Virus record (IMG/VR): IMGVR_UViG_3300023184_000024
Location: 288,755 to 352,754 of that record
Length of the DNA: 64,000 nucleotides
Strand: one strand, 5' to 3'
Shown: positions 1-64,000 of the stretch, in pieces
Layout: each line of letters begins with the position of its first letter
How positions within the stretch are numbered: the first letter of the stretch is position 1
The notes under the pieces: model-generated
Databases searched by the model: none
The model's input: only the letters and a program-made list of their open reading frames with translations
What the model was told of the DNA's origin: nothing
Program-made: the position numbers and the translations under genes

Positions 1-966
1 ACTGATTTTGTAAACGGACAATGGCCAGCAGGATGCGAGCGTTGCCAAATTGAAGAATCTGTTGGAGTTAAAAGTAAGCGACAACTAGATTATGATAGGT
101 TTAAACACGAGTACGACAGCTACGATTTCAACAACAACCAACTGTTGACAGCAAGTATTGCCATTGGCAACGTTTGCAATCTCAAATGCATTATGTGTAA
201 TCCCTATGCCAGTAGCAAATGGCAAAAAGAGTACAACGACATTTACAATGTTAAAATACCTTCTATCGAACGTGTACGGCAAGATTTAATTGATACCTTG
301 GTTGAAATTGCACCTGGACTAATACACATTGATATTCACGGCGGCGAACCTTTTTTGTCCAACATTGATCAACATCATGCATTGTTGGACCACTACATTC
401 AATCAGGGCAAGCACACAACATCAGTATACATTACACCACAAACGGCAGCACTTGGCCAAGTCAGGAGTGCTTGGAAAAATGGCCCAACTTCAAAGAAAT
501 AGATCTACAACTCAGCATAGACGGAGTTGGTAAACGCTACGAGTACATCAGGTATCCTGCTGATTGGGCAACGTTGCAGAATAACGTTAAAAGATTTTTA
601 GAATATCAGACCAAAAATATAAATTTTAAGATCAGTGTGTCTTGCACAGTTAGTGCATATAATATTTTATACCTTGATGAATTAATTGGTTGGTGTCAAA
701 GTGTGGGATTGCCAACTCCGTGGATGGGCAAACTGCACAATCCAGAACCACTTCGTCCCACGGTATGGGCAGATCCTGCTCGCACCTATATCATTGACAG
801 CTTGAACAAAAGCCAGTATAATGAAGTAATTAAATGGGCCAATCTATTGGAAAGCACTGATGATAGTGCACTGTTTAATGAATTTAAAACAAGAACACAG
901 GTCCATGACCAATACAGAGGACTGTGTTTTACTTCTGTATTTCCCGAACTAGCCACCTATATATGA
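1..966 (+). CDS. Radical SAM protein with N-terminal Cys-containing (twitch/SPASM-like) region, 5'-truncated by the window edge
   Basis: Frame +1 is open from base 1 (..GCERCQIEE..). It has CxxxCxxC (CNLKCIMC), GGEP and TTNG motifs. Confidence 0.85.
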   Translation, partial: TDFVNGQWPAGCERCQIEESVGVKSKRQLDYDRFKHEYDSYDFNNNQLLTASIAIGNVCNLKCIMCNPYASSKWQKEYNDIYNVKIPSIERVRQDLIDTLVEIAPGLIHIDIHGGEPFLSNIDQHHALLDHYIQSGQAHNISIHYTTNGSTWPSQECLEKWPNFKEIDLQLSIDGVGKRYEYIRYPADWATLQNNVKRFLEYQTKNINFKISVSCTVSAYNILYLDELIGWCQSVGLPTPWMGKLHNPEPLRPTVWADPARTYIIDSLNKSQYNEVIKWANLLESTDDSALFNEFKTRTQVHDQYRGLCFTSVFPELATYI

Positions 967-2432
967 AACACTGCACTATTGTAATCAAAGACGAAGTGAA
1001 TGTCAAGCTCGAAGGGCTTGATTTAGACATGCGTCAAAGATTAACAAAACAATTCAAATACGAAATACCTTATGCTAGGTATTTGCCGGCAGTGAGACTT
1101 GGTCGGTGGGACGGCAAGATGGCCTACTTCCAACTTGGAGGCAGCACATTCACTAACTTGTTGCCTGAAATCATTCCCATACTTGATCAGTATAACTACA
1201 ATGTTGATCTAGATGATCAACGTGACTACTCGGTGTCTTTTGAGTTTGCACCAATCAAAGAAACTTCATTTGCACACAAGTGTTGGCCCAAAGGCCATCC
1301 ACAAGCTGGTGAACCAGTTATGATGCGTGACTACCAAGTTGAAATTGTCAACAACTACTTGAACAATCCGCAATGTATCCAGGAGGTGGCCACTGGCGCA
1401 GGCAAAACAGTTATGACTGCTGCCTTGAGTCACAGTATTGAACCGTATGGTCGAAGCATTATCATTGTACCAAATAAAAGTTTAGTAACACAAACAGAAA
1501 AAGATTATGTTAACTTGGGTCTGGATGTGGGGGTGTACTTTGGCGATAGAAAAGAATATGGCCGAACACACACTATCTGCACTTGGCAAAGTCTAAACAA
1601 CATGATGAAGAACACCAAGTCTGGTGAAGCAGAAGTCAGCATACAGGACTTTATTGAAGGGGTGATATGTGTCATTGTTGACGAAGTACACATGGCCAAG
1701 GCGGATGCGCTAAAAACTCTGTTAACAGGTGTAATGTCTAGAGTGCCAATCCGTTGGGGTTTAACAGGCACAATACCCAAAGAGAAATTTGAAAGCGTGA
1801 GTTTGTTGGTCAGCCTAGGACCAGTCATTAGCCGACTGGCTGCCAGTGAACTACAGGATCGCGGTGTACTAGCACAGTGTCATGTGAACATTGTGCAGTT
1901 GGTAGATCACGTGGAGTACAATGACTATCAAAGTGAGCTTAAATACTTGCTTGAAGAATCTGGCCGTTTAGACACAATGGCCAATCTCGTACAACAAGTT
2001 AATTTAACTGGCAATACGCTAGTACTAGTAGACCGCACCGAGTGTGGGCGCCAACTGGTAGAACGCCTGGGAGACAAATCAGTGTTTGTGTCCGGAGCAA
2101 CCAAGGCAAAAGACAGACAAGATGAATATGATCAGGTGGCGGACAGTGTTGATAAGATTATTGTGGCTACCTATGGTGTTGCCGCTGTGGGCATTAATAT
2201 CCCTAGGATTTTTAATTTGGTTCTTGTGGAACCCGGAAAAAGCTTTGTCCGCGTTATACAAAGCATTGGGCGTGGCATAAGAAAAGCCGAAGACAAGGAT
2301 CATGTTCAGATCTGGGACATAACAAGCACTTGTAAGTTTGCCAAACGTCACTTGACCAAACGCAAACAGTTCTACAAGGAAGCCAACTATCCTTTCACAC
2401 AAGAAAAGTTGGAATGGATGCGTATTAAATGA
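963..2432 (+). CDS. uvsW: SF2 DNA helicase, T4 UvsW-like
   Basis: Q motif RDYQ, Walker A ATGAGKT, DEVH, LTGT, QSIGRGIR. The ATG at 963 overlaps the upstream stop (ATGA). Confidence 0.85.
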   Translation: MKHCTIVIKDEVNVKLEGLDLDMRQRLTKQFKYEIPYARYLPAVRLGRWDGKMAYFQLGGSTFTNLLPEIIPILDQYNYNVDLDDQRDYSVSFEFAPIKETSFAHKCWPKGHPQAGEPVMMRDYQVEIVNNYLNNPQCIQEVATGAGKTVMTAALSHSIEPYGRSIIIVPNKSLVTQTEKDYVNLGLDVGVYFGDRKEYGRTHTICTWQSLNNMMKNTKSGEAEVSIQDFIEGVICVIVDEVHMAKADALKTLLTGVMSRVPIRWGLTGTIPKEKFESVSLLVSLGPVISRLAASELQDRGVLAQCHVNIVQLVDHVEYNDYQSELKYLLEESGRLDTMANLVQQVNLTGNTLVLVDRTECGRQLVERLGDKSVFVSGATKAKDRQDEYDQVADSVDKIIVATYGVAAVGINIPRIFNLVLVEPGKSFVRVIQSIGRGIRKAEDKDHVQIWDITSTCKFAKRHLTKRKQFYKEANYPFTQEKLEWMRIK

Positions 2433-2442
2433 CTGCCATAGG

Positions 2443-2471
2443 TTGACATTTCTAGATTATTAGTTTACAAT
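2443..2471 (+). promoter_or_regulatory. sigma70-type promoter
   Basis: TTGACA-N17-TACAAT, ending 7 nt before the ATG at 2478. Confidence 0.75.
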
Positions 2472-2477
2472 AAGATT

Positions 2478-2978
2478 ATGAGAATATTAACACTTGACAA
2501 CATTGCTTACGACTTAGATACACTTCCTGAGGAAGTTGATGATATGCGTTTTTCCATCCTTGACAATTCTGATCCTACCAATCCAGACTACCATTACATA
2601 CCGTTGATATTTTTGGAAAGCTTTAATGCACCTGCTTTGGTGTTACGCATTGGGGAAGAACAAATACGCATGCCGGTTGATTGGCAAATACTAATTGGCG
2701 AGCCCGAAGTGGGTGATTTAGAAATGTTGCCACTAACGTCAATCAATGATCGCGGCTTTAAAGCATTTCAATTTAATCCACTAAGTAGTTTCAGGCCCAG
2801 TTTTCCTGACATCGAGATTGTGGATGTGTATCACGAAGTGGCATGGTACGCACCTAAGTTAAAAAATGGACAAATACTTGCTGTGCCATTAAGCAATGAT
2901 CCCAAGCCAGAGTGTGTGTACTTTGTCAAAGACATTAGCCGTAACTGTGAGATAGTCGATTACAACAAAGCATGGTAA
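2478..2978 (+). CDS. Hypothetical protein, possible inactive Hint-fold domain
   Basis: Clean ORF with its own promoter. The beta-strand pattern resembles intein blocks A/B/F but the catalytic residues are absent. Confidence 0.5.
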   Translation: MRILTLDNIAYDLDTLPEEVDDMRFSILDNSDPTNPDYHYIPLIFLESFNAPALVLRIGEEQIRMPVDWQILIGEPEVGDLEMLPLTSINDRGFKAFQFNPLSSFRPSFPDIEIVDVYHEVAWYAPKLKNGQILAVPLSNDPKPECVYFVKDISRNCEIVDYNKAW

Positions 2979-3091
2979 CATGCCTTACACTGGACTGGAA
3001 ATTTTTGAAGTGATTGCTAGAATTTATTCGGAGAGTTATCCTGACAATCGAGAAGGACGCTAGCGGCATTGTTGCCGGGCATGTTTGTAGT

Positions 3092-3373
3092 ATGGCTCTT
3101 AAACCAGGCGTCACTTACATCTATGAACGAGCAGATGGCATAGTATATGCCAGAGAATTTGGCGCAAATCCAGATACACGTCAGGTTGTCGGGTATGCAA
3201 GAGATCATATTGTGTTCCCCAATGGTGTTGGAAACGGAACAGTATTTGGCACAGACATACACAAAGTCGGCGAAATGGTTCAAATTTTAGAAGCCGCAAA
3301 AACCAATCCTGCTTTACAAGATGCACTTGACCGTGCTATAATAATTTATAAACTAGCCAACAAAAATGAGTGA
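3092..3373 (+). CDS. Hypothetical protein
   Basis: ATG at 3092 (MALKPGVTYIYE..); the end overlaps the next gene start. Confidence 0.6.
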   Translation: MALKPGVTYIYERADGIVYAREFGANPDTRQVVGYARDHIVFPNGVGNGTVFGTDIHKVGEMVQILEAAKTNPALQDALDRAIIIYKLANKNE

Positions 3374-3815
3374 CAAACTAAGCATTGCCAATGAGATGAG
3401 AATGTTTGACCGAAAGGTTAGAACTTTCTATGATGATCTCACCGATGAAGAACGCAAAAAATTCAGTAACTATCTTATGATACGTTGGGGTTCCTGTGTT
3501 GATGGCAGCAGAGACATGCAAGAGTTTTATGTGATCTCTACTAATGAACGATTGAACAAACATTTTTTTAGTATTAATAAACATCCCAAGCTTCAATGGC
3601 TTTGCGCTACTTCGGTTAGTCCAGGACTAGGAAGTCAACACCACAACTGGATACCCAATAAGAAAAAAGAAGACGGCAGCAATGCTGTAAAAAAAGCCTT
3701 GATGGAGTTAATGCCAACTACAAAAATGTCTGATATAGAAACATTGTGTAAGCTTATCAGTAAAAAAGAACTAAGAGAACTACTCCGTGAGCACGGCGAC
3801 ACCCCCGACATCTGA
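3366..3815 (+). CDS. Clamp loader small subunit, T4 gp62-like
   Basis: EERKKFSNYLMIRWGS motif, size and replication-gene context. Confidence 0.55.
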   Translation: MSDKLSIANEMRMFDRKVRTFYDDLTDEERKKFSNYLMIRWGSCVDGSRDMQEFYVISTNERLNKHFFSINKHPKLQWLCATSVSPGLGSQHHNWIPNKKKEDGSNAVKKALMELMPTTKMSDIETLCKLISKKELRELLREHGDTPDI

Positions 3816-4485
3816 TTACACCTGCAAGTACTGCGAAAAATCTTTTAGTAGAGAAACCAGTCTGGCAGTGCATGTGTGCGAACAAAAACGGCGCCGCCAA
3901 GAAGAAAAAGAAACAGGAGTGCAACTGGGATTACAGTCTTATCTAAGATTCTACGATCTCACACAAGGGTCGTCAAAGTTTAAAACATTTGATGATTTTG
4001 CAAAGAGTCCATACTATCGAGCATTTGTAAAATTCGGCCGGCATGTACAAGCAATACGAGCAGTTAACCCAACAAGATTCATTGACTGGGTGATCAAAGA
4101 AAATAAAAAAATTGACCACTGGTGTAAAGAAACAGTGTATGCTGAATATCTTAATCAGTACATACGTGTAGAAAATGTAGCCGACGCACTTGAGCGTGCA
4201 ATCAAGCAAGGACTAGCCTGGCACGACGAAACAGGCAATCCACCACACGACTATTTGAGATTTGCCAACCCAAATTTGGTATGCTTTGCTATTACAACAG
4301 GTCGGATCAGTCCTTGGATAGTGTATAATTGTGATTCGGGCACACAGTTTTTAAATTCAATAAATCAAGATCACATAGGAATGATCTGGTCTATCATTGA
4401 CGCAGATTTTTGGAGTAAAAAATTCAAAGACTATCCAGCTGATACTGAATACGTTCGTGAAATAATGACCAAGGCTGGCTGGTAA
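3787..4485 (+). CDS. C2H2 zinc-finger-containing hypothetical protein
   Basis: N-terminal CKYCEKSFSRETSLAVHVC; the TAATG junction couples it to the next gene. Confidence 0.65.
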   Translation: MSTATPPTSDYTCKYCEKSFSRETSLAVHVCEQKRRRQEEKETGVQLGLQSYLRFYDLTQGSSKFKTFDDFAKSPYYRAFVKFGRHVQAIRAVNPTRFIDWVIKENKKIDHWCKETVYAEYLNQYIRVENVADALERAIKQGLAWHDETGNPPHDYLRFANPNLVCFAITTGRISPWIVYNCDSGTQFLNSINQDHIGMIWSIIDADFWSKKFKDYPADTEYVREIMTKAGW

Positions 4486-5054
4486 TGAGTGCAGATATCG
4501 ACATTGACATGCCGGATAGACAGGTGTTATTAAACTTGATTCGGCACACTCCTGCTCGGCAACAAGTAAACGGCACAACTAAAAAACACAACTCCGGGGT
4601 GTATGTTACAAAAATACCCTATGATCCTATTAACAACTGCGCTGCCATTGAATACCAGGAAGCAGAACAACGTGGGTATTTCAAAATTGATTTATTGAAT
4701 ATGAGTGTGTATCAGTTGATTCGCGACCCTGACCACTACGCCGATGTGTTACACAGTCCACCGCCGTGGAGTAGGTTATGGGAAGATTCTGAGTGGGCCA
4801 AGCAATTAGTACATGTGGGGAACTACTCTGAATTGCTTAAGTCAATGCGCCCAGATACCATTCCTAGAATGGCAGCGTTTATCAGTATTATCCGACCAGG
4901 CAAAGCACACTTACAAAATAAAGATTGGAAAGAAGTGTTTGATACTGTTTGGGACGGGGACTCAAGTCAGGGATTTGTGTTTAAAAAGAGTCATGCATTA
5001 AGCTATGCGCAGTTGGTTGCATTGCATATGAATTTAACTAGTCAACTTTCCTGA
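4485..5054 (+). CDS. Miniature DnaE (Pol III alpha, family C)-like nucleotidyltransferase
   Basis: ADIDID, HNSGV, FKIDLL, IRPG and FKKSHALSY match DnaE PDIDID, HAAGV, KFDFL, YRPG and FNKSHAAAY, in the same order. Confidence 0.75.
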   Translation: MSADIDIDMPDRQVLLNLIRHTPARQQVNGTTKKHNSGVYVTKIPYDPINNCAAIEYQEAEQRGYFKIDLLNMSVYQLIRDPDHYADVLHSPPPWSRLWEDSEWAKQLVHVGNYSELLKSMRPDTIPRMAAFISIIRPGKAHLQNKDWKEVFDTVWDGDSSQGFVFKKSHALSYAQLVALHMNLTSQLS

Positions 5055-5415
5055 CTAGTGTGATTGACTTACGCTTACTTTTGCGTTTTATAATGTCATT
5101 AAGACTACAAATAGGCCCGTGAAGTATTTCTAAATCTCGATTAGTAAACGTTCTAAGAGAACTACGAAATGGTTCCCAATCTGATTTTAAAAAGATGTTT
5201 ATTGGGATAGATCTATTGCTTTCCCACCACCAAACATTGGCTAGTTCGATGAACAAAGCCTTGAGTACTGGGTCTTGTATGTTACCAAAGTCGTAGATAG
5301 TGGTAATAGCATCGTCTCTATTCTGTATAATTCCCACATACTCTGTGCCGGCGTGAGTGCACAATGTTATAAACGGATATTTTTCGCTTAGTTTCTTAAA
5401 GATGTTGTCACCCAT
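5038..5415 (-). CDS. Hypothetical protein
   Basis: 125-aa ORF filling the gap, divergent from the 5436 gene. Confidence 0.65.
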   Translation of the reverse strand: MGDNIFKKLSEKYPFITLCTHAGTEYVGIIQNRDDAITTIYDFGNIQDPVLKALFIELANVWWWESNRSIPINIFLKSDWEPFRSSLRTFTNRDLEILHGPICSLNDIIKRKSKRKSITLVRKVD

Positions 5416-5435
5416 AAATATTACTGGAGATTCCT

Positions 5436-6221
5436 ATGTATTCAACCACTGCCTATTTATATCAACAAATTCAACAAGTTTTATTGATAGACACCAGTGG
5501 GTCTTATTTCAACGTGAGGTGGCAACCAGTGTATGCAAAAAACTTAAAACTCAACATTGGGGTAGATAATGTTATTCTATTCCAGTTCTTAAATCAGGAT
5601 CAGAAGCCAGTAAACATCACTGGTGCAACTTTTACTTTTCGGATTATCAGTCAGAATGGTGAGAACTTGCTGTATGCCAAAGAAATGGTCAGTCTAAGCA
5701 ATACTCTTGGGCGGGCAAAAGTAACTATACCTGCCAGTGATTCCGTTACTTTTCAACAACAGCCTGCTAGCTGGAGCATCGAAGTAAGTTCGGGTGTGCT
5801 CAATCAAGCCGTGTTCACTGACGACTATTCAGGCGCTAGGGGAGACATTGACATTGTCAACAGTGTGTTTCCAGCTTTTGTTGCAAGTCAAACATTGACA
5901 ATACCCAGTCAAGCACCTGAATCGGATACTTATTATTCAAGCACACTGACCACTAATGGCTCACGATTGACTACCATGCAAATTGATTCCTTGGACTTCA
6001 CTGGTAATTTAAGTGTACAAGGATCGTCTGATGCCACAGCAAACACAGTAGAGTGGTATAACGTAGATTTCCAAGACTTGGCCACGGGCAACACAGTCAG
6101 CGAGCTTGCTTTTACACACAGCACAGAAAAATTAGGCATTAATATTCAAGGTTACCATCCTTATATTAGATTGGAATTTGGCATCAACAACGGTAACATA
6201 GATCTTATCAAGTATCGATGA
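5436..6221 (+). CDS. Probable virion structural protein (beta-rich, baseplate/BppU-like N-terminus)
   Basis: TAAATA and GGAG upstream, PVNITGATFTFRI motif, Thr/Ser/Asn-rich composition. Confidence 0.45.
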   Translation: MYSTTAYLYQQIQQVLLIDTSGSYFNVRWQPVYAKNLKLNIGVDNVILFQFLNQDQKPVNITGATFTFRIISQNGENLLYAKEMVSLSNTLGRAKVTIPASDSVTFQQQPASWSIEVSSGVLNQAVFTDDYSGARGDIDIVNSVFPAFVASQTLTIPSQAPESDTYYSSTLTTNGSRLTTMQIDSLDFTGNLSVQGSSDATANTVEWYNVDFQDLATGNTVSELAFTHSTEKLGINIQGYHPYIRLEFGINNGNIDLIKYR

Positions 6222-6949
6222 AATTTAAAAAAATTGTGGGGTTCGGTGACAGTTGGATGTGGGGCGACGAGTTACTTGACCCAAAACTGCTCACACACGA
6301 GCGTGCACACCCAGTTCTAATAGAAAATGTTCCTTATCGTGAAAGCAATTGTTTTCTTGGACAATTGGGCACATACTACGGAGTACCAACAGAAAACTTT
6401 GGTATACCGGGCGGTAGTTTACAAAGTACCATCTGGACTTATCTATGGTGGCGCCAACACGAAACTGTGCCACTTGACCAGTGTGTTGTACTAGTAGGAC
6501 TAACTGATCCCAATAGACAAACATTTTACAATCCCAATCATGTGGCTTACTCTAACGACCCGCCGTGGAACCGATTTGTTCACAGTTCCTGGATTCACAG
6601 TGGTGGAACAACACCGGGAGATCCCTGGACACAAATGGTCAAGTCACACATGGTGTTGTCCGACTGCGATGCTGTGCACAAATTGAATTACCAACAAACT
6701 GTGCTGTTTTTTCAAGGACAGGCCCAATATGAAACCGGACCGTTGTTGCAATTTAACACCATGTTTGGTATATTAGACATGCCTTGCTCAACTCTGATTT
6801 GGCCAACCCAGTCATTGGATCATGTGGTACGATCGGAGCCGGGCAACGCCGACTTGTTTGCGCCAATGGGTCACCCAAATGAAAAAGGACATGCGGTTCT
6901 CCGAGATCGCTTGATTACTGAGATTGATCGTGCTATAATAGCACAATGA
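6218..6949 (+). CDS. SGNH/GDSL hydrolase-like protein
   Basis: N-terminal FGDSW, C-terminal GHPNEKGH. Confidence 0.6.
   Translation: MKFKKIVGFGDSWMWGDELLDPKLLTHERAHPVLIENVPYRESNCFLGQLGTYYGVPTENFGIPGGSLQSTIWTYLWWRQHETVPLDQCVVLVGLTDPNRQTFYNPNHVAYSNDPPWNRFVHSSWIHSGGTTPGDPWTQMVKSHMVLSDCDAVHKLNYQQTVLFFQGQAQYETGPLLQFNTMFGILDMPCSTLIWPTQSLDHVVRSEPGNADLFAPMGHPNEKGHAVLRDRLITEIDRAIIAQ
6911..6939 (+). promoter_or_regulatory. sigma70-type promoter for primase
   Basis: TTGATT-N17-TATAAT, ending 7 nt before the ATG at 6946. Confidence 0.6.
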
Positions 6950-7926
6950 TTGATCTGATCCAATACCTGCCAGCAAAACGTAAACAAACGCCATCAGGGT
7001 GGATCAGTTTCAACGCAGTTTGTTGCACCCATAATGGTAATAGTTTAGACAAGCGTCAACGTGGTGGCCTTAAGGCCACAGACCAGGGCTGGAGTTATCA
7101 TTGCTTTAATTGTGGGTACACCGCTAGTTTTATACTTGGTCGCCAGCTGTCACTTAAAGCCCGTAGACTCCTGACTTGGCTGGGCGTACCAGATGCGGAA
7201 ATTGATTATCTCAATTTAGAAAGCCTCAAGCATCGTAACATACACGGCATACTAGAAGATCGCAACAAAACATTCAACACTTTGGCAGCAATTGAGTTTG
7301 AAGAATGTGACTTGCCGCCCTATGCTGAACTGCTAACAGACGAAGGCGACTACAGAGACTATGTGCGTAGTCGACATGTGCCCAACGACTTTCCTGTCAT
7401 GGCACAGATGCAAAATGATGGTATCCATTGGACAAGGCCGCACGTAATAATTCCATTTACTCACAATGACCACATTGTGGGTTATACATGTAGATTTCTT
7501 GACAACAAAACGCCTAAGTACATTTCCAACAGTCAGCCTAACTATGTGTTTGGCACAGACCTGCAACACACTGATTGGGAACATGTACTGGTAATGGAAG
7601 GTATATTTGATGCGCTCTGCATTGGCGGCCTAGCAGTGATGCACAATGCCATCAGTGATGGGCAAGCAAGACTCATACGTAGTCTAGGTAGGCCAGTTAC
7701 TGTAGTGCCTGATCAAGACCGGGCAGGATTAGAGTTAATTGATCGTGCAGTGGAACTAGGCTGGGCAGTTAGTATCCCTGTGTGGCCCAGCCATATCAAA
7801 GACGTAAATGATGCTGTGATTGAATACGGTCGGTTGGGGGCCTTACTAACTATAATGCAGGCAAGGGAAACCAGTCGTATCAAGATTGAATTAAAAAGGA
7901 AGCACCTTGAAAAAAGAATACAATAA
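6946..7926 (+). CDS. DNA primase (T4 gp61-like; Zn ribbon plus TOPRIM)
   Basis: CC..HCFNC zinc-binding region, VMEGIFDA, PDQD and KDVND motifs. Confidence 0.9.
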   Translation: MIDLIQYLPAKRKQTPSGWISFNAVCCTHNGNSLDKRQRGGLKATDQGWSYHCFNCGYTASFILGRQLSLKARRLLTWLGVPDAEIDYLNLESLKHRNIHGILEDRNKTFNTLAAIEFEECDLPPYAELLTDEGDYRDYVRSRHVPNDFPVMAQMQNDGIHWTRPHVIIPFTHNDHIVGYTCRFLDNKTPKYISNSQPNYVFGTDLQHTDWEHVLVMEGIFDALCIGGLAVMHNAISDGQARLIRSLGRPVTVVPDQDRAGLELIDRAVELGWAVSIPVWPSHIKDVNDAVIEYGRLGALLTIMQARETSRIKIELKRKHLEKRIQ

Positions 7927-8632
7927 ACTTTGGGTGCTTGGCGACAGCTTTACAACACCGGGTTATTGTGTTGAACCAAAAGATAGCTTTTGGGGGCTAA
8001 CAGCACAACATTTAAACGTCAAGCAAATAATGAATTGTTCTTGGGTGGGCAATAGCTTTGGCAGTGTACAGCACATGCTAATCAATCAACAGTTGCAATT
8101 TAACTGGAAACATGATTTTTTAATAATTGGAATTCCGCCATTGGAAAGACTCACAGTGTTTGACAATTACAAAGATACCAGACACAATGGCCATTGCATT
8201 GACCCGGCAACATGGGATAACAGTTTGTTTCAAATTGATTGTCACACCGGGTTAGACATCATTCGCGGGCATGACGCACAAATCATGGTAATCCATCAGG
8301 ATCGCAGTTGGGTTGAAACACAGACTTTGAATTCTATATTTTTATTAACTTCTTGGTTAGACTCAGTGGATGCTAATTATGTAATAGTTAACTTGAGTAA
8401 GTCATTGAACGAACATTGTACGTGGAACCCCAATGCGTTTGTACTGCCGTATGTTGCAGAACATTCAAAATGTATTGTGTTTCGTGATACGTATTACGGA
8501 GTTAATTTTGAAAAAATTAAACCAGTGGATTTTGATCAGTATAGTTGGTCGGGGCATCACGGCCCAGCTGGGAATCAAAACTTTTTTGAGAATTCTCTAT
8601 TGCCCACATTAAAAAGGAATAAATTTTGTTAA
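7907..8632 (+). CDS. SGNH hydrolase-like protein
   Basis: VLGDSFT near the N-terminus, GHHG near the C-terminus. Confidence 0.5.
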   Translation: MKKEYNKLWVLGDSFTTPGYCVEPKDSFWGLTAQHLNVKQIMNCSWVGNSFGSVQHMLINQQLQFNWKHDFLIIGIPPLERLTVFDNYKDTRHNGHCIDPATWDNSLFQIDCHTGLDIIRGHDAQIMVIHQDRSWVETQTLNSIFLLTSWLDSVDANYVIVNLSKSLNEHCTWNPNAFVLPYVAEHSKCIVFRDTYYGVNFEKIKPVDFDQYSWSGHHGPAGNQNFFENSLLPTLKRNKFC

Positions 8633-10107
8633 AAGAATATGGACTTGATGTCCAACGTTTGTTTTTAGAAATGATGTTAGAAGATGCACAAAGTTATGTG
8701 CGTGTTCAGAACATCTACAACCCTGCAAATTTTGACAAGAGCCTTAGACCTGCTGCCGAATTTTTCAAAGAACACAGCGACAAACATAAAACATTGCCGG
8801 ACCGTAATCAAATCTCTGCCACAACCGGAATCAAACTTGCACCAGTTCCTGATTTAAATGATGGTCACTATGATTGGTTCATGGAAGAGTTTGAAGCTTT
8901 TACACGCAGGCAAGAACTTGAACGAGCAATTTTAAAAGCCGCTGATCTACTTGAAAAAGGAGAATTTGAGCCAGTTGAAAAGTTAATCAAAGATGCTGTA
9001 CAGATTAGTCTAACCAAGGACATGGGCACAGACTACTTTGCTGACCCTGCTGGCCGTATCAACAAATACTTCAACAGTGGCGGGCAAGTCAGCACAGGCT
9101 GGCCACAATTGGACAAATTATTGTATGGTGGATTCTCTCGTGGAGAGCTTAATATTTTTGCAGGCGGTTCGGGGTCAGGCAAAAGCTTGGTCATGATGAA
9201 CATTGCACTGAGTTGGTTGCAATCTGGCTTAAGTGGTGTATACATCACATTAGAATTGAGCGAAGAGTTGACTAGTTTGCGCACAGACGCAATGTTAACC
9301 AGTATGAGTACCAAAGAAATTCGCAGAGACATTGAAACCACAGAACTCAAAGTCAAATTGATTTCCAAGAAATCAGGGCAGTATCGCGTCAAGGGACTGC
9401 CAGCACAAAGTAATATCAATGATATTAGAAGTTACCTAAAAGAAGTACAAATACAAACAGGCATCAAAGTCGACTTTGTCATGGTTGACTACCTTGATTT
9501 GTTAATGCCAGTGAGCGCAAAAGTTAGTCCCAATGACTTGTTTGTCAAAGACAAGTATGTGAGTGAGGAATTGCGTAACCTGTCCAAAGAACTCGGAGTG
9601 CTACTAGTTACAGCAAGTCAGTTAAACCGTAGTGCAGTTGAGGAAATTGAATTTGACCATAGTCATATCAGCGGCGGCATTAGTAAAATTAACACTGCTG
9701 ATAATGTGTTTGGTATTCTTACCAGCAGACAAATGCGTGAGCGAGGCAAATATCAAATTCAGTGCATGAAGTCACGTAGCAGTACTGGGGTTGGCCAAAA
9801 AATTGATCTAGAGTACAACATTGAAACTATGCGTATCACAGACCCGGGCATAGATGAAAATGCATATAATAGACCACAGAGTTCAATTATGGACAGTATC
9901 AAGGCCAAGAGTCAGGCCAGACAGGCCGATGAACTTGAAGGCAACGCTTCAAAAAGTATCACATGGGAAAAACCAACGGGAACACCTGCCTGGGATTACA
10001 TGTCGGGCGGCAAAGAATTAAAGCCAGAGGTCGCAGGAAAAATTCCAGCCGAAGTACAAAGCGCCAAACTCAAACAATTATTAAGTCAAATTAAACCAAC
10101 AACTTGA
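8626..10107 (+). CDS. Replicative helicase, DnaB/T4 gp41-like
   Basis: GGSGSGKS Walker A, ITLELSE, VDYLDL, TASQLNR. Confidence 0.92.
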   Translation: MLKEYGLDVQRLFLEMMLEDAQSYVRVQNIYNPANFDKSLRPAAEFFKEHSDKHKTLPDRNQISATTGIKLAPVPDLNDGHYDWFMEEFEAFTRRQELERAILKAADLLEKGEFEPVEKLIKDAVQISLTKDMGTDYFADPAGRINKYFNSGGQVSTGWPQLDKLLYGGFSRGELNIFAGGSGSGKSLVMMNIALSWLQSGLSGVYITLELSEELTSLRTDAMLTSMSTKEIRRDIETTELKVKLISKKSGQYRVKGLPAQSNINDIRSYLKEVQIQTGIKVDFVMVDYLDLLMPVSAKVSPNDLFVKDKYVSEELRNLSKELGVLLVTASQLNRSAVEEIEFDHSHISGGISKINTADNVFGILTSRQMRERGKYQIQCMKSRSSTGVGQKIDLEYNIETMRITDPGIDENAYNRPQSSIMDSIKAKSQARQADELEGNASKSITWEKPTGTPAWDYMSGGKELKPEVAGKIPAEVQSAKLKQLLSQIKPTT

Positions 10108-11144
10108 TGAGAATTTTGTCTACATTAAAGTTTGGTCGCAATCTTGATCAAATTGATAAACTAGATCACAATGACGTTGTGCATATCTATGACGTGTTTG
10201 ATGAAGCCACAATAGATAATTGGCTAGCAACCAAAGGCACCCCTGCATACATCCTGGCAGATCATCATGTCCTGCCCGGCAAATACAACAATTTATACTG
10301 TGTTCCGTTGTACATCGAACACTGGGCCACTAAACAAGTTCCTAGACTTGTACTCGAGGAATACAGTACAAACTACGCATTTAATTTTAACATTAAAACC
10401 ACCACAATTAATCGATTTCTTTGCATCAAGCTAGTAGAACTATTCAACCTTGACAGCTTTGACTATACCTGGAGCGGGGATCATCCCAAGTTCAATCTGG
10501 CATCAGTGATTGATGAACTAAATTCGCTGGACAAAGACTTTTTAACTTTGGAACAGCGTACACAATTGCTAGGTCCAGTTCTGCGCACTACTAAAAAATT
10601 CTTAGAAATTGCCGATATACCAATCCCTGCTGGCGATGAAACTACCGCCAGAGATTTTAAAAATTCAGTTTGGGCATGGAGTACAGGCCCGTGGAATTAT
10701 AGACTGCGACATGTGGTGGGACAATCGGCTATAAGCTTGATCACAGAAACAGTTAACCATCAACAAACTGCTGTGTTTACAGAAAAAACATTGTTTGCAA
10801 TTCTGGGTCTTACATTCCCAATTTGGGTTGGTGGATATAAACAAGCTGAACAATTACAATCTCTGGGATTTGATATATTTGACGACGTTGTTGATCACAG
10901 TTATCAACATTATGGTACTCTGGTAGAACGATGTTATTATGCTTTTAGAAAAAATATTGCATTATTACAAAATGTAGATCTTTGTCAAGAATTAAGAGAA
11001 AAACATCGAGATAGATTGATTTCTAATAGAAATCTACTGACCAGCGATCATTTAAAATTGAAAAATTTAGAAATTATAAACTCCTGGCCCACGGATCTAA
11101 TAAATTGTGCAGTAGAAATTAGAAAATCACTGTCATTGGTTTAA
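10104..11144 (+). CDS. GT10-like ('TEK' motif) putative glycosyltransferase
   Basis: ITET..FTEKT..FPIWVGG..GFDIFDDVVDHSY. Confidence 0.5.
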   Translation: MMRILSTLKFGRNLDQIDKLDHNDVVHIYDVFDEATIDNWLATKGTPAYILADHHVLPGKYNNLYCVPLYIEHWATKQVPRLVLEEYSTNYAFNFNIKTTTINRFLCIKLVELFNLDSFDYTWSGDHPKFNLASVIDELNSLDKDFLTLEQRTQLLGPVLRTTKKFLEIADIPIPAGDETTARDFKNSVWAWSTGPWNYRLRHVVGQSAISLITETVNHQQTAVFTEKTLFAILGLTFPIWVGGYKQAEQLQSLGFDIFDDVVDHSYQHYGTLVERCYYAFRKNIALLQNVDLCQELREKHRDRLISNRNLLTSDHLKLKNLEIINSWPTDLINCAVEIRKSLSLV

Positions 11145-11193
11145 TACTCAATAGCCAAAATCCGCTAAATAATTCAAAGGCCAATATCACAAA

Positions 11194-11454
11194 ATGCAAA
11201 AAAAGACTCGCAGTATTTTAGAAGAGCTTGATTCTGTATACGATGCCCACAATAAAAACAGGGATCGTCAATACATCATTGAAAGTCGTGCTAGCAATGC
11301 AATTGCTTCCGCTGTTCGTGTGGTGGAACAAATTGAATCTAGTTATACGCCGGATCAAGCTGAAATACTGGTGCGTAAATTGTTGAATGCAATACGTGAT
11401 AAAGATCCTAACAAGTTTATGAGAACGTTAAGGCGATCAAATGCAGATATATGA
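11194..11454 (+). CDS. Hypothetical late protein
   Basis: TAAATA at 11166; 86-aa ORF. Confidence 0.6.
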   Translation: MQKKTRSILEELDSVYDAHNKNRDRQYIIESRASNAIASAVRVVEQIESSYTPDQAEILVRKLLNAIRDKDPNKFMRTLRRSNADI

Positions 11455-12118
11455 TATTACCAATAGAAAACAACAGTTAACTGAAGCCAGCTTTACAGAT
11501 TATGTAAAGGCTGCGTTTACCAAAGATCCCAACATGGCAAACTTACCCTTGGATCAACGTGCCGCTGCCATGATGAAAGACACAGCCATGCAAAATGTAG
11601 CTAAACTTGCGCTACAACAATGGCAATCCAAAGTGCTGACACTGATTCGTGCAAATCAAAACATGCCAATCACTGACCGTGAATACACTGATAACCTCAA
11701 AGATTTTATTGAAAAAACTCTGTTGCAAAAACCATTGACCACGCTAGATCAGCTCAGTCGACAACGCCTGGGTGTACAGATCAACAATGTATTGGCCAGT
11801 CGCAATGACCCTAAAAAACTGCAACAAACATTCCAAGAATTAGCGGTCAACACAGCGGCCGCACGTCAAGACCCAACAAGGGTGGGACGACAGTACGCAC
11901 AGGCTGCCGCACAAGCGCCCACAGGCTCGGCTCAAGCCGGCAGTGCTCAACAAACATCTCCGCTGATTAAAAGATTCATGCAATCCACAGTCAATGCATC
12001 ACAGCTGGCAGGACTACAACAATTTCTAGCACAAAACGTACAAGGCGGCATTGTTCGCAGTACTGGCAATGCCGTGGTAGATGCATTTATCAATCATTTG
12101 GGTGTTAAAACAAGATGA
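11441..12118 (+). CDS. Hypothetical, probable internal head protein
   Basis: N-terminal LTE motif, Gln/Ala-rich, in a late operon. Confidence 0.5.
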   Translation: MQIYDITNRKQQLTEASFTDYVKAAFTKDPNMANLPLDQRAAAMMKDTAMQNVAKLALQQWQSKVLTLIRANQNMPITDREYTDNLKDFIEKTLLQKPLTTLDQLSRQRLGVQINNVLASRNDPKKLQQTFQELAVNTAAARQDPTRVGRQYAQAAAQAPTGSAQAGSAQQTSPLIKRFMQSTVNASQLAGLQQFLAQNVQGGIVRSTGNAVVDAFINHLGVKTR

Positions 12119-14067
12119 AGCTAACTGAAGGCGGCAATGTATTCAAAGATGCACAAGGAAAACCTTTAACACAGCGTATCAACAAGGCTGATGTTCCTGC
12201 CACTATTAAATGGATTGAAGGAGTATCGGGTGTTGATTTTAGCGCAGAAATTGACCCAGCCACAAAAACTCCAGCCAAGTGGTTGGGCAGTACAGGCAAA
12301 GCTGCCAGCAGTGGCGACTTAGATCTTGCAGTGGATCTCAGCCAGGTAAGCAAAGAAGCCTTGGCTGCAAAATTAACTCAGTACATACAAAGCCAAGGAT
12401 TAGACCCACGTGAATGGGTGGTTAAAAAAGGTGAAGTGCATTTAAAAACGCCCATCGCTGGTGATCCTAAAAAAGGTTACGTACAAACAGACTTTATGTT
12501 TTTCCCTAACTTAGACTGGGGACAATTCTTTTATGCTGGCGGCACAGACAGCGCCTACAAAGGTGTGTATAGAAATATCTTAATGAGCTCGATTGCCAAG
12601 CAACTGGGACTCAAAGTTGGTGCCAATGGCATGATTAGTCGCACTACAAATCAACTGGTCAACGGTGGTATGGATCCTGATTATGTGGCCAGTGTGTTGC
12701 TGGGCAAAGGTCATGACCGTAAGAGTCTAAAGAATGTTGAAACCATATACCAGAATCTAGCCAAAGATCCAAACCGTGATGCTAAACTAGCAGACTTCCG
12801 CGAATATCTAGCTAGGGAAGGACTGCAGGAACCAGGACAAGTGCAAGAAAGCGAAGTTGGGTTCATGGCACGCTTGCGTGATAGAATTGTCAATCAAGGT
12901 TATCATATCATCATTGAAGACGAAGCGCCAGCAAAGAAAAAAGATCCAAGAATCCCGCATCCTGAAGATGCGTTCTTCATGGGCGGAAGTGCAGTCGCCA
13001 ACAAGGCCATACGAGATCTCGAAGGAGCCATTGCCAGTGCTGGCAAAACTACTATTAAGTGGGATGGTAAACCTGCGCTGATTTGGGGCAGAATGCCCAA
13101 TGGTCAACTAGCAGTCATGGACAAGTACATGTTTGATGCCAAGTATCCAGCACAGAGTCCCGAAGATTGGATCAAGTATGATCAACAAAAAAAATCTGGT
13201 AATCTAAGAACTGACTTGTACCCTAAAATCAAAGCCATATGGTCTGGCCTGGATGCTGCCACAGTGGGTCCCGGATTCTACTGGGGTGATTTGATGTGGG
13301 CCGGGGAACTACAACCACAAGGTGGCAAGTACGTGTTCAAACCCAACCTTGTACAATATTCAATACCAGCCAACAGCGAACTCGGGCAAACCATACCCGG
13401 CAAAACTGGTGGCATTGTAGTGCATCAACAATTTGCTAACTTGGGTGATCAAACAGCCCAAACTTGGAATGGTCAAGGACTACAGAACGTCCGTGGTGGT
13501 GTTGACATTATTAGGCCCAACATTGGTATTTCGTTTACATTAAAAGCACCAGCCAATTTAATTGCTGCCGCTAAAAAAGCAGTCAGCACTTATGGTGCGG
13601 CTGTAGATCAGTTATTGAATTCTTTGCCGGCCAGTACACGAGCACAAATGCAAACGTATTTTAACCAACGCATAATCGGTGGTACAACATTGAGCATGCC
13701 CAATTGGTTAAAAACCAAAGCCAGTGCTCGACAATACAGCGAGCTAGTAACCGGCAACCCTGATGTCAACGGACAGTACAATGCCGAAACTGGCAACATA
13801 CCTGGAAAATTGTACACGTTAGATGCCAACAATAAACCAGTTCCTAGTCCTGCACATCTTGGATTGTTGGCAATCTGGACCTCAATTTATAATTTAAAGT
13901 TGGACTTGGCACAACAGTTGGAACAACAAGTGCAGGGACTTGAACAAAGTACAGCAGGGCAGGCCGAGGGCGAAGGATTTGTTGTACCTACCCCAACTGG
14001 ATTAGTCAAGCTGGTGAACCGCGGAGTGTTTTCAGCAGGAAACGCCCAGCAAAACAATCCCAAGTAA
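12115..14067 (+). CDS. Two-domain protein: Pol-beta-like nucleotidyltransferase plus RNA-ligase-like domain
   Basis: LGSTGK..SGDLDL..QTD in the N-half; KWDG, EGEGFVV and VKLVNR in the C-half; N-terminal MKLTE. Confidence 0.6.
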   Translation: MKLTEGGNVFKDAQGKPLTQRINKADVPATIKWIEGVSGVDFSAEIDPATKTPAKWLGSTGKAASSGDLDLAVDLSQVSKEALAAKLTQYIQSQGLDPREWVVKKGEVHLKTPIAGDPKKGYVQTDFMFFPNLDWGQFFYAGGTDSAYKGVYRNILMSSIAKQLGLKVGANGMISRTTNQLVNGGMDPDYVASVLLGKGHDRKSLKNVETIYQNLAKDPNRDAKLADFREYLAREGLQEPGQVQESEVGFMARLRDRIVNQGYHIIIEDEAPAKKKDPRIPHPEDAFFMGGSAVANKAIRDLEGAIASAGKTTIKWDGKPALIWGRMPNGQLAVMDKYMFDAKYPAQSPEDWIKYDQQKKSGNLRTDLYPKIKAIWSGLDAATVGPGFYWGDLMWAGELQPQGGKYVFKPNLVQYSIPANSELGQTIPGKTGGIVVHQQFANLGDQTAQTWNGQGLQNVRGGVDIIRPNIGISFTLKAPANLIAAAKKAVSTYGAAVDQLLNSLPASTRAQMQTYFNQRIIGGTTLSMPNWLKTKASARQYSELVTGNPDVNGQYNAETGNIPGKLYTLDANNKPVPSPAHLGLLAIWTSIYNLKLDLAQQLEQQVQGLEQSTAGQAEGEGFVVPTPTGLVKLVNRGVFSAGNAQQNNPK

Positions 14068-14134
14068 CCGTTTTTTTGTGAATTGACTAAATAAAAGTAG
14101 GCCCAAAAGGGCCACTAACTTAGGAGATTCTAAA

Positions 14135-14599
14135 ATGGCATATTTTCCACCCTTTAATGGTGACGCACAACCAGTATTTGCAATGGACATCAACAATGGT
14201 CCACAAACTGGTAACATTGGTTCCACAGCTGCCTTGGTGCAGATGGACGGCCCCAAGCTTGACTTTTTCAAAGTAATTGTGCAAAACGGTTCTAACCAAG
14301 CAATCGATTTGCGCACACAATTGGGTTCTTACAGTGCCGGCGTGTTTACGCCTGGTGTTGTGGTGCAACTCAACCAAGCTATTCAACGTACAGCAACTAT
14401 TGCCAAGTACCAAGTCGAAGGCGATGCAACTGGTCAAATCAGCTATGCTGTGTACCCACAAGGTGCATGGACAGCCGCTACTCTTGACGCAGCCTTGAAG
14501 GCTCTAGGTAACGTTCAGATTACAGCCAGCGATGGTACAGTGACTGGCGTTAATGTGTCTGGCACAGACGCTACAGACCCAGGCTTCAAACTAGCTTAA
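14135..14599 (+). CDS. Probable abundant virion protein
   Basis: Own TAAATA, 5' hairpin GGCCC-AAAA-GGGCC, strong AGGAG and own terminator. Confidence 0.5.
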   Translation: MAYFPPFNGDAQPVFAMDINNGPQTGNIGSTAALVQMDGPKLDFFKVIVQNGSNQAIDLRTQLGSYSAGVFTPGVVVQLNQAIQRTATIAKYQVEGDATGQISYAVYPQGAWTAATLDAALKALGNVQITASDGTVTGVNVSGTDATDPGFKLA

Positions 14600-14619
14600 T
14601 CAAATTTAATTTGATGCAG

Positions 14620-14645
14620 GCCCCAGATTTATTCTGGGGCTTTTT
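14620..14645 (+). terminator. Rho-independent terminator
   Basis: GCCCCAGA-tttat-TCTGGGGC followed by TTTTT. Confidence 0.85.
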
Positions 14646-14666
14646 CTTGGCCGTTAAATACACGAT

Positions 14667-15293
14667 ATGTTATCGTTCCCACAATGGCCCACATTATTTT
14701 ATTCGTTCGACTGGCCCGAGCATAGAAAATATGCAGAAAAGCTAAAACAAGTATGTCGCGACTTGGAGTCTCAGAACAAAGTCAGCAACGTCAGTTCAGC
14801 AATAAAACACAATCTGTATGAAAGTGCATTTAACTTTGTTGAGCACAAAAGCACCGCAGTTGAAGAGTGGAGCCACTGGGTCAAAGACTGTATATTCAAA
14901 GCCAGCACAGCCGCCAACAAAACTTACTGGCCTTCAGGATTAAATCTGCAAATTGAGTTACACGAGTCCTGGTGCCACATTACCAGAGATGGTGGTTATC
15001 ATGATGTGCACCTGCACCCGGGTAGTTCTTGGAGTTGCATTTATTATCTTGACACTGGCGACATGGAAACTGACTCAAAAAATGGAGTCAATCGTTTTTA
15101 CAACCCAGTGACACCAATGTACACTGATGCAGGTACTGTGTATACAAACAGCGCCACCAACTTTGATGTCAATGGCAAAAACGGCATGTTGTTTGTGTTT
15201 CCAAGTTGGATAAACCATTCGGCTTTGCCCTACATTGGTGCCAAAGATCGTTATGTTCTCAGCGCCAACAGCAGGATAACGGTGTCAGAATGA
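14667..15293 (+). CDS. Putative 2OG-Fe(II) oxygenase (TIGR02466-like)
   Basis: ESW..HDVHLHPGSSWSCIYY..FPSWINH..RYVLSAN. Confidence 0.75.
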   Translation: MLSFPQWPTLFYSFDWPEHRKYAEKLKQVCRDLESQNKVSNVSSAIKHNLYESAFNFVEHKSTAVEEWSHWVKDCIFKASTAANKTYWPSGLNLQIELHESWCHITRDGGYHDVHLHPGSSWSCIYYLDTGDMETDSKNGVNRFYNPVTPMYTDAGTVYTNSATNFDVNGKNGMLFVFPSWINHSALPYIGAKDRYVLSANSRITVSE

Positions 15294-15727
15294 CTCATAG
15301 AATTCGTTGCACCACCAAGTTTGACATCACAGCTACAGGGGTGCGAAGTCAATTTAAACTTTCGCATGTTCCTTTTGTTGATAACAACGGAAATAAAATT
15401 GTTGACGTAAGCACCTGGAATAAAGCAAGAAATCAACAACGCAATTGGGAAACTATTATACAGGTTATTAGTCTAAGAACTTTGCCAGATAATATTGTGC
15501 CGCCAGTTGAAATCATAAAAAACAATGAAAAACATTGGCAATCTGAATTTGAAATAAATGACATTGCAACACTGACCACCAATGGCACCACATTCAATGA
15601 ATTATTGGCCGATTGCCAGGATGTTCCTATGTTGATAAATCTAGACGAAGACCCCGGAGTTGAAACAAGTTTAAAGGGCATCGGGGACAAAATCAATATT
15701 TGGTTTGAGCTTGTAGATACTAAATAA
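15290..15727 (+). CDS. Hypothetical protein
   Basis: ATGA overlap with the upstream stop at 15290. Confidence 0.6.
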   Translation: MTHRIRCTTKFDITATGVRSQFKLSHVPFVDNNGNKIVDVSTWNKARNQQRNWETIIQVISLRTLPDNIVPPVEIIKNNEKHWQSEFEINDIATLTTNGTTFNELLADCQDVPMLINLDEDPGVETSLKGIGDKINIWFELVDTK

Positions 15728-15744
15728 TGTCAAAGGGCAATAGA

Positions 15745-16008
15745 ATGGCTGATCCAACCGACATAGAAAAAAAGAGCTTAGAAGCCCACGTAGAGCTGTG
15801 TGCAGAACGCTATCGTTCATTGGAACTTAAAGTATCTGATGTAAGAAACGACATTGCTTCGGTAAAAGGAGTTTTGCAAGAAACTCACGAGTTGGTACAC
15901 AACATGTCTGACAAACGCAATAGTCAGCTAATACAATGGGGCAGTAGTCTGATATTAGTTTTAATTGGATCTGTTGGGTATTTGCTATCCACGTATGTGA
16001 TAAAATGA
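15745..16008 (+). CDS. Small coiled-coil protein with C-terminal TM helix
   Basis: Heptad segment then LILVLIGSVGYLL; TAAATA at 15721. Confidence 0.55.
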   Translation: MADPTDIEKKSLEAHVELCAERYRSLELKVSDVRNDIASVKGVLQETHELVHNMSDKRNSQLIQWGSSLILVLIGSVGYLLSTYVIK

Positions 16009-16508
16009 TCAACGACAAGCAGTTACGTAAATTAGAACAAATTGTTCGACCCGAATTTGATGCAATTGAACACAACAGCATTTTAGAAAACGCCCACGGA
16101 TACACAGTATTTAAAAACTATCTAATTAACACTGATGCGAACACAGTTACAGTGACAAAACACGGTCAGGATATTGGTAATTTCACCAGCCCAAGGATAG
16201 CCATAAGCTGGTGTATTGCTGACAAGTATAATCAACAGCGTTTGGCTCGCGAGATTAAAAATATAGATTTACAACGCAGATTGTTAACCGATGATGTGCA
16301 TGTAAGAACACAGATTGCTAAGAAATGTTCTGATTCAGAACGCAGGGAAACCATGTTTCTTAAGGTGAGTAGTAAACAGTTAATTCTGTCAACACTTAAT
16401 CATCAAATAGATAAATGTGTAAAATTAACTAAATATTGGCAAATAAGAGGATTTGATAATGAAATTGCACGAATTAAGCGCACACAACCGCTCCGAACAA
16501 ATCGCTAA
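16005..16508 (+). CDS. Hypothetical protein
   Basis: 167-aa ORF, ATGA-coupled. Confidence 0.6.
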   Translation: MINDKQLRKLEQIVRPEFDAIEHNSILENAHGYTVFKNYLINTDANTVTVTKHGQDIGNFTSPRIAISWCIADKYNQQRLAREIKNIDLQRRLLTDDVHVRTQIAKKCSDSERRETMFLKVSSKQLILSTLNHQIDKCVKLTKYWQIRGFDNEIARIKRTQPLRTNR

Positions 16509-17325
16509 GATTTTCGAGAGTCACCTAGGTGGAAAAATTGATTTTAATCGATTTGCTCCTGCACACGCCCGTCAACTACTGACCAAGGTTCGTGCACTGG
16601 TACGTGAACACCAAAGTACTCCCAAATTTTACACCAGCGAAAATAATCCAGCCTACCTTAAACTTGTAATGATGGAACAAGCATTGGTTTCCAAGATTGA
16701 AGAAATGGAAGCGCCGATGATTGGCATTGACATGAATGATCCCAAGACCAAGCAAATCATGGACAAGGCCGGCAAAGGGCAAAATTTAACTCCCGATGAG
16801 CAAAAAGTTATCACTGCTGTTGCTACCATGAAAAAAGAAGGCACCAAGCCTGGCATGAAACGCATGGTCAAAGAAAGTGAATTGCAACAAGCACAAGTTG
16901 TGTTGGCTGCACAAGACATGATTGATCGTATTCAGAAAATGACTGAAGAGATCAGTGAAATGCAGTTCAAGGACCTGCCAGCATTGGCAGACTCAATTAA
17001 AAATGATCCTGCACAAGGTCCAGAAAAAGCAACCCAGTTCCAGTCCACAGCATCGGCTGCGTTAAGCACACTGTTGACCAGTGTACAACAAGGCAAGACT
17101 GAATTAGAGGCCGCACAAAATGTATTGACTGGCCAAGCCCCATCGGTTCCGGGTCAAGACGATCTCGGATTACCGCCCGGCGGAGCAGCCGAGCCTGATG
17201 ACAGCATGGATAACTTAGACATTGATGCTGACTTAGAAGTAGATGCAGATGCGGATACAACATTGGTTCCACCCGACGATGAACCGGTAGACAACAAGGC
17301 AGCCTTGGGTCGCGGCCGCAGATAA
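16459..17325 (+). CDS. Probable prohead core/scaffold-type protein
   Basis: MKLHE start, internal xxE sites, helical body, acidic tail ending ALGRGRR, TAAATA at 16430. Confidence 0.45.
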   Translation: MKLHELSAHNRSEQIAKIFESHLGGKIDFNRFAPAHARQLLTKVRALVREHQSTPKFYTSENNPAYLKLVMMEQALVSKIEEMEAPMIGIDMNDPKTKQIMDKAGKGQNLTPDEQKVITAVATMKKEGTKPGMKRMVKESELQQAQVVLAAQDMIDRIQKMTEEISEMQFKDLPALADSIKNDPAQGPEKATQFQSTASAALSTLLTSVQQGKTELEAAQNVLTGQAPSVPGQDDLGLPPGGAAEPDDSMDNLDIDADLEVDADADTTLVPPDDEPVDNKAALGRGRR

Positions 17326-17326
17326 A

Positions 17327-17662
17327 ATGCGCATTAACGAAGTCGAGACTCAGAACGCTAATCCTGAAAAGTTATTGGCGTTATCTCAATTCCTGCTTGA
17401 TCGAGCAAAAGATGAATCTGCTGTTAAAAAAATATCAACTGATGCTTTTTTAAATATAGCACAAGGGATGAAAATTAATTTAACTGCTGATCAACTGACC
17501 AGATTGGCACAACAAGAACCGTTGAACAATGTCATTGCCAGCATCAACAACGGTGAAATTATTTTCAAAGGTGGCGAAGTTCCGGCCGACGACATGTCAG
17601 TGGACAAGGCCAGAGATACTGTGAATAAAATGGCCAAACGGGCCGCAAGTAAAGGACTGTAA
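17327..17662 (+). CDS. Hypothetical, probable internal head protein
   Basis: MRINE N-terminus; follows the previous gene directly. Confidence 0.5.
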   Translation: MRINEVETQNANPEKLLALSQFLLDRAKDESAVKKISTDAFLNIAQGMKINLTADQLTRLAQQEPLNNVIASINNGEIIFKGGEVPADDMSVDKARDTVNKMAKRAASKGL

Positions 17663-17663
17663 T

Positions 17664-17780
17664 ATGTTAGAAACTTTATTTTGGTTATTGATAGGAGCCT
17701 TGATTGGTTGGCATTTTCCCGAACCATCGTGGGCAAAAACACTAAAACAAAAAGTACTTGACTTATTCCAAAAAAAATAG
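17664..17780 (+). CDS. Small membrane protein (38 aa, not in the ORF track)
   Basis: MLETLFWLLIGALIGWHFPEPSWAKTLKQKVLDLFQKK*; AGGA upstream. Confidence 0.6.
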   Translation: MLETLFWLLIGALIGWHFPEPSWAKTLKQKVLDLFQKK

Positions 17781-17786
17781 TATAAT
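17758..17786 (+). promoter_or_regulatory. sigma70-type promoter
   Basis: TTGACT-N17-TATAAT, ending 7 nt before the ATG at 17793. Confidence 0.75.
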
Positions 17787-17792
17787 AACTCT

Positions 17793-18416
17793 ATGAACAG
17801 TTATTGTGCCATTGATGGAATACTACTTTGGGCCATGCTACCCGATATACCTGTGATGCCACAACATGTAGTGGATGACATATTGGGGAAAACAGAAACC
17901 AATACAACCGAACGCACCTATCATGCTCGTGGCCAAGTAGTCTCTGAATCCAAATTGGTCACTCATGACATGAGCCCGATTGTTAATTTAGGATTTGAAT
18001 GGGTGCGAGAACACATTGATGCAGATGCCAAAAGTGTTTGGCGAGCAGACTTTCCTGGCGATTCTAAGAAAGTACCTGCACACACAGATGCTCGTCGAGA
18101 GCACGGAGTTAATTGTATTTTTACCACTGGCAGTTTGCAACCGGTTAAAACACAATTTTACAAACCTCGTGGTAGCAAAGAACTTGCTTTATCACAAAAA
18201 GGTTTGTGGTTCATTGACGAGTCTGAACTAGAAGTAATTGAAGAAGTAGAATTTCCGCTCAGCAAGTGGTGGTATATTAACACTCGTGTTATACATGGTA
18301 CCAACCTTGCCAACTTAACCAGTGTTAGAAGTACTTGTGGTATTGGGTATAATAACGCTCTTGGCACTAACGTGCAACAAATGCTAGATCCAATTTACAA
18401 AAGGATTAAATTATGA
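17793..18416 (+). CDS. Cupin/2OG-Fe(II)-like hypothetical protein
   Basis: HTD motif and a distal His (NTRVIHG). Confidence 0.45.
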   Translation: MNSYCAIDGILLWAMLPDIPVMPQHVVDDILGKTETNTTERTYHARGQVVSESKLVTHDMSPIVNLGFEWVREHIDADAKSVWRADFPGDSKKVPAHTDARREHGVNCIFTTGSLQPVKTQFYKPRGSKELALSQKGLWFIDESELEVIEEVEFPLSKWWYINTRVIHGTNLANLTSVRSTCGIGYNNALGTNVQQMLDPIYKRIKL

Positions 18417-18751
18417 AAAAAGCAATCGCAGTAGTATTTTTAACAGTGTTATCTTTGTCAGCGTTTGCTGGGCCACACGGATATCATGGATCCGGACTCA
18501 GAGTGCAACATCACGGACACGTTGTACATAGTAGCCATTGGAGACATCACAGCGGAGGTTGGAACTGGATGGTGCCAGCAATCATTGGCGGCGCAGTTGT
18601 TTATGAAATATCTAAAAATCAACCACCGCAATCACCGCCGCCTGTTATAGTACAACAACAAACAGTGCTGCCACAGCAAAATTGTAGTCCTTGGACCGAG
18701 ACTCAACACTCTGACGGTTCAATAACACGGACAAGAACATGCGCACAATGA
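18413..18751 (+). CDS. Exported His/Pro-rich hypothetical protein
   Basis: Signal peptide (..SAFA), His-rich tract, glycine-zipper-like IIGGAVV, two C-terminal Cys. Confidence 0.6.
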   Translation: MKKAIAVVFLTVLSLSAFAGPHGYHGSGLRVQHHGHVVHSSHWRHHSGGWNWMVPAIIGGAVVYEISKNQPPQSPPPVIVQQQTVLPQQNCSPWTETQHSDGSITRTRTCAQ

Positions 18752-18855
18752 CATTAAACAAAATAGCCATTGTTCCTGTTGCAGTAATCAGCACTTATCT
18801 TTTATATAAGATAGGACTCGAGCTATGGTGCATAGCATATGGATTGGTAAATTAA
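18748..18855 (+). CDS. Small hydrophobic protein (35 aa, not in the ORF track)
   Basis: MTLNKIAIVPVAVISTYLLYKIGLELWCIAYGLVN*; exactly fills the gap between its neighbours. Confidence 0.45.
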   Translation: MTLNKIAIVPVAVISTYLLYKIGLELWCIAYGLVN

Positions 18856-19248
18856 ATGTCATACTCAGAAAAAGTTATTGACCACTATGAAAATCCCAGG
18901 AATGTCGGATCTTTTGACAAGAGTGATACTGATATTGGTACTGGTATGGTTGGCGCACCTGCTTGCGGCGATGTAATGAAATTACAAATAAAGGTGGACA
19001 ATGTTACAGGTATTATTACAGATGCAAAATTTAAAACGTATGGCTGCGGATCGGCTATTGCGAGTTCGAGCCTCATCACAGAATGGGTCAAAGGAAAAAC
19101 CATTGACGAAGCCGGATCAATCAAAAACTCCGAAATTGCCGAAGAACTAGCGTTACCCCCAGTTAAGATACATTGTAGCATATTAGCAGAAGATGCCATC
19201 AAAGCCGCAGTAGCAGACTACAAACTACGTCATGATATCGGTAACTGA
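18856..19248 (+). CDS. iscU: Fe-S cluster scaffold IscU
   Basis: YSEKVIDHYENPRNVG, APACGDVM, GCGSAIAS, LPPVKIHC. Confidence 0.97.
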   Translation: MSYSEKVIDHYENPRNVGSFDKSDTDIGTGMVGAPACGDVMKLQIKVDNVTGIITDAKFKTYGCGSAIASSSLITEWVKGKTIDEAGSIKNSEIAEELALPPVKIHCSILAEDAIKAAVADYKLRHDIGN

Positions 19249-19555
19249 AAAAGCCGCATGCCGGATTAAAACAGCATTAGCAAAAAGAGGCCAAGGCCTA
19301 GGCATACAAGTTGGAGTTAAAACCACTGGATGCTCAGGACTTGCGTATGTGTTAGAGTATGTGGATAACCCTAATTTACATTGTGTTCAGCACTATGACA
19401 GCAATGGTGTACGAGTGTTTATAGATCCTAAAAATCGTCCTTACCTTGAAGGAATGACCATTGATTTTGTACGCAATGGTCTTAATGAAGGGTTTGAATT
19501 TGTTAACCCCAATGAACGCGATCGATGTGGTTGCGGAGAAAGTTTCAGAGTTTAA
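19232..19555 (+). CDS. iscA: Fe-S cluster assembly protein IscA
   Basis: TGCSGLAY, CGCGESF. Confidence 0.95.
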   Translation: MISVTEKAACRIKTALAKRGQGLGIQVGVKTTGCSGLAYVLEYVDNPNLHCVQHYDSNGVRVFIDPKNRPYLEGMTIDFVRNGLNEGFEFVNPNERDRCGCGESFRV

Positions 19556-19556
19556 T

Positions 19557-20270
19557 TTGTATAATCCAAAATTTGATTATAAGTCCATACCAAGAGTCAC
19601 AATTGAAGGAAAAAGATTTTATTCCACGCCCGATGGCAACAATCTGCCAAGTGTGACAACGATACTTGACAAAACCAAAAGCGAAGAAAAAAAGCAGATT
19701 CTAGAGCAGTGGCGCCGCCGTGTTGGATATGAAAAGGCACAGCAAATCACCACGGAAGCTGCCAATCGCGGCACACGTATGCATACGTATCTAGAACAGT
19801 ATGTGCGTGATGGTGCTATCAAAGATCCAGGCAGCAATCCCTATACATGGCCCAGCCATGCCATGGCCAAAGTTGTTGTAGACAAAGGTTTAAAGAATGT
19901 AAGTGAGTTCTGGGGCATTGAAGTACCCTTGTACTTTCCGGGGATCTATGCAGGCACAACAGATGGCGCTGGCATCCATTTAAATGAAGAAGCCATACTA
20001 GATTACAAGCAAACCAACAAACCCAAAAAACGCGAATGGATTGACGATTATTTTGTGCAATTGTGTGCGTATGCCGAAGCACACAACGAAATACACGGAA
20101 CAAAAATACGCAAAGGTGTGGTACTGATGTGCGTTAAACCTGATCTAGACGAACAGTTTAACATTATTAAACCCCCGGAGTATCAGGAGTTTGTATTAGA
20201 AGGCGCAGAGTTTGACAAATATCGCGATTTGTGGTGGCGCAAGGTCGAAGAATTTTATCTTCAACACTGA
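19557..20270 (+). CDS. PD-(D/E)XK exonuclease (Cas4/RecB-like fold)
   Basis: PSVTTIL, RGTRMH, AGTTD, LDYK, QLCAYA; probable TTG start just after the iscA stop. Confidence 0.8.
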   Translation: MYNPKFDYKSIPRVTIEGKRFYSTPDGNNLPSVTTILDKTKSEEKKQILEQWRRRVGYEKAQQITTEAANRGTRMHTYLEQYVRDGAIKDPGSNPYTWPSHAMAKVVVDKGLKNVSEFWGIEVPLYFPGIYAGTTDGAGIHLNEEAILDYKQTNKPKKREWIDDYFVQLCAYAEAHNEIHGTKIRKGVVLMCVKPDLDEQFNIIKPPEYQEFVLEGAEFDKYRDLWWRKVEEFYLQH

Positions 20271-20332
20271 ATAGTGTTGTCTGTTTGGGATTGAAATCCT
20301 GAATAAATAACAACACAATACGGATCTCAAAC

Positions 20333-21886
20333 ATGGCAATATTACAAATATCGCGGATTACCAATAGAAAAGGGCTAACCGAAAACCTACCACAGCTCTC
20401 TGGTGCTGAATTAGGCTGGTGCATCGATAGCCGCCGTTTATTCATCGGCAATGGAACATTACAAGACGGCGCACCTGTAATTGGAAATACTGAACTTTTA
20501 ACTCAATTTTCTGATATCTCGGGACTCAGCACTTACACTTACAAAGATGTGGTAGTCGGCTACACTGCACAAACAGGCCCTACTCCCAACACTCCAGTGG
20601 TAAGAACAGTACAAGCAAAACTTGATGACTTTGCTGATGTGCGCGACTTTGGAGCAGTGGGTGATGGAGTCGCCGATGATACAGATGCTATCAATCGTGC
20701 ATTGTATCAATTGTACTGCCGTGAAAACAATTCGCAAATTAGAAGAACTTTGTATTTTCCAGCAGGAACATACCGCGTCAGTGAATCTATTGTCATTCCC
20801 ACTTATGCAAAATTAGTAGGTGAAGGCGCCAATTGTTCAATAATCTACTTAGACGTGCAGGGCGGCACTGTTCCTGACTACGTGGCCAGATACGGCGACA
20901 GTCGCCAGCAGACTGGTCCTAACATTGGCAACAATGGAGCCGTTGCACCAAGAAACATTGAAATATCTAGCATGACATTTCAAAGTTTGGAGTACACTGA
21001 TATTTTCTTTGTTGAAATGGCAAGTCAGTGTTATTTTGATAGCGTAAATTTCATTGGTATTGTTACCACAGAAGAAATCATTGACCCTGGATTTAATCCA
21101 GCATTTGACAATTACTCTGGAGTGAAATTTAACAGCAATGGAACACTGATAACCAATCAACTTACATTTGACAAATGTTTATTTTCAAATTTAACTTATG
21201 GTATTTACGGAGACGTTGTCACTGAAAGTATCACAGTAAGCAATGGCAAGTTTGACACACTGTACCAAGGAATATATCTTGACATTGATATCACTGGTTT
21301 CCGTGCTCTGAGCAACATGTTTGACAACATCTATGCTGAAGGTGTTTACTTCAACGATGTCAGTATGAATATGACTGCACACAACGCATTTTATAATGTG
21401 GGATGCGCGATAGGCAGTAGCTCTCCGACATCACCAATGATTACATTTTACAACGACAACAATGTATCACTCAGTGACATGTTTGAAAGATCCGATGTTG
21501 ATGCTAACACGTACCCAAGAGTAAGTATTTTAGGCAGCACGTCAGTGACTGGCGGCACACAAATTCAACTTGGAAGATATGCTCGAGAAGTTGGTCACAC
21601 TGCCAGCTTGACCAACAACACACTCAGCGCCACAACAATTTTTACTATTAATACTTTGTTTATTAAGGCATTCACAATTGATTATACAATTACTCGTACC
21701 GGTATTACAAGGACCGGGGCAATGAAAGTAACAGGTTCTAACTATGATGACGAGTTTTCACAAGATGGGGCCACTGGCGTTACTCTTTCGGCTACAAAAT
21801 CGGGAAACACAGTGTCAGTAAAATACACAACCACCAACACTGGCGATAACGCTATTTTCACTTACTCTATATCACACCTTGCTTGA
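20333..21886 (+). CDS. Tail spike/fibre protein with pectate-lyase-like beta-helix
   Basis: N-terminal ELGW..D..RLFIGNG, VRDFGAVGDGVADDT..LYFPAGTY; TAAATA at 20304. Confidence 0.75.
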   Translation: MAILQISRITNRKGLTENLPQLSGAELGWCIDSRRLFIGNGTLQDGAPVIGNTELLTQFSDISGLSTYTYKDVVVGYTAQTGPTPNTPVVRTVQAKLDDFADVRDFGAVGDGVADDTDAINRALYQLYCRENNSQIRRTLYFPAGTYRVSESIVIPTYAKLVGEGANCSIIYLDVQGGTVPDYVARYGDSRQQTGPNIGNNGAVAPRNIEISSMTFQSLEYTDIFFVEMASQCYFDSVNFIGIVTTEEIIDPGFNPAFDNYSGVKFNSNGTLITNQLTFDKCLFSNLTYGIYGDVVTESITVSNGKFDTLYQGIYLDIDITGFRALSNMFDNIYAEGVYFNDVSMNMTAHNAFYNVGCAIGSSSPTSPMITFYNDNNVSLSDMFERSDVDANTYPRVSILGSTSVTGGTQIQLGRYAREVGHTASLTNNTLSATTIFTINTLFIKAFTIDYTITRTGITRTGAMKVTGSNYDDEFSQDGATGVTLSATKSGNTVSVKYTTTNTGDNAIFTYSISHLA

Positions 21887-22311
21887 TGTGGCCTGTACTA
21901 TTTGAAGAACGACTCAGTAGTTGGGTCCATCTTCGCCAGCATGCACCAACTCAGGACATTGAGTCAATGTTGCACGATGTTAATCTTTGGTGGGGGTGTT
22001 GTCCGACAGTAAATAGACATTTACACTGGGACGACAAGTCAAATTGGCCAAGTCCCTGGGAATTATTATCCGATAATAACTTTTGTAATCTTGCAAAAGC
22101 ACTAGGAATAGTGTATACTTTATTAATGGTAGAGCATCCAGATGTAAAACAAATACAAATAGCACAGACCGATGAAGACAATTTAGTCCTGGTCAACAAT
22201 GGGAAATATACACTGAATTGGGCACCACGAGAAGTTGTAAATATCGAATCCGTTAATACTAGCATCAAGAAAACCATTGATGCCAGTGAGCTCATCCATT
22301 TTATCAAATAA
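21883..22311 (+). CDS. Hypothetical protein
   Basis: 142-aa ORF coupled to the tail gene. Confidence 0.6.
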   Translation: MMWPVLFEERLSSWVHLRQHAPTQDIESMLHDVNLWWGCCPTVNRHLHWDDKSNWPSPWELLSDNNFCNLAKALGIVYTLLMVEHPDVKQIQIAQTDEDNLVLVNNGKYTLNWAPREVVNIESVNTSIKKTIDASELIHFIK

Positions 22312-22318
22312 AACAACA

Positions 22319-24631
22319 ATGACACAAATACAAGTACAAAAAAGAGACGGGCAACGAGAGCCGTTAGACATAGAAAAGCTTCACAAAGTAGTTTTTTGGG
22401 CCACACAAGGAATCACAGGAGTATCAGCAAGCGAAGTTGAAATAAAAAGCCACATTCAATTTTACAATGGCATTAAAACCGCAGACATACAAGAAACATT
22501 AATTAAATCTGCCGCTGATCTTATCAGTGAAGAAACACCAAATTATCAATATGTAGCCGGCCGACTAATCAGTTATCACATTCGTAAACAAGTGTATGGT
22601 ACCTATCAACCTTGCAGTGTTTATGAACTAGTCAAACAGAACGTAGACAATGGATTTTATGATCCTGAATTATTGCAATCATACACTGAAGAAGAATGGA
22701 ATAGAATCAACGGATTTGTTCGACATGACAGAGATGAAGAGTTAACGTATGCTGCCATGGAACAATTTCGTAGCAAGTATCTAGTTCAAAACAGAGTGAC
22801 CAAGGTATTGTACGAAACTCCGCAGATGGCTTACATCTTAATTGCTGCCACATTGTTTAGCAGTTACTCCAAAGACACTCGATTGATGTGGATCAAAGAT
22901 TATTATGATGCAATCAGCACACATCAGATTAGCCTGCCAACTCCGGTCATGGCCGGTGTAAGAACACCGCAACGACAATTTTCCAGCTGTGTGTTGATTG
23001 AAACAGATGATAGTCTTGACAGCATCAACGCCACTGTGGCCAGTGTGGTCAAGTATGTGAGTCAAAAAGCTGGAATTGGAATTGGCGGTAGCAGAATACG
23101 TGCACTCGGCAGCCCCATTCGCAACGGAGATGCTTACCATACAGGAGTCATTCCTTTTTATAAATTGTTTCAAGCAGCCACTCGTAGTTGCAGTCAAGGC
23201 GGAGTGCGCAACGGTGCCGCGACACTTTACTATCCAATCTGGCACTTGGAAGTTGAAGACCTATTGGTGTTAAAAAATAACAAAGGCACCGAAGATAATC
23301 GAGTGCGCCACATGGACTACGGTGTTCAATTCAACAAAGTCATGTACGAAAGACTGTTGACCAACAGTGACATTACCTTGTTCAGCCCGCATGATGTTCC
23401 AGAAATGTTTGATGCGTTTTTTACTGATGTAGACCGATTCCGAGAGTTGTATGAAACTGCCGAACGTAATACCAAATTGCGCAAGAAAAAAATTAAAGCA
23501 GTGGACTTGTTTAGCAAGTTTATTCAAGAACGCAAAGACACTGGTCGTGTTTATCTAATGAATGTTGACCATGCCAACACTCACAGTAGCTTTAAACCCG
23601 AGCTTGCTCCAATACGACAAAGTAATCTTTGTTGCGAAATCAATCTCCCAACCAAGCCATTGAGTGATATCAATGACCCCAATGGGGAAATTGCACTGTG
23701 CACACTCAGCGCCATCAATTGGGGCGTGTTCAAAGAACCACACGACATGGAAAAGGCCTGTGTGTTGGCTGTGCGTGGTCTTGATGCATTATTAAGTTAT
23801 CAAGGCTACCCAATATTGGCAGCCAAAATGGCCACCATGAATCGTCGTCCCCTGGGCGTTGGCATCATTAATCTGGCATATTGGCTGGCCAAGAATGACC
23901 TCAGCTACAGCAATCCTAAAGCATTGGCCAAAGTTGATGAATGGGCACAACACTGGAGTTATTACTTGATCAAGGCATCTGCAGACCTAGCAAGAGAACA
24001 AGGTGCATGCCCCAAGAGCAATGAGACTCGCTATCACGATGGCATACTTCCTGTTGACACTTACAAAAAAGAAGTTGACGAACTGATACCGCACGTAGAC
24101 GCAGTTGATTGGGCCGGTCTAAGAGCACAGTTAAAAACATTTGGCATTCGCAACAGCACATTAATGGCATTGATGCCAGCTGAAACAAGTGCACAAATTT
24201 CCAATTCAACAAATGGAGTTGAACCACCAAGAAGTTATGTGAGCATCAAGCAGAGCAAAGATGGTGTACTTAAACAAGTAGTACCTGAGTATCGTAGACT
24301 CAAGAACAAATATGAATTGCTATGGGATCAAAAGTCTCCGGTGGGGTATTTGCAAATCATGGCAGTGTTACAAAAATACATTGACCAAGGCATTTCTGTA
24401 AACACCAGTTATAACCCACAGCACTACGAGGATGAAAAGATTCCAATGAGTGACATGCTGACACACATAATTATGTTTTACAAATATGGCGGCAAGCAAC
24501 TTTATTACTTTAATACATTTGATGGGTCTGGAGAAATTGATTTAGATCGATTGTCGCAAAAACAGATGTTGGTTGAAAGTGTGGGCATGTCTGTGCAAGA
24601 TGACGAAGACTGCGACTCCTGCAAAATTTAA
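22319..24631 (+). CDS. nrdA: Ribonucleotide reductase class Ia, alpha subunit
   Basis: ATP cone (VQKRDG), PTP, FSSCVL, SNLCCEI, LYY, C-terminal CDSC. Confidence 0.97.
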   Translation: MTQIQVQKRDGQREPLDIEKLHKVVFWATQGITGVSASEVEIKSHIQFYNGIKTADIQETLIKSAADLISEETPNYQYVAGRLISYHIRKQVYGTYQPCSVYELVKQNVDNGFYDPELLQSYTEEEWNRINGFVRHDRDEELTYAAMEQFRSKYLVQNRVTKVLYETPQMAYILIAATLFSSYSKDTRLMWIKDYYDAISTHQISLPTPVMAGVRTPQRQFSSCVLIETDDSLDSINATVASVVKYVSQKAGIGIGGSRIRALGSPIRNGDAYHTGVIPFYKLFQAATRSCSQGGVRNGAATLYYPIWHLEVEDLLVLKNNKGTEDNRVRHMDYGVQFNKVMYERLLTNSDITLFSPHDVPEMFDAFFTDVDRFRELYETAERNTKLRKKKIKAVDLFSKFIQERKDTGRVYLMNVDHANTHSSFKPELAPIRQSNLCCEINLPTKPLSDINDPNGEIALCTLSAINWGVFKEPHDMEKACVLAVRGLDALLSYQGYPILAAKMATMNRRPLGVGIINLAYWLAKNDLSYSNPKALAKVDEWAQHWSYYLIKASADLAREQGACPKSNETRYHDGILPVDTYKKEVDELIPHVDAVDWAGLRAQLKTFGIRNSTLMALMPAETSAQISNSTNGVEPPRSYVSIKQSKDGVLKQVVPEYRRLKNKYELLWDQKSPVGYLQIMAVLQKYIDQGISVNTSYNPQHYEDEKIPMSDMLTHIIMFYKYGGKQLYYFNTFDGSGEIDLDRLSQKQMLVESVGMSVQDDEDCDSCKI

Positions 24632-24674
24632 AAGAGAACAAAATGAAAACAAGAAACTATACGGAGCAACTACA

Positions 24675-25802
24675 ATGTCAGTGTTAAATTTAAAAAAGAA
24701 TCATGACCATACAACCAGCCTGGCATTTCTAGACCCCAACGGCGGCGTAGGAATGCAAAGATTTGACACATTGAAATATCGTCAATTTGATAAACTCACT
24801 GACAAACAATTGGGATTTTTTTGGCGACCCGAAGAAGTTGATGTATTGCGTGATGCCAAAGACTTCAAAGACTTGACAAACTTTGAACAACATATTTTTA
24901 CCAGCAACCTAAAAAGACAAATTTTATTAGACAGTGTTCAAGGTCGAGCACCCAGTTTAGGATTCATGCCATTGACCAGCCTGCCTGAACTAGAGACTTG
25001 GATTGCTACTTGGACATTTTCAGAAACCATTCATAGTCGTAGCTACACACACATTATTCGAAATATTTTTTCAGAGCCTGGACGAGTGTTTGATGAAATG
25101 TTGGACATTGCTGAAATTGTTGACTGTGCCCACGACATCACTCGTTACTACGATGATTTAGTTGAGTATGGGTTGTGGTATCAAACCTTGGGCGTTGGTA
25201 CGCATACAGTAAATGATAAAACAATTGTCATCAATGAGTATGATCTTAAGAAAAAACTATGGTTAGCACTTGCATCAGTTAATGTGCTCGAAGGTATTCG
25301 TTTTTATGTTAGCTTTGCGTGTAGTTGGGCGTTTGCCGAACTCAAGAAAATGGAAGGCAATGCTAAAATAATCAAGTTCATTGCGAGAGATGAAAATGTG
25401 CACTTGGCATTTACTCAACAGATTCTCAAATTGTTGCCAGGCGATGATGCAGATTTTGTTAAGATACGTGAAGAAACACAAACTGAAATGATCAAGATGT
25501 TTGGATCGGCAGTTGAACAAGAAAAAGTCTGGGCAAAATATCTATTCAAAGATGGCAGTATGATTGGGCTCAACCAACAATTGTTATGCGAGTACGTTGA
25601 CTGGATTGCCAACAAGCGCATGACAGCCATTGGGTTGCCAAGTCCATACAAAGGAGGGTCAAACCCACTGCCCTGGACTGCTAAATGGATTGCTGGTGCT
25701 GATGTGCAGGTTGCACCCCAAGAGACAGAAATTTCCAGCTACATTGTGGGTGGCACCAAACAAGATGTAACAGAAACAACATTATCAGGATTGAGTTTAT
25801 GA
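24675..25802 (+). CDS. nrdB: Ribonucleotide reductase class Ia, beta subunit
   Basis: FFWRPEEV, ETIHSRSY, EGIRFY, DENVH, APQETE. Confidence 0.97.
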   Translation: MSVLNLKKNHDHTTSLAFLDPNGGVGMQRFDTLKYRQFDKLTDKQLGFFWRPEEVDVLRDAKDFKDLTNFEQHIFTSNLKRQILLDSVQGRAPSLGFMPLTSLPELETWIATWTFSETIHSRSYTHIIRNIFSEPGRVFDEMLDIAEIVDCAHDITRYYDDLVEYGLWYQTLGVGTHTVNDKTIVINEYDLKKKLWLALASVNVLEGIRFYVSFACSWAFAELKKMEGNAKIIKFIARDENVHLAFTQQILKLLPGDDADFVKIREETQTEMIKMFGSAVEQEKVWAKYLFKDGSMIGLNQQLLCEYVDWIANKRMTAIGLPSPYKGGSNPLPWTAKWIAGADVQVAPQETEISSYIVGGTKQDVTETTLSGLSL

Positions 25803-26074
25803 AAAAATTAACAGTATATTCCAAAACCGTTTGTCCGTACTGCGTACAGGCAAAATCATTTTTAAAATCAAAGGGTATTGCCTTTGATGAAATCAACATT
25901 GAGACAACGCCCGAAGCACGTGAATTTATCATGACCGAAGGGCATCGAACAGTACCACAAATTTATATTGATGGTAAAATATTTGTTGAAGGTGGTTGGC
26001 AAGGTTTAAGTAAGTTAAGCGCAGACGATATTAAAACACGTCTAGCCATTGCCGAAAACCCAGGAACAATATGA
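25799..26074 (+). CDS. Glutaredoxin
   Basis: CPYC, RTVPQI; adjacent to nrdAB. Confidence 0.92.
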   Translation: MKKLTVYSKTVCPYCVQAKSFLKSKGIAFDEINIETTPEAREFIMTEGHRTVPQIYIDGKIFVEGGWQGLSKLSADDIKTRLAIAENPGTI

Positions 26075-26373
26075 AAATTAACACAAACAAAACTTATACA
26101 TTTAAACTAGTATCTGGCGAAGAGTTTATTGCCAAAGTAATTGAAATCAACGAAGATCATTTGATCATTGCACACCCAATCAGCATGGTGTTAAGTCCCA
26201 AAGGACTAGAAATGATGCCAAGTCTGTTTTCAGCAGATGCCCAAGCAAATGTGCGGCTAAATAATAGCAGTTACTCGATGGTCACTGAGCCACGGGAGGA
26301 TGTTTCTGATAGCTATTTTCAGGCCACAACTGGAATCTCAGTTCCGCCAAGGAAGCAGATTATTACCGGTTAA
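26071..26373 (+). CDS. Hypothetical protein (Sm-like fold suspected)
   Basis: FKLVSGEEFIAK N-terminal pattern. Confidence 0.5.
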   Translation: MKINTNKTYTFKLVSGEEFIAKVIEINEDHLIIAHPISMVLSPKGLEMMPSLFSADAQANVRLNNSSYSMVTEPREDVSDSYFQATTGISVPPRKQIITG

Positions 26374-26376
26374 TCG

Positions 26377-26589
26377 ATGCATCGGTTTGACATAATGGTC
26401 AATGGGGAAGTTGTAACCTTTACTAGGTTTGACGACATTCCCAAGGTGTTCGAACATGTAATAGCGTTTGTACCAGAAATACCCCCTCCTCCGCACTCAG
26501 ACTCTGATCATGAGGAAATTGAGCAGTGGAATGTTAAATTTAAACAGTTAATGGAGATAGAATATGCCAGCAGTAGCAAGAGCAGGTGA
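26377..26589 (+). CDS. Hypothetical protein
   Basis: 70-aa ORF immediately before PAAR. Confidence 0.6.
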   Translation: MHRFDIMVNGEVVTFTRFDDIPKVFEHVIAFVPEIPPPPHSDSDHEEIEQWNVKFKQLMEIEYASSSKSR

Positions 26590-26851
26590 TGCAGGGGTGA
26601 TTCATTGTAGTGCATTTAAAATTGCACAAGGGTCTAACAATGTGTTTGTTAACGGAAGACCAGCGGCCCGTGCCGGTGATAAAAATACCTTGCACAAAAA
26701 TTTAGGAAAAAAATGCCCTCCGCACATAACAGCAATTTCTAGAGGTAGCAACAGTGTTTTTGTCAACAATAAACCGATTGCTCGTGTAGGTGATCCTTTT
26801 GCTCAATGCACCCGAGTGGCGCAAGGCAGCTCAAACGTGTTTGCAGGATAA
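26564..26851 (+). CDS. PAAR-repeat spike tip protein (T4 gp5.4-like)
   Basis: PAVAR, PAAR and PIAR repeats, each with GSxxVF. Confidence 0.93.
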   Translation: MPAVARAGDAGVIHCSAFKIAQGSNNVFVNGRPAARAGDKNTLHKNLGKKCPPHITAISRGSNSVFVNNKPIARVGDPFAQCTRVAQGSSNVFAG

Positions 26852-26854
26852 TCG

Positions 26855-29800
26855 ATGTCTACAGGGCCTTATAGTCCGTTAATGTTGATTGCCTCCAGTG
26901 GCTTTTTAAACAATCAAGCATTGATAGCCAACACCACTCTATCCAATGCCATTGGTGCATTTAATTCAACCACCGTGGTCGGAATGTTTAATGGTGTGGT
27001 TGCCAATGCTTTTGCAGCCGGTAATAGTATTGCTAACTCAACTAGACTAAGTTTACAAACCATGGGTGCAAATACTTTGCCGGCAGTTACAAATTCTGTG
27101 CCAGGCGAGCAGTTTGGAACATTTACTTCAGTACTTGGAGAATCGTACACAACTGGATTTTCAGGACTGGCATTGTCACAGGCACAAACTTATCTTGGCA
27201 ACGGAGACCTTGGCAAGTTTGCACAAATTTATAATACCTGTGACGGTTATAGGCAAATTACAAATCAATCGCTGACATCAACCAACAACAGTAATATATT
27301 AAATTCAACATTCATAAACATGGATGCGTTGAGTACAGGCAGCATTAGTTTAGTATCAAACAATTTTTCCAAGTTTGGCAGCGATCTTTCCAAGCTTGGA
27401 AAACTAGTGAATTTTTCATTGTTGGATTACCTAGGATATCCATGGGCACTGCTATATCAAATAATCAAAGTATCGGGCCTTACATCCACACTAAAAGCAA
27501 TATTAAACGACAATGGAGTGAGTACCACAGTATTAACACAATTGAAAAGGGGACCAACCCCGGTCAGTGGATCAATAGATAAAAAAATATACTCAGCCAT
27601 GAAAAAGGTCACCGGAACTGAATTGGCACAGGTGAAATTGTTGCTGGGTGTCACAGTGTCCGATGGTATAGTAACCTTGGCAGATTTATTAAATCCCACA
27701 AAGATATTGCCCAATAGTTATCAATCGTTGTTGGTGTCGTTGCCAACCCCGGCAACACCAACAGCCCCATCAACCACTGCCAACTTGGTTTCTTGGTCTG
27801 GAACATCCGACAGTTGGAGTAAATCTTCTACATTGACCACACAAGATGTCAATTGGGGACTGTACCGAAGCTGGTTTGGAGAAAATCCAAACACAAACTG
27901 GGGATCAAATGGAACAGTGACCGCGCTGTCGGGCACAGTCAGTGTGGCTGCCAGTGGAAAAAATGTAGACGTTGTTATTGTAGATGCAGTGGTCGATCCC
28001 AATCATCCAGAGTTTGCACTTCGTCCGGACGGATCGGGCGGAACACGGGTAAAATATTTCAACTGGTATTCATTGAATCTAGCCGGAGACCCCGCCGCCG
28101 GCAGTACATACAATCCTCCAATTACTACAACAGCACCAAATTCTGCCGATGACAGTCGTCATGCAACACATGTGGCAGGCACAGTGGCAGGTAACACACA
28201 AGGGTGGGCTCCTAATGCCAATATCTACAACATCAGCCCACAGTATGTAACTGGCGGAGTGCAATATGCTTATTTGTACAAGTATATTCTTGCATGGCAT
28301 TTGCAAAAAAAGGCAGCTGGCAATACAACTCCAACAATATGCAACAACAGTTGGTATTCACGCTACACAATACCTTACACTAGTATTACTCAATTGATCT
28401 ATCGTGGAGTCACGTACACAGGACCTTTTACTATTCCTCAATTGGCCACATATGGCATCAATGTTAACAGCTCAGGTAATGCATTAATTGGGCTACGCAA
28501 TGCGGCCATGGATGCTGATATACAGGCCTGTATCAATGCTGGAGTTGTCATGGTCGGCTGTGCTGGCAACGATGACATTAAAATCGCCGCCGACTCCACA
28601 GACGTAGATTACAACAATACAATAACTGCAACTGGATACAACAGCGGCAACCCAATATATTTTAATCGTGGTTCTTCTCCGGGATCTGCATCCAATGTTA
28701 TTTGTGTGGGTGCAATACGGTCGGCAGCAAATAATCCTCCAGGATCAGACGCCAAAGCAAATTTCAGCAGTTGCGGCCCGCGAGTTGACTTGTATGCACC
28801 TGGATCGTATATCACCAGTAGTTGGTTGACTAGCTCACCGCCCAGCGGAGGTGGATATCCTAACCCGGTGCAGGATCCTAGAAACTCCAGTTATTATCGA
28901 GCAAAGGACAGTGGAACTAGTATGGCTGCTCCTCAGGTCACCGGCGTGTTGGCCTGTGCGTTAGAAGCGTCACCGACTTTGACTCACAATGCGGCTCGAG
29001 AACTTATAATATCAAATGCTAAAATAAATCAAATTCCAGACACTGCTGGAGGCCCGACTGATCCTTATAGTTTGCAAGGTTCGCCCAATCGGTATCTTAC
29101 ATTAATAACCACACTGTATGTTAATTCTACCAGCACTGCTGGATCAACCAGCATAGCCATCTATAATTCAACTGGGACCGTGACCAGCAGTGCCTCAACA
29201 TTGATTGTTAACAATTTAAATTATATTAATTTGAAAAAAATATTGCCAGCAGACCAAGCAGCCGGTAATGAATTATGGTCTCAAAGTCTGCGACAAATTA
29301 AAAACATTTTGTCGATCAAGTTGCAAGACTTGGCCGTGGCAATCAGTGGATTGGAAACCAATGCCGGTCTTGACTCAATAAATGCGTTGACCAGCCCCGT
29401 TCCTGATAGTGTAAAACAAACAATTGAATCCAATCTAATTGGTGGGTCTGGTGACAACGGCCTAGTCACGCTGTATGATTTGCTGGGTACTGCCGCAGGA
29501 TACGTTGTACCTGGCCAATTCAGTGCTGCCGCCAACACACTAAATGCAATGCAAACAGCCAATTCTTTGTACACATTGACCAATAGCACCAGTGGAGTTT
29601 ACACAGTTATGAATAACTGTTTTGCCGGCGACTATGATGACCCAATGTCTCCTGGTGGTATTCTTATTCCTGGTAGCCTGCCCGGTGCAGGAACATATGG
29701 CAACATTGACCTTGCATTTTCTACCGGACTAATACCTGCAGGTGAGAATTTAATTTTTACAATATCAACAACCTACTCGGCCAACACTGTTAGCTTAAAC

Positions 29801-30097
29801 ACAAACTTTGTCAACATAGGCAACCAATTACAAATTGAAGCATTGAATCAAACTGCCGCACAACTTGACTACACTGTGTTGTTGGCCAATTCAAAACAGT
29901 CTGCAATGAGCATTGCCAGCGATCTTCATAATATAGGAGTCCAGATTGAACCAATGGGTCCTGCTGAATTTTTCACAGCCGTGGCCAATCTTGCTGATTT
30001 GTCTGGGCAAGCGGTGATAGGAAGTATGCGAGAAGGCCGAAATCTAGAGCTGTTAAATTCTGTGGGCATTAAATCGGACACACAGCTAGCGGCTTGA
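26855..30097 (+). CDS. Large virion-associated protein with internal S8 subtilisin-like peptidase domain
   Basis: IVD (Asp), HATHVAGTVAG (His), AGN (oxyanion Asn), SGTSMAAPQV (Ser); follows PAAR. Confidence 0.8.
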   Translation: MSTGPYSPLMLIASSGFLNNQALIANTTLSNAIGAFNSTTVVGMFNGVVANAFAAGNSIANSTRLSLQTMGANTLPAVTNSVPGEQFGTFTSVLGESYTTGFSGLALSQAQTYLGNGDLGKFAQIYNTCDGYRQITNQSLTSTNNSNILNSTFINMDALSTGSISLVSNNFSKFGSDLSKLGKLVNFSLLDYLGYPWALLYQIIKVSGLTSTLKAILNDNGVSTTVLTQLKRGPTPVSGSIDKKIYSAMKKVTGTELAQVKLLLGVTVSDGIVTLADLLNPTKILPNSYQSLLVSLPTPATPTAPSTTANLVSWSGTSDSWSKSSTLTTQDVNWGLYRSWFGENPNTNWGSNGTVTALSGTVSVAASGKNVDVVIVDAVVDPNHPEFALRPDGSGGTRVKYFNWYSLNLAGDPAAGSTYNPPITTTAPNSADDSRHATHVAGTVAGNTQGWAPNANIYNISPQYVTGGVQYAYLYKYILAWHLQKKAAGNTTPTICNNSWYSRYTIPYTSITQLIYRGVTYTGPFTIPQLATYGINVNSSGNALIGLRNAAMDADIQACINAGVVMVGCAGNDDIKIAADSTDVDYNNTITATGYNSGNPIYFNRGSSPGSASNVICVGAIRSAANNPPGSDAKANFSSCGPRVDLYAPGSYITSSWLTSSPPSGGGYPNPVQDPRNSSYYRAKDSGTSMAAPQVTGVLACALEASPTLTHNAARELIISNAKINQIPDTAGGPTDPYSLQGSPNRYLTLITTLYVNSTSTAGSTSIAIYNSTGTVTSSASTLIVNNLNYINLKKILPADQAAGNELWSQSLRQIKNILSIKLQDLAVAISGLETNAGLDSINALTSPVPDSVKQTIESNLIGGSGDNGLVTLYDLLGTAAGYVVPGQFSAAANTLNAMQTANSLYTLTNSTSGVYTVMNNCFAGDYDDPMSPGGILIPGSLPGAGTYGNIDLAFSTGLIPAGENLIFTISTTYSANTVSLNTNFVNIGNQLQIEALNQTAAQLDYTVLLANSKQSAMSIASDLHNIGVQIEPMGPAEFFTAVANLADLSGQAVIGSMREGRNLELLNSVGIKSDTQLAA

Positions 30098-30100
30098 TTC

Positions 30101-30129
30101 TTGCATTTTTTAATAGTTTATTATATACT
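30101..30129 (+). promoter_or_regulatory. sigma70-type promoter for porin
   Basis: TTGCAT-N17-TATACT; AAGGA SD downstream. Confidence 0.55.
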
Positions 30130-30183
30130 ATTTGTCTACGTGGATATATAAACACGTTCTCTGAACATTTAAAAGGAAATTTT

Positions 30184-31089
30184 ATGAAAAAAATCTTATT
30201 GGCTGCATTACTGGGCCTCACATCATTGGCAAATGCCCAAGGTATTCAAACCTACGGCAACCTCACAACCTTCACTGAAAGGTCTACCAATGGAACAGCA
30301 ACAACTACGCAGATGACAAATGATCAGTCTCGTATCGGGTTCCGCGGAGTGGAAAAAGTTGGAAACGCTGATGCATTTTTCAAATTAGAAACATCAATTA
30401 TCAGCGATGATCCACGAGCCAAGACAACATCTCTAGGCGACCGCGCCGCTGTGGTTGGTCTAAGAAACAAACTCGGCAGTATCGGTCTTGGTCGCGATGT
30501 TCACGCTTATGGATTCTATCAATCAGTGTACTCTCCAATGGGAGTGAATTATGGCATGGAGCACGAGACTGTGCGCGAAGGCCATGGTGGTCCACGTTTC
30601 GGCAATGCACACTTCATTGCTGTGACACCGATGCCAGGTGTTTCTATTAGATATGACAGAAGTCTAGATGAAACAGGAAAACTAGGTGCAACAACCAGCA
30701 TGTGGGCCGATGCAAAATTAGGCATGCTCAGAGTTGGATACACTGAACATTCATCTCCAGTCACTGGTGATACCAAAGCACTTGGTGTAATAGCCACAGT
30801 ATCGAAAAATTTAGAATTGATTGGACTAACAGTGCAAGATAGAAAGCCAACCAACAAAGGCGACAGCTATACAGTTGGTGCAAAAGTTGCCCTGGCACCA
30901 CAGTGGGATGCCGCTGTTGGCATGGGTGAGTTTGATCGTACCACTGATCATGGTAAATTTTACAATGCCAAACTGACCTACAAGTTTAGCAACCGTACCA
31001 ATGCGCAACTGGCAATTTTTGATGCTAGTTCAAACGTCAAAAGCTTTGAGCGTAAGCAAGTTGGTTTGGGCCTAAGTCACGCCTTCTAA
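30184..31089 (+). CDS. Gram-negative porin (betaproteobacterial type)
   Basis: Signal peptide, SRIGFRGVE..AFFKLE, RAAVVGL..G.I.LGR, YKFSNRT, C-terminal GLSHAF. Confidence 0.85.
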   Translation: MKKILLAALLGLTSLANAQGIQTYGNLTTFTERSTNGTATTTQMTNDQSRIGFRGVEKVGNADAFFKLETSIISDDPRAKTTSLGDRAAVVGLRNKLGSIGLGRDVHAYGFYQSVYSPMGVNYGMEHETVREGHGGPRFGNAHFIAVTPMPGVSIRYDRSLDETGKLGATTSMWADAKLGMLRVGYTEHSSPVTGDTKALGVIATVSKNLELIGLTVQDRKPTNKGDSYTVGAKVALAPQWDAAVGMGEFDRTTDHGKFYNAKLTYKFSNRTNAQLAIFDASSNVKSFERKQVGLGLSHAF

Positions 31090-31109
31090 ACTGCTTAATT
31101 TTTAAGCAC

Positions 31110-31141
31110 AAAAACCCTACGTAATGTAGGGTTTTTCTTTT
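31110..31141 (+). terminator. Rho-independent terminator
   Basis: AAAAACCCTAC-gtaat-GTAGGGTTTTT-CTTTT. Confidence 0.85.
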
Positions 31142-31179
31142 GTTGCTTAAAAACAACACCAAATTTTTCAGCATTTTTT

Positions 31180-31232
31180 GGTTGACCGAATATTCCCAAT
31201 TTGCTATAATACTTGTATAGTAATTAAAAAGG
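31180..31232 (+). promoter_or_regulatory. Early promoter cassette, copy 1
   Basis: GGTTGACC-N17-TATAAT, then AAGGAG. Confidence 0.85.
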
Positions 31233-31240
31233 AGTGAGAG

Positions 31241-31516
31241 ATGAAGGCACTTAACACCTGGATTGATCAGCAAAATCGTTGGGCTAGTTTGTTCAAAGGT
31301 CAACGCACTGCACCTTTGTATGAAATTCAAACTGCCGAAGGCAGAAAACGTGTGGCCGAAGCCATTGACTGTGCTCTGAGCCCGGAGAATTTGAGTTGTG
31401 ATGGCGAACTTCCTATGAGCCAAGTCCGTGCTCGCTATCGTTCGCTCACATCAGCCGCCCAAGATCTAGTAAAATTAGACCCCAGCATGGCTCAATTCAT
31501 GTACGAATTTGGTTGA
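31241..31516 (+). CDS. Early hypothetical protein
   Basis: Promoter and SD; LSPENLSCDGE motif. Confidence 0.75.
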   Translation: MKALNTWIDQQNRWASLFKGQRTAPLYEIQTAEGRKRVAEAIDCALSPENLSCDGELPMSQVRARYRSLTSAAQDLVKLDPSMAQFMYEFG

Positions 31517-31563
31517 CCAATAAATTGTCTTTTGCTATAATACTTGTATAGTAATTAAAAAGG
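31511..31563 (+). promoter_or_regulatory. Early promoter cassette, copy 2
   Basis: GGTTGACC-N17-TATAAT; 31531-31563 is identical to 31200-31232 (33 nt). Confidence 0.85.
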
Positions 31564-31573
31564 GGTAAAAACT

Positions 31574-31858
31574 ATGAACGGTTGGGAAAATAGTAGAGGG
31601 TATCTTACGACAATGAAGGCGGAGGCTCACGACCGCAATCCAAATCTCAGCCGTCGTAATGCCAACCCCAAGGTCAAGCTACAGTTTGACCCCGAGGACG
31701 ATATTGGATGTTTTCATTGTGGCACTTTCCGCAGTTATAATTTTGAATTTGACAGCAATTATTGTGACCCTTGTAACAAGTGGTTGGAAGGTCTTTGCAA
31801 GGATGCTGACTGTCCCTTCTGCCCCAAGCGTCCCAAGTACCCAAAATATCCCGGTTGA
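31574..31858 (+). CDS. Early Cys-rich hypothetical protein
   Basis: CFHC, CDPC and C..CPFC motifs. Confidence 0.6.
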   Translation: MNGWENSRGYLTTMKAEAHDRNPNLSRRNANPKVKLQFDPEDDIGCFHCGTFRSYNFEFDSNYCDPCNKWLEGLCKDADCPFCPKRPKYPKYPG

Positions 31859-31883
31859 CCGATAATTACCGATTTGCTATAAT
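31853..31883 (+). promoter_or_regulatory. Early promoter cassette, copy 3
   Basis: GGTTGACC-N17-TATAAT with the TTTGC extension. Confidence 0.85.
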
Positions 31884-31914
31884 ATACATATACTGAAACA
31901 CAAAGGAGCTCAAA

Positions 31915-32388
31915 ATGGGTACACGTTCAAGAATTGGTGTCATGCATGGCAACAAGTGCAAGTCTGTTTACTGCCATTGGGATGGCTATCTTGAGCACAA
32001 TGGTGCCATCCTGCAGGAGCACTATGACAGTGCCAAAGCCAACAACCTGGTAGCACTTGGCGACATGAGTTCATTGCGTCCCGAGATTGGTGAGCAACAT
32101 GCCTTTAGCTACCACGATCTGCCCAAAGACGAAGTTGAAGCATTCAAAGCCACAACAGAAAACATGTGCACCTTTTACGGCCGTGACCGCGGTGAGACCG
32201 GCACTGAGTTCAAAGTGGCACACAATTTCTCAGAGTTTCTTGAACAGGTTGAACATTGTGGTGGCGAGTACTACTATGTTATGGAAGATGGCCTATGGTA
32301 CTGTGGCAGTATCTATGGTGCGTTCAAAGGCCAACTAGTACTGTTGAGCCAAGCATTGGATTCCGTTAAACAAGCCGAGGAAGCCTAA
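31915..32388 (+). CDS. Early hypothetical protein
   Basis: AAGGAG SD; MGTRSRIG..YCHWDGY. Confidence 0.75.
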   Translation: MGTRSRIGVMHGNKCKSVYCHWDGYLEHNGAILQEHYDSAKANNLVALGDMSSLRPEIGEQHAFSYHDLPKDEVEAFKATTENMCTFYGRDRGETGTEFKVAHNFSEFLEQVEHCGGEYYYVMEDGLWYCGSIYGAFKGQLVLLSQALDSVKQAEEA

Positions 32389-32389
32389 G

Positions 32390-32599
32390 ATGGCTTATGC
32401 AGTTTTCAAGCATAACAAAGAATATGGTCCACGCAAGGGACTTGAAGGACCATTTCATTATCCCAACGGACAGGTGTTGTACTACGATCCCAAGGCCGGT
32501 GAGTATTATGACCCTACCACTGATTTTTATGTACCTCACGAAGACGTTGCAGAACTGCAACAACTGGTCTTTAATATGTTAGCAAAGGGTGCACAGTGA
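32390..32599 (+). CDS. Hypothetical protein
   Basis: 69-aa ORF in the early operon (LEGPF..YYDPK.GEYYDP). Confidence 0.7.
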   Translation: MAYAVFKHNKEYGPRKGLEGPFHYPNGQVLYYDPKAGEYYDPTTDFYVPHEDVAELQQLVFNMLAKGAQ

Positions 32600-32880
32600 A
32601 CAATGGGATTTGTCCAGACTGTAATGGAACATGTCGATTGCCAGCCGGCGACACACGATATAAAAGTGTGATCTCGGGCTACGATCACAAAACTGACACT
32701 TTGCCTTGTTCTAATTGCGGCGGTCAGTACATGTTTGGGCGACCCACAGGTAAAGTAAAACTCAATGCCGCCGGTGATCCTTGTAAACATATATACACAT
32801 CTAAGAATGTTGGTAGGTGCTTGACTGAATATGTGTGTCAACACTGCAATGACCGATATCAAATTGATTCAGGCGACTAA
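32596..32880 (+). CDS. Zn-ribbon hypothetical protein
   Basis: CPDCNG, CSNCGG, CQHC. Confidence 0.65.
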   Translation: MNNGICPDCNGTCRLPAGDTRYKSVISGYDHKTDTLPCSNCGGQYMFGRPTGKVKLNAAGDPCKHIYTSKNVGRCLTEYVCQHCNDRYQIDSGD

Positions 32881-32900
32881 TATAAAAAACTGTTAAATAT

Positions 32901-34274
32901 ATGAATGAAACAAATTTTTCCGACCCAAGGTTTACCGGGGTAATGGCAGCAGGTTGGATCCGCGACCTCGAAAGCTCAGATAGTCGCATACACAAAGAAA
33001 AAACCATTGAAAAAGCCTTGATGGCGGCCAAGCTGGGCAGTGCCGATGCGCAGGCTTTCTTGTTCAACTGCTATCAAGCCTACAATCCTTTTTATGTGTT
33101 TGGCGTTCGACAAGTGCCAGAAACCCAAGAGTTAACTGACCGCCCAAATCATTGGCCTTCATTTTGGGCCTTGTTAGAAAATCTACGCACTCGTAGTGTC
33201 ACTGGTAATCGTGCAAGAGAGGCAATTGAAACTTGCAGTCAGTTGTTTGACAGTGAAGAGTGGAATGGACTTGCTCGGCGTGTGTTGATCAAGGACTTGA
33301 GATGCGGCATCACAGATAAAACACTCAACAAAGTGCTGGGCAAAACTGAATATAAGATTCCTGTGTTTAGTTGCCAACTTGCGCAGGACTCCACAGATCA
33401 ACCCAAGAAGCTCAAGGGTATCAAACGACTAGAAGTCAAATTGGACGGTGTTCGTGTGTTGGCAGTTATGAATGGATCTGCTTGTACATTGTACAGCCGC
33501 AATGGCAAAGAGTTTGAAAACTTCCCGCAGATTGCAGACTTCATTGAAGAACATCGCAAAGCATTTCAACGCAATGCCGCTTTTGGTGGACAGTTTGTGT
33601 TGGATGGCGAGATTGTGGGCAAGAGCTTCCAGGACCTGATGAAACAAGCACAGCGTAAGAGCAATGCCAAAACAGACAACATGGTTTATCATGTGTTTGA
33701 CATATTGCCGCTGACGGAGTTCCGTGATGGTTTTTGCAATCTACAGCAACACAATCGCATTGACTTGTTGAAACGTGCTCAAGCATTCTTGCCCGAAAAC
33801 AGTTGTGTGCAAGTCATGCCTGGTATGGATGTGGACCTGGACACTGCAGAAGGCCATGACATTATGCGCCGTTTTGCCGAAGCCAGTGTAGAAGAAGGTT
33901 ACGAGGGCATCATGATCAAAAGCATGGATGCACCCTACGAGTGCAAACGCAGTGACTTTTGGATGAAATGGAAACCCACAATCACAGTGGATTTAAATAT
34001 TGTGGGTTTTGAAGAAGGCACTGGTCGCAATGCTGGCCGCTTGGGTGCTATAATATGTGAAGGAATTGATAATGAACGCAATATTCGTGTTAATGTTGGC
34101 ACAGGTTTTAGTGATGGGGATCGTGATAGCTATTGGGCCGAAAAAGACAGCCTGTTTGGCAACGTGGTCGAAGTGCAAGCTGATGCAGTTACGCAAAATC
34201 AAGACGGATCATACAGTTTGAGATTTCCTAGGTTTGTGAGATTCCGCGGATTCGGTCCAGGAGAGAAACTATAG
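32901..34274 (+). CDS. ATP-dependent DNA ligase
   Basis: KLDGVR, LDGEI, VFDIL, EGIMIK, MKWK, SLRFPRF. Confidence 0.95.
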   Translation: MNETNFSDPRFTGVMAAGWIRDLESSDSRIHKEKTIEKALMAAKLGSADAQAFLFNCYQAYNPFYVFGVRQVPETQELTDRPNHWPSFWALLENLRTRSVTGNRAREAIETCSQLFDSEEWNGLARRVLIKDLRCGITDKTLNKVLGKTEYKIPVFSCQLAQDSTDQPKKLKGIKRLEVKLDGVRVLAVMNGSACTLYSRNGKEFENFPQIADFIEEHRKAFQRNAAFGGQFVLDGEIVGKSFQDLMKQAQRKSNAKTDNMVYHVFDILPLTEFRDGFCNLQQHNRIDLLKRAQAFLPENSCVQVMPGMDVDLDTAEGHDIMRRFAEASVEEGYEGIMIKSMDAPYECKRSDFWMKWKPTITVDLNIVGFEEGTGRNAGRLGAIICEGIDNERNIRVNVGTGFSDGDRDSYWAEKDSLFGNVVEVQADAVTQNQDGSYSLRFPRFVRFRGFGPGEKL

Positions 34275-34292
34275 CATGGAATTAATTTAACG

Positions 34293-35168
34293 TTGAAGCT
34301 ACAGGATATTAAATGGTTGCACATTGAACCCAGCACCAAGTGTAATGCTTGGTGCCCTGCCTGTGGCCGCAACCAAAATGGCTACGGCCTTGCACCGGAC
34401 CTGGTAGAACAAGACCTAGACATTACTTGGTTAGAAACAGTGCTAGAATCCCTGCCGGGTCGGCTTGATGGCATCCAGTTTTGCGGAGTTCTTGGAGATC
34501 CATGTGCACACACCAAGTTTTTAAACCTAGTAAAGTTGGCTAAAAAATACACCAATAAAATACAAATACACACCAACGGCGGCCTAAGATCACAACAATG
34601 GTGGTCCGAGTTGGCACACCTGTTGTCTGATGTAGATCACGATGTATGGTTCGGCATCGACGGCATCAACGAAGTGCACGAAATATACCGACAAGGAACC
34701 AGTTACGGCAAAGTAATTGGCAACGCCACTGAATTTATCAAACATGGTGGCCATGCAACCTGGCAATTTATACCGTATCAACACAACGAACATCAGATAA
34801 AGGAGTGCATGAAAACCAGCCAACAACTTGGATTTAAGAAATTTAAACTCATTCGTGGATTTAGAGATCTAAAAACTCAGGCTCGGCATTGGCAAACTGG
34901 TGACGTGTTTCAATTGGAACAAGCCAAGATGTATTCCCAGGTCAATATTATTTCTCACAAGCAGGTGGTTAAAAAAGAAAATTGCATGCATTTGTCTGGC
35001 CCCAGCGCATACATTTCCGCAGATAAAAAAATTAGCCCTTGTTGTTATTTTTATCAAACTAGATCCTATGATACAATCACTGAAATGTTGGGGAGTCTCA
35101 ACATTGAGCAGGAGTTATTGTCGCCTGTTAGGACTTGCCTAAGATCCTGTGGAACAACTGCACAGTGA
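34293..35168 (+). CDS. Radical SAM protein with C-terminal Cys cluster
   Basis: CNAWCPAC, HTNG, C..PCC..CxxxC. Confidence 0.85.
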   Translation: MKLQDIKWLHIEPSTKCNAWCPACGRNQNGYGLAPDLVEQDLDITWLETVLESLPGRLDGIQFCGVLGDPCAHTKFLNLVKLAKKYTNKIQIHTNGGLRSQQWWSELAHLLSDVDHDVWFGIDGINEVHEIYRQGTSYGKVIGNATEFIKHGGHATWQFIPYQHNEHQIKECMKTSQQLGFKKFKLIRGFRDLKTQARHWQTGDVFQLEQAKMYSQVNIISHKQVVKKENCMHLSGPSAYISADKKISPCCYFYQTRSYDTITEMLGSLNIEQELLSPVRTCLRSCGTTAQ

Positions 35169-35200
35169 TTCGACAACATTTACCCACTAAATAATAAATC

Positions 35201-36751
35201 ATGATTTTAACTATATTAATGTTTGTTGTGGCTTTGTGCTTGAGTGGTGTGGCCGCATTTTATTCTATTGTAGGGCTTACTGCTATTTTTGCCGCCGCAG
35301 TTACGCCTATTATTTTAATGGGCAGTATTTTAGAAGTGGCCAAGCTCACAGTCACAGTTTGGTTGCACGACTACTGGCATCGTATTCGCTGGTTAATGAA
35401 GGTGTATTTGTGCTCAGCAGTGGTTGTATTGATGATAATCACCAGCATGGGCATATTTGGATTTTTGTCAAAAGCGCACAGCGACCAAGGCATGGTGTCG
35501 GGTGATGTACTTGCCAAGATCAGTGTATATGATGAAAAAATTAAAATCTCAAAGGAAAATATAGATGCAAATCGCCGGGCACTTAAACAAATGGATGAAG
35601 CTGTGGACCAAGTTATGGGCCGAAGCACAGATGAAAAAGGTGCAGATAAAGCTGTACAAATCCGCAGGACCCAACAGAAGGAACGTGCTAGACTCCTTGC
35701 CGAAATTGAAGCCGAACAGAAAAAAATTACAGCACTTAATGAAGAACGAGCCCCTATTGCTGCCGAGGTACGCAAGGTTGAGGCAGAAGTCGGTCCGATA
35801 AAATACATTGCCGCATTGATTTACGGTGATGATCCAGATGCCAATTTACTAGAACGTGCAGTACGTTGGGTGATTATACTATTGGTGGTGGTGTTTGATC
35901 CTTTGGCAGTGATGATGTTGCTGGCCGCAACTGAAAGTAGAAAATGGTTGCGCGAAGATAAACTCAAGTACCCTCCTGATGACGGTCCTTTAACTGAAGA
36001 ACAAATCGAACAAATCAAGGAATCTGCCAAAGAAGACTTGCCCACTAGTGAGCTGGTAACCAAAGATGAGCTATTCCCAGTGGACCCTTCCCCACCAGGG
36101 TGGATGTACAACACCACTACAACAACATATCCTTCTACCGAAGAAGAAGTTGAAGAGTTGACACAAGAGTTTGATCGTAGCAAACACGCATACTTAGACA
36201 AGCCGTTTGTGCATTTTGAAAACCTCACGCCTATGGTGGCAAAAAAACAACCTGAAATCACTGCGGAGGAAGTCAGCATTGCTGTATCTACTCCAGAAAA
36301 GGATGAGGATGAGGATGGTGACAACGACAGTGACGTGGTAAAAATGGCCAAGACATTGTGGAAACAAGCAAACCCAACTAGCACTCTTAAAGATCAACGA
36401 AGACTATTACAATTCAAAGCAATAGATCATCTTCCTTGGTATGACTACATTGAACAAGCTGAGAATGAAGTTATTATACCGTTTGGTGACCGCTTACCCG
36501 ACACCGGTGAGAAAGCTAGCAAAAAAGGCAATCAATATATACACACGGGATATTTGCCCACTAAGTTATTCAAATACAATGGATCTAAATGGATTGAGGT
36601 TGACAAAAACCTCACAGACCGTTATGCTTACAATGATGCCTACATAGATTTTTTAATAAAAAAAGTTGGCACAGGTGAATATGACCCCGAGCTATTAAAT
36701 GATAGCGAACGAACTCAACTAGAACTTAAACTTAAAAGAGAAATTATTTAA
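35201..36751 (+). CDS. Membrane protein with coiled-coil and acidic domains
   Basis: Three N-terminal TM segments, a long heptad region, a fourth TM, and an acidic linker. Confidence 0.65.
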
Positions 36752-37950
36752 TGTCAGACACAGCACTTCAACAATACCAACATAAATGTAGTTTTTGCGG
36801 CAAAGAAAAAGACATCGTTAACAAGTTAATTGTCAGTGATGCAGTTGCTATTTGTAATGAATGCGTTTTTTTATGTCAAGACTTACTAGTAGATAAACCG
36901 TTATCAGAAGAAACAAACAGCAGTGACTCGTTGGATCCAATGAAACTCAAGGCGTATCTTGACCAGTATGTGGTTGGTCAAGAGCAGGCAAAAATAGTAT
37001 TAAGTGTGGCCATTGTTAATCATTATAAAAGAATTAATAAGTCTTCAGAAGGCCCAAATATTAGTAAAGCCAACATTTTAATGATTGGCCCCACGGGCTG
37101 TGGCAAAACATTACTGGCCAAAACTGTGGCCAAATACCTTGACGTGCCGTTTGTAATAGGTGATGCTACCAGTATTACCGAAGCTGGCTACGTAGGTGAC
37201 GATGTTGAAACACTGATTAGTCGACTGCATGCAGTGGGCGGCAACGATGTTAGCAAGACACAACGTGGCATTGTTTTCATTGATGAAATTGATAAAATTA
37301 GTCGAAAAAGCGAAAGTACCAGTATCACACGTGATGTGTCTGGCGAAGGTGTTCAGCAGGCATTGTTAAAATTAGTTGAAGGAACTGTTTGCCGTATTCC
37401 GGCCGGCGGCGGCAGGAAGCATCCTGGTGGAGACATGATTGAAATCGATACATCAGACATATTGTTTATTGCAGGCGGTGCCTTTGTTGGATTAGAAAAG
37501 ATTATTAAAAATAGAACACAGGGCACATCTATTGGATTCAACACACTTATATCAGACAACAAAGAAGTTGATATTTCACAAAGTTCACCCGATGACTTGG
37601 TCAAGTTTGGTATGATTCCTGAGTTTGTTGGGCGTTTCCCAAGCACAGTCACACTCAAAGATCTTGAACACAGTGACATGATTAGAATCTTAACTGAAAT
37701 AAAAGACAACTACATTGATCAATATCAGTGGTTGTTTTCCCAGGACTCGATTGATCTGAATTTTAATAAAGAATCCATTGAAGCACTGGTGACACGAGCA
37801 TTGGAATCAGGCACTGGAGCTCGGGCACTGCACACTGAGCTAGAACGTGCGTTGATGCCGCACATGTATAAACTAAGAGACTACCAGGCTCGGGGCATTT
37901 CCGAGGTCAACATTGTACCTGAGTTTATAAGTACTCCTACTTCACTGTAA
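36751..37950 (+). CDS. clpX: ATP-dependent Clp protease ATPase ClpX
   Basis: CSFC..CNEC Zn domain, [30 protein letters not shown] loop, TGARAL. Confidence 0.96.
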
Positions 37951-37966
37951 AGGAAGTACTGATATA

Positions 37967-38185
37967 ATGTACATCGAATTTAATATCTTAAACGCGATGG
38001 ACGATTTTGACAGCTTAGAACGTGCAGTTGCTGGCTGGGCCAACACACATAAAGTACCTTACACAACTAAAATAGCCAAAGGTTTAAAATACCGATTAGG
38101 CTTAAACTATCCTGAACACTTTACTTTATTTTTTATTACCTGGGCGTCCTGTAAATATCAAGTCAAAAACGCCAAACAGCATTGA
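37967..38185 (+). CDS. Hypothetical protein
   Basis: 72-aa ORF with AAGGA upstream. Confidence 0.55.
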   Translation: MYIEFNILNAMDDFDSLERAVAGWANTHKVPYTTKIAKGLKYRLGLNYPEHFTLFFITWASCKYQVKNAKQH

Positions 38186-38215
38186 TTTATCAAAAAGTTT
38201 TGTGTATAATAAATA
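38182..38215 (+). promoter_or_regulatory. Overlapping sigma70 and late promoters for hsp20
   Basis: TTGATT-N17-TATAAT overlapping TAAATA. Confidence 0.7.
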
Positions 38216-38217
38216 CT

Positions 38218-38267
38218 TGTGTAGCGCCGATGGTCGGGCTACACACAGTCATCTTGCTTAATAGGAG
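38218..38267 (+). ncRNA. Structured 5' UTR, ROSE-like RNA thermometer candidate
   Basis: Hairpin TGTGTAGC-G-CCGA..TCGG-GCTACACA, then CTTGCT-taat-AGGAG masking the SD. Confidence 0.65.
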
Positions 38268-38273
38268 AAAACA

Positions 38274-38729
38274 ATGACAAACACTTTAACCCTTCGTTCC
38301 TTAGACATTCCACAAATCGCTAAATTTGGTATCGGTTTCGATAACATGTTTGATGAATTACTACGTGTGAATGCTCAACAATCCAACACAAACTACCCCC
38401 CATATAACATTGTTCAAATCAATGAAAATGAATATATGATTAGCGTTGCTGTTGCAGGTTTCGGGCCTGATAATCTCACAGTTACCAAAGAGAAAAACTT
38501 CTTAGTAATTGAAGGTAATCATGCCATGAACAATGTTGAAACTGACGTGGAACCTACGTATCTACACAAAGGTATTAGTGAGCGCAATTTCCGACGTGAG
38601 TTCCGTTTAGCGGATCATGTAGAAATTGAAAACGCACATTTAGAATTGGGTATTCTTTCAATTCACCTAAAACGTGAAGTTCCTGAAGAACAAAAGCCCA
38701 AGACTATTGCAATTAGTTACACTAAGTAA
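38274..38729 (+). CDS. Small heat-shock protein Hsp20 (IbpA-like)
   Basis: IGFD, NYPPYNI, AVAGF, YLHKGIS.RNF, VPEE.KP..I.I. Confidence 0.95.
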   Translation: MTNTLTLRSLDIPQIAKFGIGFDNMFDELLRVNAQQSNTNYPPYNIVQINENEYMISVAVAGFGPDNLTVTKEKNFLVIEGNHAMNNVETDVEPTYLHKGISERNFRREFRLADHVEIENAHLELGILSIHLKREVPEEQKPKTIAISYTK

Positions 38730-38743
38730 CATTTAATGTAACA

Positions 38744-38767
38744 AGTGCGGGAGATTTTTCCCGCACT
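38744..38767 (+). terminator. Stem-loop after hsp20 (terminator or stability element)
   Basis: AGTGCGGGA..TCCCGCACT; weak U-tract. Confidence 0.5.
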
Positions 38768-38783
38768 ATTCCTAGGACTAATT

Positions 38784-39092
38784 ATGCCAACACCAGCAAC
38801 TAAAACTAAAACAAAACCCAACACAGTATTAGCAGAACCCCCGATGTTTAAAGTTATCTACATCAATGATAATCAAACATCCATGGAATTTGTTGTTAGT
38901 AGTTTAATTGACCATTTTCAATACACTCATACCACCGCTGAAAAAATCACAGTGGATATACACAGCGAAGGATCGGCTGTGGTGGCAGTTTTACCGTATG
39001 AAATTGCCGAGCAAAAAGGTATTGAAGTAACAATGAATGCAAGGAATCTTGGCTTCCCGTTGCAGATCAAACTAGAACCCGACAGTAATTAA
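38784..39092 (+). CDS. clpS: Clp protease adaptor ClpS
   Basis: PPMFKVIYINDN.TSMEFV, IH.EG.A, EIAEQK, FPLQI.LE. Confidence 0.92.
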   Translation: MPTPATKTKTKPNTVLAEPPMFKVIYINDNQTSMEFVVSSLIDHFQYTHTTAEKITVDIHSEGSAVVAVLPYEIAEQKGIEVTMNARNLGFPLQIKLEPDSN

Positions 39093-39877
39093 AATTCAAT
39101 TTCAATGCGTCGAGGATAGTAAACAGATTTCTTCCATTTTGTATCGCCCCTACCTCGACAGTTGTTGACATATCTGATGCCGTTGATTGTGGTATCTACG
39201 TCACCGTGATAATGACCAAAGCACCAGGTCTTTACTTTTTTTTCTAAATCGTTGTCAAGTACATATTGCATGAGACTATTGCCTATGCAGTTAAATCGGT
39301 AAGTTCCTGCCAGGTCAATGTCGTGCTGGATAAACACAGGACTTGGCACAGTGTGCGTCATTATTACAATGTTTTTTACATCTTGATGTGTTTGTAACTT
39401 TCCAATAGATTCTCGAAGATACACAGCATCGTTGGTGGCCAACTCGGTGATTGACTCCGCCACGTGGTCTGAACAAAGTGTGTGATCTTTGTACCAAAGC
39501 TGGGAATCTTCAATGGACATAGCAGGATCAAAATCCCAGGTGAACCACCCATTTGTGCCCAATAATGCCACACCGTTGATGATAATCACATTGTCCTGAA
39601 GATAAACCACGTTGGGTATGGTTGACAACTGATGCTTTAAACTTGTATAATTATCATGTATATCATTGAGATAATCCCTGTGTTCGTCGTTGCCGTCAAT
39701 GTAAAAAACTGCTTGGTAATGTTGGCCAAGATGCGTCAGTGTTTCAATCAACACATCAGTATCTTTTGCAACATCTCCAGCAACAAGGCACACAGGACTG
39801 GTGGCTTGGCCAGCCCAATCAAACGAATCCCACGTTTCGATGTGTAGGTCTGAAATCAAATCAAATGCTATTTTCAT
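39089..39877 (-). CDS. Calcineurin-like metallophosphoesterase
   Basis: SDLH, AGD, GNDE, THTVP, FGHYH. Confidence 0.85.
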   Translation of the reverse strand: MKIAFDLISDLHIETWDSFDWAGQATSPVCLVAGDVAKDTDVLIETLTHLGQHYQAVFYIDGNDEHRDYLNDIHDNYTSLKHQLSTIPNVVYLQDNVIIINGVALLGTNGWFTWDFDPAMSIEDSQLWYKDHTLCSDHVAESITELATNDAVYLRESIGKLQTHQDVKNIVIMTHTVPSPVFIQHDIDLAGTYRFNCIGNSLMQYVLDNDLEKKVKTWCFGHYHGDVDTTINGIRYVNNCRGRGDTKWKKSVYYPRRIEIEF

Positions 39878-39903
39878 GATACATATTTAAAAGGATTTAC
39901 ACA

Positions 39904-40257
39904 ATGAATATTATTTTGGGGAAAGAAAACATACTTGGACTTGATTCAAAGTATCTAGTACTAGAGTTAGACACCATGAGATTTGGCAACAGTGCAGATC
40001 CTGTCACTGCATACTGTCTAATAGAAAACCTTCCAATCAACGAAATGCTGACATTAGATCAGTACAGTGATCTGCACGAAAATTTAATACGCAATTATAG
40101 ATTAAAAAATTGGAACTATTGCATCAATGCCATTGAACACCTCAAAGGTAAATGGCACGGGGAAGTGGATTCTTTTTATCAAGACTTGTTGCAACGGATT
40201 ACTGCGATTCAAGATCAAGAACTTGACGACGCCTGGGACGGATATTTAATCCGCTGA
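39904..40257 (+). CDS. Hypothetical protein resembling the C-terminal part of class III nucleotidyl cyclases
   Basis: LELDTMRF..PVTAY, YR.KNW and WDG patterns. Confidence 0.45.
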   Translation: MNIILGKENILGLDSKYLVLELDTMRFGNSADPVTAYCLIENLPINEMLTLDQYSDLHENLIRNYRLKNWNYCINAIEHLKGKWHGEVDSFYQDLLQRITAIQDQELDDAWDGYLIR

Positions 40258-41565
40258 CCTAGCCCGGTTGATGTCTATCAACAGTTGAATAAGATCTTGT
40301 TTTGGCTTGCTAGGCCAATCTCCGGTCAAGTATGTGATATTGTCCGGGTTATGGCTCATTAATTTTCTAAACTCAGTCCAGTCGTGTCCAGTTTTGTATT
40401 GACTGCATGACTGTTTTGCAAGTGCAACATTGTCAGTTAGTTCGTTTATTATCAACTCTGCAAATTCTTTACTGAAAAATCTTGATTGATTGTGTCTTGT
40501 TATTGCAGACATGCATTGGCCTAGTTGCATTTTGTCTCGGTCAGACATTGCACTGAGTTCTTTCATTAACTGTAGAATTTTTTCCATCCTAACAACCGGG
40601 TTTGGTTCTTGGTCATAGCTTTCGTCAAAGAAATCACCAAATGTCTGGAATCCATAGCTTTTTAAATATTCTAAACTGCCAGCTGGACCCACCAATATAA
40701 ACGGTTTGTTGCAGGCAATTGGGCGCAGTGTTTTTTCAGTTAAATGTATTCGTTGATCGTCGAACAAGGTTTCAAGTATGACTTCAAACCAACATTGTTT
40801 GTAATCTTTGACACTGTAATCTGCACTTGCATACGACGGGCTTTGATTTTTTGCAATCTGACAGAGATCGTTGTTGGGCTTAAACTCAGGATTGGTAAAC
40901 ACATGGTCAAGGTAGTGTAGGTCCTGGTCCAGTGGTGCAAAGCTTACATTACACGAGTCTGTCAGGTTGTTGTCAATGAGCAAGTCTAGAAATTTCAATC
41001 TATATTCTCTAGTACCAGACCAAGCACGGTTGTAGATGTTAAAATCTTTTTGATAGTTTTCAGCTAGACGTAATAATTGGGCATCATGTTGGGCGTATCT
41101 AAACCAGTCTCTGGCAATGAATGCATGGCTCCACCAATAAACACCTTTGTACCCGTGTTGCTCGTACAATGCTATTTGGTCAGAGTTTTTTTCACTGTGA
41201 CACAGCAGAGTCTGATCATGTATTGTCTGCCCGGCAAACACAAATTTTAAATTTTGCTTGGTAATAAAACTGGTCAATTCTGGAGTCAATGACATATAAG
41301 TTGTAGGCCGATGATATTGATACCATTTTTCAACTGTTTCTTGGGGCAAATTTTCATATAAGTCAAAATTTAACGGCTCTTGATCATACATAATCATCGG
41401 CACAGTTCGTGCTAGATCGCAGGCCAACAGTTTTACAGACTCTTGTTCTAAGCGTTGTAGGTCGGGCACTTTTTTACTGCCATGAGGAAAAAAACAATAA
41501 ATTATAATGTCTTGATCAATTAAATCACCAATGTAGTGATACAACTTATCTAAAGGAATAAACAT
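40246..41565 (-). CDS. GT10-like ('TEK' motif) putative glycosyltransferase
   Basis: ILET..LTEKTLRPI..KPFILVG..GFQTF..DESYD. Confidence 0.55.
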   Translation of the reverse strand: MFIPLDKLYHYIGDLIDQDIIIYCFFPHGSKKVPDLQRLEQESVKLLACDLARTVPMIMYDQEPLNFDLYENLPQETVEKWYQYHRPTTYMSLTPELTSFITKQNLKFVFAGQTIHDQTLLCHSEKNSDQIALYEQHGYKGVYWWSHAFIARDWFRYAQHDAQLLRLAENYQKDFNIYNRAWSGTREYRLKFLDLLIDNNLTDSCNVSFAPLDQDLHYLDHVFTNPEFKPNNDLCQIAKNQSPSYASADYSVKDYKQCWFEVILETLFDDQRIHLTEKTLRPIACNKPFILVGPAGSLEYLKSYGFQTFGDFFDESYDQEPNPVVRMEKILQLMKELSAMSDRDKMQLGQCMSAITRHNQSRFFSKEFAELIINELTDNVALAKQSCSQYKTGHDWTEFRKLMSHNPDNITYLTGDWPSKPKQDLIQLLIDINRARSAD

Positions 41566-42802
41566 GTCGAGTAAAATAGGTTTTATAGGTTTAGGGAAAC
41601 TAGGCCTAGAGTGTGCTGAAGTTTTTGCAGAACACTATGAAGTTTCAGGTTATGATATTTACCCACGCACCAGCGACTCAGTAAAAGTTTGCAACATTGA
41701 GGACGTGGTAGAAAACAGCGATTGGATTTTTATTGCTGTGCCAACACCCCACAGTGAGGGGTACGATGGATCAGTTCCAAGTTCACACATGAAGCCCAAA
41801 GACTTTGGTCATGATGCTGTGATTGATGCAATCAACAAGGTCAATACATTTGCCACTAGTTCTAAAAAAATTGTGCTTATTTCCACAGTTCTTCCTGGCA
41901 CCACACGCAAACATTTTTACTCGTTGTTGGACAAAAAACATCAGTTTTTGTATAACCCGTATTTGATTGCCATGGGGTCAGTGAAATGGGACATGGTCAA
42001 CCCAGAAATGGTCATGATTGGCACCGAAGATGGTGATCAAACAACTTTGGCCAGCGAGCTCATTGAAATTTATAAACCATTGATGAAAAACGATCCAAGG
42101 TATGTTGTGGGCACATGGGACGAATGTGAAGCAATTAAAATTTTCTACAACACCTTTATCAGTGCCAAGGTTGGTCTTGCCAACATGATTCAAGACTTTG
42201 CACTCAAAATTGGCAACATCAATGTTGATGTGGTCACCAATGCATTGGCACAAAGCACCATGCGTATCATGGGCCCAAAGTACATGACCGCTGGCATGGG
42301 CGATGCTGGAGCCTGTCATCCTCGAGATAACATTGCTCTTCGTTGGTTAGCTGAAGAATACAACATTGGTTACGACTTGTTTGATACCATCATGCATGCT
42401 CGTGAAATCCAAGCAAAGAATCTAGCACAATTTTTGGTAAACCAAGCCAGCAACGGGTTGCCAATTGCCATTCACGGCAAAGCATACAAGCCTGACGTTG
42501 AATACTGCATTGGATCTTACTCAACGCTGGTTGGGCACTATGTCAAAGAACTCGGGCACACTGTGGTTTACGTAGATCCATTGGCCGACAATTCAACTGA
42601 TGTTGTTGCTGAGTTAACTGGACCTCATGTGGTGTTGTGGGCACACAATCGCAAAATCACCTATGAGTACACTGGAGATCAACTTGATACACAGCCATAT
42701 TGTGTTATTCCTCAAGGATCGATAATTGTTGACCCATGGCGCAAACTTGGGGACTCTGAGGAACACACAATTATCCACTATGGCAACACACGTGGTCAGT
42801 AA
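41564..42802 (+). CDS. UDP-glucose/GDP-mannose dehydrogenase family protein
   Basis: GLGKLG, AVPTP, STVLPGT, IKIFYNTF, catalytic-region GACHPRD. Confidence 0.9.
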   Translation: MSSKIGFIGLGKLGLECAEVFAEHYEVSGYDIYPRTSDSVKVCNIEDVVENSDWIFIAVPTPHSEGYDGSVPSSHMKPKDFGHDAVIDAINKVNTFATSSKKIVLISTVLPGTTRKHFYSLLDKKHQFLYNPYLIAMGSVKWDMVNPEMVMIGTEDGDQTTLASELIEIYKPLMKNDPRYVVGTWDECEAIKIFYNTFISAKVGLANMIQDFALKIGNINVDVVTNALAQSTMRIMGPKYMTAGMGDAGACHPRDNIALRWLAEEYNIGYDLFDTIMHAREIQAKNLAQFLVNQASNGLPIAIHGKAYKPDVEYCIGSYSTLVGHYVKELGHTVVYVDPLADNSTDVVAELTGPHVVLWAHNRKITYEYTGDQLDTQPYCVIPQGSIIVDPWRKLGDSEEHTIIHYGNTRGQ

Positions 42803-43298
42803 GTACAATCTTCCTGTATTCTGGAACAATGAATTTAAAACTCTTGACTACATTCAAGAGCCATTCAATGATCCTACCAGTGTGGCACAATGGTTGGCAC
42901 AAGGTTACCACACCAAGATCTGTGGCGACCTGTGTGACATGCGCCATCGGTTGCCTGCGTGGAGTCAACGATTCATTGACATCTATACTGAGATGGGATG
43001 GAAAGACATTGGACTTGCATTTTATCGCATGCCCACTGGCACAGTAATACCAGTGCACGGCGACCTGTACAAACGCTATGTTGAATTGTTCAACTTGCAG
43101 GGCCATGAACAAAGCATACGTCGTGCATTGGTGTTGTTAGAAGATTGGAAACCAGGGCATTACCTTGAAGTTGTTGGCCATCCTTATGTGAACTGGAAAG
43201 CTGGGACCACAGTGGAGTGGAGTTATGATGCTCCGCACTCAGCGGCAAATATTGGTCTTGAACATCGCTATACATTACAAATCACAGGACATTTATGA
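42780..43298 (+). CDS. Cupin/2OG-Fe(II) oxygenase-like protein
   Basis: PVHGD..LEDWKPGH..PHSAANIG..RYTLQITG. Confidence 0.6.
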   Translation: MATHVVSKYNLPVFWNNEFKTLDYIQEPFNDPTSVAQWLAQGYHTKICGDLCDMRHRLPAWSQRFIDIYTEMGWKDIGLAFYRMPTGTVIPVHGDLYKRYVELFNLQGHEQSIRRALVLLEDWKPGHYLEVVGHPYVNWKAGTTVEWSYDAPHSAANIGLEHRYTLQITGHL

Positions 43299-44209
43299 TA
43301 TCATCGTGGAATGAGTGGGACCCGTTAAAAAAGATTGTGGTAGGATCGGCCACCAATGCCAACTGGCCTGTGAATGATCCGGTGTTTGCCCGCGAAGGTG
43401 AAAAAACCAGCTGGAAAGAAACACCTGTGCCACGTGGCCCAGTTCCGCAGAAGATAATCGACGAAACCAACGAAGATCTAGACAAGTTGGCAACAATGTT
43501 GATGAGTCTGGGCGTTGAAGTTGTGCGCCCTGAGTCATTGGATTTTCAAACACACGATGGCATGTACAATTATTGCCCACGTGATAGACTTTTAGTTGTG
43601 GGCAACCGAGTAATTGACACAGCCATGATGTATCCATGTAGAGACATGGAATTACAATGCTATCATGGCATATTAAAAGATGCAGAAATGATATCAATGC
43701 CCAGGGATCAAGGGTTGGTATTAGATGCAGCCAATGTGTGCAGACTGGGCAACAAAATGTTGTTTTTAGAGTCAGCATCGGGCAATCGTGCTGCCTACGA
43801 ATGGTTGTGCGGCCAGTTCCCAGACATTGAAATTGAGTTATGTAACTTCTATGCAGGGGTGCACATTGATTCAACCATTGTGCCGTTGCGTAAAGGTCTG
43901 GTCATGTTGAATTCTAGTCGTGTAAATATGGACACAGTGCCCAAAGTCTTTGATGGCTGGCACAAAATTTGGATAAATGATGTAGTAGCACAAGACTTTT
44001 ACCAATACCCCTACGCATCAAAATGGATAGCTATGAATATGTTAGTGGTAGATCCGCACACAGTGATTTGTAATCAAAGTCAACGTGATTTAATCAAAAC
44101 ACTCAAAAGCTATAAGTTTGAAGTAATACCAATGGAACTGCGTCATAGCCGTACATTGGGTGGTGGATTCCATTGTGCAACATTGGACCTATGGAGAAAA
44201 CATGATTGA
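43295..44209 (+). CDS. Amidinotransferase (glycine/inosamine-phosphate amidinotransferase family)
   Basis: SWNEWDPL, CPRD, DAAN, HID, GGGFHCATLD. Confidence 0.9.
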   Translation: MISSWNEWDPLKKIVVGSATNANWPVNDPVFAREGEKTSWKETPVPRGPVPQKIIDETNEDLDKLATMLMSLGVEVVRPESLDFQTHDGMYNYCPRDRLLVVGNRVIDTAMMYPCRDMELQCYHGILKDAEMISMPRDQGLVLDAANVCRLGNKMLFLESASGNRAAYEWLCGQFPDIEIELCNFYAGVHIDSTIVPLRKGLVMLNSSRVNMDTVPKVFDGWHKIWINDVVAQDFYQYPYASKWIAMNMLVVDPHTVICNQSQRDLIKTLKSYKFEVIPMELRHSRTLGGGFHCATLDLWRKHD

Positions 44210-45260
44210 TAATAATTCGTTAAACTCAACACTGACACTGGCAATTGATAATGCAATACAAGATCTAGTTAATAAAACCATCGACTCGTTGGTGCTAGAC
44301 CCTGCTTGGGTTGCAAAAATAGAATCAATTGTCAATCAAAGTTATGCACAAAGATTTGCTCGACACATCAGCACAGTTGACATTGAGTCAATGGTGGTCA
44401 AGTATCTTGAAGAAGGTGTGGATAGATGGCAAGAAAAATTAAAAAATAATTTTAAAACGAATGGAATCACTGACGATGCAACCTCTTGTCAACTCACAGT
44501 GATGGACGGAGTTGTTGTAGTTGAAAACAATGCAGTTGCAAGAAATCTCACAGTGATTGAAGATTCGGACGTACAAGGAACATTGACCGTTAAAAACCTT
44601 GTGGTAAAAGGATCAATCAACACTGATAATCATTCTTGGAAAGAGTTATCGACTTACATTGTGGACATAACTTTAGAAAAAGTCAATAAACAATGGCGTG
44701 ACGATTTGGCCAAAGAAGTTGTGGCCCTGGCCAAAACACAGGGTATCAGCTTCAAAGAAATTCTAATCAATGACAAACCATTGGTTGTTGACTCTGCACT
44801 AAATTCGTTTATCACACAAACCAGCATCGAACAAACTGGAGTTCTTAAAGACTTAACAGTGTCCGGAGAAGCAGTGTTCAACGATAATACATTGTCAGTG
44901 TTGAATCGTCGAGTGGGAGTTAACACACGTACTCCTGAAATGGCACTGGGACTATGGGACGAAGAAGTGTCGGTGTTGATTGGAAAGCTGTCACAAAATA
45001 ATGCATTTGTGGGCACCGGGCGAGGACAGTCGTTGTCATTGGGCACAAATAGACAACCACAGCTGGAGATCAACACTGACGGACTAGTCACTGTTAAAAA
45101 ATTACAGGTAGATAAATTTCAAATTGGACATGCTACCACTGTACCTGGCCACAGCGGAACAAAAGGCGACTTATTGATCAACAGCGACTTCAAGCAAGAC
45201 CAACCATTTGCTTGGATATGTTTAGGTGGCTTCCGTTGGCAACCACTGAAGGGTGCATGA
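44202..45260 (+). CDS. Hypothetical, possibly fibre-like structural protein
   Basis: Beta-repeat segments (LTVSG, VGVNTRTP) and C-terminal WICLGG..W. Confidence 0.45.
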   Translation: MIDNNSLNSTLTLAIDNAIQDLVNKTIDSLVLDPAWVAKIESIVNQSYAQRFARHISTVDIESMVVKYLEEGVDRWQEKLKNNFKTNGITDDATSCQLTVMDGVVVVENNAVARNLTVIEDSDVQGTLTVKNLVVKGSINTDNHSWKELSTYIVDITLEKVNKQWRDDLAKEVVALAKTQGISFKEILINDKPLVVDSALNSFITQTSIEQTGVLKDLTVSGEAVFNDNTLSVLNRRVGVNTRTPEMALGLWDEEVSVLIGKLSQNNAFVGTGRGQSLSLGTNRQPQLEINTDGLVTVKKLQVDKFQIGHATTVPGHSGTKGDLLINSDFKQDQPFAWICLGGFRWQPLKGA

Positions 45261-45814
45261 TGAAAATTAGCTGGGTAGTTGCTGATGGTTATACGTTTGA
45301 TCCTACTATACATCTTAACCAAGTTAAAGATATCGGGCCGGTCTGGGGATCATGGCGCACATGGAGATCTTGTGGCACTGACAATGTTATCAGTCATGAA
45401 TTTAAAAAATCACAAGAATTATTACAACGGGCATTTCAAGCAGTTTGTAATTTTTATATCCCAAAGCATGATTATCAAGGACACGGCCGTCCGATGGGGG
45501 TTAAACTGTATGATGGTGAATACAACTCTCAGTTAGATCGTGTAGAAGAAATCATAGCAATGCATCTGGCTGCGCAAAGTTCGGACATTGTATTAATGCT
45601 GGGATTTAATTTGGTTATGCCCGAAAACATCACAGACAAATTAGAACAACATAAAATCAAGAATTATCATGGTCTGGTTCGGAGTGCAATTGCTGCCAAC
45701 GAGAATGTACAATGGGTGGCAGTGGATCATGCAAGCACACCAGATCAAGCATATTCAACATTGCCCAATTTCTCTTGCGATGTAATGGATAATGTGTTAC
45801 AATTACTAACTTAA
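45257..45814 (+). CDS. Hypothetical protein (possible degenerate Maf/DUF115-like fold)
   Basis: AMHLAA..IVLMLGFN pattern. Confidence 0.4.
   Translation: MMKISWVVADGYTFDPTIHLNQVKDIGPVWGSWRTWRSCGTDNVISHEFKKSQELLQRAFQAVCNFYIPKHDYQGHGRPMGVKLYDGEYNSQLDRVEEIIAMHLAAQSSDIVLMLGFNLVMPENITDKLEQHKIKNYHGLVRSAIAANENVQWVAVDHASTPDQAYSTLPNFSCDVMDNVLQLLT
45775..45803 (+). promoter_or_regulatory. sigma70-type promoter for uvsE
   Basis: TTGCGA-N17-TACAAT with TG extension. Confidence 0.5.
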
Positions 45815-45838
45815 ACACTATGTTTCTAAAAGGGTTGT

Positions 45839-46855
45839 ATGATCGCTCGTGTGGGTTTTGCTTGCAAATGGATAAATGATCCCAGCCAAGTTGCTGGCCT
45901 AAAACCCAATGCAGTGGATCGTGACCTCAATGGTCGAAGTACAACCATGCGTTGGTTACGTGAACACAAACTTGAAGCCGAACAACGTCAGTGGGACATT
46001 ATGAATCATAATGCTCGTGCTGCCTTGCTGATGGTAGAACGTGTGGGCAGTTTACCCCTACACCTGCGTATGGTACGCCTGGGCAGTGAAATGTTACAAG
46101 GCTACACTGAGCCAGACTGGAAGGCCTGGTGGCAACGCAGGGAAATTCAAGATCACTGTGCTGACATTTTTGCACCTGTGGGTGCTCGTGCTAGAGAACT
46201 GGGAGTGCGACTGAGTTTCCATCCTGGGCAGTTTTGTGTGTTAGCCAGTGAAAGTGACGAAATTGCAGGGAGAAGCATTGAAGAATTTGAATATCATGCG
46301 GACATGGCACGTTGGATGGGCTACGGCAAAACGTTCCAGGACTTTAAGATCAATGTACATATTTCCGGACGGAAAGGTCCTGCGGGTATTCAAAGTGCCC
46401 TCCAACGGCTCAGCCCCGAAGCAAGAAATTGCATTACTATCGAAAACGATGAGATGTCTTGGGGAATAGACGCCAGTTTAGAATTGGCCAGAGACTGTGC
46501 GCTAGTGCTTGATATCCATCACCATTGGATTAAAACTGGAGAATATATTGAAAACAATGATGACCGTATTAAAAAGATTTGTGATAGCTGGCGTGGTGTT
46601 AGGCCTGTTGTACATTACTCCGTCAGTCGTGAAGATGTACTTGTCGGACATTCCCGATCACAACGCCCCGCTCTTGTTCCGTTAATGGAAACAGGCCACA
46701 AAAAAGGCAAACTTAGAGCACACAGTGATTTTTATTGGAACGATGATGTTAATCGGTGGGCAGCCACGCACAGTGCCTGGGCCGACATCATGTGCGAAAG
46801 CAAAGGCAAGAATCTTGCCAGCCAGGAATTTGCAAAGTACTGTGTACCATCATGA
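45839..46855 (+). CDS. uvsE: UV damage endonuclease
   Basis: GFAC, RLSFHPGQF, IENDE, LDIHHH, HYS, RAHSD, MCESK.K. Confidence 0.92.
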   Translation: MIARVGFACKWINDPSQVAGLKPNAVDRDLNGRSTTMRWLREHKLEAEQRQWDIMNHNARAALLMVERVGSLPLHLRMVRLGSEMLQGYTEPDWKAWWQRREIQDHCADIFAPVGARARELGVRLSFHPGQFCVLASESDEIAGRSIEEFEYHADMARWMGYGKTFQDFKINVHISGRKGPAGIQSALQRLSPEARNCITIENDEMSWGIDASLELARDCALVLDIHHHWIKTGEYIENNDDRIKKICDSWRGVRPVVHYSVSREDVLVGHSRSQRPALVPLMETGHKKGKLRAHSDFYWNDDVNRWAATHSAWADIMCESKGKNLASQEFAKYCVPS

Positions 46856-47139
46856 ATGAACTGTTAGCCCCAACTTTTAACTGGATCAAAGATGACTTTA
46901 AATCTAATCGAATTCGCTTTGTTATTGAGTTGCTTGCTTGGGCTATCAGTATTGGTTGCAGTATTACTATGGCACTCACGGTCCCCAATCCTCCGCTTCT
47001 TGCTCTTTATCCTGTTTGGATCACTGGTTGTGCTTTGTATGCTTGGGCTAGTTGGACTAGGAAATCTTTTGGCATGTTGGTTAACTATCTACTGTTAGTA
47101 ACCATTGACAGTGTTGGGCTAATGCGAATGTTATCATAA
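46852..47139 (+). CDS. Small multi-TM membrane protein
   Basis: ATGA overlap at 46852; three hydrophobic segments. Confidence 0.65.
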   Translation: MNELLAPTFNWIKDDFKSNRIRFVIELLAWAISIGCSITMALTVPNPPLLALYPVWITGCALYAWASWTRKSFGMLVNYLLLVTIDSVGLMRMLS

Positions 47140-47152
47140 TACTACCACTTAT

Positions 47153-47175
47153 AGGCACCGAAAGGTGCTTTTTTT
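47153..47175 (+). terminator. Rho-independent terminator
   Basis: AGGCACC-GAAA-GGTGCTT followed by TTTTT. Confidence 0.85.
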
Positions 47176-47241
47176 ATACCCACTATTTCTTTTCTCCAAA
47201 ACAAGTAAATATTAAAATAACAACTATAATAGGTGAGCATA

Positions 47242-48645
47242 ATGATAAAAAGAATTGCCCTGAGCTTGATCAGCCTTGCGCTGATAGCGGTAGCCACTGC
47301 ACAAACAACAACCGGAACGTCGGGTACCTCTGGCGGCACAACCACTGGAACTACTACAGTTATTAACCAAGGTAGCTATGATTCCAAATCATTGGTAGAT
47401 ACCAATAGTACTAGTAACAGCGTGAGCACAATTAACACAAACAACGTTAACAGTGGCACTATTACCAACAACAATAACACCAGTTTAACTGGTGGAACAA
47501 CAAATACCAACGTTAACACAAATACCAACAATGGTACAATGACCAACAACAATAACAACAACAACGTTATGAGTGGCAGTGTTACCTATACAAACAACAA
47601 CAACAATGTAAACAGCGGTACTCAAACGTTCAACAACAATAACGTCAACACTGGTACAATGACCAATAATAACAACAATGTCAATACCAGCACCAGTTCG
47701 AGTACTAATGTTAACACCAATAACAATGTCAACAGCGGTACACAAACGTTCAACAATAATAATGCTAGTACATCATCCAGCACAGCAGTTAATACTAATA
47801 ACAATATTAACAGCGGCACAATGACTTACAACAACAACAATGTCAGCTCTAGTACAAGTACCAATACAAATAACAATAACAATGTCAGCACAAGTACCAA
47901 CACAAATTATCAGTATGGTACAATGACCAATAATAACAACAACGTGAATACCAGTACCAGTGCCAACACCAATAACAATGTTAACACAGGTGACATGACC
48001 AACCGTAATATCAACAATACCACTGCTACAACCAGCAACACCAACACCAATGTTAACAGTGGCACAATGACCAACATTAATCAGAATACCAACAATGGTA
48101 CAATGACCAACAACAACAATAACACTAGTACAAGCACCAATGTCAATCAAAATGCCAACGTTAATCAAAACATCAACAGTGGTGAAATGACTAACAAGAA
48201 TATCAACGAAACAACTATCACGCAAAAAGTTATTCAACCTCCACCAACTGCTGTTGCTCCTGCAATGATGAGTGGTGGCAATGCCGATTTATGTAGTACT
48301 GGTACCAGTGGTAGTGTTCAGACTCAAATATTTGGAGTAGGTGCCGGCAGTACCAGTCGTGATATGAATTGTGAACGATTAAAGTTAAGTAAAACTTTGT
48401 ATGATATGGGTATGAAGGTTGCCGCTGTGGCCACAATGTGTCAAGACCGTAGAGTATTTGATGCCATGTTGGCCGCTGGCACACCCTGCCCGTTTGAAGG
48501 CAAGATTGGTGAACAAGCCAAGGCTGCATGGGAATCAAATCCAGAAAAGTTGCCAAAACTTGAAGAGGAAAAACTAGATGACACTTACAAGAAAGTTGGC
48601 TTCGGCGCTTTGCTTGGCGTTCTCATTCATAACGCTTTCAAGTAA
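47242..48645 (+). CDS. Secreted Asn/Thr-repeat protein with Cys-containing C-terminal domain
   Basis: Signal peptide, roughly 260 aa of N/T/S repeats, then a 4-Cys domain (DLC..NCERLK..MCQD..TPCP). Confidence 0.75.
   Translation: MIKRIALSLISLALIAVATAQTTTGTSGTSGGTTTGTTTVINQGSYDSKSLVDTNSTSNSVSTINTNNVNSGTITNNNNTSLTGGTTNTNVNTNTNNGTMTNNNNNNNVMSGSVTYTNNNNNVNSGTQTFNNNNVNTGTMTNNNNNVNTSTSSSTNVNTNNNVNSGTQTFNNNNASTSSSTAVNTNNNINSGTMTYNNNNVSSSTSTNTNNNNNVSTSTNTNYQYGTMTNNNNNVNTSTSANTNNNVNTGDMTNRNINNTTATTSNTNTNVNSGTMTNINQNTNNGTMTNNNNNTSTSTNVNQNANVNQNINSGEMTNKNINETTITQKVIQPPPTAVAPAMMSGGNADLCSTGTSGSVQTQIFGVGAGSTSRDMNCERLKLSKTLYDMGMKVAAVATMCQDRRVFDAMLAAGTPCPFEGKIGEQAKAAWESNPEKLPKLEEEKLDDTYKKVGFGALLGVLIHNAFK
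47400..48200 (+). repeat. Coding low-complexity repeat (NNNN-VNSG-TMT / TQTF units)
   Basis: Recurring AAC/AAT runs and GGTACAATGACCAA copies. Confidence 0.9.
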
Positions 48646-51088
48646 TGCTCAAGTAGATAGTACCACCGGTAATTTAATAAATTACGGTACATCTGCCACG
48701 GATACAACCAGTACTTGGAACAACGGCGTCTACGTTAACCAGCTATGCTTTGCTGCCGGCCAACCAGGAAACTGTGGACCAAACCCTAGTGTTCGTCAAG
48801 GTGGCTATATCAACTTCAGTTACGGCACAGCTGATCTTAATCAAATTGTCAACATAAACCGAGCCCTGGCTGCTGGCGGCACAGGAGTACAACTCAGTGG
48901 ATTTAACTTTGGATTTACAGCAAAGAATGGTAATGGCTGGGACGATGCTAGACAGGATTATCTAGCCGCTTATGTTAAACTATATGGCAGTGGCGGCAAT
49001 TTAGTTGCCAATTATGATTACTCAGCACAGACTAACAGAAAATACAATTGGACTAACTTTAGCTTTAACGAAACATTTGCCAACCCGGCGGCCGCTTCAC
49101 AGTATAGTAACGCACAAGTGGGCTTTGTAGGCAGAGACAATAACTTCTGGGCAGGAAATTATGGTCCTGAAATTTTTAATGTTAGTTTTAGTTTGAAATA
49201 TCGTGTTGATCCTTGTGCTCAGAATCCTGCCTACAGTCCTAGTTGTTCTGGATTTAACACAGTTACAACCAGTAACAATTTGTTTAATTCTAGTGTATGG
49301 GGAAGTTCCGTAAATCAAGCAATTGCCATTAATACCGCATTAAAGAACGGCGGCATTGGTGCCACAGTGCACGGCTTTAACTATGGATTTGATTATACAG
49401 TAGGTGAAAGTTGGTTCGGTTGTACAGCTACCAATCAAGATGGATCTTGTAGTTGGTATATGAATATTCCTGCTCAAGTAAGTGCCACAGCACGACTTAC
49501 CAACAGTAGCAATCAAACAATATATTCAAAAGGTCATACATTAACCGGTGACGGCACCAGCGGATCGGTGAGTGGGCAGTATTTGTTGACAACCAGTTTG
49601 AATCAAACATCCTTGGGCAATGTCAGCTTAACGGGTAGTACTTCGGGTACCGGATCATCCATTGGTAATTTTTCAGCAAGTTTGATTTATACTGCTGACC
49701 CTTGTGTGTCTAACCCATTGTACAATGCATCTTGTTCAGGATATGCCGTTGCTTTTGCTAAAAATATGTTATTGGGCTCGACAGTTGCCAGTGCGTCTGG
49801 TCCTATAGTGGCTTCGAGTGGTTCAATAAGTTTGTCAACAACATCAACAGGTTCGTTAGAACCAGCACCAACATCGGGACCAACAGAACAAAGCGGACCA
49901 ACACAACCCCAACAAACATCCGGACCTGCCCCAAATCCCACACAAGATTCGGGTCAAACTACAGCACAATCGGATCCTGCACAACCAAGTCCAACACAAG
50001 CAGGTCCTGCTCCCACAAGTCCGCAACCTGCCGGCGGGCCTCCGCAGACTGCAACAGCAAGTGCGCCAAATTCATCTGGACCTAGTGGAGGAGGCTCAGC
50101 AGGTCCAAGTAAATTAGCAATGAGTGTGGTTAAAACAGCACAGGCAAATGACAAAGCTACGCAAAATGCCGCAGTACAGAATGCCGCTAAAACTCTAGAA
50201 GGTTCAATACAAAGTTCGCAAGCCGCTAGTAATGCCGCAATTAGCATGAATCAAGATATGAGTGCTAACAGTGCTGTTGCAGCCGCAAACTTTGCTGGCC
50301 AAACAACACAGGCTAGTCAGCAAACTGCTATACAAGCAACTCAACAAACATCACAGTCTAATGTGCAACAGACGCAACAAAGTTCTAGGGTAACACAGCA
50401 AGTACAGCAACAACACGATGTACAAGTATCAATGATTCAATCAACTAACGGAGTTTCACAAATTCAACAGTTTATATATACTCCTCCGGTACAGCAACAA
50501 ACTGATACACTGTCTGCACAGATTAGTATGTTAAAACCACCCGCTCCACTGGTCATTGAAATGCAACAACAAACTAGTGGCGGCACTGGTTTAACTGTTA
50601 GTCGCAACTTGTTTGCTTACAATCCATTAATGTCATCAAATACTGCCAATATGTCAGCACTATTGCCTGCTCCTCAACCTGTGTATCAACCTAGATTAGA
50701 TACTAGACAAAGTGAAGTGGAAACGCCACAAATGCCGATTGCCAGTTTTGGCGGTGCAGGCCGTGCCGGTAATCCGTTGTCAGAAATACTGATGCAACAA
50801 AAATTTGAAATCATGCAGGATAATATAGCGCAACCGGGCAGTTTGGTGAATAGAAATGCGCTACCAAATGAGCTGGCAGGTGGCATTGATATTGCTAGTA
50901 TAGCCAGTGTGCCCCAGGGATTTAATGCTTATTCATTTGTGTTAAAAGATGCGTCGTTCTATGAGCCAAAAGAAGTTTATAAAAATCAACGCACAGTTGA
51001 CAATGAACGAGTGTTGCGAGGATTGACCAGAGGTAGTGACAGCTTACATCAACGCATGGTTGATCAACAGTATAAGATAGGAAATTAA
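48578..51088 (+). CDS. Large secreted protein: two tandem beta domains plus Pro/Gln-rich regions
   Basis: Signal peptide; duplicated Q.x.IN.AL..GG.G..GFN.GF and DPC..NP.Y..SCSG motifs. Confidence 0.7.
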   Translation: MTLTRKLASALCLAFSFITLSSNAQVDSTTGNLINYGTSATDTTSTWNNGVYVNQLCFAAGQPGNCGPNPSVRQGGYINFSYGTADLNQIVNINRALAAGGTGVQLSGFNFGFTAKNGNGWDDARQDYLAAYVKLYGSGGNLVANYDYSAQTNRKYNWTNFSFNETFANPAAASQYSNAQVGFVGRDNNFWAGNYGPEIFNVSFSLKYRVDPCAQNPAYSPSCSGFNTVTTSNNLFNSSVWGSSVNQAIAINTALKNGGIGATVHGFNYGFDYTVGESWFGCTATNQDGSCSWYMNIPAQVSATARLTNSSNQTIYSKGHTLTGDGTSGSVSGQYLLTTSLNQTSLGNVSLTGSTSGTGSSIGNFSASLIYTADPCVSNPLYNASCSGYAVAFAKNMLLGSTVASASGPIVASSGSISLSTTSTGSLEPAPTSGPTEQSGPTQPQQTSGPAPNPTQDSGQTTAQSDPAQPSPTQAGPAPTSPQPAGGPPQTATASAPNSSGPSGGGSAGPSKLAMSVVKTAQANDKATQNAAVQNAAKTLEGSIQSSQAASNAAISMNQDMSANSAVAAANFAGQTTQASQQTAIQATQQTSQSNVQQTQQSSRVTQQVQQQHDVQVSMIQSTNGVSQIQQFIYTPPVQQQTDTLSAQISMLKPPAPLVIEMQQQTSGGTGLTVSRNLFAYNPLMSSNTANMSALLPAPQPVYQPRLDTRQSEVETPQMPIASFGGAGRAGNPLSEILMQQKFEIMQDNIAQPGSLVNRNALPNELAGGIDIASIASVPQGFNAYSFVLKDASFYEPKEVYKNQRTVDNERVLRGLTRGSDSLHQRMVDQQYKIGN

Positions 51089-51089
51089 T

Positions 51090-51278
51090 ATGGATTATAT
51101 TGCTTATTTTATGCTGGGATTTGGATTTGGTATACCGTTTTACTATATCTTTTATTACAATAACTCCATGGATCGACTTGAACGTATGAAACATGATCTA
51201 TCAGTAAAGAAAGAATGGTGTAGAATGTTGGCCGAACAAAAAACAAACAATTCAAAATGGCCAGTGGGTTGGAATTAA
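51090..51278 (+). CDS. Small membrane protein
   Basis: AGGA SD, N-terminal hydrophobic segment. Confidence 0.5.
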   Translation: MDYIAYFMLGFGFGIPFYYIFYYNNSMDRLERMKHDLSVKKEWCRMLAEQKTNNSKWPVGWN

Positions 51279-51292
51279 ATTAGGAGAAAAAA

Positions 51293-51913
51293 ATGACAGA
51301 AGAAATCAAAGATGTAAATGCCAAAGTCGACGAACTTGAAGCAGCCGCAAAGAAGTATGCTAGTAAAGATACAGTTATCAGTATCGGTGGATATGAATTT
51401 ACCCCCGCTAAACTAATGGTGGCAGCCACAATTGTATCATCTATATTAGGTGGACTGTACGGCACATTCGAAGTGTACAAAGACTATGTCGGTATGAAGA
51501 AAAAGATTGCTGAATACTCTGCCCCAGACCTAAGTGGGTTTGACAAGCGTTTAGCAGTCATTGAAGAGAATAGTGCCAAGACCAGCGACTACACACGTGA
51601 TATTAAAACAGACTTAAAAAACGATTTACGTCGTAACGAAACAGTTACTGAGCAAATAGAACGCAGTGTTAAAAATACACAACGTGAAACTGAAGGTGAA
51701 ATGCGTGATATGCGCAAGGCGGTAAGAGAAGACTTGGAAAGAGCAAGAAACGAAGCCAACGCAATTCGCAAGGACATGGAATCAACACGCAAGGAAATCA
51801 ACAGCGAATTTACTGCGGCTCGTAGAGAAATAAACCGTGAAGTAGAAACACTAAAGAGAGAAGTTGACAGTAAAATACAAAAAGCCATTGACAATCCCCT
51901 GGCCAACAAGTGA
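51293..51913 (+). CDS. Single-TM coiled-coil protein
   Basis: AGGAG SD, TM at about aa 42-60, long heptad C-terminus ending DNPLANK. Confidence 0.7.
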   Translation: MTEEIKDVNAKVDELEAAAKKYASKDTVISIGGYEFTPAKLMVAATIVSSILGGLYGTFEVYKDYVGMKKKIAEYSAPDLSGFDKRLAVIEENSAKTSDYTRDIKTDLKNDLRRNETVTEQIERSVKNTQRETEGEMRDMRKAVREDLERARNEANAIRKDMESTRKEINSEFTAARREINREVETLKREVDSKIQKAIDNPLANK

Positions 51914-52594
51914 TTATTGTTTGAGAACAGACCGTACCAGGCTGTCTATGCTGTTGATCAACGGAACATTTTTATAATGTGTTTCTTTGACAGCCAACGG
52001 TATCTCTGTACAGCCTAGTACTACGGCATCGACGCCCCAGGGAATTAACTGATCAATTGTGTTTAATAGCAGATCGTGTGCTTCATCAATCTGGCCTGAC
52101 TTAACAAGATCTATCGCGGGTTGTACAACGTTGTCCATTTGATGTGTGTCGGGCGTGATACATTTCCATCCTGACTTGCCCAAGTAGTCCTGGTATAATC
52201 CCAAACTCATTGTGGCTTTTGTGCCTATTATTCCAACGGTGCCACTGTATATTTTTAATGCTGTTAATTCTTCTGCCACACTGCCCACAATGTGTGTGAT
52301 TGGCACGCCAAGTTGGCTCAACCTGTCAAACCAAAAATGTGCTGTATTGCATGGGATTACAATATGGTCACACCCTGCATTTTTTAAACCCAATACGCCA
52401 GCTTTGAGTTTGGCCCAGGGGAGATCATCTCTATTAATTAAACTGGTACTACGATCTGGCACAGTGGGGTCATTCCACAACACAAAAGGTATGTGTTCTT
52501 GATCGCAAGTGGCCGGAGTTTGTTGAATTAATCTTGTGACAAACTCTGCTGATGCTGCCGGCCCCATGCCACCTAGGATGCCTAGACGTTTCAT
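51914..52594 (-). CDS. Aspartate/glutamate racemase (RacX-like)
   Basis: LGILGGMGP, IPCNTAH, LGCTEIP (both catalytic Cys present). Confidence 0.93.
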   Translation of the reverse strand: MKRLGILGGMGPAASAEFVTRLIQQTPATCDQEHIPFVLWNDPTVPDRSTSLINRDDLPWAKLKAGVLGLKNAGCDHIVIPCNTAHFWFDRLSQLGVPITHIVGSVAEELTALKIYSGTVGIIGTKATMSLGLYQDYLGKSGWKCITPDTHQMDNVVQPAIDLVKSGQIDEAHDLLLNTIDQLIPWGVDAVVLGCTEIPLAVKETHYKNVPLINSIDSLVRSVLKQ

Positions 52595-53196
52595 TTTTTA
52601 TTGAATAACAAGCTGGAAGCAATGCCCATTGCGGTCTGCATCTCTTCTACGTTGTCTGGTTGCTCTTTCCAGCCCACACTAATTTGTCCGATGAATACGC
52701 CAGGTTCAGCGGGTACACTGATACGGCACATATAGTTTATACCATAGTCTTTGTACACAAAGCCAATGAGACTCTGCGGTTTAAGATATGGACTGCAGGG
52801 AATCTTACCTGACATTAAACCAATAACGTCATTGTTGTTATTGTAGTCTTTGGAAAACAATCCAACTTGCAGGCCGTCGTGATTCTTATCTCTTCCTGCA
52901 CCACGTGTGACCAAATAAACAACTTTACGAGTGTTGATTAATGTGTTTACTTCTAGAATGGCAATCATTTCTGCATTGGTATTCTTCAACAAAAAGTTTG
53001 CGGCTTCTTCGTACTTGCCATTCATCCTGGGCAAAGCTTGTTGAGCACGATAAGTTGCCAAAAAGGCATCTTTTTCAGTGTAAACAATCCAGCCGCCAAA
53101 CCCTAATATGCAAAGTAACACAACCGCAAACAAGCGGAATGGACTGGAACCAATCCATTCCAACAGCGTTAACAGTGTAGCTTTAAGTTGTTCCAC
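52591..53196 (-). CDS. T4 gpT-like holin (single TM plus periplasmic GAF-like domain)
   Basis: RLFAVVLL..KDAFLATY, INYM..FIGQISVGW and A..LL C-terminus parallel T4 T as I recall it. Confidence 0.6.
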   Translation of the reverse strand: MEQLKATLLTLLEWIGSSPFRLFAVVLLCILGFGGWIVYTEKDAFLATYRAQQALPRMNGKYEEAANFLLKNTNAEMIAILEVNTLINTRKVVYLVTRGAGRDKNHDGLQVGLFSKDYNNNNDVIGLMSGKIPCSPYLKPQSLIGFVYKDYGINYMCRISVPAEPGVFIGQISVGWKEQPDNVEEMQTAMGIASSLLFNKK

Positions 53197-54460
53197 CAGC
53201 GGCTACCTCTTTGTCACAGACAAATGCTGTGACTGCTACGTTGCCGTGTACATGACTTGCTGTGCGAATCATATCCATTAATGGATCAACTGCGATCAAC
53301 AATACTAACACCGCTTCGCTGGGCAGTTTCAACAAGTCACAAACAACTGCCACTGTGGCCACTGTAAGGATACCTGTTGTGCCTGCACTGGCTAAACCAG
53401 CAAGGATACTGCCTAATAGTACAACCAACAATCCTGTAACACCCAGTGGTGCGTCATAGATGTTGGCAATGAATACTGTGGCAATGGCGTAGTAAACAAT
53501 GCTGCCAATACGGTTAACAGTAAAACTCAGTGGAACTGTAAGTTCAACTCCGCCTTTGTCAAAGTGTAGTTTGTGTAACGCCTCTTGTGCATATGGAATG
53601 CAAGCTAAACTACTACGTGAACTAACAGCAACAATTAATGTTTCTTTGGTTTCTTTAATAACAGTAGCAAGACTTAATCCGCTACGTGCCCAAATTACAG
53701 CAGTACCTGCGGCAATAACCAAGAAGCCACCGATAGCTTGTTGCATTACAAAGTCAAACATGGTCATAAAAATACCAACACCTACTTTACCAACCTGTGA
53801 CGAAATCATTGCTAATAGTGCTATTGGTAGGAAGTAGTTTAGGAATTTAAAGATACTGATACTGGCTTGCTGGACACTCTTTAGTACTTCAACCAACATG
53901 CGCTGACCTTCAGTCTTTAAGTGACCAAGGGCTACACCAAAGATCAAACAGAAGATAACAATCTTCAAACTTTCACCATTGTTTAGTGTGTTGAAGATAT
54001 TTTCTGGAATAAACTTCTCTGCCATTTTACCTGCATTAACTGGTGCGGCTGTTGGCATTGGTTCTTTAAGAGTAATGTTTAAATCAGTGCCACTGTCTTT
54101 ATCGTTGACCAATACACCAAGTTGTGTTTTCTTCTCAGGGGTCATTTCAGTGCCAGTGATCAAAACTGTACCTACTCCAATTGTAGCGGCAATAAACATA
54201 CTGCTGACAAAGCCAATGATGATTCTACGAATTAACGCCTGACTGCCTTCTTTTTGTAGCAAGCCAATAATACCAACTAGAATAGTAGCAAGTAAGAATG
54301 GTAGTACAACTACCTTTAATAAACTAATATAGATACTGCCAATGCTGTCCAGTCCAATACTAAATGCTGGAGCATAAACTCCGCTTAGTATACCTACAAT
54401 AATTGATCCTAAGATGGTCCAAGGACTTGTCAGGAAACTTTTTAAATGTGATGTTGTCAT
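53183..54460 (-). CDS. Dicarboxylate/amino acid:cation symporter (DAACS family)
   Basis: IPENIF, SSRSS, LASAG, D.LMDMIRT; multi-TM. Confidence 0.9.
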   Translation of the reverse strand: MTTSHLKSFLTSPWTILGSIIVGILSGVYAPAFSIGLDSIGSIYISLLKVVVLPFLLATILVGIIGLLQKEGSQALIRRIIIGFVSSMFIAATIGVGTVLITGTEMTPEKKTQLGVLVNDKDSGTDLNITLKEPMPTAAPVNAGKMAEKFIPENIFNTLNNGESLKIVIFCLIFGVALGHLKTEGQRMLVEVLKSVQQASISIFKFLNYFLPIALLAMISSQVGKVGVGIFMTMFDFVMQQAIGGFLVIAAGTAVIWARSGLSLATVIKETKETLIVAVSSRSSLACIPYAQEALHKLHFDKGGVELTVPLSFTVNRIGSIVYYAIATVFIANIYDAPLGVTGLLVVLLGSILAGLASAGTTGILTVATVAVVCDLLKLPSEAVLVLLIAVDPLMDMIRTASHVHGNVAVTAFVCDKEVAAGGTT

Positions 54461-54469
54461 GATGTGTCC

Positions 54470-55288
54470 TTATTTCTTTTCTGCTTTGTAACGATCCATT
54501 AACTTTTTAGTGTCAATATTATTGTATTCATTTTTAATAACGTAATTAACAATGCTTAACAATTGAATTGCTCGGGGATTCACAGCAATAGCAATGTTAT
54601 CTACGCTGTCGCTGATTGTAATTGACTTAGTAGTAATTGCCGCGTCGGGCTTTTCAAAAGCAATTTTCTTGATTTCAAATTCATCACGGTAAGCGGCAGC
54701 AATGTCGCCACGTGTGACTTTGTCAATGATCACATCCCATTTTTCTTCAGGAAGGAATACTGCGTTGGGAAAGTTTACACGAGCAAATGTATCGTAACTT
54801 GAGTTCTTGATAAAACTTATCTTGCCATTAAAATCTCTAATGACTTGGTATACTTCACGTCCTTGGCTGTTCTGACTTAGCCACAAACGATTAATAACCA
54901 AACTCTGTCTTAGTTTAATGTAAGGATCGCTGAATCTAACAACTTGTAAACGTGGCCCAGTTACGGATAGTTTACTAACTGCAATATCTGCTTTACCGTC
55001 ACGAACCTGTTCTACAACTTCAGCAAAACTTTCAGCATCGCGTCTGAACTGCACTGGCACTCCGAGTAGGACACTAATTCGTCGAGCAATCTCAACGTCG
55101 AGACCTCGAATATTATCCTCGTCACCACTGAAGAATGGAGGATTGTCTTTTTTGGTCATTGCCACAACAAGCACATTGGCTTTTTTGATTGCGGCAATAT
55201 CTGCGGGCAGAGGTACGGTTGACGTTGGTAACTGTGCAGACGCAACAGAGGCCAACAACATTAGTACAGAGGCGAGTAATTTTTTCAT
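54470..55288 (-). CDS. Periplasmic amino-acid binding protein (SBP family 3)
   Basis: Signal peptide MKKLLA.., DNPPF, GLDVEIA, ADIAVS.LSVT..R..FSDPY. Confidence 0.88.
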   Translation of the reverse strand: MKKLLASVLMLLASVASAQLPTSTVPLPADIAAIKKANVLVVAMTKKDNPPFFSGDEDNIRGLDVEIARRISVLLGVPVQFRRDAESFAEVVEQVRDGKADIAVSKLSVTGPRLQVVRFSDPYIKLRQSLVINRLWLSQNSQGREVYQVIRDFNGKISFIKNSSYDTFARVNFPNAVFLPEEKWDVIIDKVTRGDIAAAYRDEFEIKKIAFEKPDAAITTKSITISDSVDNIAIAVNPRAIQLLSIVNYVIKNEYNNIDTKKLMDRYKAEKK

Positions 55289-55349
55289 TTGTATGTGTCC
55301 ATAATGTAGGTATTTAATACCCAATGTTATTTATGTTTTTAGATGTTAC

Positions 55350-55378
55350 AAAAAAAAGTCCCTTGCGGGACTCTTTTT
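55350..55378 (-). terminator. Rho-independent terminator (possibly bidirectional)
   Basis: On the - strand AGTCCC-GCAA-GGGACT followed by a T run. Confidence 0.8.
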
Positions 55379-55619
55379 ATTTTGCCGCTGTTTTGGGCGC
55401 TTTGGGTTTTACAGGTGCCTTGGGCTTTGGTTCTGCCTTGGGTGTTGCTTTAGGTGTTGCTTTAGGTGTTGCAGGCGCCTTTGGCTTAGCAGGTGCTGCC
55501 ACTGATGCTTCGGTGCCAGCAGGCACAATTTCAACATTAGGAGCAGATGCTTCTACTTTGTATGGTGCTTCTACAACCGTTGGGGTCGGCTTAAAAAAGT
55601 CTAAAATTTTCTTTAACAT
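55377..55619 (-). CDS. Small Pro/Lys/Ala-rich (histone H1-like tail) protein
   Basis: PKAT/PKAP repeats; SD (AGGAG), TAAATA and terminator all on the - strand. Confidence 0.75.
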   Translation of the reverse strand: MLKKILDFFKPTPTVVEAPYKVEASAPNVEIVPAGTEASVAAPAKPKAPATPKATPKATPKAEPKPKAPVKPKAPKTAAK

Positions 55620-55653
55620 TAATATCTCCTTAAAATGTCAGTGAAGTATTTAA

Positions 55654-56688
55654 CTAACTTGCAGTATCGAGCGTAGATTTAATATCTGCAATCATGCGGG
55701 CCACCCAAGCTGTTTTCATTGTTAGATCATAGTTGTGTTCAACAATGGGCTGACACAGTTGATAAATCTTGGCTTGTTCTTGTGTCTGCAAATATGCAAC
55801 TTGCTCTAACATCAATTTTACCCTGACCGATATATCGGGCTCCGAGTCGTAACTTTCATCAATGATGCCATGAAATGTTTGAAATCCAAGCTTTCTTAAA
55901 TTATGCAGATAGTATTGCCCACCGGCAACCACAAACAATCTACGACACATCATTGGTTTTATAATTTTTTCAGTAAAAAAACTAAAACTATTTTCACTTT
56001 GTGTTTCGGCAATTAAACTGTAGGCGCTGTGATTATAAACATCAATTGGCACCAATTGACTTAGACTAACAATGGTAGAATCTACCACAACTTCGGAACC
56101 TGTAAATGTAATTTCATTTTCAGGCAAATCAACAGGCCAAATGAATTGGCTCGACGAGTAATTTCTAAGATCAAGATCCACGTTGGTTGGATAATAAGTT
56201 ACTATGTTCTGACTGTGGTCCATTGAGTCATAAACCATTGATCTATGCACCTTGCGCCGGCCCAACAAAACATCAAAGAATTTGTCCTTGGGCAACACGT
56301 TGCTGACTTTGGGCAACCAATTTTGCTGTGTGTGATAAAAATCAGTGGTGCTCCAAAAGAAATAATAATGAAACTTGACCTGACTATGCCCGGGAGTCCA
56401 ATTTAAAATGCCGGCAATGTAAAAAACTACGTTTGGCCTATCAAATTTTTTGCACCAATGATCGTCGATGAATTCGGGCAAGAACACCAAGGCCTTGCTG
56501 GCATGCGACACTATTTTTTCCAGTTCAGATTCAGTGTCATTGCCAAAGTCTTGTGTTTCCCACAAAGCAACACACTCATTGCTGGGCAATGACAACCAAA
56601 CGTCAAGATCATTGACTATGTTGCCATCAACGCCGGTTTCTTCAAACCAGTATTGTAGATTTGGATTGCTGATATAAATGTGTTTCAC
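55654..56688 (-). CDS. GT10-like ('TEK' motif) putative glycosyltransferase
   Basis: IAET..FTEKIIKP..GFQTF..DESYD. Confidence 0.55.
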   Translation of the reverse strand: MKHIYISNPNLQYWFEETGVDGNIVNDLDVWLSLPSNECVALWETQDFGNDTESELEKIVSHASKALVFLPEFIDDHWCKKFDRPNVVFYIAGILNWTPGHSQVKFHYYFFWSTTDFYHTQQNWLPKVSNVLPKDKFFDVLLGRRKVHRSMVYDSMDHSQNIVTYYPTNVDLDLRNYSSSQFIWPVDLPENEITFTGSEVVVDSTIVSLSQLVPIDVYNHSAYSLIAETQSENSFSFFTEKIIKPMMCRRLFVVAGGQYYLHNLRKLGFQTFHGIIDESYDSEPDISVRVKLMLEQVAYLQTQEQAKIYQLCQPIVEHNYDLTMKTAWVARMIADIKSTLDTAS

Positions 56689-56751
56689 AGTGTATTTACT
56701 GCTGGTCGTTATAGTAAGTGTAAATCAACAACAACGGGTGCTAACTACATA

Positions 56752-57459
56752 ATGATTGAATTTATAACAATGTTGGTAATGACACACATTACCATTCTAT
56801 GTGTCACATTGTATCTGCATCGTAGCCAAGCTCACAAGTCAGTTACGTTCCATCCAATTGTTGCACACGCCATGAGATTTTGGCTATGGATGACTACCGG
56901 ACAAATTACCCGACAATGGGTAGCGGTACATCGCAAGCATCACAGATTCACAGAAGTACACGGTGATCCACACAGCCCGCATGTGTTTGGTTTTTGGCAT
57001 GTGCTGTGCAAAGGTGCTGTGCTGTATCATACTGCCAGTAAAGACTCGGCAATGGTGGCACAATATGGTGCTGGCACACCCGATGACTGGATTGAACGCA
57101 ATGTTTATTCCAAGCATAGTAGACTGGGCATTGCGTCAATGCTGTTGATCAATATAGCTGTGTTTGGTGCATGGGGACTACTAATATGGGGCATACAAAT
57201 GATATGGATCCCATTCTGGGCCGCCGGTGTCATCAATGGAGTGGGACATTGGCTGGGGTACCGCAATGGCGAAACCAAAGACCACAGTCAAAATATCAGT
57301 CCCTGGGGTATCGTTATTGGCGGAGAAGAACTACACAACAATCACCACATTAACCCTGCCAGCCCCAAATTGAGTAGCAAGTGGTGGGAGTTTGATATAG
57401 GATGGGCGTGGATACGTGTGCTAGAGATGGTCAAGTTGGCCAAGGTGCGCACAGTTTAG
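56752..57459 (+). CDS. Fatty acid (acyl-CoA/lipid) desaturase, DesA-like
   Basis: His boxes HRSQAH, HRKHH and HNNHH; DPHSP. Confidence 0.93.
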   Translation: MIEFITMLVMTHITILCVTLYLHRSQAHKSVTFHPIVAHAMRFWLWMTTGQITRQWVAVHRKHHRFTEVHGDPHSPHVFGFWHVLCKGAVLYHTASKDSAMVAQYGAGTPDDWIERNVYSKHSRLGIASMLLINIAVFGAWGLLIWGIQMIWIPFWAAGVINGVGHWLGYRNGETKDHSQNISPWGIVIGGEELHNNHHINPASPKLSSKWWEFDIGWAWIRVLEMVKLAKVRTV

Positions 57460-57490
57460 TGATCATTCACTAGAGAAAAATACCAAAAGA

Positions 57491-57521
57491 TGTTGCACTG
57501 CAACATAAATAATGTTACAAT
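57491..57521 (+). promoter_or_regulatory. sigma70 promoter overlapped by a palindromic operator (PhaR-box-like)
   Basis: TGTTGCA-C-TGCAACA palindrome at 57491-57505; TTGCAC-N17-TACAAT. Confidence 0.6.
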
Positions 57522-57526
57522 AGAAC

Positions 57527-57575
57527 ATAGGGTGCTGAATAGGTCGGGCCCTGTAGTAAACTCGCTTAATAGGAG
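57527..57575 (+). ncRNA. Structured 5' UTR, second copy of the hsp20-type leader
   Basis: ATAGGGT-G-CTGA..TCGG-GCCCTGT, then CTCGCT-taat-AGGAG. Confidence 0.6.
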
Positions 57576-57581
57576 AAAATT

Positions 57582-57854
57582 ATGTTTACATTAGACGCAA
57601 CAATCGACGCCGTACAAACCGGTAAAAAACAATTTGTCAAGACATTTGTCCAGAACGAAAAAATTGCAGACGCAATGAACACTTTCATTGATGAGCAAGC
57701 CTCTTACACAAAGAAAGCTGCCAAAGTTGGTACAGATACATTTGCTACATTAGCCAGCGAAATGGTTAAAACCACACAAGAAGCCATGAAGTTTGACTAC
57801 ACCAAGTTTGGTGAAGGTATCATGAAGGCTTATACAGCTACTACCAAGAAGTAA
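57582..57854 (+). CDS. Phasin-like small helical protein
   Basis: 90 aa, Ala/Lys/Thr-rich amphipathic helices, strong SD, TGC-N3-GCA box upstream. Confidence 0.5.
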   Translation: MFTLDATIDAVQTGKKQFVKTFVQNEKIADAMNTFIDEQASYTKKAAKVGTDTFATLASEMVKTTQEAMKFDYTKFGEGIMKAYTATTKK

Positions 57855-57872
57855 TTCTGGTTAATTAGTCGC

Positions 57873-57901
57873 TAGACTAATAAATCCTGTTTGTGTATAA
57901 T
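57873..57901 (+). promoter_or_regulatory. sigma70-type promoter
   Basis: TAGACT-N17-TATAAT with TG extension, ending 7 nt before the ATG at 57908. Confidence 0.6.
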
Positions 57902-57907
57902 AGATAC

Positions 57908-58150
57908 ATGAACAGGATTTTTCTTTTGTGCTTGCTATTTCTAGTTGGGTGCGCTCAGGTACCCAGAATGCCACCGGATGTGGCAGCCATGCCCGACGAC
58001 TGCGCAAATCGACAAGCCATCATCAGATGGTTAGATTCTTTGGTTCAGGTTCCTAAATCAACTTTTGAAAATGAGCATGAATATGAACAAACTCGCAGTA
58101 AAATCAAAGCTCGCATTTGGAGCATTCGTTACAATTGTCAGCGTGTTTAA
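57908..58150 (+). CDS. Small lipoprotein
   Basis: Lipobox LVGC; two further Cys. Confidence 0.65.
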   Translation: MNRIFLLCLLFLVGCAQVPRMPPDVAAMPDDCANRQAIIRWLDSLVQVPKSTFENEHEYEQTRSKIKARIWSIRYNCQRV

Positions 58151-58421
58151 TGTAGGATGCGCCAATTACTCGCCGGTGATGAGTTCACACCTGGACTCTT
58201 TTCAAATCGATTGTAGAATTAAAGAACAGCAAGTTCGATTTTTGCAGTCAATGAGAAACACAAACAATGAAAAGTTCAATGCCAGGGCCACTAATGCAGT
58301 GATGCCCTGGACAATGATCACTGACTCATCAAATTACCAGCATCGACAAGGTGTACAAACTGGATACAACGACTGGGTCATCAATCAACTGTTGCTTAGA
58401 TTAGGATATGATTGCCCATGA
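58083..58421 (+). CDS. Putative lipoprotein
   Basis: Hydrophobic N-terminus with VGC; DC..QVRFL..C pattern similar to the previous gene. Confidence 0.55.
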   Translation: MNKLAVKSKLAFGAFVTIVSVFNVGCANYSPVMSSHLDSFQIDCRIKEQQVRFLQSMRNTNNEKFNARATNAVMPWTMITDSSNYQHRQGVQTGYNDWVINQLLLRLGYDCP

Positions 58422-58981
58422 AAAAACATTACATTGCAATTGCTGTGTTGATTTCAATGCCAGCTTGGTCAAACAATTGTGTGATGCAGGAACGTACCGT
58501 TACTCAAAATGATGTAAAAATTTTAGAGAGAAGCACCATACGTCGTGATGTGGTCCCTGCACAAAACGGGCGTAAGTGCATAGTGGATTTTCGTGCTCGA
58601 GTAGGCAGTGAATGGCACACAGCATTTGGTGAACACATCTGGCCTGGAGATCGTCCCAGTGAAGAAGCCTGTTTGGTTGCAGTAAAACGAGCCGAAGACA
58701 GTGTTCGCGAACGTGTGGGTCGTACATCATCAATGAGTGAAAGAATTTTGGTTTGTAAAGATCGTCCCGAATTAGAAACACTGCGCCAAACCCAAATTGG
58801 CACAGTTGGTGATGCAGGGCAGTTTAGAATCCATCCCAATTACCCCAATCGATTTTATCACAACGGTGCCCAATGCCGTTGGTTTGTAGAACCAATGTTC
58901 AATGGTAGAGATATCCAAAATTTCCAAGGTGTGGCCTGCGAAGTTCGGGACAACAAGTGGGTAGTTGTGGACAAATTTTAA
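58418..58981 (+). CDS. Secreted Cys-containing hypothetical protein
   Basis: Signal peptide; six Cys. Confidence 0.65.
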   Translation: MKKHYIAIAVLISMPAWSNNCVMQERTVTQNDVKILERSTIRRDVVPAQNGRKCIVDFRARVGSEWHTAFGEHIWPGDRPSEEACLVAVKRAEDSVRERVGRTSSMSERILVCKDRPELETLRQTQIGTVGDAGQFRIHPNYPNRFYHNGAQCRWFVEPMFNGRDIQNFQGVACEVRDNKWVVVDKF

Positions 58982-58982
58982 A

Positions 58983-59011
58983 TTGACTTGTTATTGTAAT
59001 CCTTGTATAAT
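58983..59011 (+). promoter_or_regulatory. sigma70-type promoter
   Basis: TTGACT-N17-TATAAT. Confidence 0.75.
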
Positions 59012-59043
59012 TTGTAGTATATTGTTAATACTGAAAGGTAATC

Positions 59044-59172
59044 ATGAGTAAGTTTGTTATAGGTACCGTTTTTGGAATAGTACTGGCAACTGTGGGGTTC
59101 GGTGGCATTGCCCGAATGTTGGACCGAGGGGTAGACACTGTTAAAACTCAGACTCAGGAGATAGCAAAATGA
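59044..59172 (+). CDS. Small membrane protein (42 aa, not in the ORF track)
   Basis: MSKFVIGTVFGIVLATVGFGGIARMLDRGVDTVKTQTQEIAK*; AAGGT SD. Confidence 0.7.
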   Translation: MSKFVIGTVFGIVLATVGFGGIARMLDRGVDTVKTQTQEIAK

Positions 59173-59291
59173 AACTGGCAGTGACAATTTTGTTGGTAAG
59201 TTTGTTGACCGCTTGTGGAACCATTGGCGGAGCAGTAAGTGGAGCCGGTGATGATTTAAAAAAGGCCGGCGATTGGGTTAAAACTCGTTAA
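59169..59291 (+). CDS. Entericidin EcnA/B-like lipoprotein (40 aa, not in the ORF track)
   Basis: MKLAVTILLVSLLTAC-GTIGGAVSGAGDDLKKAG..; AGGAG SD; ATGA overlap. Confidence 0.7.
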   Translation: MKLAVTILLVSLLTACGTIGGAVSGAGDDLKKAGDWVKTR

Positions 59292-59300
59292 GGAAACATT

Positions 59301-59876
59301 ATGAAAAATTTTATTTTATTGGCAATTGTATCAACACTGGCAGCCTGTAGTTCTGCACCCAAGGAAGCTTACGAACGCCGCTCCTATGAAGAAAACAAGC
59401 GGCAAGAGCAGTATGCAGAACGTGCAATTGATCAAGCCCCAAAATGGATGACTGAACTGCCCAAGTCTAATTCGGCTGTGTACCAAAACGGTACCGCTGT
59501 CAGTTCTGACATGAGCATGAGTGTCAACAAAGCAAAAACCATGGCATTTGGCAAGATTTGTATGAGTGCTGGCGGCCGGGTCAATCAACAAAGCAAAGTT
59601 TACCGAACAGACAGTGAAAATGCCAGCACTGAATTTTCAGAATTGGCAGTCAAGAGTTTTTGTCCCAATGTAGACATTACCGGGGTTGAAGTAACAGACA
59701 CCAAGGTCATTGCAGAAGGTGGTAGGTTTAGAACCTATGTACTACTGGCCTTGCCCACAGGCAATGCAAACCCGATGGCACGTGAAAGAGATGCAAAAGA
59801 ACAGCGTAAATCAGCAGAAACACGCAGTCGAGAAGCATTCAAAGAGTTGGACAAGAATGAAGAAAAACTTCGGTAA
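59301..59876 (+). CDS. Lipoprotein (LPP20-like)
   Basis: Lipobox LAAC; PKWM..G.A.S.D..A...A pattern. Confidence 0.65.
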   Translation: MKNFILLAIVSTLAACSSAPKEAYERRSYEENKRQEQYAERAIDQAPKWMTELPKSNSAVYQNGTAVSSDMSMSVNKAKTMAFGKICMSAGGRVNQQSKVYRTDSENASTEFSELAVKSFCPNVDITGVEVTDTKVIAEGGRFRTYVLLALPTGNANPMARERDAKEQRKSAETRSREAFKELDKNEEKLR

Positions 59877-59899
59877 TACTTTAACCATATAAGTATTCG

Positions 59900-59926
59900 A
59901 GCTAGGATCTAAGATCCTGGCTTTTT
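59900..59926 (+). terminator. Rho-independent terminator
   Basis: AGCTAGGATC-taa-GATCCTGGCT followed by TTTT. Confidence 0.75.
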
Positions 59927-59938
59927 AGTGGAATAATC

Positions 59939-60517
59939 ATGACACAAAGCAAGGACACTGAGGAAGATTACGTAAGCCCGGGACAAAGCCTGCTGGAAGC
60001 AGGCATGTATACACTCATGGGACCCATTGACGATGAGCTAGTGAAGCCTGTGATCGAGTGGATTTTACATGCCAATCATGTTGTTAAAAGAAAGAAAAAA
60101 GAACTTTTATTAATGATATGTAGTGAAGGTGGTGACATGAGCTCGGCATTTGCATTAATTGATGTCATGCAAAGTTCAGGCATACCTATTAAAACAGTGG
60201 GACTTGGTCAAATTGCATCGGCTGGACTGTTGATCTTTTTGGCTGGTACCCCGGGCCGCAGGACCTTGACTCCCAACACCAGTATATTAAGTCATCAATT
60301 TAGCTGGGGTAGTGACGGCAAAGTGCATGAGTTATTTGCTACCATGAAAGAGTTTGAATTAACTCAAAAGCGCATGATAGCGCACTATGTTCGATGCACC
60401 AATCTCAGCGAAGATCAAATACGTAAAAATCTATTGCCGCCACATGATGTTTGGCTTGACGCAAAAGAAGCATTGAAGCTCAACATCTGCGATCATATCA
60501 GTTTGGTAAATCGTTAA
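59939..60517 (+). CDS. clpP: ClpP-like protease subunit
   Basis: ICSEGG, GQIASAG (Ser), ILSHQ (His), DVWLDAKEAL..CD. Confidence 0.85.
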   Translation: MTQSKDTEEDYVSPGQSLLEAGMYTLMGPIDDELVKPVIEWILHANHVVKRKKKELLLMICSEGGDMSSAFALIDVMQSSGIPIKTVGLGQIASAGLLIFLAGTPGRRTLTPNTSILSHQFSWGSDGKVHELFATMKEFELTQKRMIAHYVRCTNLSEDQIRKNLLPPHDVWLDAKEALKLNICDHISLVNR

Positions 60518-62082
60518 CGACGTTTACGACCCAGTGCTTGGTCAGTGCCGCGTTTGGGGCCTATGCTTCCAGATGCTTTAATATCACTTCTTGGTGGAAT
60601 ATAATCAACAATCTCTCCTGCTTGACTAGGTCCTGGAGTGTCAGTGACTGCAGATTTTTCTGCATTGTCAACAGACTTGGCATCTTTGTTGATGTTAAAC
60701 ACCAGCTTGCCGCCCGAACTTGATGTGGAACTATAACTCTTTTGAGCTTCCAACGTTACTTCCGTGAACAACTTGCTGGGCCAAACTGTGGTAAATCCAG
60801 AAATGACAAACTCTCCTTTGCCCTTTTTGGCTTCGGTGTACATTTGAACAAAGGCCGAGTTGTTTAAAATATCCGCGGCAGCTTCGCTGAAGTTGGTTTC
60901 TAAATTAATTTTATTGACCACTTTATAAGCAATGCTAGACACCATGTGCTCTAGTGGCACAATTTTGCTGGGATCATCGGCTTTGCGCTCTTTGTAAATT
61001 TGTTTCAAGTTATCAGTTAAATCTGTGTTGTCTATGTCAAAATCTTTTTGACCAGCATACTGTTTTAACGTCATTACTTGTTCTGCTTCGGCAGCATCAA
61101 TCATTCCTTGTTCAACTGCCAAGGTCAACGGTCCTGAATAGTGAGTACCGCGATCGATCACTTCTAGTATACGAATAACATCGGCATAATTTTTTCGGAA
61201 TTGAGTCATGCCAGCGTTTTCAAGTTCTCGAACTGATTTTATCAAGTTGACACTGGATGCCATGGCGCCTTTGGCACCTTTGCTAGATAACTTAATTTGT
61301 TTGCCTTCGGGGTTGACCAACAAACTATCATAGAGCTCACCACCAACACTTTGGTTAAAACTCACCACACAATCTCCGTAGCCGGGACCACCTAAAAATA
61401 TTTCTGCGGCCTTGTTGGCATTGCCCTTGACCGGCAAGCCATTGATCAATGCAATGGGTTGAAGCATTTCACAGAAGTAATCACGAAATGCGGCAAAGTC
61501 CATGTTGCCTGCAGGTACCACAATTGGAAAATCAGTTGACTGATTGAATATCACTGCGGCCTTGTACTCATCACTGTTCTTGCCAAATTTTTTGCCTATT
61601 TGTGCAAGTATTGTGGCAGGAGTCTGACTTTTAAAGTCAGTCAGCACATCACTGGGCTTGTATCCTACTTTTTCTTTGCTGCCACGAGCACTGACCTGGC
61701 TGAAGCCCCCGGGAATGTCCACAGTTTGAAAAAAAGTATTTTGTGTGCGAACTGGTTTAATTTCATCTGCAAATTTGGCCAAGTAGCGTCGACCCACTGC
61801 TGTGTCAAATTCTGCAACGCCAAATGCTCCGCCGTTGCCACGTGGGCGATTGATGCGTTCAATTTTACGTCGTAGTTTTTTTTCCAATGCTGAAAAAGCC
61901 TGTTCTAATTCTTCAGTGGAATCATATCTTCCCACATCGGGATAAAATGTTAATCCTTGAAAAACTATCTGGTCGTCTTGGTCTTTGGAACCAATGCGTG
62001 TGAATTGGTCGCTGGGATTTCGTGCACTAAGTCCGCGAGCTTCGGTTATTACAGTATCAACTAGGTCTATTAAATGGCGCAT
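60514..62082 (-). CDS. Hypothetical, probable internal head protein
   Basis: TAAATA just upstream, N-terminal ..VITE, C-terminal ALGRKRR. Confidence 0.55.
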   Translation of the reverse strand: MRHLIDLVDTVITEARGLSARNPSDQFTRIGSKDQDDQIVFQGLTFYPDVGRYDSTEELEQAFSALEKKLRRKIERINRPRGNGGAFGVAEFDTAVGRRYLAKFADEIKPVRTQNTFFQTVDIPGGFSQVSARGSKEKVGYKPSDVLTDFKSQTPATILAQIGKKFGKNSDEYKAAVIFNQSTDFPIVVPAGNMDFAAFRDYFCEMLQPIALINGLPVKGNANKAAEIFLGGPGYGDCVVSFNQSVGGELYDSLLVNPEGKQIKLSSKGAKGAMASSVNLIKSVRELENAGMTQFRKNYADVIRILEVIDRGTHYSGPLTLAVEQGMIDAAEAEQVMTLKQYAGQKDFDIDNTDLTDNLKQIYKERKADDPSKIVPLEHMVSSIAYKVVNKINLETNFSEAAADILNNSAFVQMYTEAKKGKGEFVISGFTTVWPSKLFTEVTLEAQKSYSSTSSSGGKLVFNINKDAKSVDNAEKSAVTDTPGPSQAGEIVDYIPPRSDIKASGSIGPKRGTDQALGRKRR

Positions 62083-62110
62083 GTTATATTTACCAATATA
62101 AGTAGTTAGC

Positions 62111-63091
62111 ATGATTACTATTCGAGTAAATGTGTGCGGAGACCACTGGATAAACCCCGAAGAAGTTCAAGCCCAACTTGACACAGCAGATGCTTTAGAA
62201 CCTGTTGTATTCAACTTTGGTGCCGAAGGTCCTAGCTTGGCGGCAATTGGGCTAATGGACATGATCAACGCCCACTGCAACACCACTGGCAGAAGTTTGA
62301 CATCTCTGCATGTTGTTGCATGGCCGAACACCGCAGAAAAGTTGCAGGTAGGCTCTGTTGAGTTGTGCAAAATCAGTCATTTTTTTAGCAAAAGCGATGT
62401 GTATCGCAGAGACCAATTTTTACCATCCACACACGAACATCTGTTTGGATGTTTTATAGGCCGGCGTACCATAGCTCGTGGCGTGATCTTGTATGACCTA
62501 TGGAAACACCACAAACAACACACATTGTTGAGTTGCATGTACAACAGAAATATAAATGTATGGGAAAAAAGCAAAGGTAAAAATCTAGAAAGTCTAGACC
62601 AATGGGTGCCAACAGACCAGCAGGCTGACTTTGTTGATTGGTGGAAAAGTTGCCCAGTGTCCAGTATTGATCAACATTCTGTAGCCGATCAATACAGAGA
62701 TGGACAAAACACAAACCTTGATCTTCTAGCGCACTATCATAAATTTGACATAGAGATTGTCTGCGAAACATATACTCTGGGAGAAACTTTTTTCCCCACA
62801 GAAAAAACAATTCGGCCAATAATGGGCAAAAAACCTTGGTTAATTTATGGCCCTGAAAACTATTTGCGCAGACTACAAGAACTTGGATTTCAAACATTTG
62901 ACACACTGTGGAGTGAAGAATACGATCAGTTTTCCGGCCCTGTAAGATGGCAGTACATTCAACAAGTTATACAAAATCTAACCAACTTGTCCACAGCAGA
63001 TCGTTGTGCCCTGCTGGACAAAGCCAGCTTGATCACTGAACACAATTGGAAAGTGCTGGAAGACCTTGCTAGAAAACACAGTACAAAATGA
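62111..63091 (+). CDS. GT10-like ('TEK' motif) putative glycosyltransferase
   Basis: VCET..PTEKTIRPI..KPWLIYG..GFQTF..EEYD. Confidence 0.55.
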   Translation: MITIRVNVCGDHWINPEEVQAQLDTADALEPVVFNFGAEGPSLAAIGLMDMINAHCNTTGRSLTSLHVVAWPNTAEKLQVGSVELCKISHFFSKSDVYRRDQFLPSTHEHLFGCFIGRRTIARGVILYDLWKHHKQHTLLSCMYNRNINVWEKSKGKNLESLDQWVPTDQQADFVDWWKSCPVSSIDQHSVADQYRDGQNTNLDLLAHYHKFDIEIVCETYTLGETFFPTEKTIRPIMGKKPWLIYGPENYLRRLQELGFQTFDTLWSEEYDQFSGPVRWQYIQQVIQNLTNLSTADRCALLDKASLITEHNWKVLEDLARKHSTK

Positions 63092-64000
63092 TATTAAAAG
63101 TATTTGATCATGGGTGGGGCAACGATGTACCACTCAAACAGTTTGAAAAATCACTGACCGACCAGTATCTGGCTCCGCTGGTCACCGACGATAAAAATCA
63201 TGTAATCATTAACAGTGTGTGGTACACTGACAATGCGCATAAACAAGTCATGGCATATCTAAGAACACACAAAGTTGACAGCATAGTGCTGATTGCCATG
63301 TTGGATGCTGCCATTCCTTATGCACCACGATATCAAGAGTTGGCACACTTGGTGAACGAAGTTGGGTATTACCGGGGAAAAAATTTCATAGATTTCTGGG
63401 CACTAATGGTAGACCGTTATTTTGACCAGCCGGGCCCCGAGGCGTTATTACCCACACAGCAAATGACGCTGCCGTTTATGTGTTTGAATCGTAAGCCACA
63501 TTGGCACAGAAAGAAACTCTATGTAGAATTAGAATCTCGCGGCTTGCTGGACCACGGGCTTGTTAGTTTTGGTGGAGACAACAACAACCCGGTTAGAGTA
63601 CTAGCCACCGATCAAGGCCAAAGTTTGCTTGCCCCAAACCCCGGAGCAGACCAACATGGTATATGCAATGACATTGCCAGTCTTGGACACCCAGATAACT
63701 GGCAACGCTGTTTTTTAAATGTAGTAACAGAAACCGTGTTTGACATTAATATCAATTATTTTGTCAGCGAAAAAATATACAAACCCATAATTGGCCAACG
63801 TCCTTTTTTGGTCTACGACACAGACGGGGCAACGCAATGGTTGACCGATCGCGGGTTTCAATCATATGTCAATGACTTCACAGACATATCTGATCTTGAT
63901 TTAACTAATCCAGACAACATTGCACCATTTCTACTGGTGTTATCTCAGCAAAATACCAGCTACTATTACCAAAAGTATCTTGCTCTCAGCGAAAAAATTA
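63088..64000 (+). CDS. GT10-like ('SEK' motif) putative glycosyltransferase, 3'-truncated by the window edge
   Basis: ATGA-coupled ORF MILKVFDHGW.., open to the window end; CLNRKPH, VTETVF..VSEKIYKPI..RPFLVY. Confidence 0.6.
   Translation, partial: MILKVFDHGWGNDVPLKQFEKSLTDQYLAPLVTDDKNHVIINSVWYTDNAHKQVMAYLRTHKVDSIVLIAMLDAAIPYAPRYQELAHLVNEVGYYRGKNFIDFWALMVDRYFDQPGPEALLPTQQMTLPFMCLNRKPHWHRKKLYVELESRGLLDHGLVSFGGDNNNPVRVLATDQGQSLLAPNPGADQHGICNDIASLGHPDNWQRCFLNVVTETVFDININYFVSEKIYKPIIGQRPFLVYDTDGATQWLTDRGFQSYVNDFTDISDLDLTNPDNIAPFLLVLSQQNTSYYYQKYLALSEKI

What the first reader, a model, noticed from the sequence alone, without database searches (positions are those of the whole stretch)
3787..5054. 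189-aa mini-DnaE retaining all three catalytic aspartates
Seen: five DnaE motifs occur in order (ADIDID, HNSGV, FKIDLL, IRPG, FKKSHALSY) in under 200 aa. The PHP, clamp-binding and OB domains and most thumb/finger sequence are missing, and the deletions fall between motifs, which argues against simple truncation. The gene is translationally coupled (TAATG) to a C2H2-finger protein and lies next to a gp62-like clamp-loader gene. Known: DnaE is normally over 1000 aa, and T4-type replisomes use a family B polymerase. Inference: a repurposed minimal nucleotidyltransferase (priming, end-labelling or signal-nucleotide synthesis), or one subunit of a split enzyme with the Zn-finger protein supplying DNA binding.
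Basis: partly seen in the sequence, partly recalled or inferred. Interest (0 to 1): 0.78.

Follow-up and report, generated by a model that had tools for sequence, protein, structure and literature searches.

The report
Half of a split mini-DnaE polymerase
The 189-residue protein is the catalytic C-terminal half of a two-gene, stripped-down DNA polymerase III alpha that is typical of T4-related jumbo phages; it was described by sequence analysis in 2021, its other half lies about 96 kb away in the same genome, and nobody has yet tested what it does.

Summary
Window 4485-5054 (+) encodes a 189-aa protein with the DnaE motifs in order. Its start overlaps the stop of a zinc-finger gene (TAATG).

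It is not a stand-alone mini-enzyme. It is the C-terminal subunit (phrog_11778) of the split minimal Pol III alpha that Iyer et al. 2021 described in group 2.2 jumbo phages.

- **The partner.** The N-terminal subunit (174-180 aa, GRGS nucleotide-binding loop, phrog_11127) is encoded at genome position 36656-37198. It ends exactly where the C piece begins.
- **Selection.** The three aspartates, K67, RPG and the steric-gate S-H are conserved in at least 97% of 86 diverse and in all 80 close homologues. Length is fixed at about 180-220 aa, and dN/dS is about 0.11.
- **Fold.** The model (pLDDT 96) matches only Pol III alpha structures.
- **Pairing.** The two pieces are predicted to bind (score 0.86, best control 0.00). 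Rare natural 375-aa fusions join them in N-to-C order.
- **Genome context.** It has no PHP, OB or DnaQ domain, and it carries an 890-aa family B polymerase.
Coupling to the zinc-finger gene is not conserved (27 of 75 relatives). The 'gp62-like' neighbour is unconfirmed.

The biochemical role is inferred: most likely a low-processivity accessory DNA polymerase.

The parts
4485..5054 (+). C-terminal (Mg2+/template-side) subunit of the split minimal Pol III alpha, 189 aa
   Evidence: phrog_11778 E 2.4e-50. Profile versus E. coli alpha E 2.4e-6. hhalign maps 31-185 to alpha 507-775. AF2 model pLDDT 96. Foldseek top 11 matches are all Pol III alpha.
4494..4508 (+). D4-I-D6-I-D8, equivalent to E. 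coli D401, D403 (catalytic) and D405
   Evidence: Junction-spanning alignment of the fused homologue P0180 with 2HNH and hhalign. D4 and D6 are conserved in 85/86 and D8 in 84/86 diverse sequences, and all three in 80/80 close homologues.
4587..4601 (+). H35-N-S-G38-V, equivalent to the E. coli K510-HAGGV palm strand that follows the (deleted) thumb
   Evidence: hhalign. H35 and G38 are each conserved in 84/86 sequences.
4683..4691 (+). K67-I-D69, equivalent to E. coli K553 and the third catalytic Asp D555
   Evidence: K67 and D69 are invariant in 86/86 and 80/80 sequences.
4893..4901 (+). R137-P138-G139, equivalent to E. coli R639-P640-G641 (start of the fingers)
   Evidence: R137 and P138 are invariant in alignment A1.
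4980..5006 (+). F166-KKSH170-ALSY, equivalent to E. coli F756-NKS759-H760-SAAY. This is the steric-gate helix that touches the sugar of the incoming dNTP.
   Evidence: Alignments. H760 is described as the steric gate in PMC8485763. H170 is conserved in 83/86, K167 in 80/86 and S169 in 68/86 sequences.
4483..4487 (+). TAATG: the stop of the zinc-finger gene overlaps the start of the C piece
   Evidence: Sequence. The same junction occurs in 20 of 75 close relatives; 48 of 75 have 11 to more than 1500 nt inserted here.
3787..4485 (+). 232-aa protein with one N-terminal C2HC zinc finger (codons 13-31, nt 3823-3879) and an uncharacterised body of about 200 aa. It is a conserved member of the same replication gene module.
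   Evidence: phrog_11058 E 4.9e-52. Found in 89 phage records. C13, C16, H29 and C31 are invariant. Only the finger matches Pfam or the PDB.
3366..3815 (+).
   Evidence: phrog_11758, unknown function. No match to T4 gp62 or PF16790 by profile tests. The Atlas look-alikes include clusters in which a minority of members carry PF16790.
5038..5415 (-). Convergent 125-aa ORF that overlaps the last 17 nt of the C-piece gene; conserved partner in gene order, function unknown
   Evidence: phrog_11637 E 1.1e-32. The same convergent overlap occurs in RaK2, PAC2, Atu_ph07 and SCTP-2, in 66/78 relatives and beside the fused gene.
924..2432 (+). UvsW-like helicase; upstream border of the conserved module
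   Evidence: Pfam ResIII, Helicase_C and UvsW_N. Synteny.
6946..7926 (+). gp61-like primase (Toprim); downstream part of the module
   Evidence: phrog_47 E 7.6e-31. Synteny.
8626..10107 (+). gp41/DnaB-like replicative helicase
   Evidence: ORF. Annotated homologues in the same position.

Best explanation
**What it is.** Window 4485-5054 encodes the C-terminal subunit of a two-subunit, minimal C-family (Pol III alpha-like) nucleotidyltransferase. This enzyme is a core gene pair of T4-related 'group 2.2' jumbo phages.

- The C subunit carries the metal-binding triad (D4, D6, D69), K67, the RPG turn and the steric-gate helix (S169-H170).
- The N subunit is encoded separately, 2-5 genes upstream of the gp44-like clamp loader (here at genome 36656-37198). 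It carries the GxGRGS triphosphate-binding loop.
- Each piece is translated on its own. There is no room for intein halves.
- The two assemble non-covalently into a palm-plus-proximal-fingers enzyme of about 42 kDa. Neither piece alone has a complete active site.

Shown here: homology, conservation, the split, the predicted pairing and the natural fusion.

**What it probably does (inferred, about 0.5).** The heterodimer is likely a template-dependent polymerase that selects dNTPs. Lacking thumb, clamp-binding and OB domains, it would have low processivity. It would work beside the family B replicase in primer extension, gap filling or recombination-dependent synthesis, possibly helped by neighbouring module proteins.
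For: **Family and literature**
- phrog_11778 and phrog_11127.
- Iyer et al. 2021 describe the same split minimal Pol III alpha in group 2.2 jumbo phages.

**Homology mapping to E. coli alpha**
- N family 17-180 maps to alpha 241-393 (probability 89%).
- C family 31-185 maps to alpha 507-775 (probability 76%).
- PDB profile hit at E 2.4e-6.

**Fold**
- AF2 pLDDT 96.
- The Foldseek top 11 are all Pol III alpha; rank 12 has probability 0.04.

**Selection**
- Catalytic and substrate-side residues are conserved in at least 97% of 86 representatives sharing 27-63% identity, and in 80/80 close relatives.
- Full-length homologues are 178-220 aa.
- dN/dS is about 0.11.

**The split and the pairing**
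- All N pieces stop right after EF[LI][KR], with GxGRGS invariant in 127 sequences.
- Both pieces are found in the same set of about 90 phage genomes, tens of kb apart.
- Predicted complex scores 0.86 against a best control of 0.00. That mark was reached by 51 of 78 solved complexes and 2 of 108 mismatched pairs. The interface includes the GRGS loop (N 141-154) and the DIDID strand (C 3-10).
- Natural 375-376-aa N-to-C fusions exist in three samples. They align across the junction with alpha 319-417 at E 3.5e-6, sit at the C-piece locus and are nested among split forms.

**Evidence for a role in DNA synthesis**
- The steric-gate His is retained.
- Both genes lie in replication modules: UvsW...primase-helicase, and the clamp loader.
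- Family B polymerase is present, and no other DnaE domains exist in the genome.
Against: - No biochemical or genetic data exist for any member.
- The enzyme lacks the thumb, about 80 residues of the fingers (alpha 663-742, including the YQEQ stretch seen), and the clamp-binding and OB domains. Stable binding of a primer-template is therefore not assured.
- The complex prediction partly reflects the model rebuilding a known single-chain fold. It shows likeness, not measured binding.
- Single-sequence searches of the C piece against Pfam and the PDB are negative. Only profiles and structure reveal the homology.
- Expression could not be checked, because no RNA runs hold this sequence.
Confidence: 0.8

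Rival explanations
1. The heterodimer is catalytically active but is not a templated DNA polymerase. It would be a template-independent or specialised nucleotidyltransferase: end-tailing, priming-like initiation, protein or RNA nucleotidylation, or synthesis of a signalling nucleotide for host takeover or counter-defence.
For: - The core is a Pol-beta-like NTase fold (GS + DxD + D), which serves many non-polymerase enzymes.
- The thumb, most of the fingers and all DNA- and clamp-binding appendages are gone.
- The genome already has a full family B replicase.
Against: - It keeps fingers elements specific to C-family polymerases, including the RPG turn and the steric-gate S-H helix that reads the deoxyribose of an incoming dNTP.
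- It is a core gene pair embedded in replication modules rather than in variable accessory regions.
- Its closest structures are only replicative Pol III alpha, not cGAS/DncV-type or tailing NTases.
Confidence: 0.17
2. One reading: the 189-aa protein acts with the translationally coupled zinc-finger protein as its DNA-binding subunit. This could be a two-part enzyme, or a third subunit added to N+C.
For: - TAATG coupling occurs here and in 20 close relatives.
- The zinc-finger gene is always upstream in the same module and is found in 89 phage genomes.
- The enzyme lacks its own DNA-binding appendages.
Against: - Adjacency is lost in 48 of 75 close relatives.
- One or two other genes lie between the two genes in RaK2, Atu_ph07 and SCTP-2.
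- No zinc-finger gene is seen in the 518 nt upstream of the fused gene.
- Co-occurrence is uninformative, because all of these are core genes of the clade.
- The C piece alone lacks the GS half of the active site.
Confidence: 0.12
3. It is a decaying remnant of a captured bacterial dnaE, or an ordinary split or intein-spliced DnaE whose remaining domains are encoded elsewhere.
For: The CBB authors read the N piece as a truncated Pol III alpha. A second DnaE-like piece does exist elsewhere in the genome.
Against: - Length is fixed, the catalytic residues are conserved in at least 97% of 364 clusters at 50% identity (86 examined), and dN/dS is about 0.11.
- No PHP, Pol3-finger, OB-associated or RNase_T matches exist anywhere in the complete 352,754-bp genome.
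- Only 3 residues precede the DxD strand and the N piece stops at the conserved boundary, so there is no room for intein halves.
- The natural fusions are only 375 aa long.
Confidence: 0.01

Closest known systems
Split minimal DNA polymerase III alpha of group 2.2 (T4-related, RaK2/121Q/PA5oct/Atu_ph07-type) jumbo phages, described by Iyer, Anantharaman, Krishnan, Burroughs and Aravind 2021 (Viruses 13:63); PHROG families 11778 (C piece) and 11127 (N piece)
   Same: - Two separate genes at distant loci.
- The N piece carries the NTP-binding loop. The C piece carries the Mg2+-binding aspartates and the template-side helices.
- It co-occurs with a family B polymerase and a T4-like replisome.
- No other Pol III domains are present.
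   Different: - This copy is at most about 40% identical to those of cultured phages. It belongs to a large freshwater metagenomic clade.
- Added here: the exact break point, a rare natural re-fusion, the predicted heterodimer, selection statistics and the two conserved gene neighbourhoods.
Bacterial replicative C-family polymerases DnaE/PolC (E. coli Pol III alpha 2HNH/5FKV, Taq 2HPI/3E0D/4IQJ, M. tuberculosis DnaE1 7PU7)
   Same: - The palm has a Pol-beta-like fold.
- GRGS loop (R362-S364).
- Triad D401/D403/D555, plus K553.
- RPG turn.
- FNKSH steric-gate helix.
   Different: - Total size is about 365 aa in two chains, against more than 1000 aa in one.
- There is no PHP, thumb, middle fingers (alpha about 663-742), beta-clamp-binding/(HhH)2, OB or tau-binding domain.
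- No epsilon (DnaQ) is found in this genome.
Cyanobacterial split DnaE joined by a split intein (Npu/Ssp DnaE)
   Same: A dnaE-type gene is encoded as two distant ORFs.
   Different: In the cyanobacterial case two large halves of a full-length DnaE carry intein halves and are spliced into one chain. Here the pieces are tiny, have no intein sequence, break inside the palm just before the DxD strand, and must assemble non-covalently.
Minimal nucleotidyltransferases of the Pol-beta superfamily (MNT-type, about 100-150 aa)
   Same: The GS...DxD...D catalytic signature is spread over a small core.
   Different: The phage enzyme's sequence and structure matches are specifically to C-family polymerases, including fingers helices. 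The signature is divided between two polypeptides.

Membership tests
Split minimal Pol III alpha of group 2.2 jumbo phages (C subunit, phrog_11778) | Stand-alone protein of about 190 aa that matches the family profile over its full length | tested here: met
   phrog_11778 E 2.4e-50, residues 3-186 against profile positions 7-192 of 197. Full-length tblastn matches in 93 phage genomes.
Split minimal Pol III alpha of group 2.2 jumbo phages (C subunit, phrog_11778) | Mg2+-binding DxD plus a third Asp, aligned with the Pol III alpha catalytic triad | tested here: met
   D4, D6 and D69 align with D401, D403 and D555 and are conserved in at least 85 of 86 sequences.
Split minimal Pol III alpha of group 2.2 jumbo phages (C subunit, phrog_11778) | A separate N-terminal NTP-binding subunit encoded at a distant locus of the same genome | tested here: met
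   Genome 36656-37198: PF07733 E 3.1e-8 and phrog_11127 E 7.9e-44, with GxGRGS invariant. It lies 95.6 kb from the C piece across the genome ends; the distance is 96-108 kb in three relatives.
Split minimal Pol III alpha of group 2.2 jumbo phages (C subunit, phrog_11778) | The host phage has a T4-like replisome with a family B polymerase and no other Pol III domains | tested here: met
   Family B polymerase of 890 aa. UvsW, gp61-like, gp41-like and gp44-like genes are present. No PHP, Pol3-finger or RNase_T hits.
Split minimal Pol III alpha of group 2.2 jumbo phages (C subunit, phrog_11778) | The two subunits reconstitute one active enzyme | tested here: inconclusive
   Predicted complex scores 0.86 against a best control of 0.00, and natural fusions exist. 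Physical association and activity cannot be tested with these tools.
Bacterial replicative DnaE/PolC (C-family holoenzyme alpha subunit) | N-terminal PHP domain | tested here: not met
   No PF02811 match anywhere in the genome at E<=10.
Bacterial replicative DnaE/PolC (C-family holoenzyme alpha subunit) | Thumb and complete fingers domains | tested here: not met
   Alpha about 418-506 and 663-742 have no counterpart. There is no PF17657 match.
Bacterial replicative DnaE/PolC (C-family holoenzyme alpha subunit) | Beta-clamp-binding/(HhH)2 and OB domains; a single chain of more than 1000 aa | tested here: not met
   The protein ends at the equivalent of alpha about 775. N+C total about 365 aa, and the natural fusions are 375 aa.
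Bacterial replicative DnaE/PolC (C-family holoenzyme alpha subunit) | Palm with a Pol-beta-like fold and a steric-gate His | tested here: met
   Foldseek top 11 are all Pol III alpha. S169-H170 align with S759-H760.
Intein-split DnaE | Intein N and C halves flanking the break | tested here: not met
   The N piece ends at the conserved EFLR, and the C piece begins MSA-DIDID. The fused form has only about 10 linker residues.
T4 gp62 clamp-loader small subunit (for the neighbouring ORF 3366-3815) | Sequence or profile similarity to gp62 / PF16790 | tested here: inconclusive
   - hhalign against T4 gp62 gives probability 0.3%.
- No PDB profile hit.
- No PF16790 hit in 30 family members or in the genome.
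- Against this, 66 of the 100 nearest Atlas clusters are of a set in which a minority of members carry PF16790.
- A structure comparison could not be run.

The most novel reading that the evidence does not exclude
The N+C heterodimer of about 42 kDa is the smallest natural template-dependent C-family DNA polymerase. It serves as a dedicated second polymerase of the T4-type jumbo-phage replisome, for example extending primers or filling gaps during recombination-dependent replication. Module neighbours such as the C2HC protein or the clamp loader would supply the missing DNA-binding and processivity functions. As Iyer et al. suggested, it would also model the ancestral core of the bacterial replicase.
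Probability: 0.3. Interest if true: 0.7.

Novelty: new member of a known kind. Interest (0 to 1): 0.42.

Why it matters
C-family polymerases are the bacterial replicases and are known only as multi-domain proteins of more than 1000 residues. A naturally selected catalytic core of about 365 residues, in two chains, defines the minimum needed for this chemistry. It gives a tractable model for the origin of the bacterial replicase.

It also raises the question of why thousands of jumbo phages that already have a family B replicase keep it under strong purifying selection.

The family has been published (2021) but never tested. The natural fusion and the exact break point found here give ready-made constructs for that test.

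Tried and rejected
**Searches that found nothing**
- Megablast of 3300-5500 against phage genomes: no match.
- Pfam and NCBIfam on the C piece: no hit.
- Single-sequence phmmer of the C piece against the PDB: no hit. Only profiles, hhalign and structure showed the homology.

**Readings rejected**
- Decaying gene: rejected on conservation, fixed length and dN/dS.
- Ordinary split or intein DnaE: rejected, because there are no further DnaE domains and no room for inteins.
- gp62 identity of ORF 3366-3815: PDB profile, Pfam on 30 members, hhalign against T4 gp62 and PF16790 against the genome were all negative. Only an Atlas lead remains.
- The 102-aa ORF after the gp44-like gene also shows no similarity to gp62.

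- Expression: no RNA run holds the sequence, and a literature search for PA5oct transcriptome data on these genes gave nothing usable.
The single-protein scan gave one MAG contig.
Full report
**1. The observation**

The window is the last 64 kb of a complete 352,754-bp virus genome with direct terminal repeats. ORF 4485-5054 (+) encodes 189 aa. It contains ADIDID, HNSGV, FKIDLL, IRPG and FKKSHALSY in that order. Its ATG overlaps the TAA of ORF 3787-4485 as TAATG.

Pfam and NCBIfam do not recognise the protein. PHROGs places it in phrog_11778 'DNA polymerase' at E 2.4e-50 over its full length.

**2. Is it really a DnaE palm?**

Several independent tests agree.

- A profile of 82 diverse homologues (alignment A1) hits only Pol III alpha chains in the PDB, with E. 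coli 2HNH at E 2.4e-6. Positions 54-140 align with alpha 538-641, and positions 151-180 with alpha 739-769.
- hhalign against E. coli DnaE (fetched) maps C-piece 31-185 onto alpha 507-775, and more weakly 2-55 onto 399-474.
- The residue equivalences are D4/D6/D8 = D401/D403/D405, H35 = H511, K67/D69 = K553/D555, R137-P138-G139 = R639-P640-G641, and S169-H170 = S759-H760.
[quoted passage not shown] D401, D403 and D555 are the active-site aspartates (PMC8485763).
- An AlphaFold2 model built on A1 has mean pLDDT 96.
- Its 11 best Foldseek matches in the PDB are all Pol III alpha (Taq 4IQJ/3E0D/2HPI, M. tuberculosis 7PU7, 9QPC, E. coli 2HNH/5FKV/5FKU), with probabilities of 0.47-1.00. Rank 12 has probability 0.04.
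- The thumb (alpha about 418-506) and about 80 residues of the fingers (alpha 663-742) have no counterpart. The protein ends at the equivalent of alpha about 775.

**3. Not a decaying gene**

- An exhaustive search of 1.84 billion cluster representatives finds 364 clusters at E<=0.001. The full-length members are 178-220 aa. At 90% clustering there are more than 6,400 members.
- In 86 representatives sharing 27-63% identity, K67 and D69 are invariant. D4, D6, R137 and P138 are conserved in 85/86, and D8, H35 and G38 in 84/86. H170 is conserved in 83/86 and K167 in 80/86.
- All these residues are invariant in 80 close relatives from IMG/VR.
- Pairwise dN/dS for pairs with unsaturated synonymous sites has a median of 0.11 (53 pairs).

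**4. The missing half**

Searching the whole genome with PF07733 gave one hit, not at the C piece but at genome 36974-37192, inside a 180-aa ORF. The gene call is 174 aa (P0271).

- This protein (phrog_11127, E 7.9e-44) aligns with alpha 241-393 (probability 89%).
- It carries GVGRGS, equivalent to the E. coli G361-R362-G363-S364 nucleotide-binding loop.
- It ends at ...DPQEFLR, exactly the stretch that in DnaE precedes the PDFDVD strand with which the C piece begins.
- In 127 homologues, including PA5oct-type, CBB, Atu_ph07 and SCTP-2 phages, GxGRGS is invariant. Every protein stops right after EF[LI][KR]. The break point is therefore ancient and precise.
- The two pieces occur in the same set of jumbo phages (96 and 87 records), always tens of kb apart.
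- Here they are 95.6 kb apart across the genome ends. In three large related contigs they are 96-108 kb apart.
- The complete genome has no PHP, Pol3-finger or RNase_T (DnaQ) match. It does have an 890-aa family B polymerase.

**5. Do the halves work together?**

- The complex predictor gave 0.86 in each of three runs, against 0.00 for the best of three controls. That mark was reached by 51 of 78 solved complexes and 2 of 108 mismatched pairs. The interface has about 165 contacts and includes N 141-154 (the GRGS loop) and C 3-10 (the DIDID strand). Because the pair resembles a solved single-chain fold, this shows likeness rather than proven binding.
- Independent support comes from natural fusions. 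Three clusters of 375-376-aa proteins (P0180, P0391, P0392) come from three samples.
- Their residues 1-180 align with the N piece (E 7e-25), and their residues 190-372 with the C piece.
- P0180 aligns in one uninterrupted stretch across the junction with E. coli alpha 319-417 (E 3.5e-6).
- The fused gene sits at the C-piece locus, with the same convergent small ORF and a homologue of the following gene.
- In a FastTree of 100 C pieces, the fused clade (support 1.0) is nested among stand-alone forms, 12 nodes from the midpoint root. It is most simply a secondary re-fusion.
- Only three residues precede the DxD strand, so neither piece has room for intein halves.

**6. Literature**

- Iyer et al. 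[quoted passage not shown] They suggest it cooperates with the family B enzyme in strand synthesis or repair.
- The CBB and Atu_ph07 genome papers noticed only the N piece, as a 'truncated' Pol III alpha.
- A later search found no experimental follow-up in the library.

**7. Gene context**

The C piece lies in a module conserved from RaK2 to PA5oct-type phages, Atu_ph07 and SCTP-2. The gene order is:

- UvsW helicase
- small ORFs
- the C2HC protein
- zero to two further ORFs
- the C piece
- a convergent ORF of about 120 aa that overlaps its 3' end
- a protein of about 260 aa
- gp61-like primase
- gp41-like helicase

The N piece lies 2-5 genes upstream of the gp44-like clamp loader in this phage, PAC2, CBB, Atu_ph07 and SCTP-2. 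Both locations point to DNA replication or repair.

**8. The zinc-finger protein and the 'gp62-like' gene**

- The 232-aa protein (phrog_11058) has invariant C13, C16, H29 and C31. It has sub-threshold C2H2 matches limited to residues 11-30. The remaining 200 or so residues match nothing.
- It is present in 89 phage genomes.
- It is directly adjacent to the C piece in only 27 of 75 close relatives, 20 of them with the same TAATG. In the other 48, 11 to more than 1500 nt are inserted.
- In RaK2, Atu_ph07 and SCTP-2 one or two genes intervene.
- A role as a DNA-binding partner is therefore possible but unsupported.
- ORF 3366-3815 shows no profile-level similarity to T4 gp62 or PF16790. Only language-model look-alikes point that way.

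**9. Mechanism and verdict**

Shown: this is the catalytic C subunit of a conserved, selected, two-gene minimal Pol III alpha-like enzyme. The other half of its active site is supplied in trans.

Inferred: the two halves assemble non-covalently. Because the C-family-specific fingers helices and the steric-gate His are retained, and because both genes sit in replication modules, the enzyme most likely performs template-directed dNTP incorporation with low processivity, as an accessory to the family B replicase (about 0.5). A non-templated or signalling nucleotidyltransferase role remains open (about 0.17).

The kind is already in the literature, so this copy is a new, divergent freshwater member. 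The biology remains untested and worth an experiment.

Noticed in passing
window 5038-5415 (-): A 125-aa ORF (phrog_11637) converges on the C-piece gene and overlaps its last 17 nt. The same convergent overlap (8-36 nt) is kept in RaK2, PAC2, Atu_ph07 and SCTP-2, in 66 of 78 close relatives, and beside the fused gene. No family or fold lead was found.
   Followed up: partly
window 4483-4487 and the equivalent position in loci L009-L088: The junction between the zinc-finger gene and the C piece is an insertion hot spot. In 75 relatives the gap ranges from a 4-nt overlap to more than 1500 nt of extra ORFs.
   Followed up: partly
P0180, P0391, P0392; loci L008 and L095: Rare natural N-to-C fusions of the two pieces (375-376 aa) occur in three metagenome samples. 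They are located at the C-piece locus and nested among split forms in the tree, so they look like a secondary re-fusion.
   Followed up: yes
genome C1:36656-40160 (locus L089 8657-12160), outside the window: The N piece sits in a conserved module: an ORF of about 200 aa, the N piece, an ORF of about 115-160 aa, a GroES-like protein, MazG, the gp44-like clamp loader, and an ORF of about 100 aa. The same order is seen in PAC2, CBB, Atu_ph07 and SCTP-2.
   Followed up: partly
window 6218-6949 (+) and 7907-8632 (+): Two ORFs of about 240 aa flank the primase gene. Both begin with a GDS(W/F) motif reminiscent of GDSL/SGNH hydrolases. They are absent from this position in RaK2 and PAC2 and have no family hit.
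   Followed up: no
window 3313-3342 (+) and 2443-2471 (+): Near-consensus sigma-70-like promoters (11 of 12 matches, one with an extended -10) lie just upstream of ORFs 3366 and 2478. This hints that 3366-5054 is one early or middle transcription unit. It is a consensus match only.
   Followed up: no
window 3366-3815 (+): Language-model look-alikes of this 149-aa protein include many clusters in which a minority of members carry PF16790 (T4 gp62 clamp-loader subunit). All sequence-profile tests were negative.
   Followed up: partly
window 145-966 (+) and genome C1:40715-41701 (-): Two radical-SAM-domain ORFs, one just upstream of UvsW and one near the N-piece/clamp-loader module.
   Followed up: no
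window 3300-5500; locus L097: The sequence recurs in lake and freshwater metagenomes from several independent studies. A 72%-identical copy lies on a 7.9-kb contig binned into an uncultured Lishizhenia (Bacteroidota) MAG, which is a weak hint at the host.
   Followed up: partly

What the first reader, a model, noticed from the sequence alone, without database searches (positions are those of the whole stretch)
31092..31915. Tandem early-promoter cassettes whose -35 box supplies the stop codon of the preceding gene
Seen: three GGTTGACC-N17-TATAAT promoters, each with TTTGC before the -10. Copies 1 and 2 share 33 identical nt through the SD. Both intervening genes end in GGT-TGA (Gly-stop at 31511-31516 and 31853-31858), which is the start of the next promoter. 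A terminator and palindromes (TGCTTAA-ttt-TTAAGCA at 31092-31108) precede copy 1. Known: repeated early-promoter elements promote gene shuffling in some T4-like phages. Inference: an integron-like array in which recombination between promoter repeats adds or removes small host-takeover genes.
Basis: partly seen in the sequence, partly recalled or inferred. Interest (0 to 1): 0.6.

Follow-up and report, generated by a model that had tools for sequence, protein, structure and literature searches.

The report
Promoter-bounded gene cassettes in jumbo phage
Three near-perfect bacterial-type promoters in a row, each driving one small gene of unknown function in a 353-kb freshwater phage, belong to a genome-wide repeat family at which related phages have gained, lost and moved single genes, much like the 'PeSL' cassettes known from T4-like phages.

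Summary
Three GGTTGACC-N17-TATAAT elements sit at window 31180, 31511 and 31853 (0 expected by chance). Copies 1 and 2 share 33 identical nt. Genes 31241-31516 and 31574-31858 both end GGT-TGA inside the next -35 box. A terminator precedes copy 1.

The window is the end of a complete 352,754-bp uncultivated jumbo phage. It has T4-type capsid and portal genes and a UvsX-like recombinase; its nearest cultured kin are PA5oct-like phages. The genome holds 21 copies of the ~60-nt cassette (-35, TG-extended -10, conserved leader, SD), all on one strand, in about six arrays, in front of unrelated ORFan genes.

In 80 related loci and five complete relatives, the stretch between tail fibre and ligase holds 1-8 such promoters and more than 30 gene families in changing order. 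Indels are exactly one promoter-to-promoter unit and lie inside exact repeats of up to 42 nt. Single-copy genes, gene A included, sit in different arrays in different genomes.

Using the -35 TGA as a stop is recurrent: 28 of 42 independent ORFs that reach the box, against 1/3 expected.

This is PeSL-type homologous shuffling, not an integron; no integrase was found. Excision circles, promoter activity and a host-takeover role remain untested.

The parts
30184..31089 (+). Phage-encoded porin gene (301 aa, signal peptide). It is itself a variable cassette upstream of the array.
   Evidence: Pfam Porin_4, E 1.8e-15. The family occurs in only 12 of the related loci.
31092..31108 (+). Palindrome TGCTTAA-ttt-TTAAGCA directly after the porin stop codon
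   Evidence: Read. It is part of a nested inverted repeat 31099-31114 / 31138-31153.
31110..31146 (+). Intrinsic terminator (12-bp stem, 3-nt loop, T-run) that closes the porin transcript
   Evidence: Terminator hairpins abutting the -35 are typical of first-in-array cassettes in relatives.
31141..31158 (+). Small stem-loop TGTTG-N8-CAACA. This motif precedes about 11 of the 21 cassettes of this genome.
31177..31240 (+). Promoter cassette copy 1: GG flank 31180-81, -35 TTGACC 31182-87, TG 31202-03, -10 TATAAT 31205-10, conserved leader, SD GGAG 31231-34
31241..31516 (+). Gene A, 91 aa, ORFan (family 16). Its stop is the TGA of the -35 of copy 2.
   Evidence: It is single copy but sits in other arrays in G003, G004 and G005, always promoter-flanked.
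31508..31573 (+). Promoter cassette copy 2 (compact, no stem-loop): -35 31513-18, -10 31536-41. It shares 33 nt (31531-31563) with copy 1.
31574..31858 (+). Gene B, 94 aa, Cys-rich zinc-ribbon-like ORFan (family 28). Its stop is the TGA of the -35 of copy 3.
   Evidence: It is 87-91 % nt identical to L015-L019, although flanking genes are 69-81 %.
31850..31914 (+). Promoter cassette copy 3 (compact, divergent leader): -35 31855-60, -10 31878-83, SD about 31901-07
31915..32388 (+). Gene C, 157 aa, widespread phage protein of unknown function (phrog_1987; family 13)
   Evidence: In relatives it follows four different left neighbours. In G005 it lies directly after gene A plus a promoter.
32390..32880 (+). 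Two further small genes (69 aa and 94 aa) without a promoter of their own, then the conserved DNA ligase at 32901-34274

Best explanation
The three elements are copies of a clade-wide regulatory cassette of about 60 nt. It consists of a GG flank, a -35 TTGACC, a conserved 17-nt spacer ending in the TG of an extended -10, TATAAT(A), a conserved short A/T-rich leader and a strong Shine-Dalgarno about 7 nt before the ATG.

Function (inferred): the cassettes are read by the host sigma-70 RNA polymerase, so each small gene gets its own strong promoter and ribosome site. No terminator lies between copies 1-3, so transcription adds up along the array.

Two forms (shown): a 'full' form follows a terminator or stem-loop, as copy 1 does. 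A 'compact' form abuts the preceding gene so tightly that the TGA inside GG-TTGACC ends that gene, as in copies 2 and 3.

Shuffling: because the same 30-60 nt recur in front of unrelated genes in about six arrays per genome, they act as portable homology. Comparison shows that related genomes differ by whole promoter-to-promoter units, with junctions inside the repeat, and that single genes sit in different arrays.

Recombination route (inferred): homologous recombination between copies deletes, inserts, replaces and relocates single-gene units. The phage has a UvsX-like recombinase. Excised circles re-inserting at another copy is the PeSL model.

The stop in the -35 box is best read as a selected compaction solution. 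It is the only reading frame in which a gene can touch the promoter without overlapping it.
For: Promoter signature:
- The three copies are 11/12 matches to consensus with a 17-nt spacer and the TG.
- The genome has 16 exact and 21 PWM copies, all on the + strand and none on the - strand, each 50-60 nt before an ATG.
- Five complete relatives have 10-18 exact copies each, again on one strand.
- The nearest cultured kin by capsid protein (68-72 % aa) include PA5oct. PA5oct depends on host RNAP and has TTGAC/TATAATA motifs at mapped transcript starts (PMC7318152).

Portable homology:
- The downstream genes are not paralogues.

Shuffling:
- 80 related loci have 1-8 promoters and more than 30 gene families between tail fibre and ligase, with changing neighbours.
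- L014 and L009 differ by a 454-nt gene-plus-promoter unit bounded by a 42-nt exact repeat.
- L026 and L030 differ by a 521-nt unit bounded by a 29-nt repeat. Other junctions lie in the -35/spacer or the SD.
- HSP ends of the window against relatives fall at 31172-82, 31508-13, 31560-66, 31573-77 and 31853.
- All-against-all, 17.5 % of HSP ends lie in promoter intervals that cover 5.7 % of the sequence.

Inter-array movement:
- Families 15, 18, 3, 7, 14, 22, 37, 41 and 55 lie upstream of the ligase in relatives but in the 1-3 kb and 115-118 kb arrays here.
- Family 37 and gene A are single copy yet in different arrays in different genomes. Gene A keeps a promoter on both sides and its 321-331-nt period.

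Robustness: the same arrangements recur in contigs from independent metagenomes.

Stop in -35: 5 of 21 in this genome. Across 139 independent contexts, 28 of the 42 ORFs that reach the box stop there, against 1/3 expected, p about 1e-5.

Recombinase: a UvsX-like gene at genome 273023-274084.

Precedent: PeSLs.
Against: - No transcript data. Promoter activity, start site and early timing are inferred from sequence and from relatives.
- No direct evidence of ongoing recombination. Only Logan contigs were available. Their joints at the promoters have short sides and 88-95 % likeness, so they most likely come from co-occurring relatives.
- Promoter copies within a locus are no more alike than copies between loci (0.43 against 0.42). 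There is thus no sign of frequent gene conversion.
- The relatives are 66-84 % identical at nucleotide level, so most events are old and their junctions cannot be placed more finely than 'within the cassette'.
- Most HSP ends (82 %) are not at promoters.
- All genomes are metagenome assemblies, so individual chimeric joins at repeats cannot be excluded.
Confidence: 0.8

Rival explanations
1. Passive promoters. Each small gene simply needs its own strong promoter. Gene content changes by illegitimate recombination or transfer unrelated to the repeats, and the promoters travel as passengers.
For: Only 17.5 % of homology ends lie in promoter intervals. There is no within-locus homogenisation of promoter copies. 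Some variable genes lack a promoter of their own, for example 32390-32880.
Against: Where close pairs exist, the indel is exactly one promoter period. Its junction lies inside an exact repeat of 29-42 nt shared by the two flanking promoters. Promoter intervals are enriched three-fold for homology ends. Relocated genes keep a promoter at both ends.
Confidence: 0.12
2. Assembly artefact. Metagenome assemblers mis-join co-occurring related phages at the repeated promoters, which creates apparent shuffling.
For: The cassette is a high-copy repeat in the lake metagenomes, and k=31 contigs break at every copy. All genomes compared are metagenome-assembled.
Against: The exact repeats are at most about 42 nt, shorter than reads and than the large k-mers of standard assemblers. 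Identical arrangements recur in contigs from independent samples, for example L009/L010, L016/L018/L019, L020/L021/L074 and L022/L023/L024. Contigs with 0 differences bridge promoter 1 through gene A to promoter 2, and promoter 2 into gene B (records 2 and 11).
Confidence: 0.04
3. Dedicated site-specific system. A phage recombinase or nuclease recognises the conserved spacer or leader as an attachment site, making a true integron analogue.
For: The spacer (..aAttCCCA.ttTGc) and leader are conserved across a clade whose genes are only 66-84 % identical. That is more than sigma-70 contacts require.
Against: There is no tyrosine recombinase in the genome. Junctions lie at different places in the cassette: the 42-nt -10-to-ATG region, the -35/spacer and the SD. 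A UvsX-type general recombinase is present.
Confidence: 0.04

Closest known systems
PeSL (promoter-early stem-loop) cassettes of T4-type phages (phi1/RB49: Arbiol et al. 2010, PMC2839356; PST, nt-1/KVP40: Comeau et al. 2014, PMC4122927)
   Same: Repeated sigma-70-consensus promoter modules end in an SD and start codon. They are concentrated in hyperplastic regions in front of ORFans. Indels and replacements between related genomes are bounded by the modules, and homologous recombination is the proposed mechanism. The host phage has T4-type core genes. First-in-array copies are fused to a terminator hairpin upstream of the -35.
   Different: This is a different, uncultivated lineage of 340-365 kb, PA5oct-like by capsid, with a different cassette sequence. 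Internal 'compact' copies (2 and 3 here) have no stem-loop. In PeSLs the upstream stop codon lies in the AT-rich region before the -35. Here it is often the TGA of the -35 itself. Spacer and leader are conserved too. Mini-circles and promoter/terminator activity were shown for PeSLs but not here.
Conserved TTGAC / TATAATA promoters of Pseudomonas jumbo phage PA5oct (Lood et al. 2020, PMC7318152)
   Same: It is among the nearest cultured relatives by major capsid protein (68 % aa). It depends on host RNA polymerase and has 32 promoters with the same two boxes, including the A after TATAAT, at RNA-seq transcript starts.
   Different: That paper did not report cassette arrays, recombination at the promoters or stop codons in the -35, as far as the passages read here show. 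No DNA similarity to the cassette was found in GenBank phages.
Integrons
   Same: An array of single-gene cassettes whose content differs between relatives.
   Different: There is no IntI-type tyrosine recombinase and no attI/attC. Every cassette carries its own promoter instead of depending on one Pc. Junction positions vary, as in homologous exchange.
Host-takeover module of Bacillus phage SPO1 (own knowledge: many small early genes, each with strong sigma-A promoters and strong ribosome sites)
   Same: A dense series of strong host-type promoters sits in front of small early genes.
   Different: It is not known as a recombination substrate and belongs to a different phage lineage. The comparison rests on memory and was not tested here.

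Membership tests
PeSL-type regulatory cassette | Repeated motif identical or near-identical to the sigma-70 promoter consensus | tested here: met
   TTGACC-17-TATAAT with TG, an 11/12 match, three times in the window and 21 times in the genome, one strand only
PeSL-type regulatory cassette | Stem-loop (terminator/attenuator) as part of the motif: copy 1 and other first-in-array copies | tested here: met
   Terminator at 31110-31136 and stem-loop at 31141-31158 before copy 1. In 49 % of intergenic contexts across the clade the 60 nt upstream fold with z <= -2, often as a terminator abutting the -35.
PeSL-type regulatory cassette | Stem-loop as part of the motif: copies 2 and 3 (compact form) | tested here: not met
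   Folding of -30..+70 gives z = -0.44 and +0.81 with no hairpin beyond chance. Only 11 % of stop-in-(-35) contexts reach z <= -2.
PeSL-type regulatory cassette | Shine-Dalgarno and start codon of the downstream gene at the 3' end | tested here: met
   GGAG or GGGG lies 6-9 nt before the ATG in all three copies and in most genome copies
PeSL-type regulatory cassette | Preferential location in variable (hyperplastic) regions in front of ORFans | tested here: met
   About six clusters per genome. Cassette genes have no Pfam, PHROG-function or PADLOC match. The region between tail fibre and ligase is hypervariable.
PeSL-type regulatory cassette | Insertions, deletions and replacements between related genomes are bounded by the motifs | tested here: met
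PeSL-type regulatory cassette | Excised mini-circles with a chimeric motif | not testable with these tools
   Only assembled contigs of the runs were available. 'Goes back' joints (31512>31176, 31233>31180) have 35-36-nt sides and cannot be told from other arrays.
PeSL-type regulatory cassette | Measured promoter and terminator activity | not testable with these tools
   No RNA run holds the stretch
Integron | IntI-type tyrosine recombinase next to the array | tested here: not met
   PF00589 finds nothing in the complete genome, while all 14 control genomes match
Integron | Promoterless cassettes with attC sites expressed from one common promoter | tested here: not met
   Each cassette has its own promoter. 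The only repeat family in the array is the promoter itself.

The most novel reading that the evidence does not exclude
The cassettes may be more than passive homology. The strongly conserved spacer and leader could be recognised by a phage-encoded factor, a regulator or a nuclease/recombination mediator, that both times early expression and promotes excision of promoter-to-promoter units as circles. These circles would re-insert at any other copy, in the same or a co-infecting genome. That would be a recombinase-independent, self-expressing 'integron of phages' operating across a whole lineage of freshwater jumbo phages. The in-frame -35 stop codon would then define the cassette boundary.
Probability: 0.15. 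Interest if true: 0.75.

Novelty: new variant of a known kind. Interest (0 to 1): 0.5.

Why it matters
It extends promoter-mediated modular shuffling beyond the cultured T4-like phages where it was described. The new case is an abundant, uncultivated lineage of 340-365-kb freshwater phages, with hundreds of natural 'experiments' available for comparison (412 related loci).

It gives a concrete rule for how such giant genomes gain and move ORFan genes without breaking expression: one promoter period at a time, also between distant arrays.

It also marks which genes are the fast-turnover accessory set and therefore candidates for host-interaction functions. The recurrent use of the -35 TGA as a stop codon is a neat example of dual coding under compaction.

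The 59-nt cassette is a ready-made strong expression signal to test.

Tried and rejected
- Near-identical or distant DNA relatives in GenBank phages: none for the 6-kb region. The 68-nt cassette gave only a chance 35-nt hit in Lactobacillus phages.
- Paralogy of the downstream genes as the cause of the repeat: rejected, no blastp similarity.
- Concerted evolution of promoter copies within a genome: no signal, 0.43 against 0.42 ungapped identity. Not claimed.
- A Fisher test of 'variable adjacency against promoter present' was uninformative. Nearly every adjacency counted as variable with my crude ORF families.
- Global MAFFT alignments of diverged pairs gave meaningless gap placements, for example those involving family 10 and L025 against L009. 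Only close pairs were used.
- Reads: all runs are kept as contigs. Depth spikes, contig breaks and joints at the promoters show a high-copy repeat and co-occurring variants. They do not show deletions or circles within one genome.
- The narrow stem-loop motif GTTG-N4-14-CAAC is common in this genome but is found in only 10 of 215 cassettes across the clade. A general folding test replaced it.
- Rfam: nothing near a gathering score in 30900-32100.
- Function of genes A, B and C and of other array genes: no Pfam or PADLOC family, PHROGs of unknown function only, Atlas neighbours unnamed.
- Integron reading: no tyrosine recombinase.
- The 'moraphage' lineage paper (PMC12619734) describes a different group, up to 307 kb with Bacteroidota hosts.
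Full report
**What is in the sequence.**
- The pattern GGTTGACC-N16-18-TATAAT occurs exactly three times in the window, at 31180, 31511 and 31853. All are on the + strand with a 17-nt spacer, and shuffles gave none.
- A consensus scan scores each copy 11 of 12, with a TG before the -10.
- Copies 1 and 2 share a 33-nt identical run, 31200-31232 = 31531-31563. Copy 3 shares only 12-13 nt.
- As a 59-nt repeat the copies are 100/83/64 % alike, spaced 331 and 342 nt.
- ORF 31241-31516 (91 aa) and ORF 31574-31858 (94 aa) end GGT TGA on the first bases of the next promoter.
- Upstream of copy 1 lie the palindrome 31092-31108, a good intrinsic terminator at 31110-31136 and a small stem-loop at 31141-31158.

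**Where it lies.**
- The window is bases 288755-352754 of a 352,754-bp IMG/VR virus record rated complete.
- The genome has a Gp23-family capsid gene (E 1e-99), a T4-type portal (E 1e-104) and a UvsX-like recombinase.
- Its capsid protein is 68-72 % identical to those of Sinorhizobium phage Phosso, a 349-kb Vibrio phage and the Pseudomonas PA5oct group.
- No GenBank phage is close at DNA level. The ligase's best hits there are about 34 % identical.
- Runs that hold the stretch are lake and freshwater metagenomes.
- Locally the array follows a tail-fibre gene with a subtilase domain and a phage-encoded porin. It precedes an ATP-dependent DNA ligase and a radical-SAM gene.

**A genome-wide cassette family.**
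- The exact pattern occurs 16 times in the genome. A weight matrix finds 21 copies. All are on the + strand and none on the - strand.
- They form clusters at about 1.3-2.5, 10-15, 114.7-118, 124-127, 283.7-284.3 and 319.9-320.6 kb.
- Conservation extends over the GG flank, the spacer, the A after TATAAT, a leader of roughly 20 nt and the SD.
- The genes behind them are unrelated to each other and have no known function. The Atlas gives only unnamed viral clusters for gene C and zinc-ribbon-like small proteins for gene B.
- Five complete relatives of 342-364 kb carry 10-18 exact copies each, again on one strand and in clusters.
- Over 215 non-identical cassettes the consensus keeps the boxes, the TG and parts of the spacer and leader.

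**Are they promoters?** This is inferred, not shown. The arguments are:
- the near-perfect sigma-70 signature with extended -10;
- the fixed distance to an SD and ATG;
- the strict co-orientation with the genes;
- the terminators placed just before first-in-array copies;
- the evidence from PA5oct, which depends on host RNA polymerase and has TTGAC and TATAATA motifs at RNA-seq transcript starts.

No RNA run holds the stretch, and Rfam finds nothing for the leader.

**Gene content between the promoters is not invariant.**
- The ligase has 412 relatives in IMG/VR. I fetched 80 loci at 74-93 % aa identity.
- Upstream of the ligase they carry from 1 to 8 promoters at very different spacings.
- After clustering ORFs, the stretch between the conserved tail-fibre gene and the ligase block holds more than 30 gene families, mostly one per promoter slot, with changing neighbours.
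- Gene A (family 16) is followed by gene B, by family 20 or by family 3.
- Gene C (family 13) follows gene B, family 37 or family 23, or comes directly after the tail fibre.
- The porin is itself present in only 12 loci.
- The same arrangement recurs in contigs from independent metagenomes, which argues against random assembly chimeras.

**Breakpoints map to the repeats.**
- L014 and L009 are about 93-95 % identical in the flanks and differ by a 454-nt segment, one gene plus one promoter. In L009 the two flanking promoters share a 42-nt exact repeat from the -10 region to the ATG. L014 has one hybrid promoter.
- L026 and L030 differ by 521 nt bounded by a 29-nt repeat. L020 and L030 differ by 157 nt with the junction in the -35/spacer. 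L043 and L041 differ by 195 nt with the junction at the SD.
- For the window itself, blastn against all loci gives homology blocks that start at 31172-31182, 31508-31513, 31573-31577 or 31853. They end at 31560-31566 or 31884-31921, which are the edges of the three cassettes.
- All-against-all, 17.5 % of the ends of HSPs of at least 150 nt fall in promoter intervals that cover 5.7 % of the sequence. Left ends pile up at the -35 and right ends at the SD/ATG. The ends are not independent, so the p-value is only indicative.
- Gene B is 87-91 % identical at nucleotide level to L015-L019, where the ligase is 81 % and other flanks are 69-77 %. This hints at a separate history.

**Cassettes move between arrays.**
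- Families that lie upstream of the ligase in relatives are found here in the arrays at 1-3 kb (15, 18, 3, 7, 14), at 14 kb (2) and at 115-118 kb (22, 37, 41, 55).
- Family 37 is single copy. It lies 1.2 kb upstream of the ligase in G001 and G002, at 117.5 kb in this genome, and is absent from G003-G005.
- Gene A is single copy in all five complete relatives. It lies 34-40 kb from the ligase in G003, G004 and G005.
- In those genomes its neighbours are homologues of this genome's 115-118 kb or 13-15 kb array genes. It has a promoter on both sides, its stop again in the -35 TGA, and a period of 321-331 nt.
- In G005 gene A is followed, through one promoter, directly by gene C, without gene B.
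- Relocation of single units without loss of the 30-kb block between arrays is what excision and re-insertion at another copy would give. That route is inference.

**The stop codon in the -35 box.**
- In this genome 5 of 21 cassettes end the preceding gene at the -35 TGA.
- Over 139 context clusters in this genome and the relatives: 72 are intergenic, 28 stop at the -35 TGA, 8 stop one or two codons earlier, and 14 read on into the promoter or leader.
- Of ORFs that reach the box, 28 of 42 use its TGA, against one third expected (p about 1e-5).
- All 13 family-16 genes end GGT TGA. In L015 gene B ends GAT TGA where the promoter flank is GA, so the last residue follows the promoter flank.
- It is the only frame in which a gene can abut the promoter without running 12-20 codons through it. 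I read it as selected compaction, recurrent but not universal.

**Two forms and the PeSL comparison.**
- PeSLs, as described for phi1/RB49 and later PST and nt-1, are about 100-nt composites. They comprise an AT-rich region, a sigma-70 consensus promoter, a stem-loop terminator at variable position and an SD/start.
- They are concentrated before ORFans in hyperplastic regions. Recombination between them explains indels and yields mini-circles.
- Here, first-in-array cassettes are fused to hairpins. 49 % of intergenic contexts fold with z <= -2, many as terminators whose T-run abuts the GG. Eleven copies in this genome are preceded by a TGTTGT...ACAACA stem-loop.
- Compact internal copies such as 2 and 3 have none.
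- The system therefore works like PeSLs. It differs in lineage, in sequence, in the stem-loop-less compact form and in the stop-in-(-35) arrangement.
- It is not an integron. There is no tyrosine recombinase, every cassette has its own promoter, and crossover points vary.

**What the reads add.**
- Only Logan contigs were available.
- Summed contig depth rises from about 35 to 1183, 384 and 168-245 over the three promoters in the best run. Contigs break at each copy.
- Contigs with no differences bridge promoter 1 through gene A to promoter 2, and promoter 2 into gene B.
- Joints fuse a copy-1-like leader to gene B (a 3554-nt contig about 90 % alike) or to gene C (another study).
- These show a high-copy repeat and co-occurring variants. 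They are not proof of excision in this genome.

**Verdict.**
- Promoter function, timing, live recombination and gene function remain to be shown.
- In the papers I could search, PeSL-type shuffling has not been described for this lineage. That is not proof of absence.

Noticed in passing
window 30184-31089: A phage-encoded Gram-negative porin (Pfam Porin_4, E 1.8e-15, with signal peptide) lies between the tail-fibre gene and the promoter array. It is present in only 12 of the related loci, where it has its own promoter, so it is itself a mobile accessory cassette.
   Followed up: partly
window 26855-30097: A 1080-aa tail-fibre-like protein with a subtilase (Peptidase_S8) domain. In relatives it is mosaic and often split into 2-3 ORFs, and many homology breaks lie inside it.
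   Followed up: partly
G000 genome 1319, 12976, 115015, 115407, 123275, 126801, 131980, 284014, 319895 (= window 31141): A conserved small stem-loop, TGTTGT-(A/T-rich loop)-ACAACA, lies 6-23 nt upstream of many promoter cassettes of this genome. It is rare in the relatives' ligase arrays (10 of 215 cassettes). Its role (attenuator or protein site) is unknown.
   Followed up: partly
window 31167-31247, 31491-31571, 31815-31976: In lake metagenome contigs the summed depth over the promoter cassettes is 5- to 30-fold above the flanks. The cassette is therefore a very abundant repeat in these communities.
   Followed up: partly
window 34272-35252 and relatives L009, L016: The region just downstream of the ligase also varies in content. 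The radical-SAM gene at 34293-35168 is absent from some relatives, and others carry about 2.8 kb there. No GGTTGACC-type promoter was seen in this stretch of the window.
   Followed up: no
G000 genome 273023-274084: The UvsX-like recombinase match is split, with one in-frame TGA between the two matched parts. This could be a frameshift, two genes or an assembly error.
   Followed up: no
window 32596-32880 and 31574-31858: Two small Cys-rich proteins with CxxC pairs. One has DnaJ-type CxxCxG motifs and one is zinc-ribbon-like. Both are among the variable genes.
   Followed up: no
window 31573-31884 against L016-L019: Gene B is 91 % identical at nucleotide level to relatives whose neighbouring genes are only 69-81 % identical. 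This suggests a more recent exchange of this one cassette.
   Followed up: partly
G000 genome ends: The 127-bp 'direct terminal repeat' of the record is an exact prefix/suffix overlap. It is most simply the wrap-around of a circular assembly rather than a physical terminal repeat.
   Followed up: no

What the first reader, a model, noticed from the sequence alone, without database searches (positions are those of the whole stretch)
38218..57575. Two copies of a covarying structured 5' UTR (38218-38267 before hsp20; 57527-57575 before the phasin-like gene)
Seen: both leaders have an outer stem, a bulged G, an inner CYGA/TCGG stem with a shared GGTCGGGC core, a short spacer, then CTYGCTTAATAGGAGAAAA. 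The outer stems differ in sequence but both pair (TGTGTAGC/GCTACACA versus ATAGGGT/GCCCTGT). Known: ROSE thermometers use U(U/C)GCU to pair with the SD of small heat-shock genes. Inference: a phage thermometer or protein-binding RNA co-regulates two unrelated stress genes; its presence on a phasin-like gene is unexpected.
Basis: partly seen in the sequence, partly recalled or inferred. Interest (0 to 1): 0.7.

Follow-up and report, generated by a model that had tools for sequence, protein, structure and literature searches.

The report
Phage ROSE-like leader on chaperone genes
An uncultured 353-kb freshwater jumbo phage carries two copies of a small structured mRNA leader that closely resembles the bacterial ROSE heat-shock RNA thermometer. 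In related phages the same leader precedes hsp20, dnaK, groES and an unknown 90-residue gene, which points to a phage-owned RNA control of chaperone synthesis.

Summary
Both leaders (38218-38273 and 57527-57581) start about where transcription should begin after sigma70-like promoters. Each folds into a stable 5' hairpin with an invariant bulged G, then a weak hairpin in which CU(U/C)GCUU pairs with the Shine-Dalgarno across a second bulged G.

- **Copy number:** a covariance model finds exactly these two copies in the 352,754-bp genome. It finds 1-3 copies in each of ten related genomes.
- **Covariation:** across 114 distinct homologous leaders, hairpin I has compensatory changes at 7 of 9 and 9 of 11 pairs. 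The outer SD:anti-SD pair switches C-G to U-A together with GGAG to GGAA.
- **Known family:** the only Rfam family that matches consistently, and over its full length, is ROSE_3, the short Pseudomonas ibpA thermometer. Scores stay below its gathering threshold (24-38 bits against 43).
- **Genes served:** a gene-blind scan shows the element before phage hsp20, dnaK, groES and the 90-residue gene.
- **Possible feedback:** the phage Hsp20 is IbpA-like and keeps the Tyr and Arg that E. coli IbpA needs to bind its own leader.

Best reading: a ROSE-type translational control element, heat-sensing and possibly also titrated by the sHSP, spread over a phage chaperone set. The function is untested. The "phasin" label is weak. 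I rate it a new variant of a known kind.

The parts
38182..38210 (+). sigma70-like promoter of hsp20 (TTGATT, 17 nt, TATAAT)
   Evidence: 10 of 12 matches. A -10 box followed by AAATA is kept in relatives.
38218..38245 (+). hsp20 leader hairpin I: 8-bp outer stem, bulged G at 38226, 4-bp inner stem, UGG loop. It starts at about +1 of the predicted transcript.
38248..38252 (+). Spacer GUCAU, the 5' arm of a helix with AUGAC of the start codon region (38274-38278)
   Evidence: RNAfold MFE. Duplex energy with own start region against the other gene's start region.
38253..38267 (+). Hairpin II core: anti-SD CUUGCUU (bulged G at 38256), loop, SD AGGAG
38274..38729 (+). hsp20 gene, IbpA-like small heat-shock protein (151 aa). 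Y41 and R104 correspond to E. coli IbpA Y34 and R93.
38745..38768 (+). GC-rich hairpin between hsp20 and the ClpS-like gene; possibly a weak terminator
   Evidence: read from the sequence. The terminator scan did not call it.
57490..57506 (.). Perfect 17-bp palindrome over the -35 position of the 90-aa-gene promoter; candidate operator
57516..57521 (+). -10 box TACAAT of the 90-aa-gene promoter. The -35 is weak (TTGCAC at 57493-57498, 17-nt spacer).
   Evidence: read from the sequence and kept in relatives. The consensus scan did not call it.
57527..57554 (+). 90-aa-gene leader hairpin I: 7-bp outer stem, bulged G at 57534, 4-bp inner stem, AUAGG loop
57556..57560 (+). Spacer GUAAA, the 5' arm of a helix with UUUAC just after the start codon (57585-57589)
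   Evidence: This helix is in the MFE of several relatives but not of the window copy.
57561..57575 (+). Hairpin II core: anti-SD CUCGCUU (bulged G at 57564), loop, SD AGGAG
57582..57854 (+).
57882..57920 (+). Terminator-like hairpin plus T-run after the 90-aa gene, which makes it a single-gene unit

Best explanation
Each copy is a ROSE-type cis-acting translational control leader.

Proposed mechanism:
1. Host RNA polymerase starts at a sigma70-like promoter.
2. The transcript begins with a stable hairpin I. It has a variable outer stem, an invariant bulged G and a short GC inner stem. It does not melt, and it probably scaffolds and stabilises the mRNA.
3. A weak AU-rich hairpin II follows. 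In it CU(U/C)GCUU pairs with AAGGAG across a bulged G.
4. In the hsp20 and 90-aa leaders a gene-specific helix also ties up the start codon region.
5. In the cold or unstressed state the ribosome-binding site is occluded. Warming opens hairpin II and allows translation.
6. Possibly, loss of a bound sHSP opens it as well.

The phage lineage took this device from proteobacterial ibpA genes and copied it onto other genes. In this genome those are hsp20 and the 90-aa gene. In relatives they also include groES and dnaK. The phage's chaperone set is then induced together without needing the host sigma32.

Shown here: the structure, its covariation, its kinship with ROSE_3, and its distribution over genes. 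Inferred: occlusion of the ribosome-binding site, and the signal that relieves it.
For: Structure:
- RNAfold gives two hairpins in the window copies and in most relatives.
- RNAalifold on an unfitted MAFFT alignment gives hairpin I with 9 of 11 pairs compensated.

Pair counts:
- hsp20 set: 54 distinct leaders, hairpin I 99.8% paired, 7 of 9 pairs changed on both sides. No shuffle of 500 reached the observed values, and slid controls gave 43-50% paired.
- 90-aa set: 60 distinct leaders, 9 of 11 pairs compensated.
- G-U pairs at fixed positions (U-G in 51 of 54 and 37 of 60) fit only sense-strand RNA.
- SD:anti-SD helix is 93-96% paired. Its outer pair is C-G 103, U-A 8, U-G 2, C-A 1. Fisher p = 7e-10, not corrected for phylogeny.
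- U(U/C)GCU is in 106 of 114 leaders. The hairpin I bulged G is in 114 of 114 and the hairpin II bulged G in 111 of 114.

Start-codon helix:
- Spacer with own start region: -5.55 and -3.17 kcal/mol.
- Spacer with the other gene's start region: -0.5 and -0.9 kcal/mol.

Kinship with ROSE:
- ROSE_3 (RF02523) matches positions 1-69 of 69 in both window copies, at 26.2 and 23.8 bits (E 5e-4 and 2e-3). Relatives reach 38.2 bits.
- The hairpin I core GAUGCCG...CGGGUC is nearly the ROSE_3 consensus.
- The phage model also picks up the Salmonella ibpB leader and hairpin I of two proteobacterial ibpA leaders.

Genes served:
- hsp20 and the 90-aa gene in this genome.
- groES in two related genomes and in 12 of 13 viral groES loci.
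- A gene-blind pattern scan gave hsp20 62, 90-aa gene 7, dnaK 5, groES 2 and 4 chance hits.
- Relatives that lack the leader get no model hit (L051, L135, L144).

Published properties of the short Pseudomonas ROSE-like element match this layout: two hairpins, U(U/C)GCU pairing the SD, a heat-stable hairpin I and a melting hairpin II (PMC3669281).
Against: - No experiment bears on temperature response.
- Rfam's gathering score for ROSE_3 is not reached by any copy.
- Hairpin II is nearly invariant in the hsp20 set, so most of its pairs give no covariation evidence.
- Predicted SD occlusion is only moderate. SD unpaired probability at 25 C is 0.23-0.25, ranking 19th and 23rd of 106 GGAG-bearing start regions in this genome.
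- Predicted melting between 4 and 50 C is gradual, not a switch.
- The start-codon helix is absent from groES leaders and is not in the MFE of the window's second copy.
- A lake phage rarely meets classical heat shock, so temperature may not be the natural signal.
Confidence: 0.55

Rival explanations
1. The leader is mainly the operator of a protein feedback loop. The phage IbpA-like Hsp20 binds the shared leader and represses translation of its own mRNA and of the other leader-bearing mRNAs. When misfolded or aggregating proteins titrate Hsp20, for example during mass virion protein synthesis, repression is lifted. This can coexist with thermosensing.
For: - E. coli, Cedecea and Vibrio IbpA repress their own translation by binding the ROSE-type 5' UTR. 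This needs R93 and an aromatic Y34; IbpB lacks R93 (PMC10474464).
- E. coli IbpA also controls rpoH translation (PMC10410725).
- The phage Hsp20 best matches the IbpA model (134.5 bits).
- All six phage homologues aligned keep the Y of YPPYN and the R of SERNF. These are Y41 and R104 in window numbering.
- Hairpin I is conserved in sequence beyond what pairing needs, including the invariant bulged G and the GC...GGG core shared with Pseudomonas. That fits a recognition site.
- The leader also works in an intercistronic position between dnaK and hsp20 (L291), so hairpin I is not just a 5'-end cap.
Against: - No binding data exist.
- The K98 equivalent is E in the phage protein, although an extra R precedes it.
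- Some phages have leader-bearing dnaK or groES on contigs where no hsp20 was seen, though those contigs are fragments.
- The complex prediction was not run by the tool.
Confidence: 0.3
2. The leader is a constitutive high-expression cassette with no sensing. A 5'-terminal hairpin protects the mRNA from 5'-end-dependent decay, a strong AAGGAG ribosome-binding site follows, and the conserved CUUGCUU is incidental or a translational enhancer.
For: - Hairpin I starts at about +1 of the predicted transcripts.
- 5' stem-loops stabilise mRNAs, and this role has been proposed for the Pseudomonas hairpin I (PMC3669281).
- Predicted SD occlusion is not extreme.
Against: - The C-G to U-A switch tracks the GGAG to GGAA change.
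- The anti-SD motif and its bulged G are conserved across four gene families.
- One copy lies inside an operon, not at a 5' end.
- The element is restricted to chaperone-type genes rather than to highly expressed genes in general: only 2 copies in 353 kb.
Confidence: 0.12
3. The inverted repeat is a DNA operator for a dimeric repressor, in the manner of CIRCE/HrcA, and acts on transcription.
For: It is an inverted repeat immediately downstream of the -10 box of heat-shock-type genes.
Against: - Outer-stem sequences vary freely while pairing is kept.
- Fixed G-U pairs would be A-C mismatches on the other strand.
- The bulged G breaks the dyad symmetry.
- One copy lies between two genes without a promoter.
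Confidence: 0.03

Closest known systems
ROSE_3 (Rfam RF02523): short two-hairpin ROSE-like RNA thermometer of Pseudomonas ibpA (PMC3669281)
   Same: - A 5' UTR of about 60 nt before an IbpA-type gene.
- A GC-rich hairpin I with a near-identical core (GAUGCCG...CGGGUC) and a bulged G.
- A short hairpin II in which U(U/C)GCU pairs with the SD across a bulged G.
- Full-length alignment to the model.
   Different: - Scores are below the gathering threshold (24-38 bits against 43).
- Hairpin II is two base pairs shorter on each side and lacks the flanking G-C clamps (alignment gaps).
- The start codon is predicted to be paired here, whereas it is unpaired in Pseudomonas.
- The promoter is sigma70-like, not sigma32.
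- It is encoded by phages, and it also precedes groES, dnaK and an unknown 90-aa gene.
Enterobacterial ibpA/ibpB leaders with IbpA self-repression (PMC10474464, PMC10410725)
   Same: - A ROSE-type leader paired with an IbpA that keeps the R93 and Y34 equivalents.
- A second leader copy inside an operon, as before ibpB. The phage model hits the Salmonella ibpB leader at 20 bits.
- One sHSP could control several mRNAs.
   Different: - Enterobacterial ibpA leaders have three to four hairpins.
- RNA binding by the phage protein is untested.
- The targets here would be phage genes.
Phage lambda cIII RNA thermometer (from my own knowledge, not checked here)
   Same: A phage mRNA whose translation depends on a temperature-sensitive alternative structure around the ribosome-binding site.
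   Different: It has an unrelated sequence and architecture, governs the lysis-lysogeny choice rather than chaperones, and is not a ROSE element.
Leader before the sHSP gene of the cultured Sinorhizobium jumbo phage Phosso (PV764938)
   Same: Matches the model built here at 28.4 bits (E 4e-5). It has a hairpin with a bulge, then UCUCGCU pairing with AGGAGA.
   Different: It is more divergent, is not annotated in the record, and belongs to a different phage lineage and host.

Membership tests
ROSE-like RNA thermometers (ROSE_3 type) | Lies in the 5' UTR directly upstream of a small heat-shock (IbpA/Hsp20) gene | tested here: met
   Copy 1 precedes an IbpA-like hsp20. Copy 2 precedes a 90-aa gene of unknown function, so it fails this feature taken on its own.
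ROSE-like RNA thermometers (ROSE_3 type) | Two hairpins: a stable 5' hairpin I and an SD-containing hairpin II | tested here: met
   RNAfold, RNAalifold and pair counts.
ROSE-like RNA thermometers (ROSE_3 type) | U(U/C)GCU anti-SD motif imperfectly paired with the SD, with a bulged G | tested here: met
   The motif is in 106 of 114 distinct leaders and the bulged G in 111 of 114. The helix is 93-96% paired, with a C-G to U-A switch.
ROSE-like RNA thermometers (ROSE_3 type) | Reaches Rfam's gathering score for RF02523 (43 bits) | tested here: not met
   26.2 and 23.8 bits in the window. The best relative scores 38.2 bits.
ROSE-like RNA thermometers (ROSE_3 type) | Heat-induced melting of hairpin II, with temperature-dependent ribosome binding and translation | not testable with these tools
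   Only an in-silico ensemble is available. SD unpaired probability rises from 0.06-0.23 at 4 C to 0.32-0.35 at 50 C, which is not decisive.
IbpA self-repression circuit | IbpA-type sHSP with the R93 and aromatic Y34 equivalents (absent from IbpB) | tested here: met
   Alignment with Salmonella IbpA and IbpB: Y41 and R104 are invariant in the phage proteins aligned. The criterion comes from PMC10474464.
IbpA self-repression circuit | The sHSP binds the leader RNA and represses translation | not testable with these tools
Phasin (Pfam Phasin_2) for the 90-aa protein | Reaches the Pfam gathering score for PF09361 | tested here: not met
   16.3 bits against a cut-off of 24.9. Only 6 of 27 homologues hit at E<=1. 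There is no NCBIfam or PHROG function. The fold search gave only generic helices.

The most novel reading that the evidence does not exclude
Uncultured freshwater jumbo phages and other large phages run their own proteostasis regulon. One ROSE-derived leader, placed on hsp20, dnaK, groES and a new 90-aa gene, is read both by temperature and by the phage's IbpA-like sHSP acting as an aggregation sensor. Phage chaperone output then tracks the folding load of infection, independently of host sigma32. The 90-aa protein would be a new member of that chaperone set.
Probability: 0.3. Interest if true: 0.75.

Novelty: new variant of a known kind. Interest (0 to 1): 0.62.

Why it matters
- ROSE elements are described as leaders of bacterial small heat-shock genes in alpha- and gamma-proteobacteria. 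Here a close relative is phage-borne, driven by sigma70-like promoters, and spread over four gene families, including dnaK and groES.
- That would be a post-transcriptional substitute for the sigma32 regulon inside viral genomes.
- It ties an unknown, widespread 90-aa phage protein (986 homologues) to chaperone genes through their shared leader.
- The near-identity of hairpin I between Pseudomonas and these phages argues that this poorly understood hairpin is recognised by something. That bears on the open question of what hairpin I does in ROSE elements, which PMC3669281 leaves unresolved.
- I found no paper describing a phage ROSE-like thermometer in the searchable library.
- A cultured phage, Sinorhizobium phage Phosso, has a related leader and offers a test system.

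Tried and rejected
- **Rfam at gathering thresholds on the whole window:** nothing. A weak freshwater-2 (RF02980) hit at 21.8 bits over copy 1 did not recur in relatives and was dropped.
- **DNA searches of cultured phages with both loci:** no match. A protein search with the 90-aa protein also found none.
- **Identity of the 90-aa protein:** Pfam, NCBIfam, PHROGs, the Atlas, an AlphaFold model (pLDDT 82, three helices) and a fold search all failed to assign a function.
- **Search for the bacterial donor of hsp20:** the best hit is 57% identical, on a small contig binned as Pirellulales that also carries the leader and may be a phage fragment. The remaining hits are 41-49% identical, from Enterobacterales, Vibrionaceae, Caulobacterales and Parvularculaceae. 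No host call is possible.
- **Metatranscriptome contigs:** contigs from relatives cover hsp20 and part of the leader. One extends to about the predicted start, and none of the pieces shown aligns upstream of 38228. These are assembled contigs of divergent relatives, so they give only weak support for the transcription start.
- **Protein-RNA complex prediction:** not performed by the tool.
- **Terminator or attenuator reading of hairpin I:** rejected, because no U-run follows it.
- **Chance or recent duplication:** rejected, because each leader type is kept with its own gene across more than 50 divergent relatives.


Full report
**Setting.** The window is the last 64 kb of a 352,754-bp IMG/VR virus record with direct terminal repeats, rated complete. 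No cultured phage in the collection matched either locus at the DNA level. Hundreds of related contigs exist in lake and other freshwater metagenomes, many from genomes of 320-364 kb.

- Copy 1 precedes a 151-aa IbpA-like Hsp20 (Pfam HSP20; NCBIfam IbpA model 134.5 bits). It sits between a ClpX-like and a ClpS-like gene.
- Copy 2 precedes a 90-aa gene. A fatty-acid-desaturase-like ORF lies upstream and a terminator-like hairpin follows the gene.

**The observation.**
- The 16-mer GCTTAATAGGAGAAAA occurs only at the two sites, even with three mismatches allowed.
- The 8-mer core alone is not special.
- RNAfold recovers hairpin I in both copies.
- Copy 1 follows a TTGATT-17-TATAAT promoter ending at 38210.
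- Copy 2 follows a TACAAT box at 57516-57521 with a weak -35 (read).
- In both cases hairpin I begins about where transcription should start.

**Comparative evidence for hairpin I.** Upstream regions of 80 hsp20 homologues and 80 homologues of the 90-aa gene carry the same leader with visibly compensated stems, such as CCGA/TCGG, CCCA/TGGG and CTCA/TGAG.
- RNAalifold on a plain MAFFT alignment of 32 diverse leaders predicts hairpin I, with 9 of 11 pairs compensated.
- I built a covariance model, R1, from that alignment.
- hsp20 set, model-aligned, 54 distinct sequences: hairpin I is 99.8% paired, with 7 of 9 pairs changed on both sides.
- 90-aa set, 60 distinct sequences: 9 of 11 pairs are compensated.
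- No shuffle of 500 reached the observed covariation score, and slid partners gave 30-52% paired.
- Caveat: these two alignments are fitted to the model, and the sequences are related.
- Fixed U-G pairs show that the structure belongs to the sense-strand RNA.
- The bulged G of hairpin I is invariant in all 114 distinct leaders.

**Hairpin II.** CU(U/C)GCUU pairs with AAGGAG around a bulged G.
- In the hsp20 set this helix barely varies, so it is neither supported nor contradicted.
- In the 90-aa set the outer pair switches from C-G to U-A wherever the SD reads GGAA instead of GGAG. Counts are C-G 103, U-A 8, U-G 2 and C-A 1. Fisher p is 7e-10 without phylogenetic correction.
- Seven leaders carry U(U/C)GUCU in place of U(U/C)GCU. 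By hand, these still pair with the SD in a shifted register around a bulged G. This is my inference from reading the sequences.
- The spacer before the anti-SD is complementary to each gene's own start region: GUCAU with AUGAC for hsp20, and GUAAA with UUUAC for the 90-aa gene.
- Duplex energies are -5.55 and -3.17 kcal/mol with the gene's own start region, against -0.5 and -0.9 for the swapped partners.
- MFE folds of many relatives show the resulting long, imperfect hairpin that encloses both the SD and the AUG.
- groES leaders lack this extra helix.

**Copy number and the genes served.**
- R1 finds only the two copies in the whole genome.
- Ten related near-complete genomes have one to three copies each.
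- The third copy, in two of those genomes, precedes groES.
- 12 of 13 viral groES loci carry the leader, including loci whose GroES is only 56-62% identical to the query.
It gave hsp20 62, the 90-aa gene 7, dnaK 5, groES 2 and 4 chance hits.
- On one contig a second copy lies in the gap between dnaK and hsp20 with no promoter. It is followed by clpS and by the same minus-strand phosphoesterase gene that the window has.
- This genome itself has neither groES nor dnaK.
- Relatives without the leader exist for both genes and give no model hit (L051, L135, L144).

**Comparison with known families.** In sensitive mode both window copies match Rfam ROSE_3 over all 69 model positions, at 26.2 and 23.8 bits. 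Relatives reach 38.2 bits. The gathering score is 43, so formal membership is not met.
- The alignments show an almost identical hairpin I core and the U(U/C)GCU:SD hairpin.
- Two base pairs are missing on each side of the hairpin II loop.
- The published Pseudomonas element has the same two-hairpin logic: a heat-stable hairpin I of unclear role and a melting hairpin II. It has a sigma32 promoter and an unpaired AUG (PMC3669281).
- R1 in turn hits the Salmonella ibpB leader (20 bits) and hairpin I of two proteobacterial ibpA leaders.
- R1 also hits the leader of the sHSP gene of the cultured Sinorhizobium phage Phosso at 28.4 bits.

**Mechanism.** The anatomy fits occlusion of the ribosome-binding site that is relieved by heat. 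Two facts temper this.
- Predicted occlusion is moderate, ranking 19th and 23rd of 106 comparable start regions.
- Predicted melting is gradual.

A second layer is plausible. E. coli-type IbpA binds its own ROSE-type leader through R93 and Y34 and so senses aggregation (PMC10474464). The phage Hsp20 keeps both residues, as R104 and Y41. For a phage, folding load may be a more natural signal than lake temperature. Sequence conservation of hairpin I beyond pairing, and its use inside an operon, fit a recognition role.

I give 0.55 to thermometer-type control, 0.30 to sHSP feedback as the main or an added layer, 0.12 to a non-sensing stabiliser cassette and 0.03 to a DNA operator.

**The 90-aa protein.**
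- It has 986 homologues, all unnamed and viral or metagenomic.
- The model is three helices at pLDDT 82.
- Phasin_2 is only a sub-threshold hit.
- The fold search was uninformative.
- Its link to stress rests on sharing a leader with chaperone genes.

**Verdict.** The feature is real, it is conserved, and it is a phage-borne variant of the ROSE-like leader reused on several gene families. Its function remains to be tested.

Noticed in passing
window 57490-57506: A perfect 17-bp palindrome, ATGTTGCACTGCAACAT, lies over the -35 position of the 90-aa-gene promoter. It is the only exact copy in the 353-kb genome. Most relatives keep it with symmetric changes (TGTTGC..GCAACA to TGCTGC..GCAGCA). It may be an operator for a dimeric regulator.
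   Followed up: partly
L291:5588-5657 and L291:7569-7638: On another phage contig the leader precedes dnaK. A second copy fills the dnaK-hsp20 gap with no promoter. clpS follows, then the same minus-strand phosphoesterase gene as at window 39089-39877.
   Followed up: partly
L409:340-406 (Sinorhizobium phage Phosso, PV764938): A cultured 469-kb jumbo phage has a related, unannotated leader before its small heat-shock gene (28.4 bits with the model built here). It is a possible experimental system.
   Followed up: partly
L051, L135, L144: These are natural variants that lack the leader. One hsp20 sits directly behind another gene. Two 90-aa genes keep the palindrome and the -10 box but run straight into the SD.
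   Followed up: partly
window 36751-39092: A proteostasis cluster: a ClpX-like ATPase (36751-37950), a small ORF, hsp20, and a ClpS-like adaptor whose likely start is the ATG at 38784. I did not look for a ClpP gene.
   Followed up: no
window 38745-38768: A GC-rich 9-bp hairpin lies between hsp20 and the ClpS-like gene. It has only a weak T tail and may be a partial terminator.
   Followed up: no
window 56680-57459: A fatty-acid-desaturase-like ORF (Pfam FA_desaturase, E 5e-10) lies directly upstream of the 90-aa gene. Desaturases are classic temperature-adaptation genes.
   Followed up: no
L189:327-397: A 6.9-kb contig binned as a Pirellulales MAG carries the closest non-viral hsp20 (57% identity) together with the leader (35 bits). 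It may be a mis-binned phage fragment.
   Followed up: no
window 38198-38276: A sub-threshold match to Rfam freshwater-2 RNA (21.8 bits against a gathering score of 49.9) shares the AAGGAGAAAAC..AUG tail. It was not seen in relatives.
   Followed up: partly
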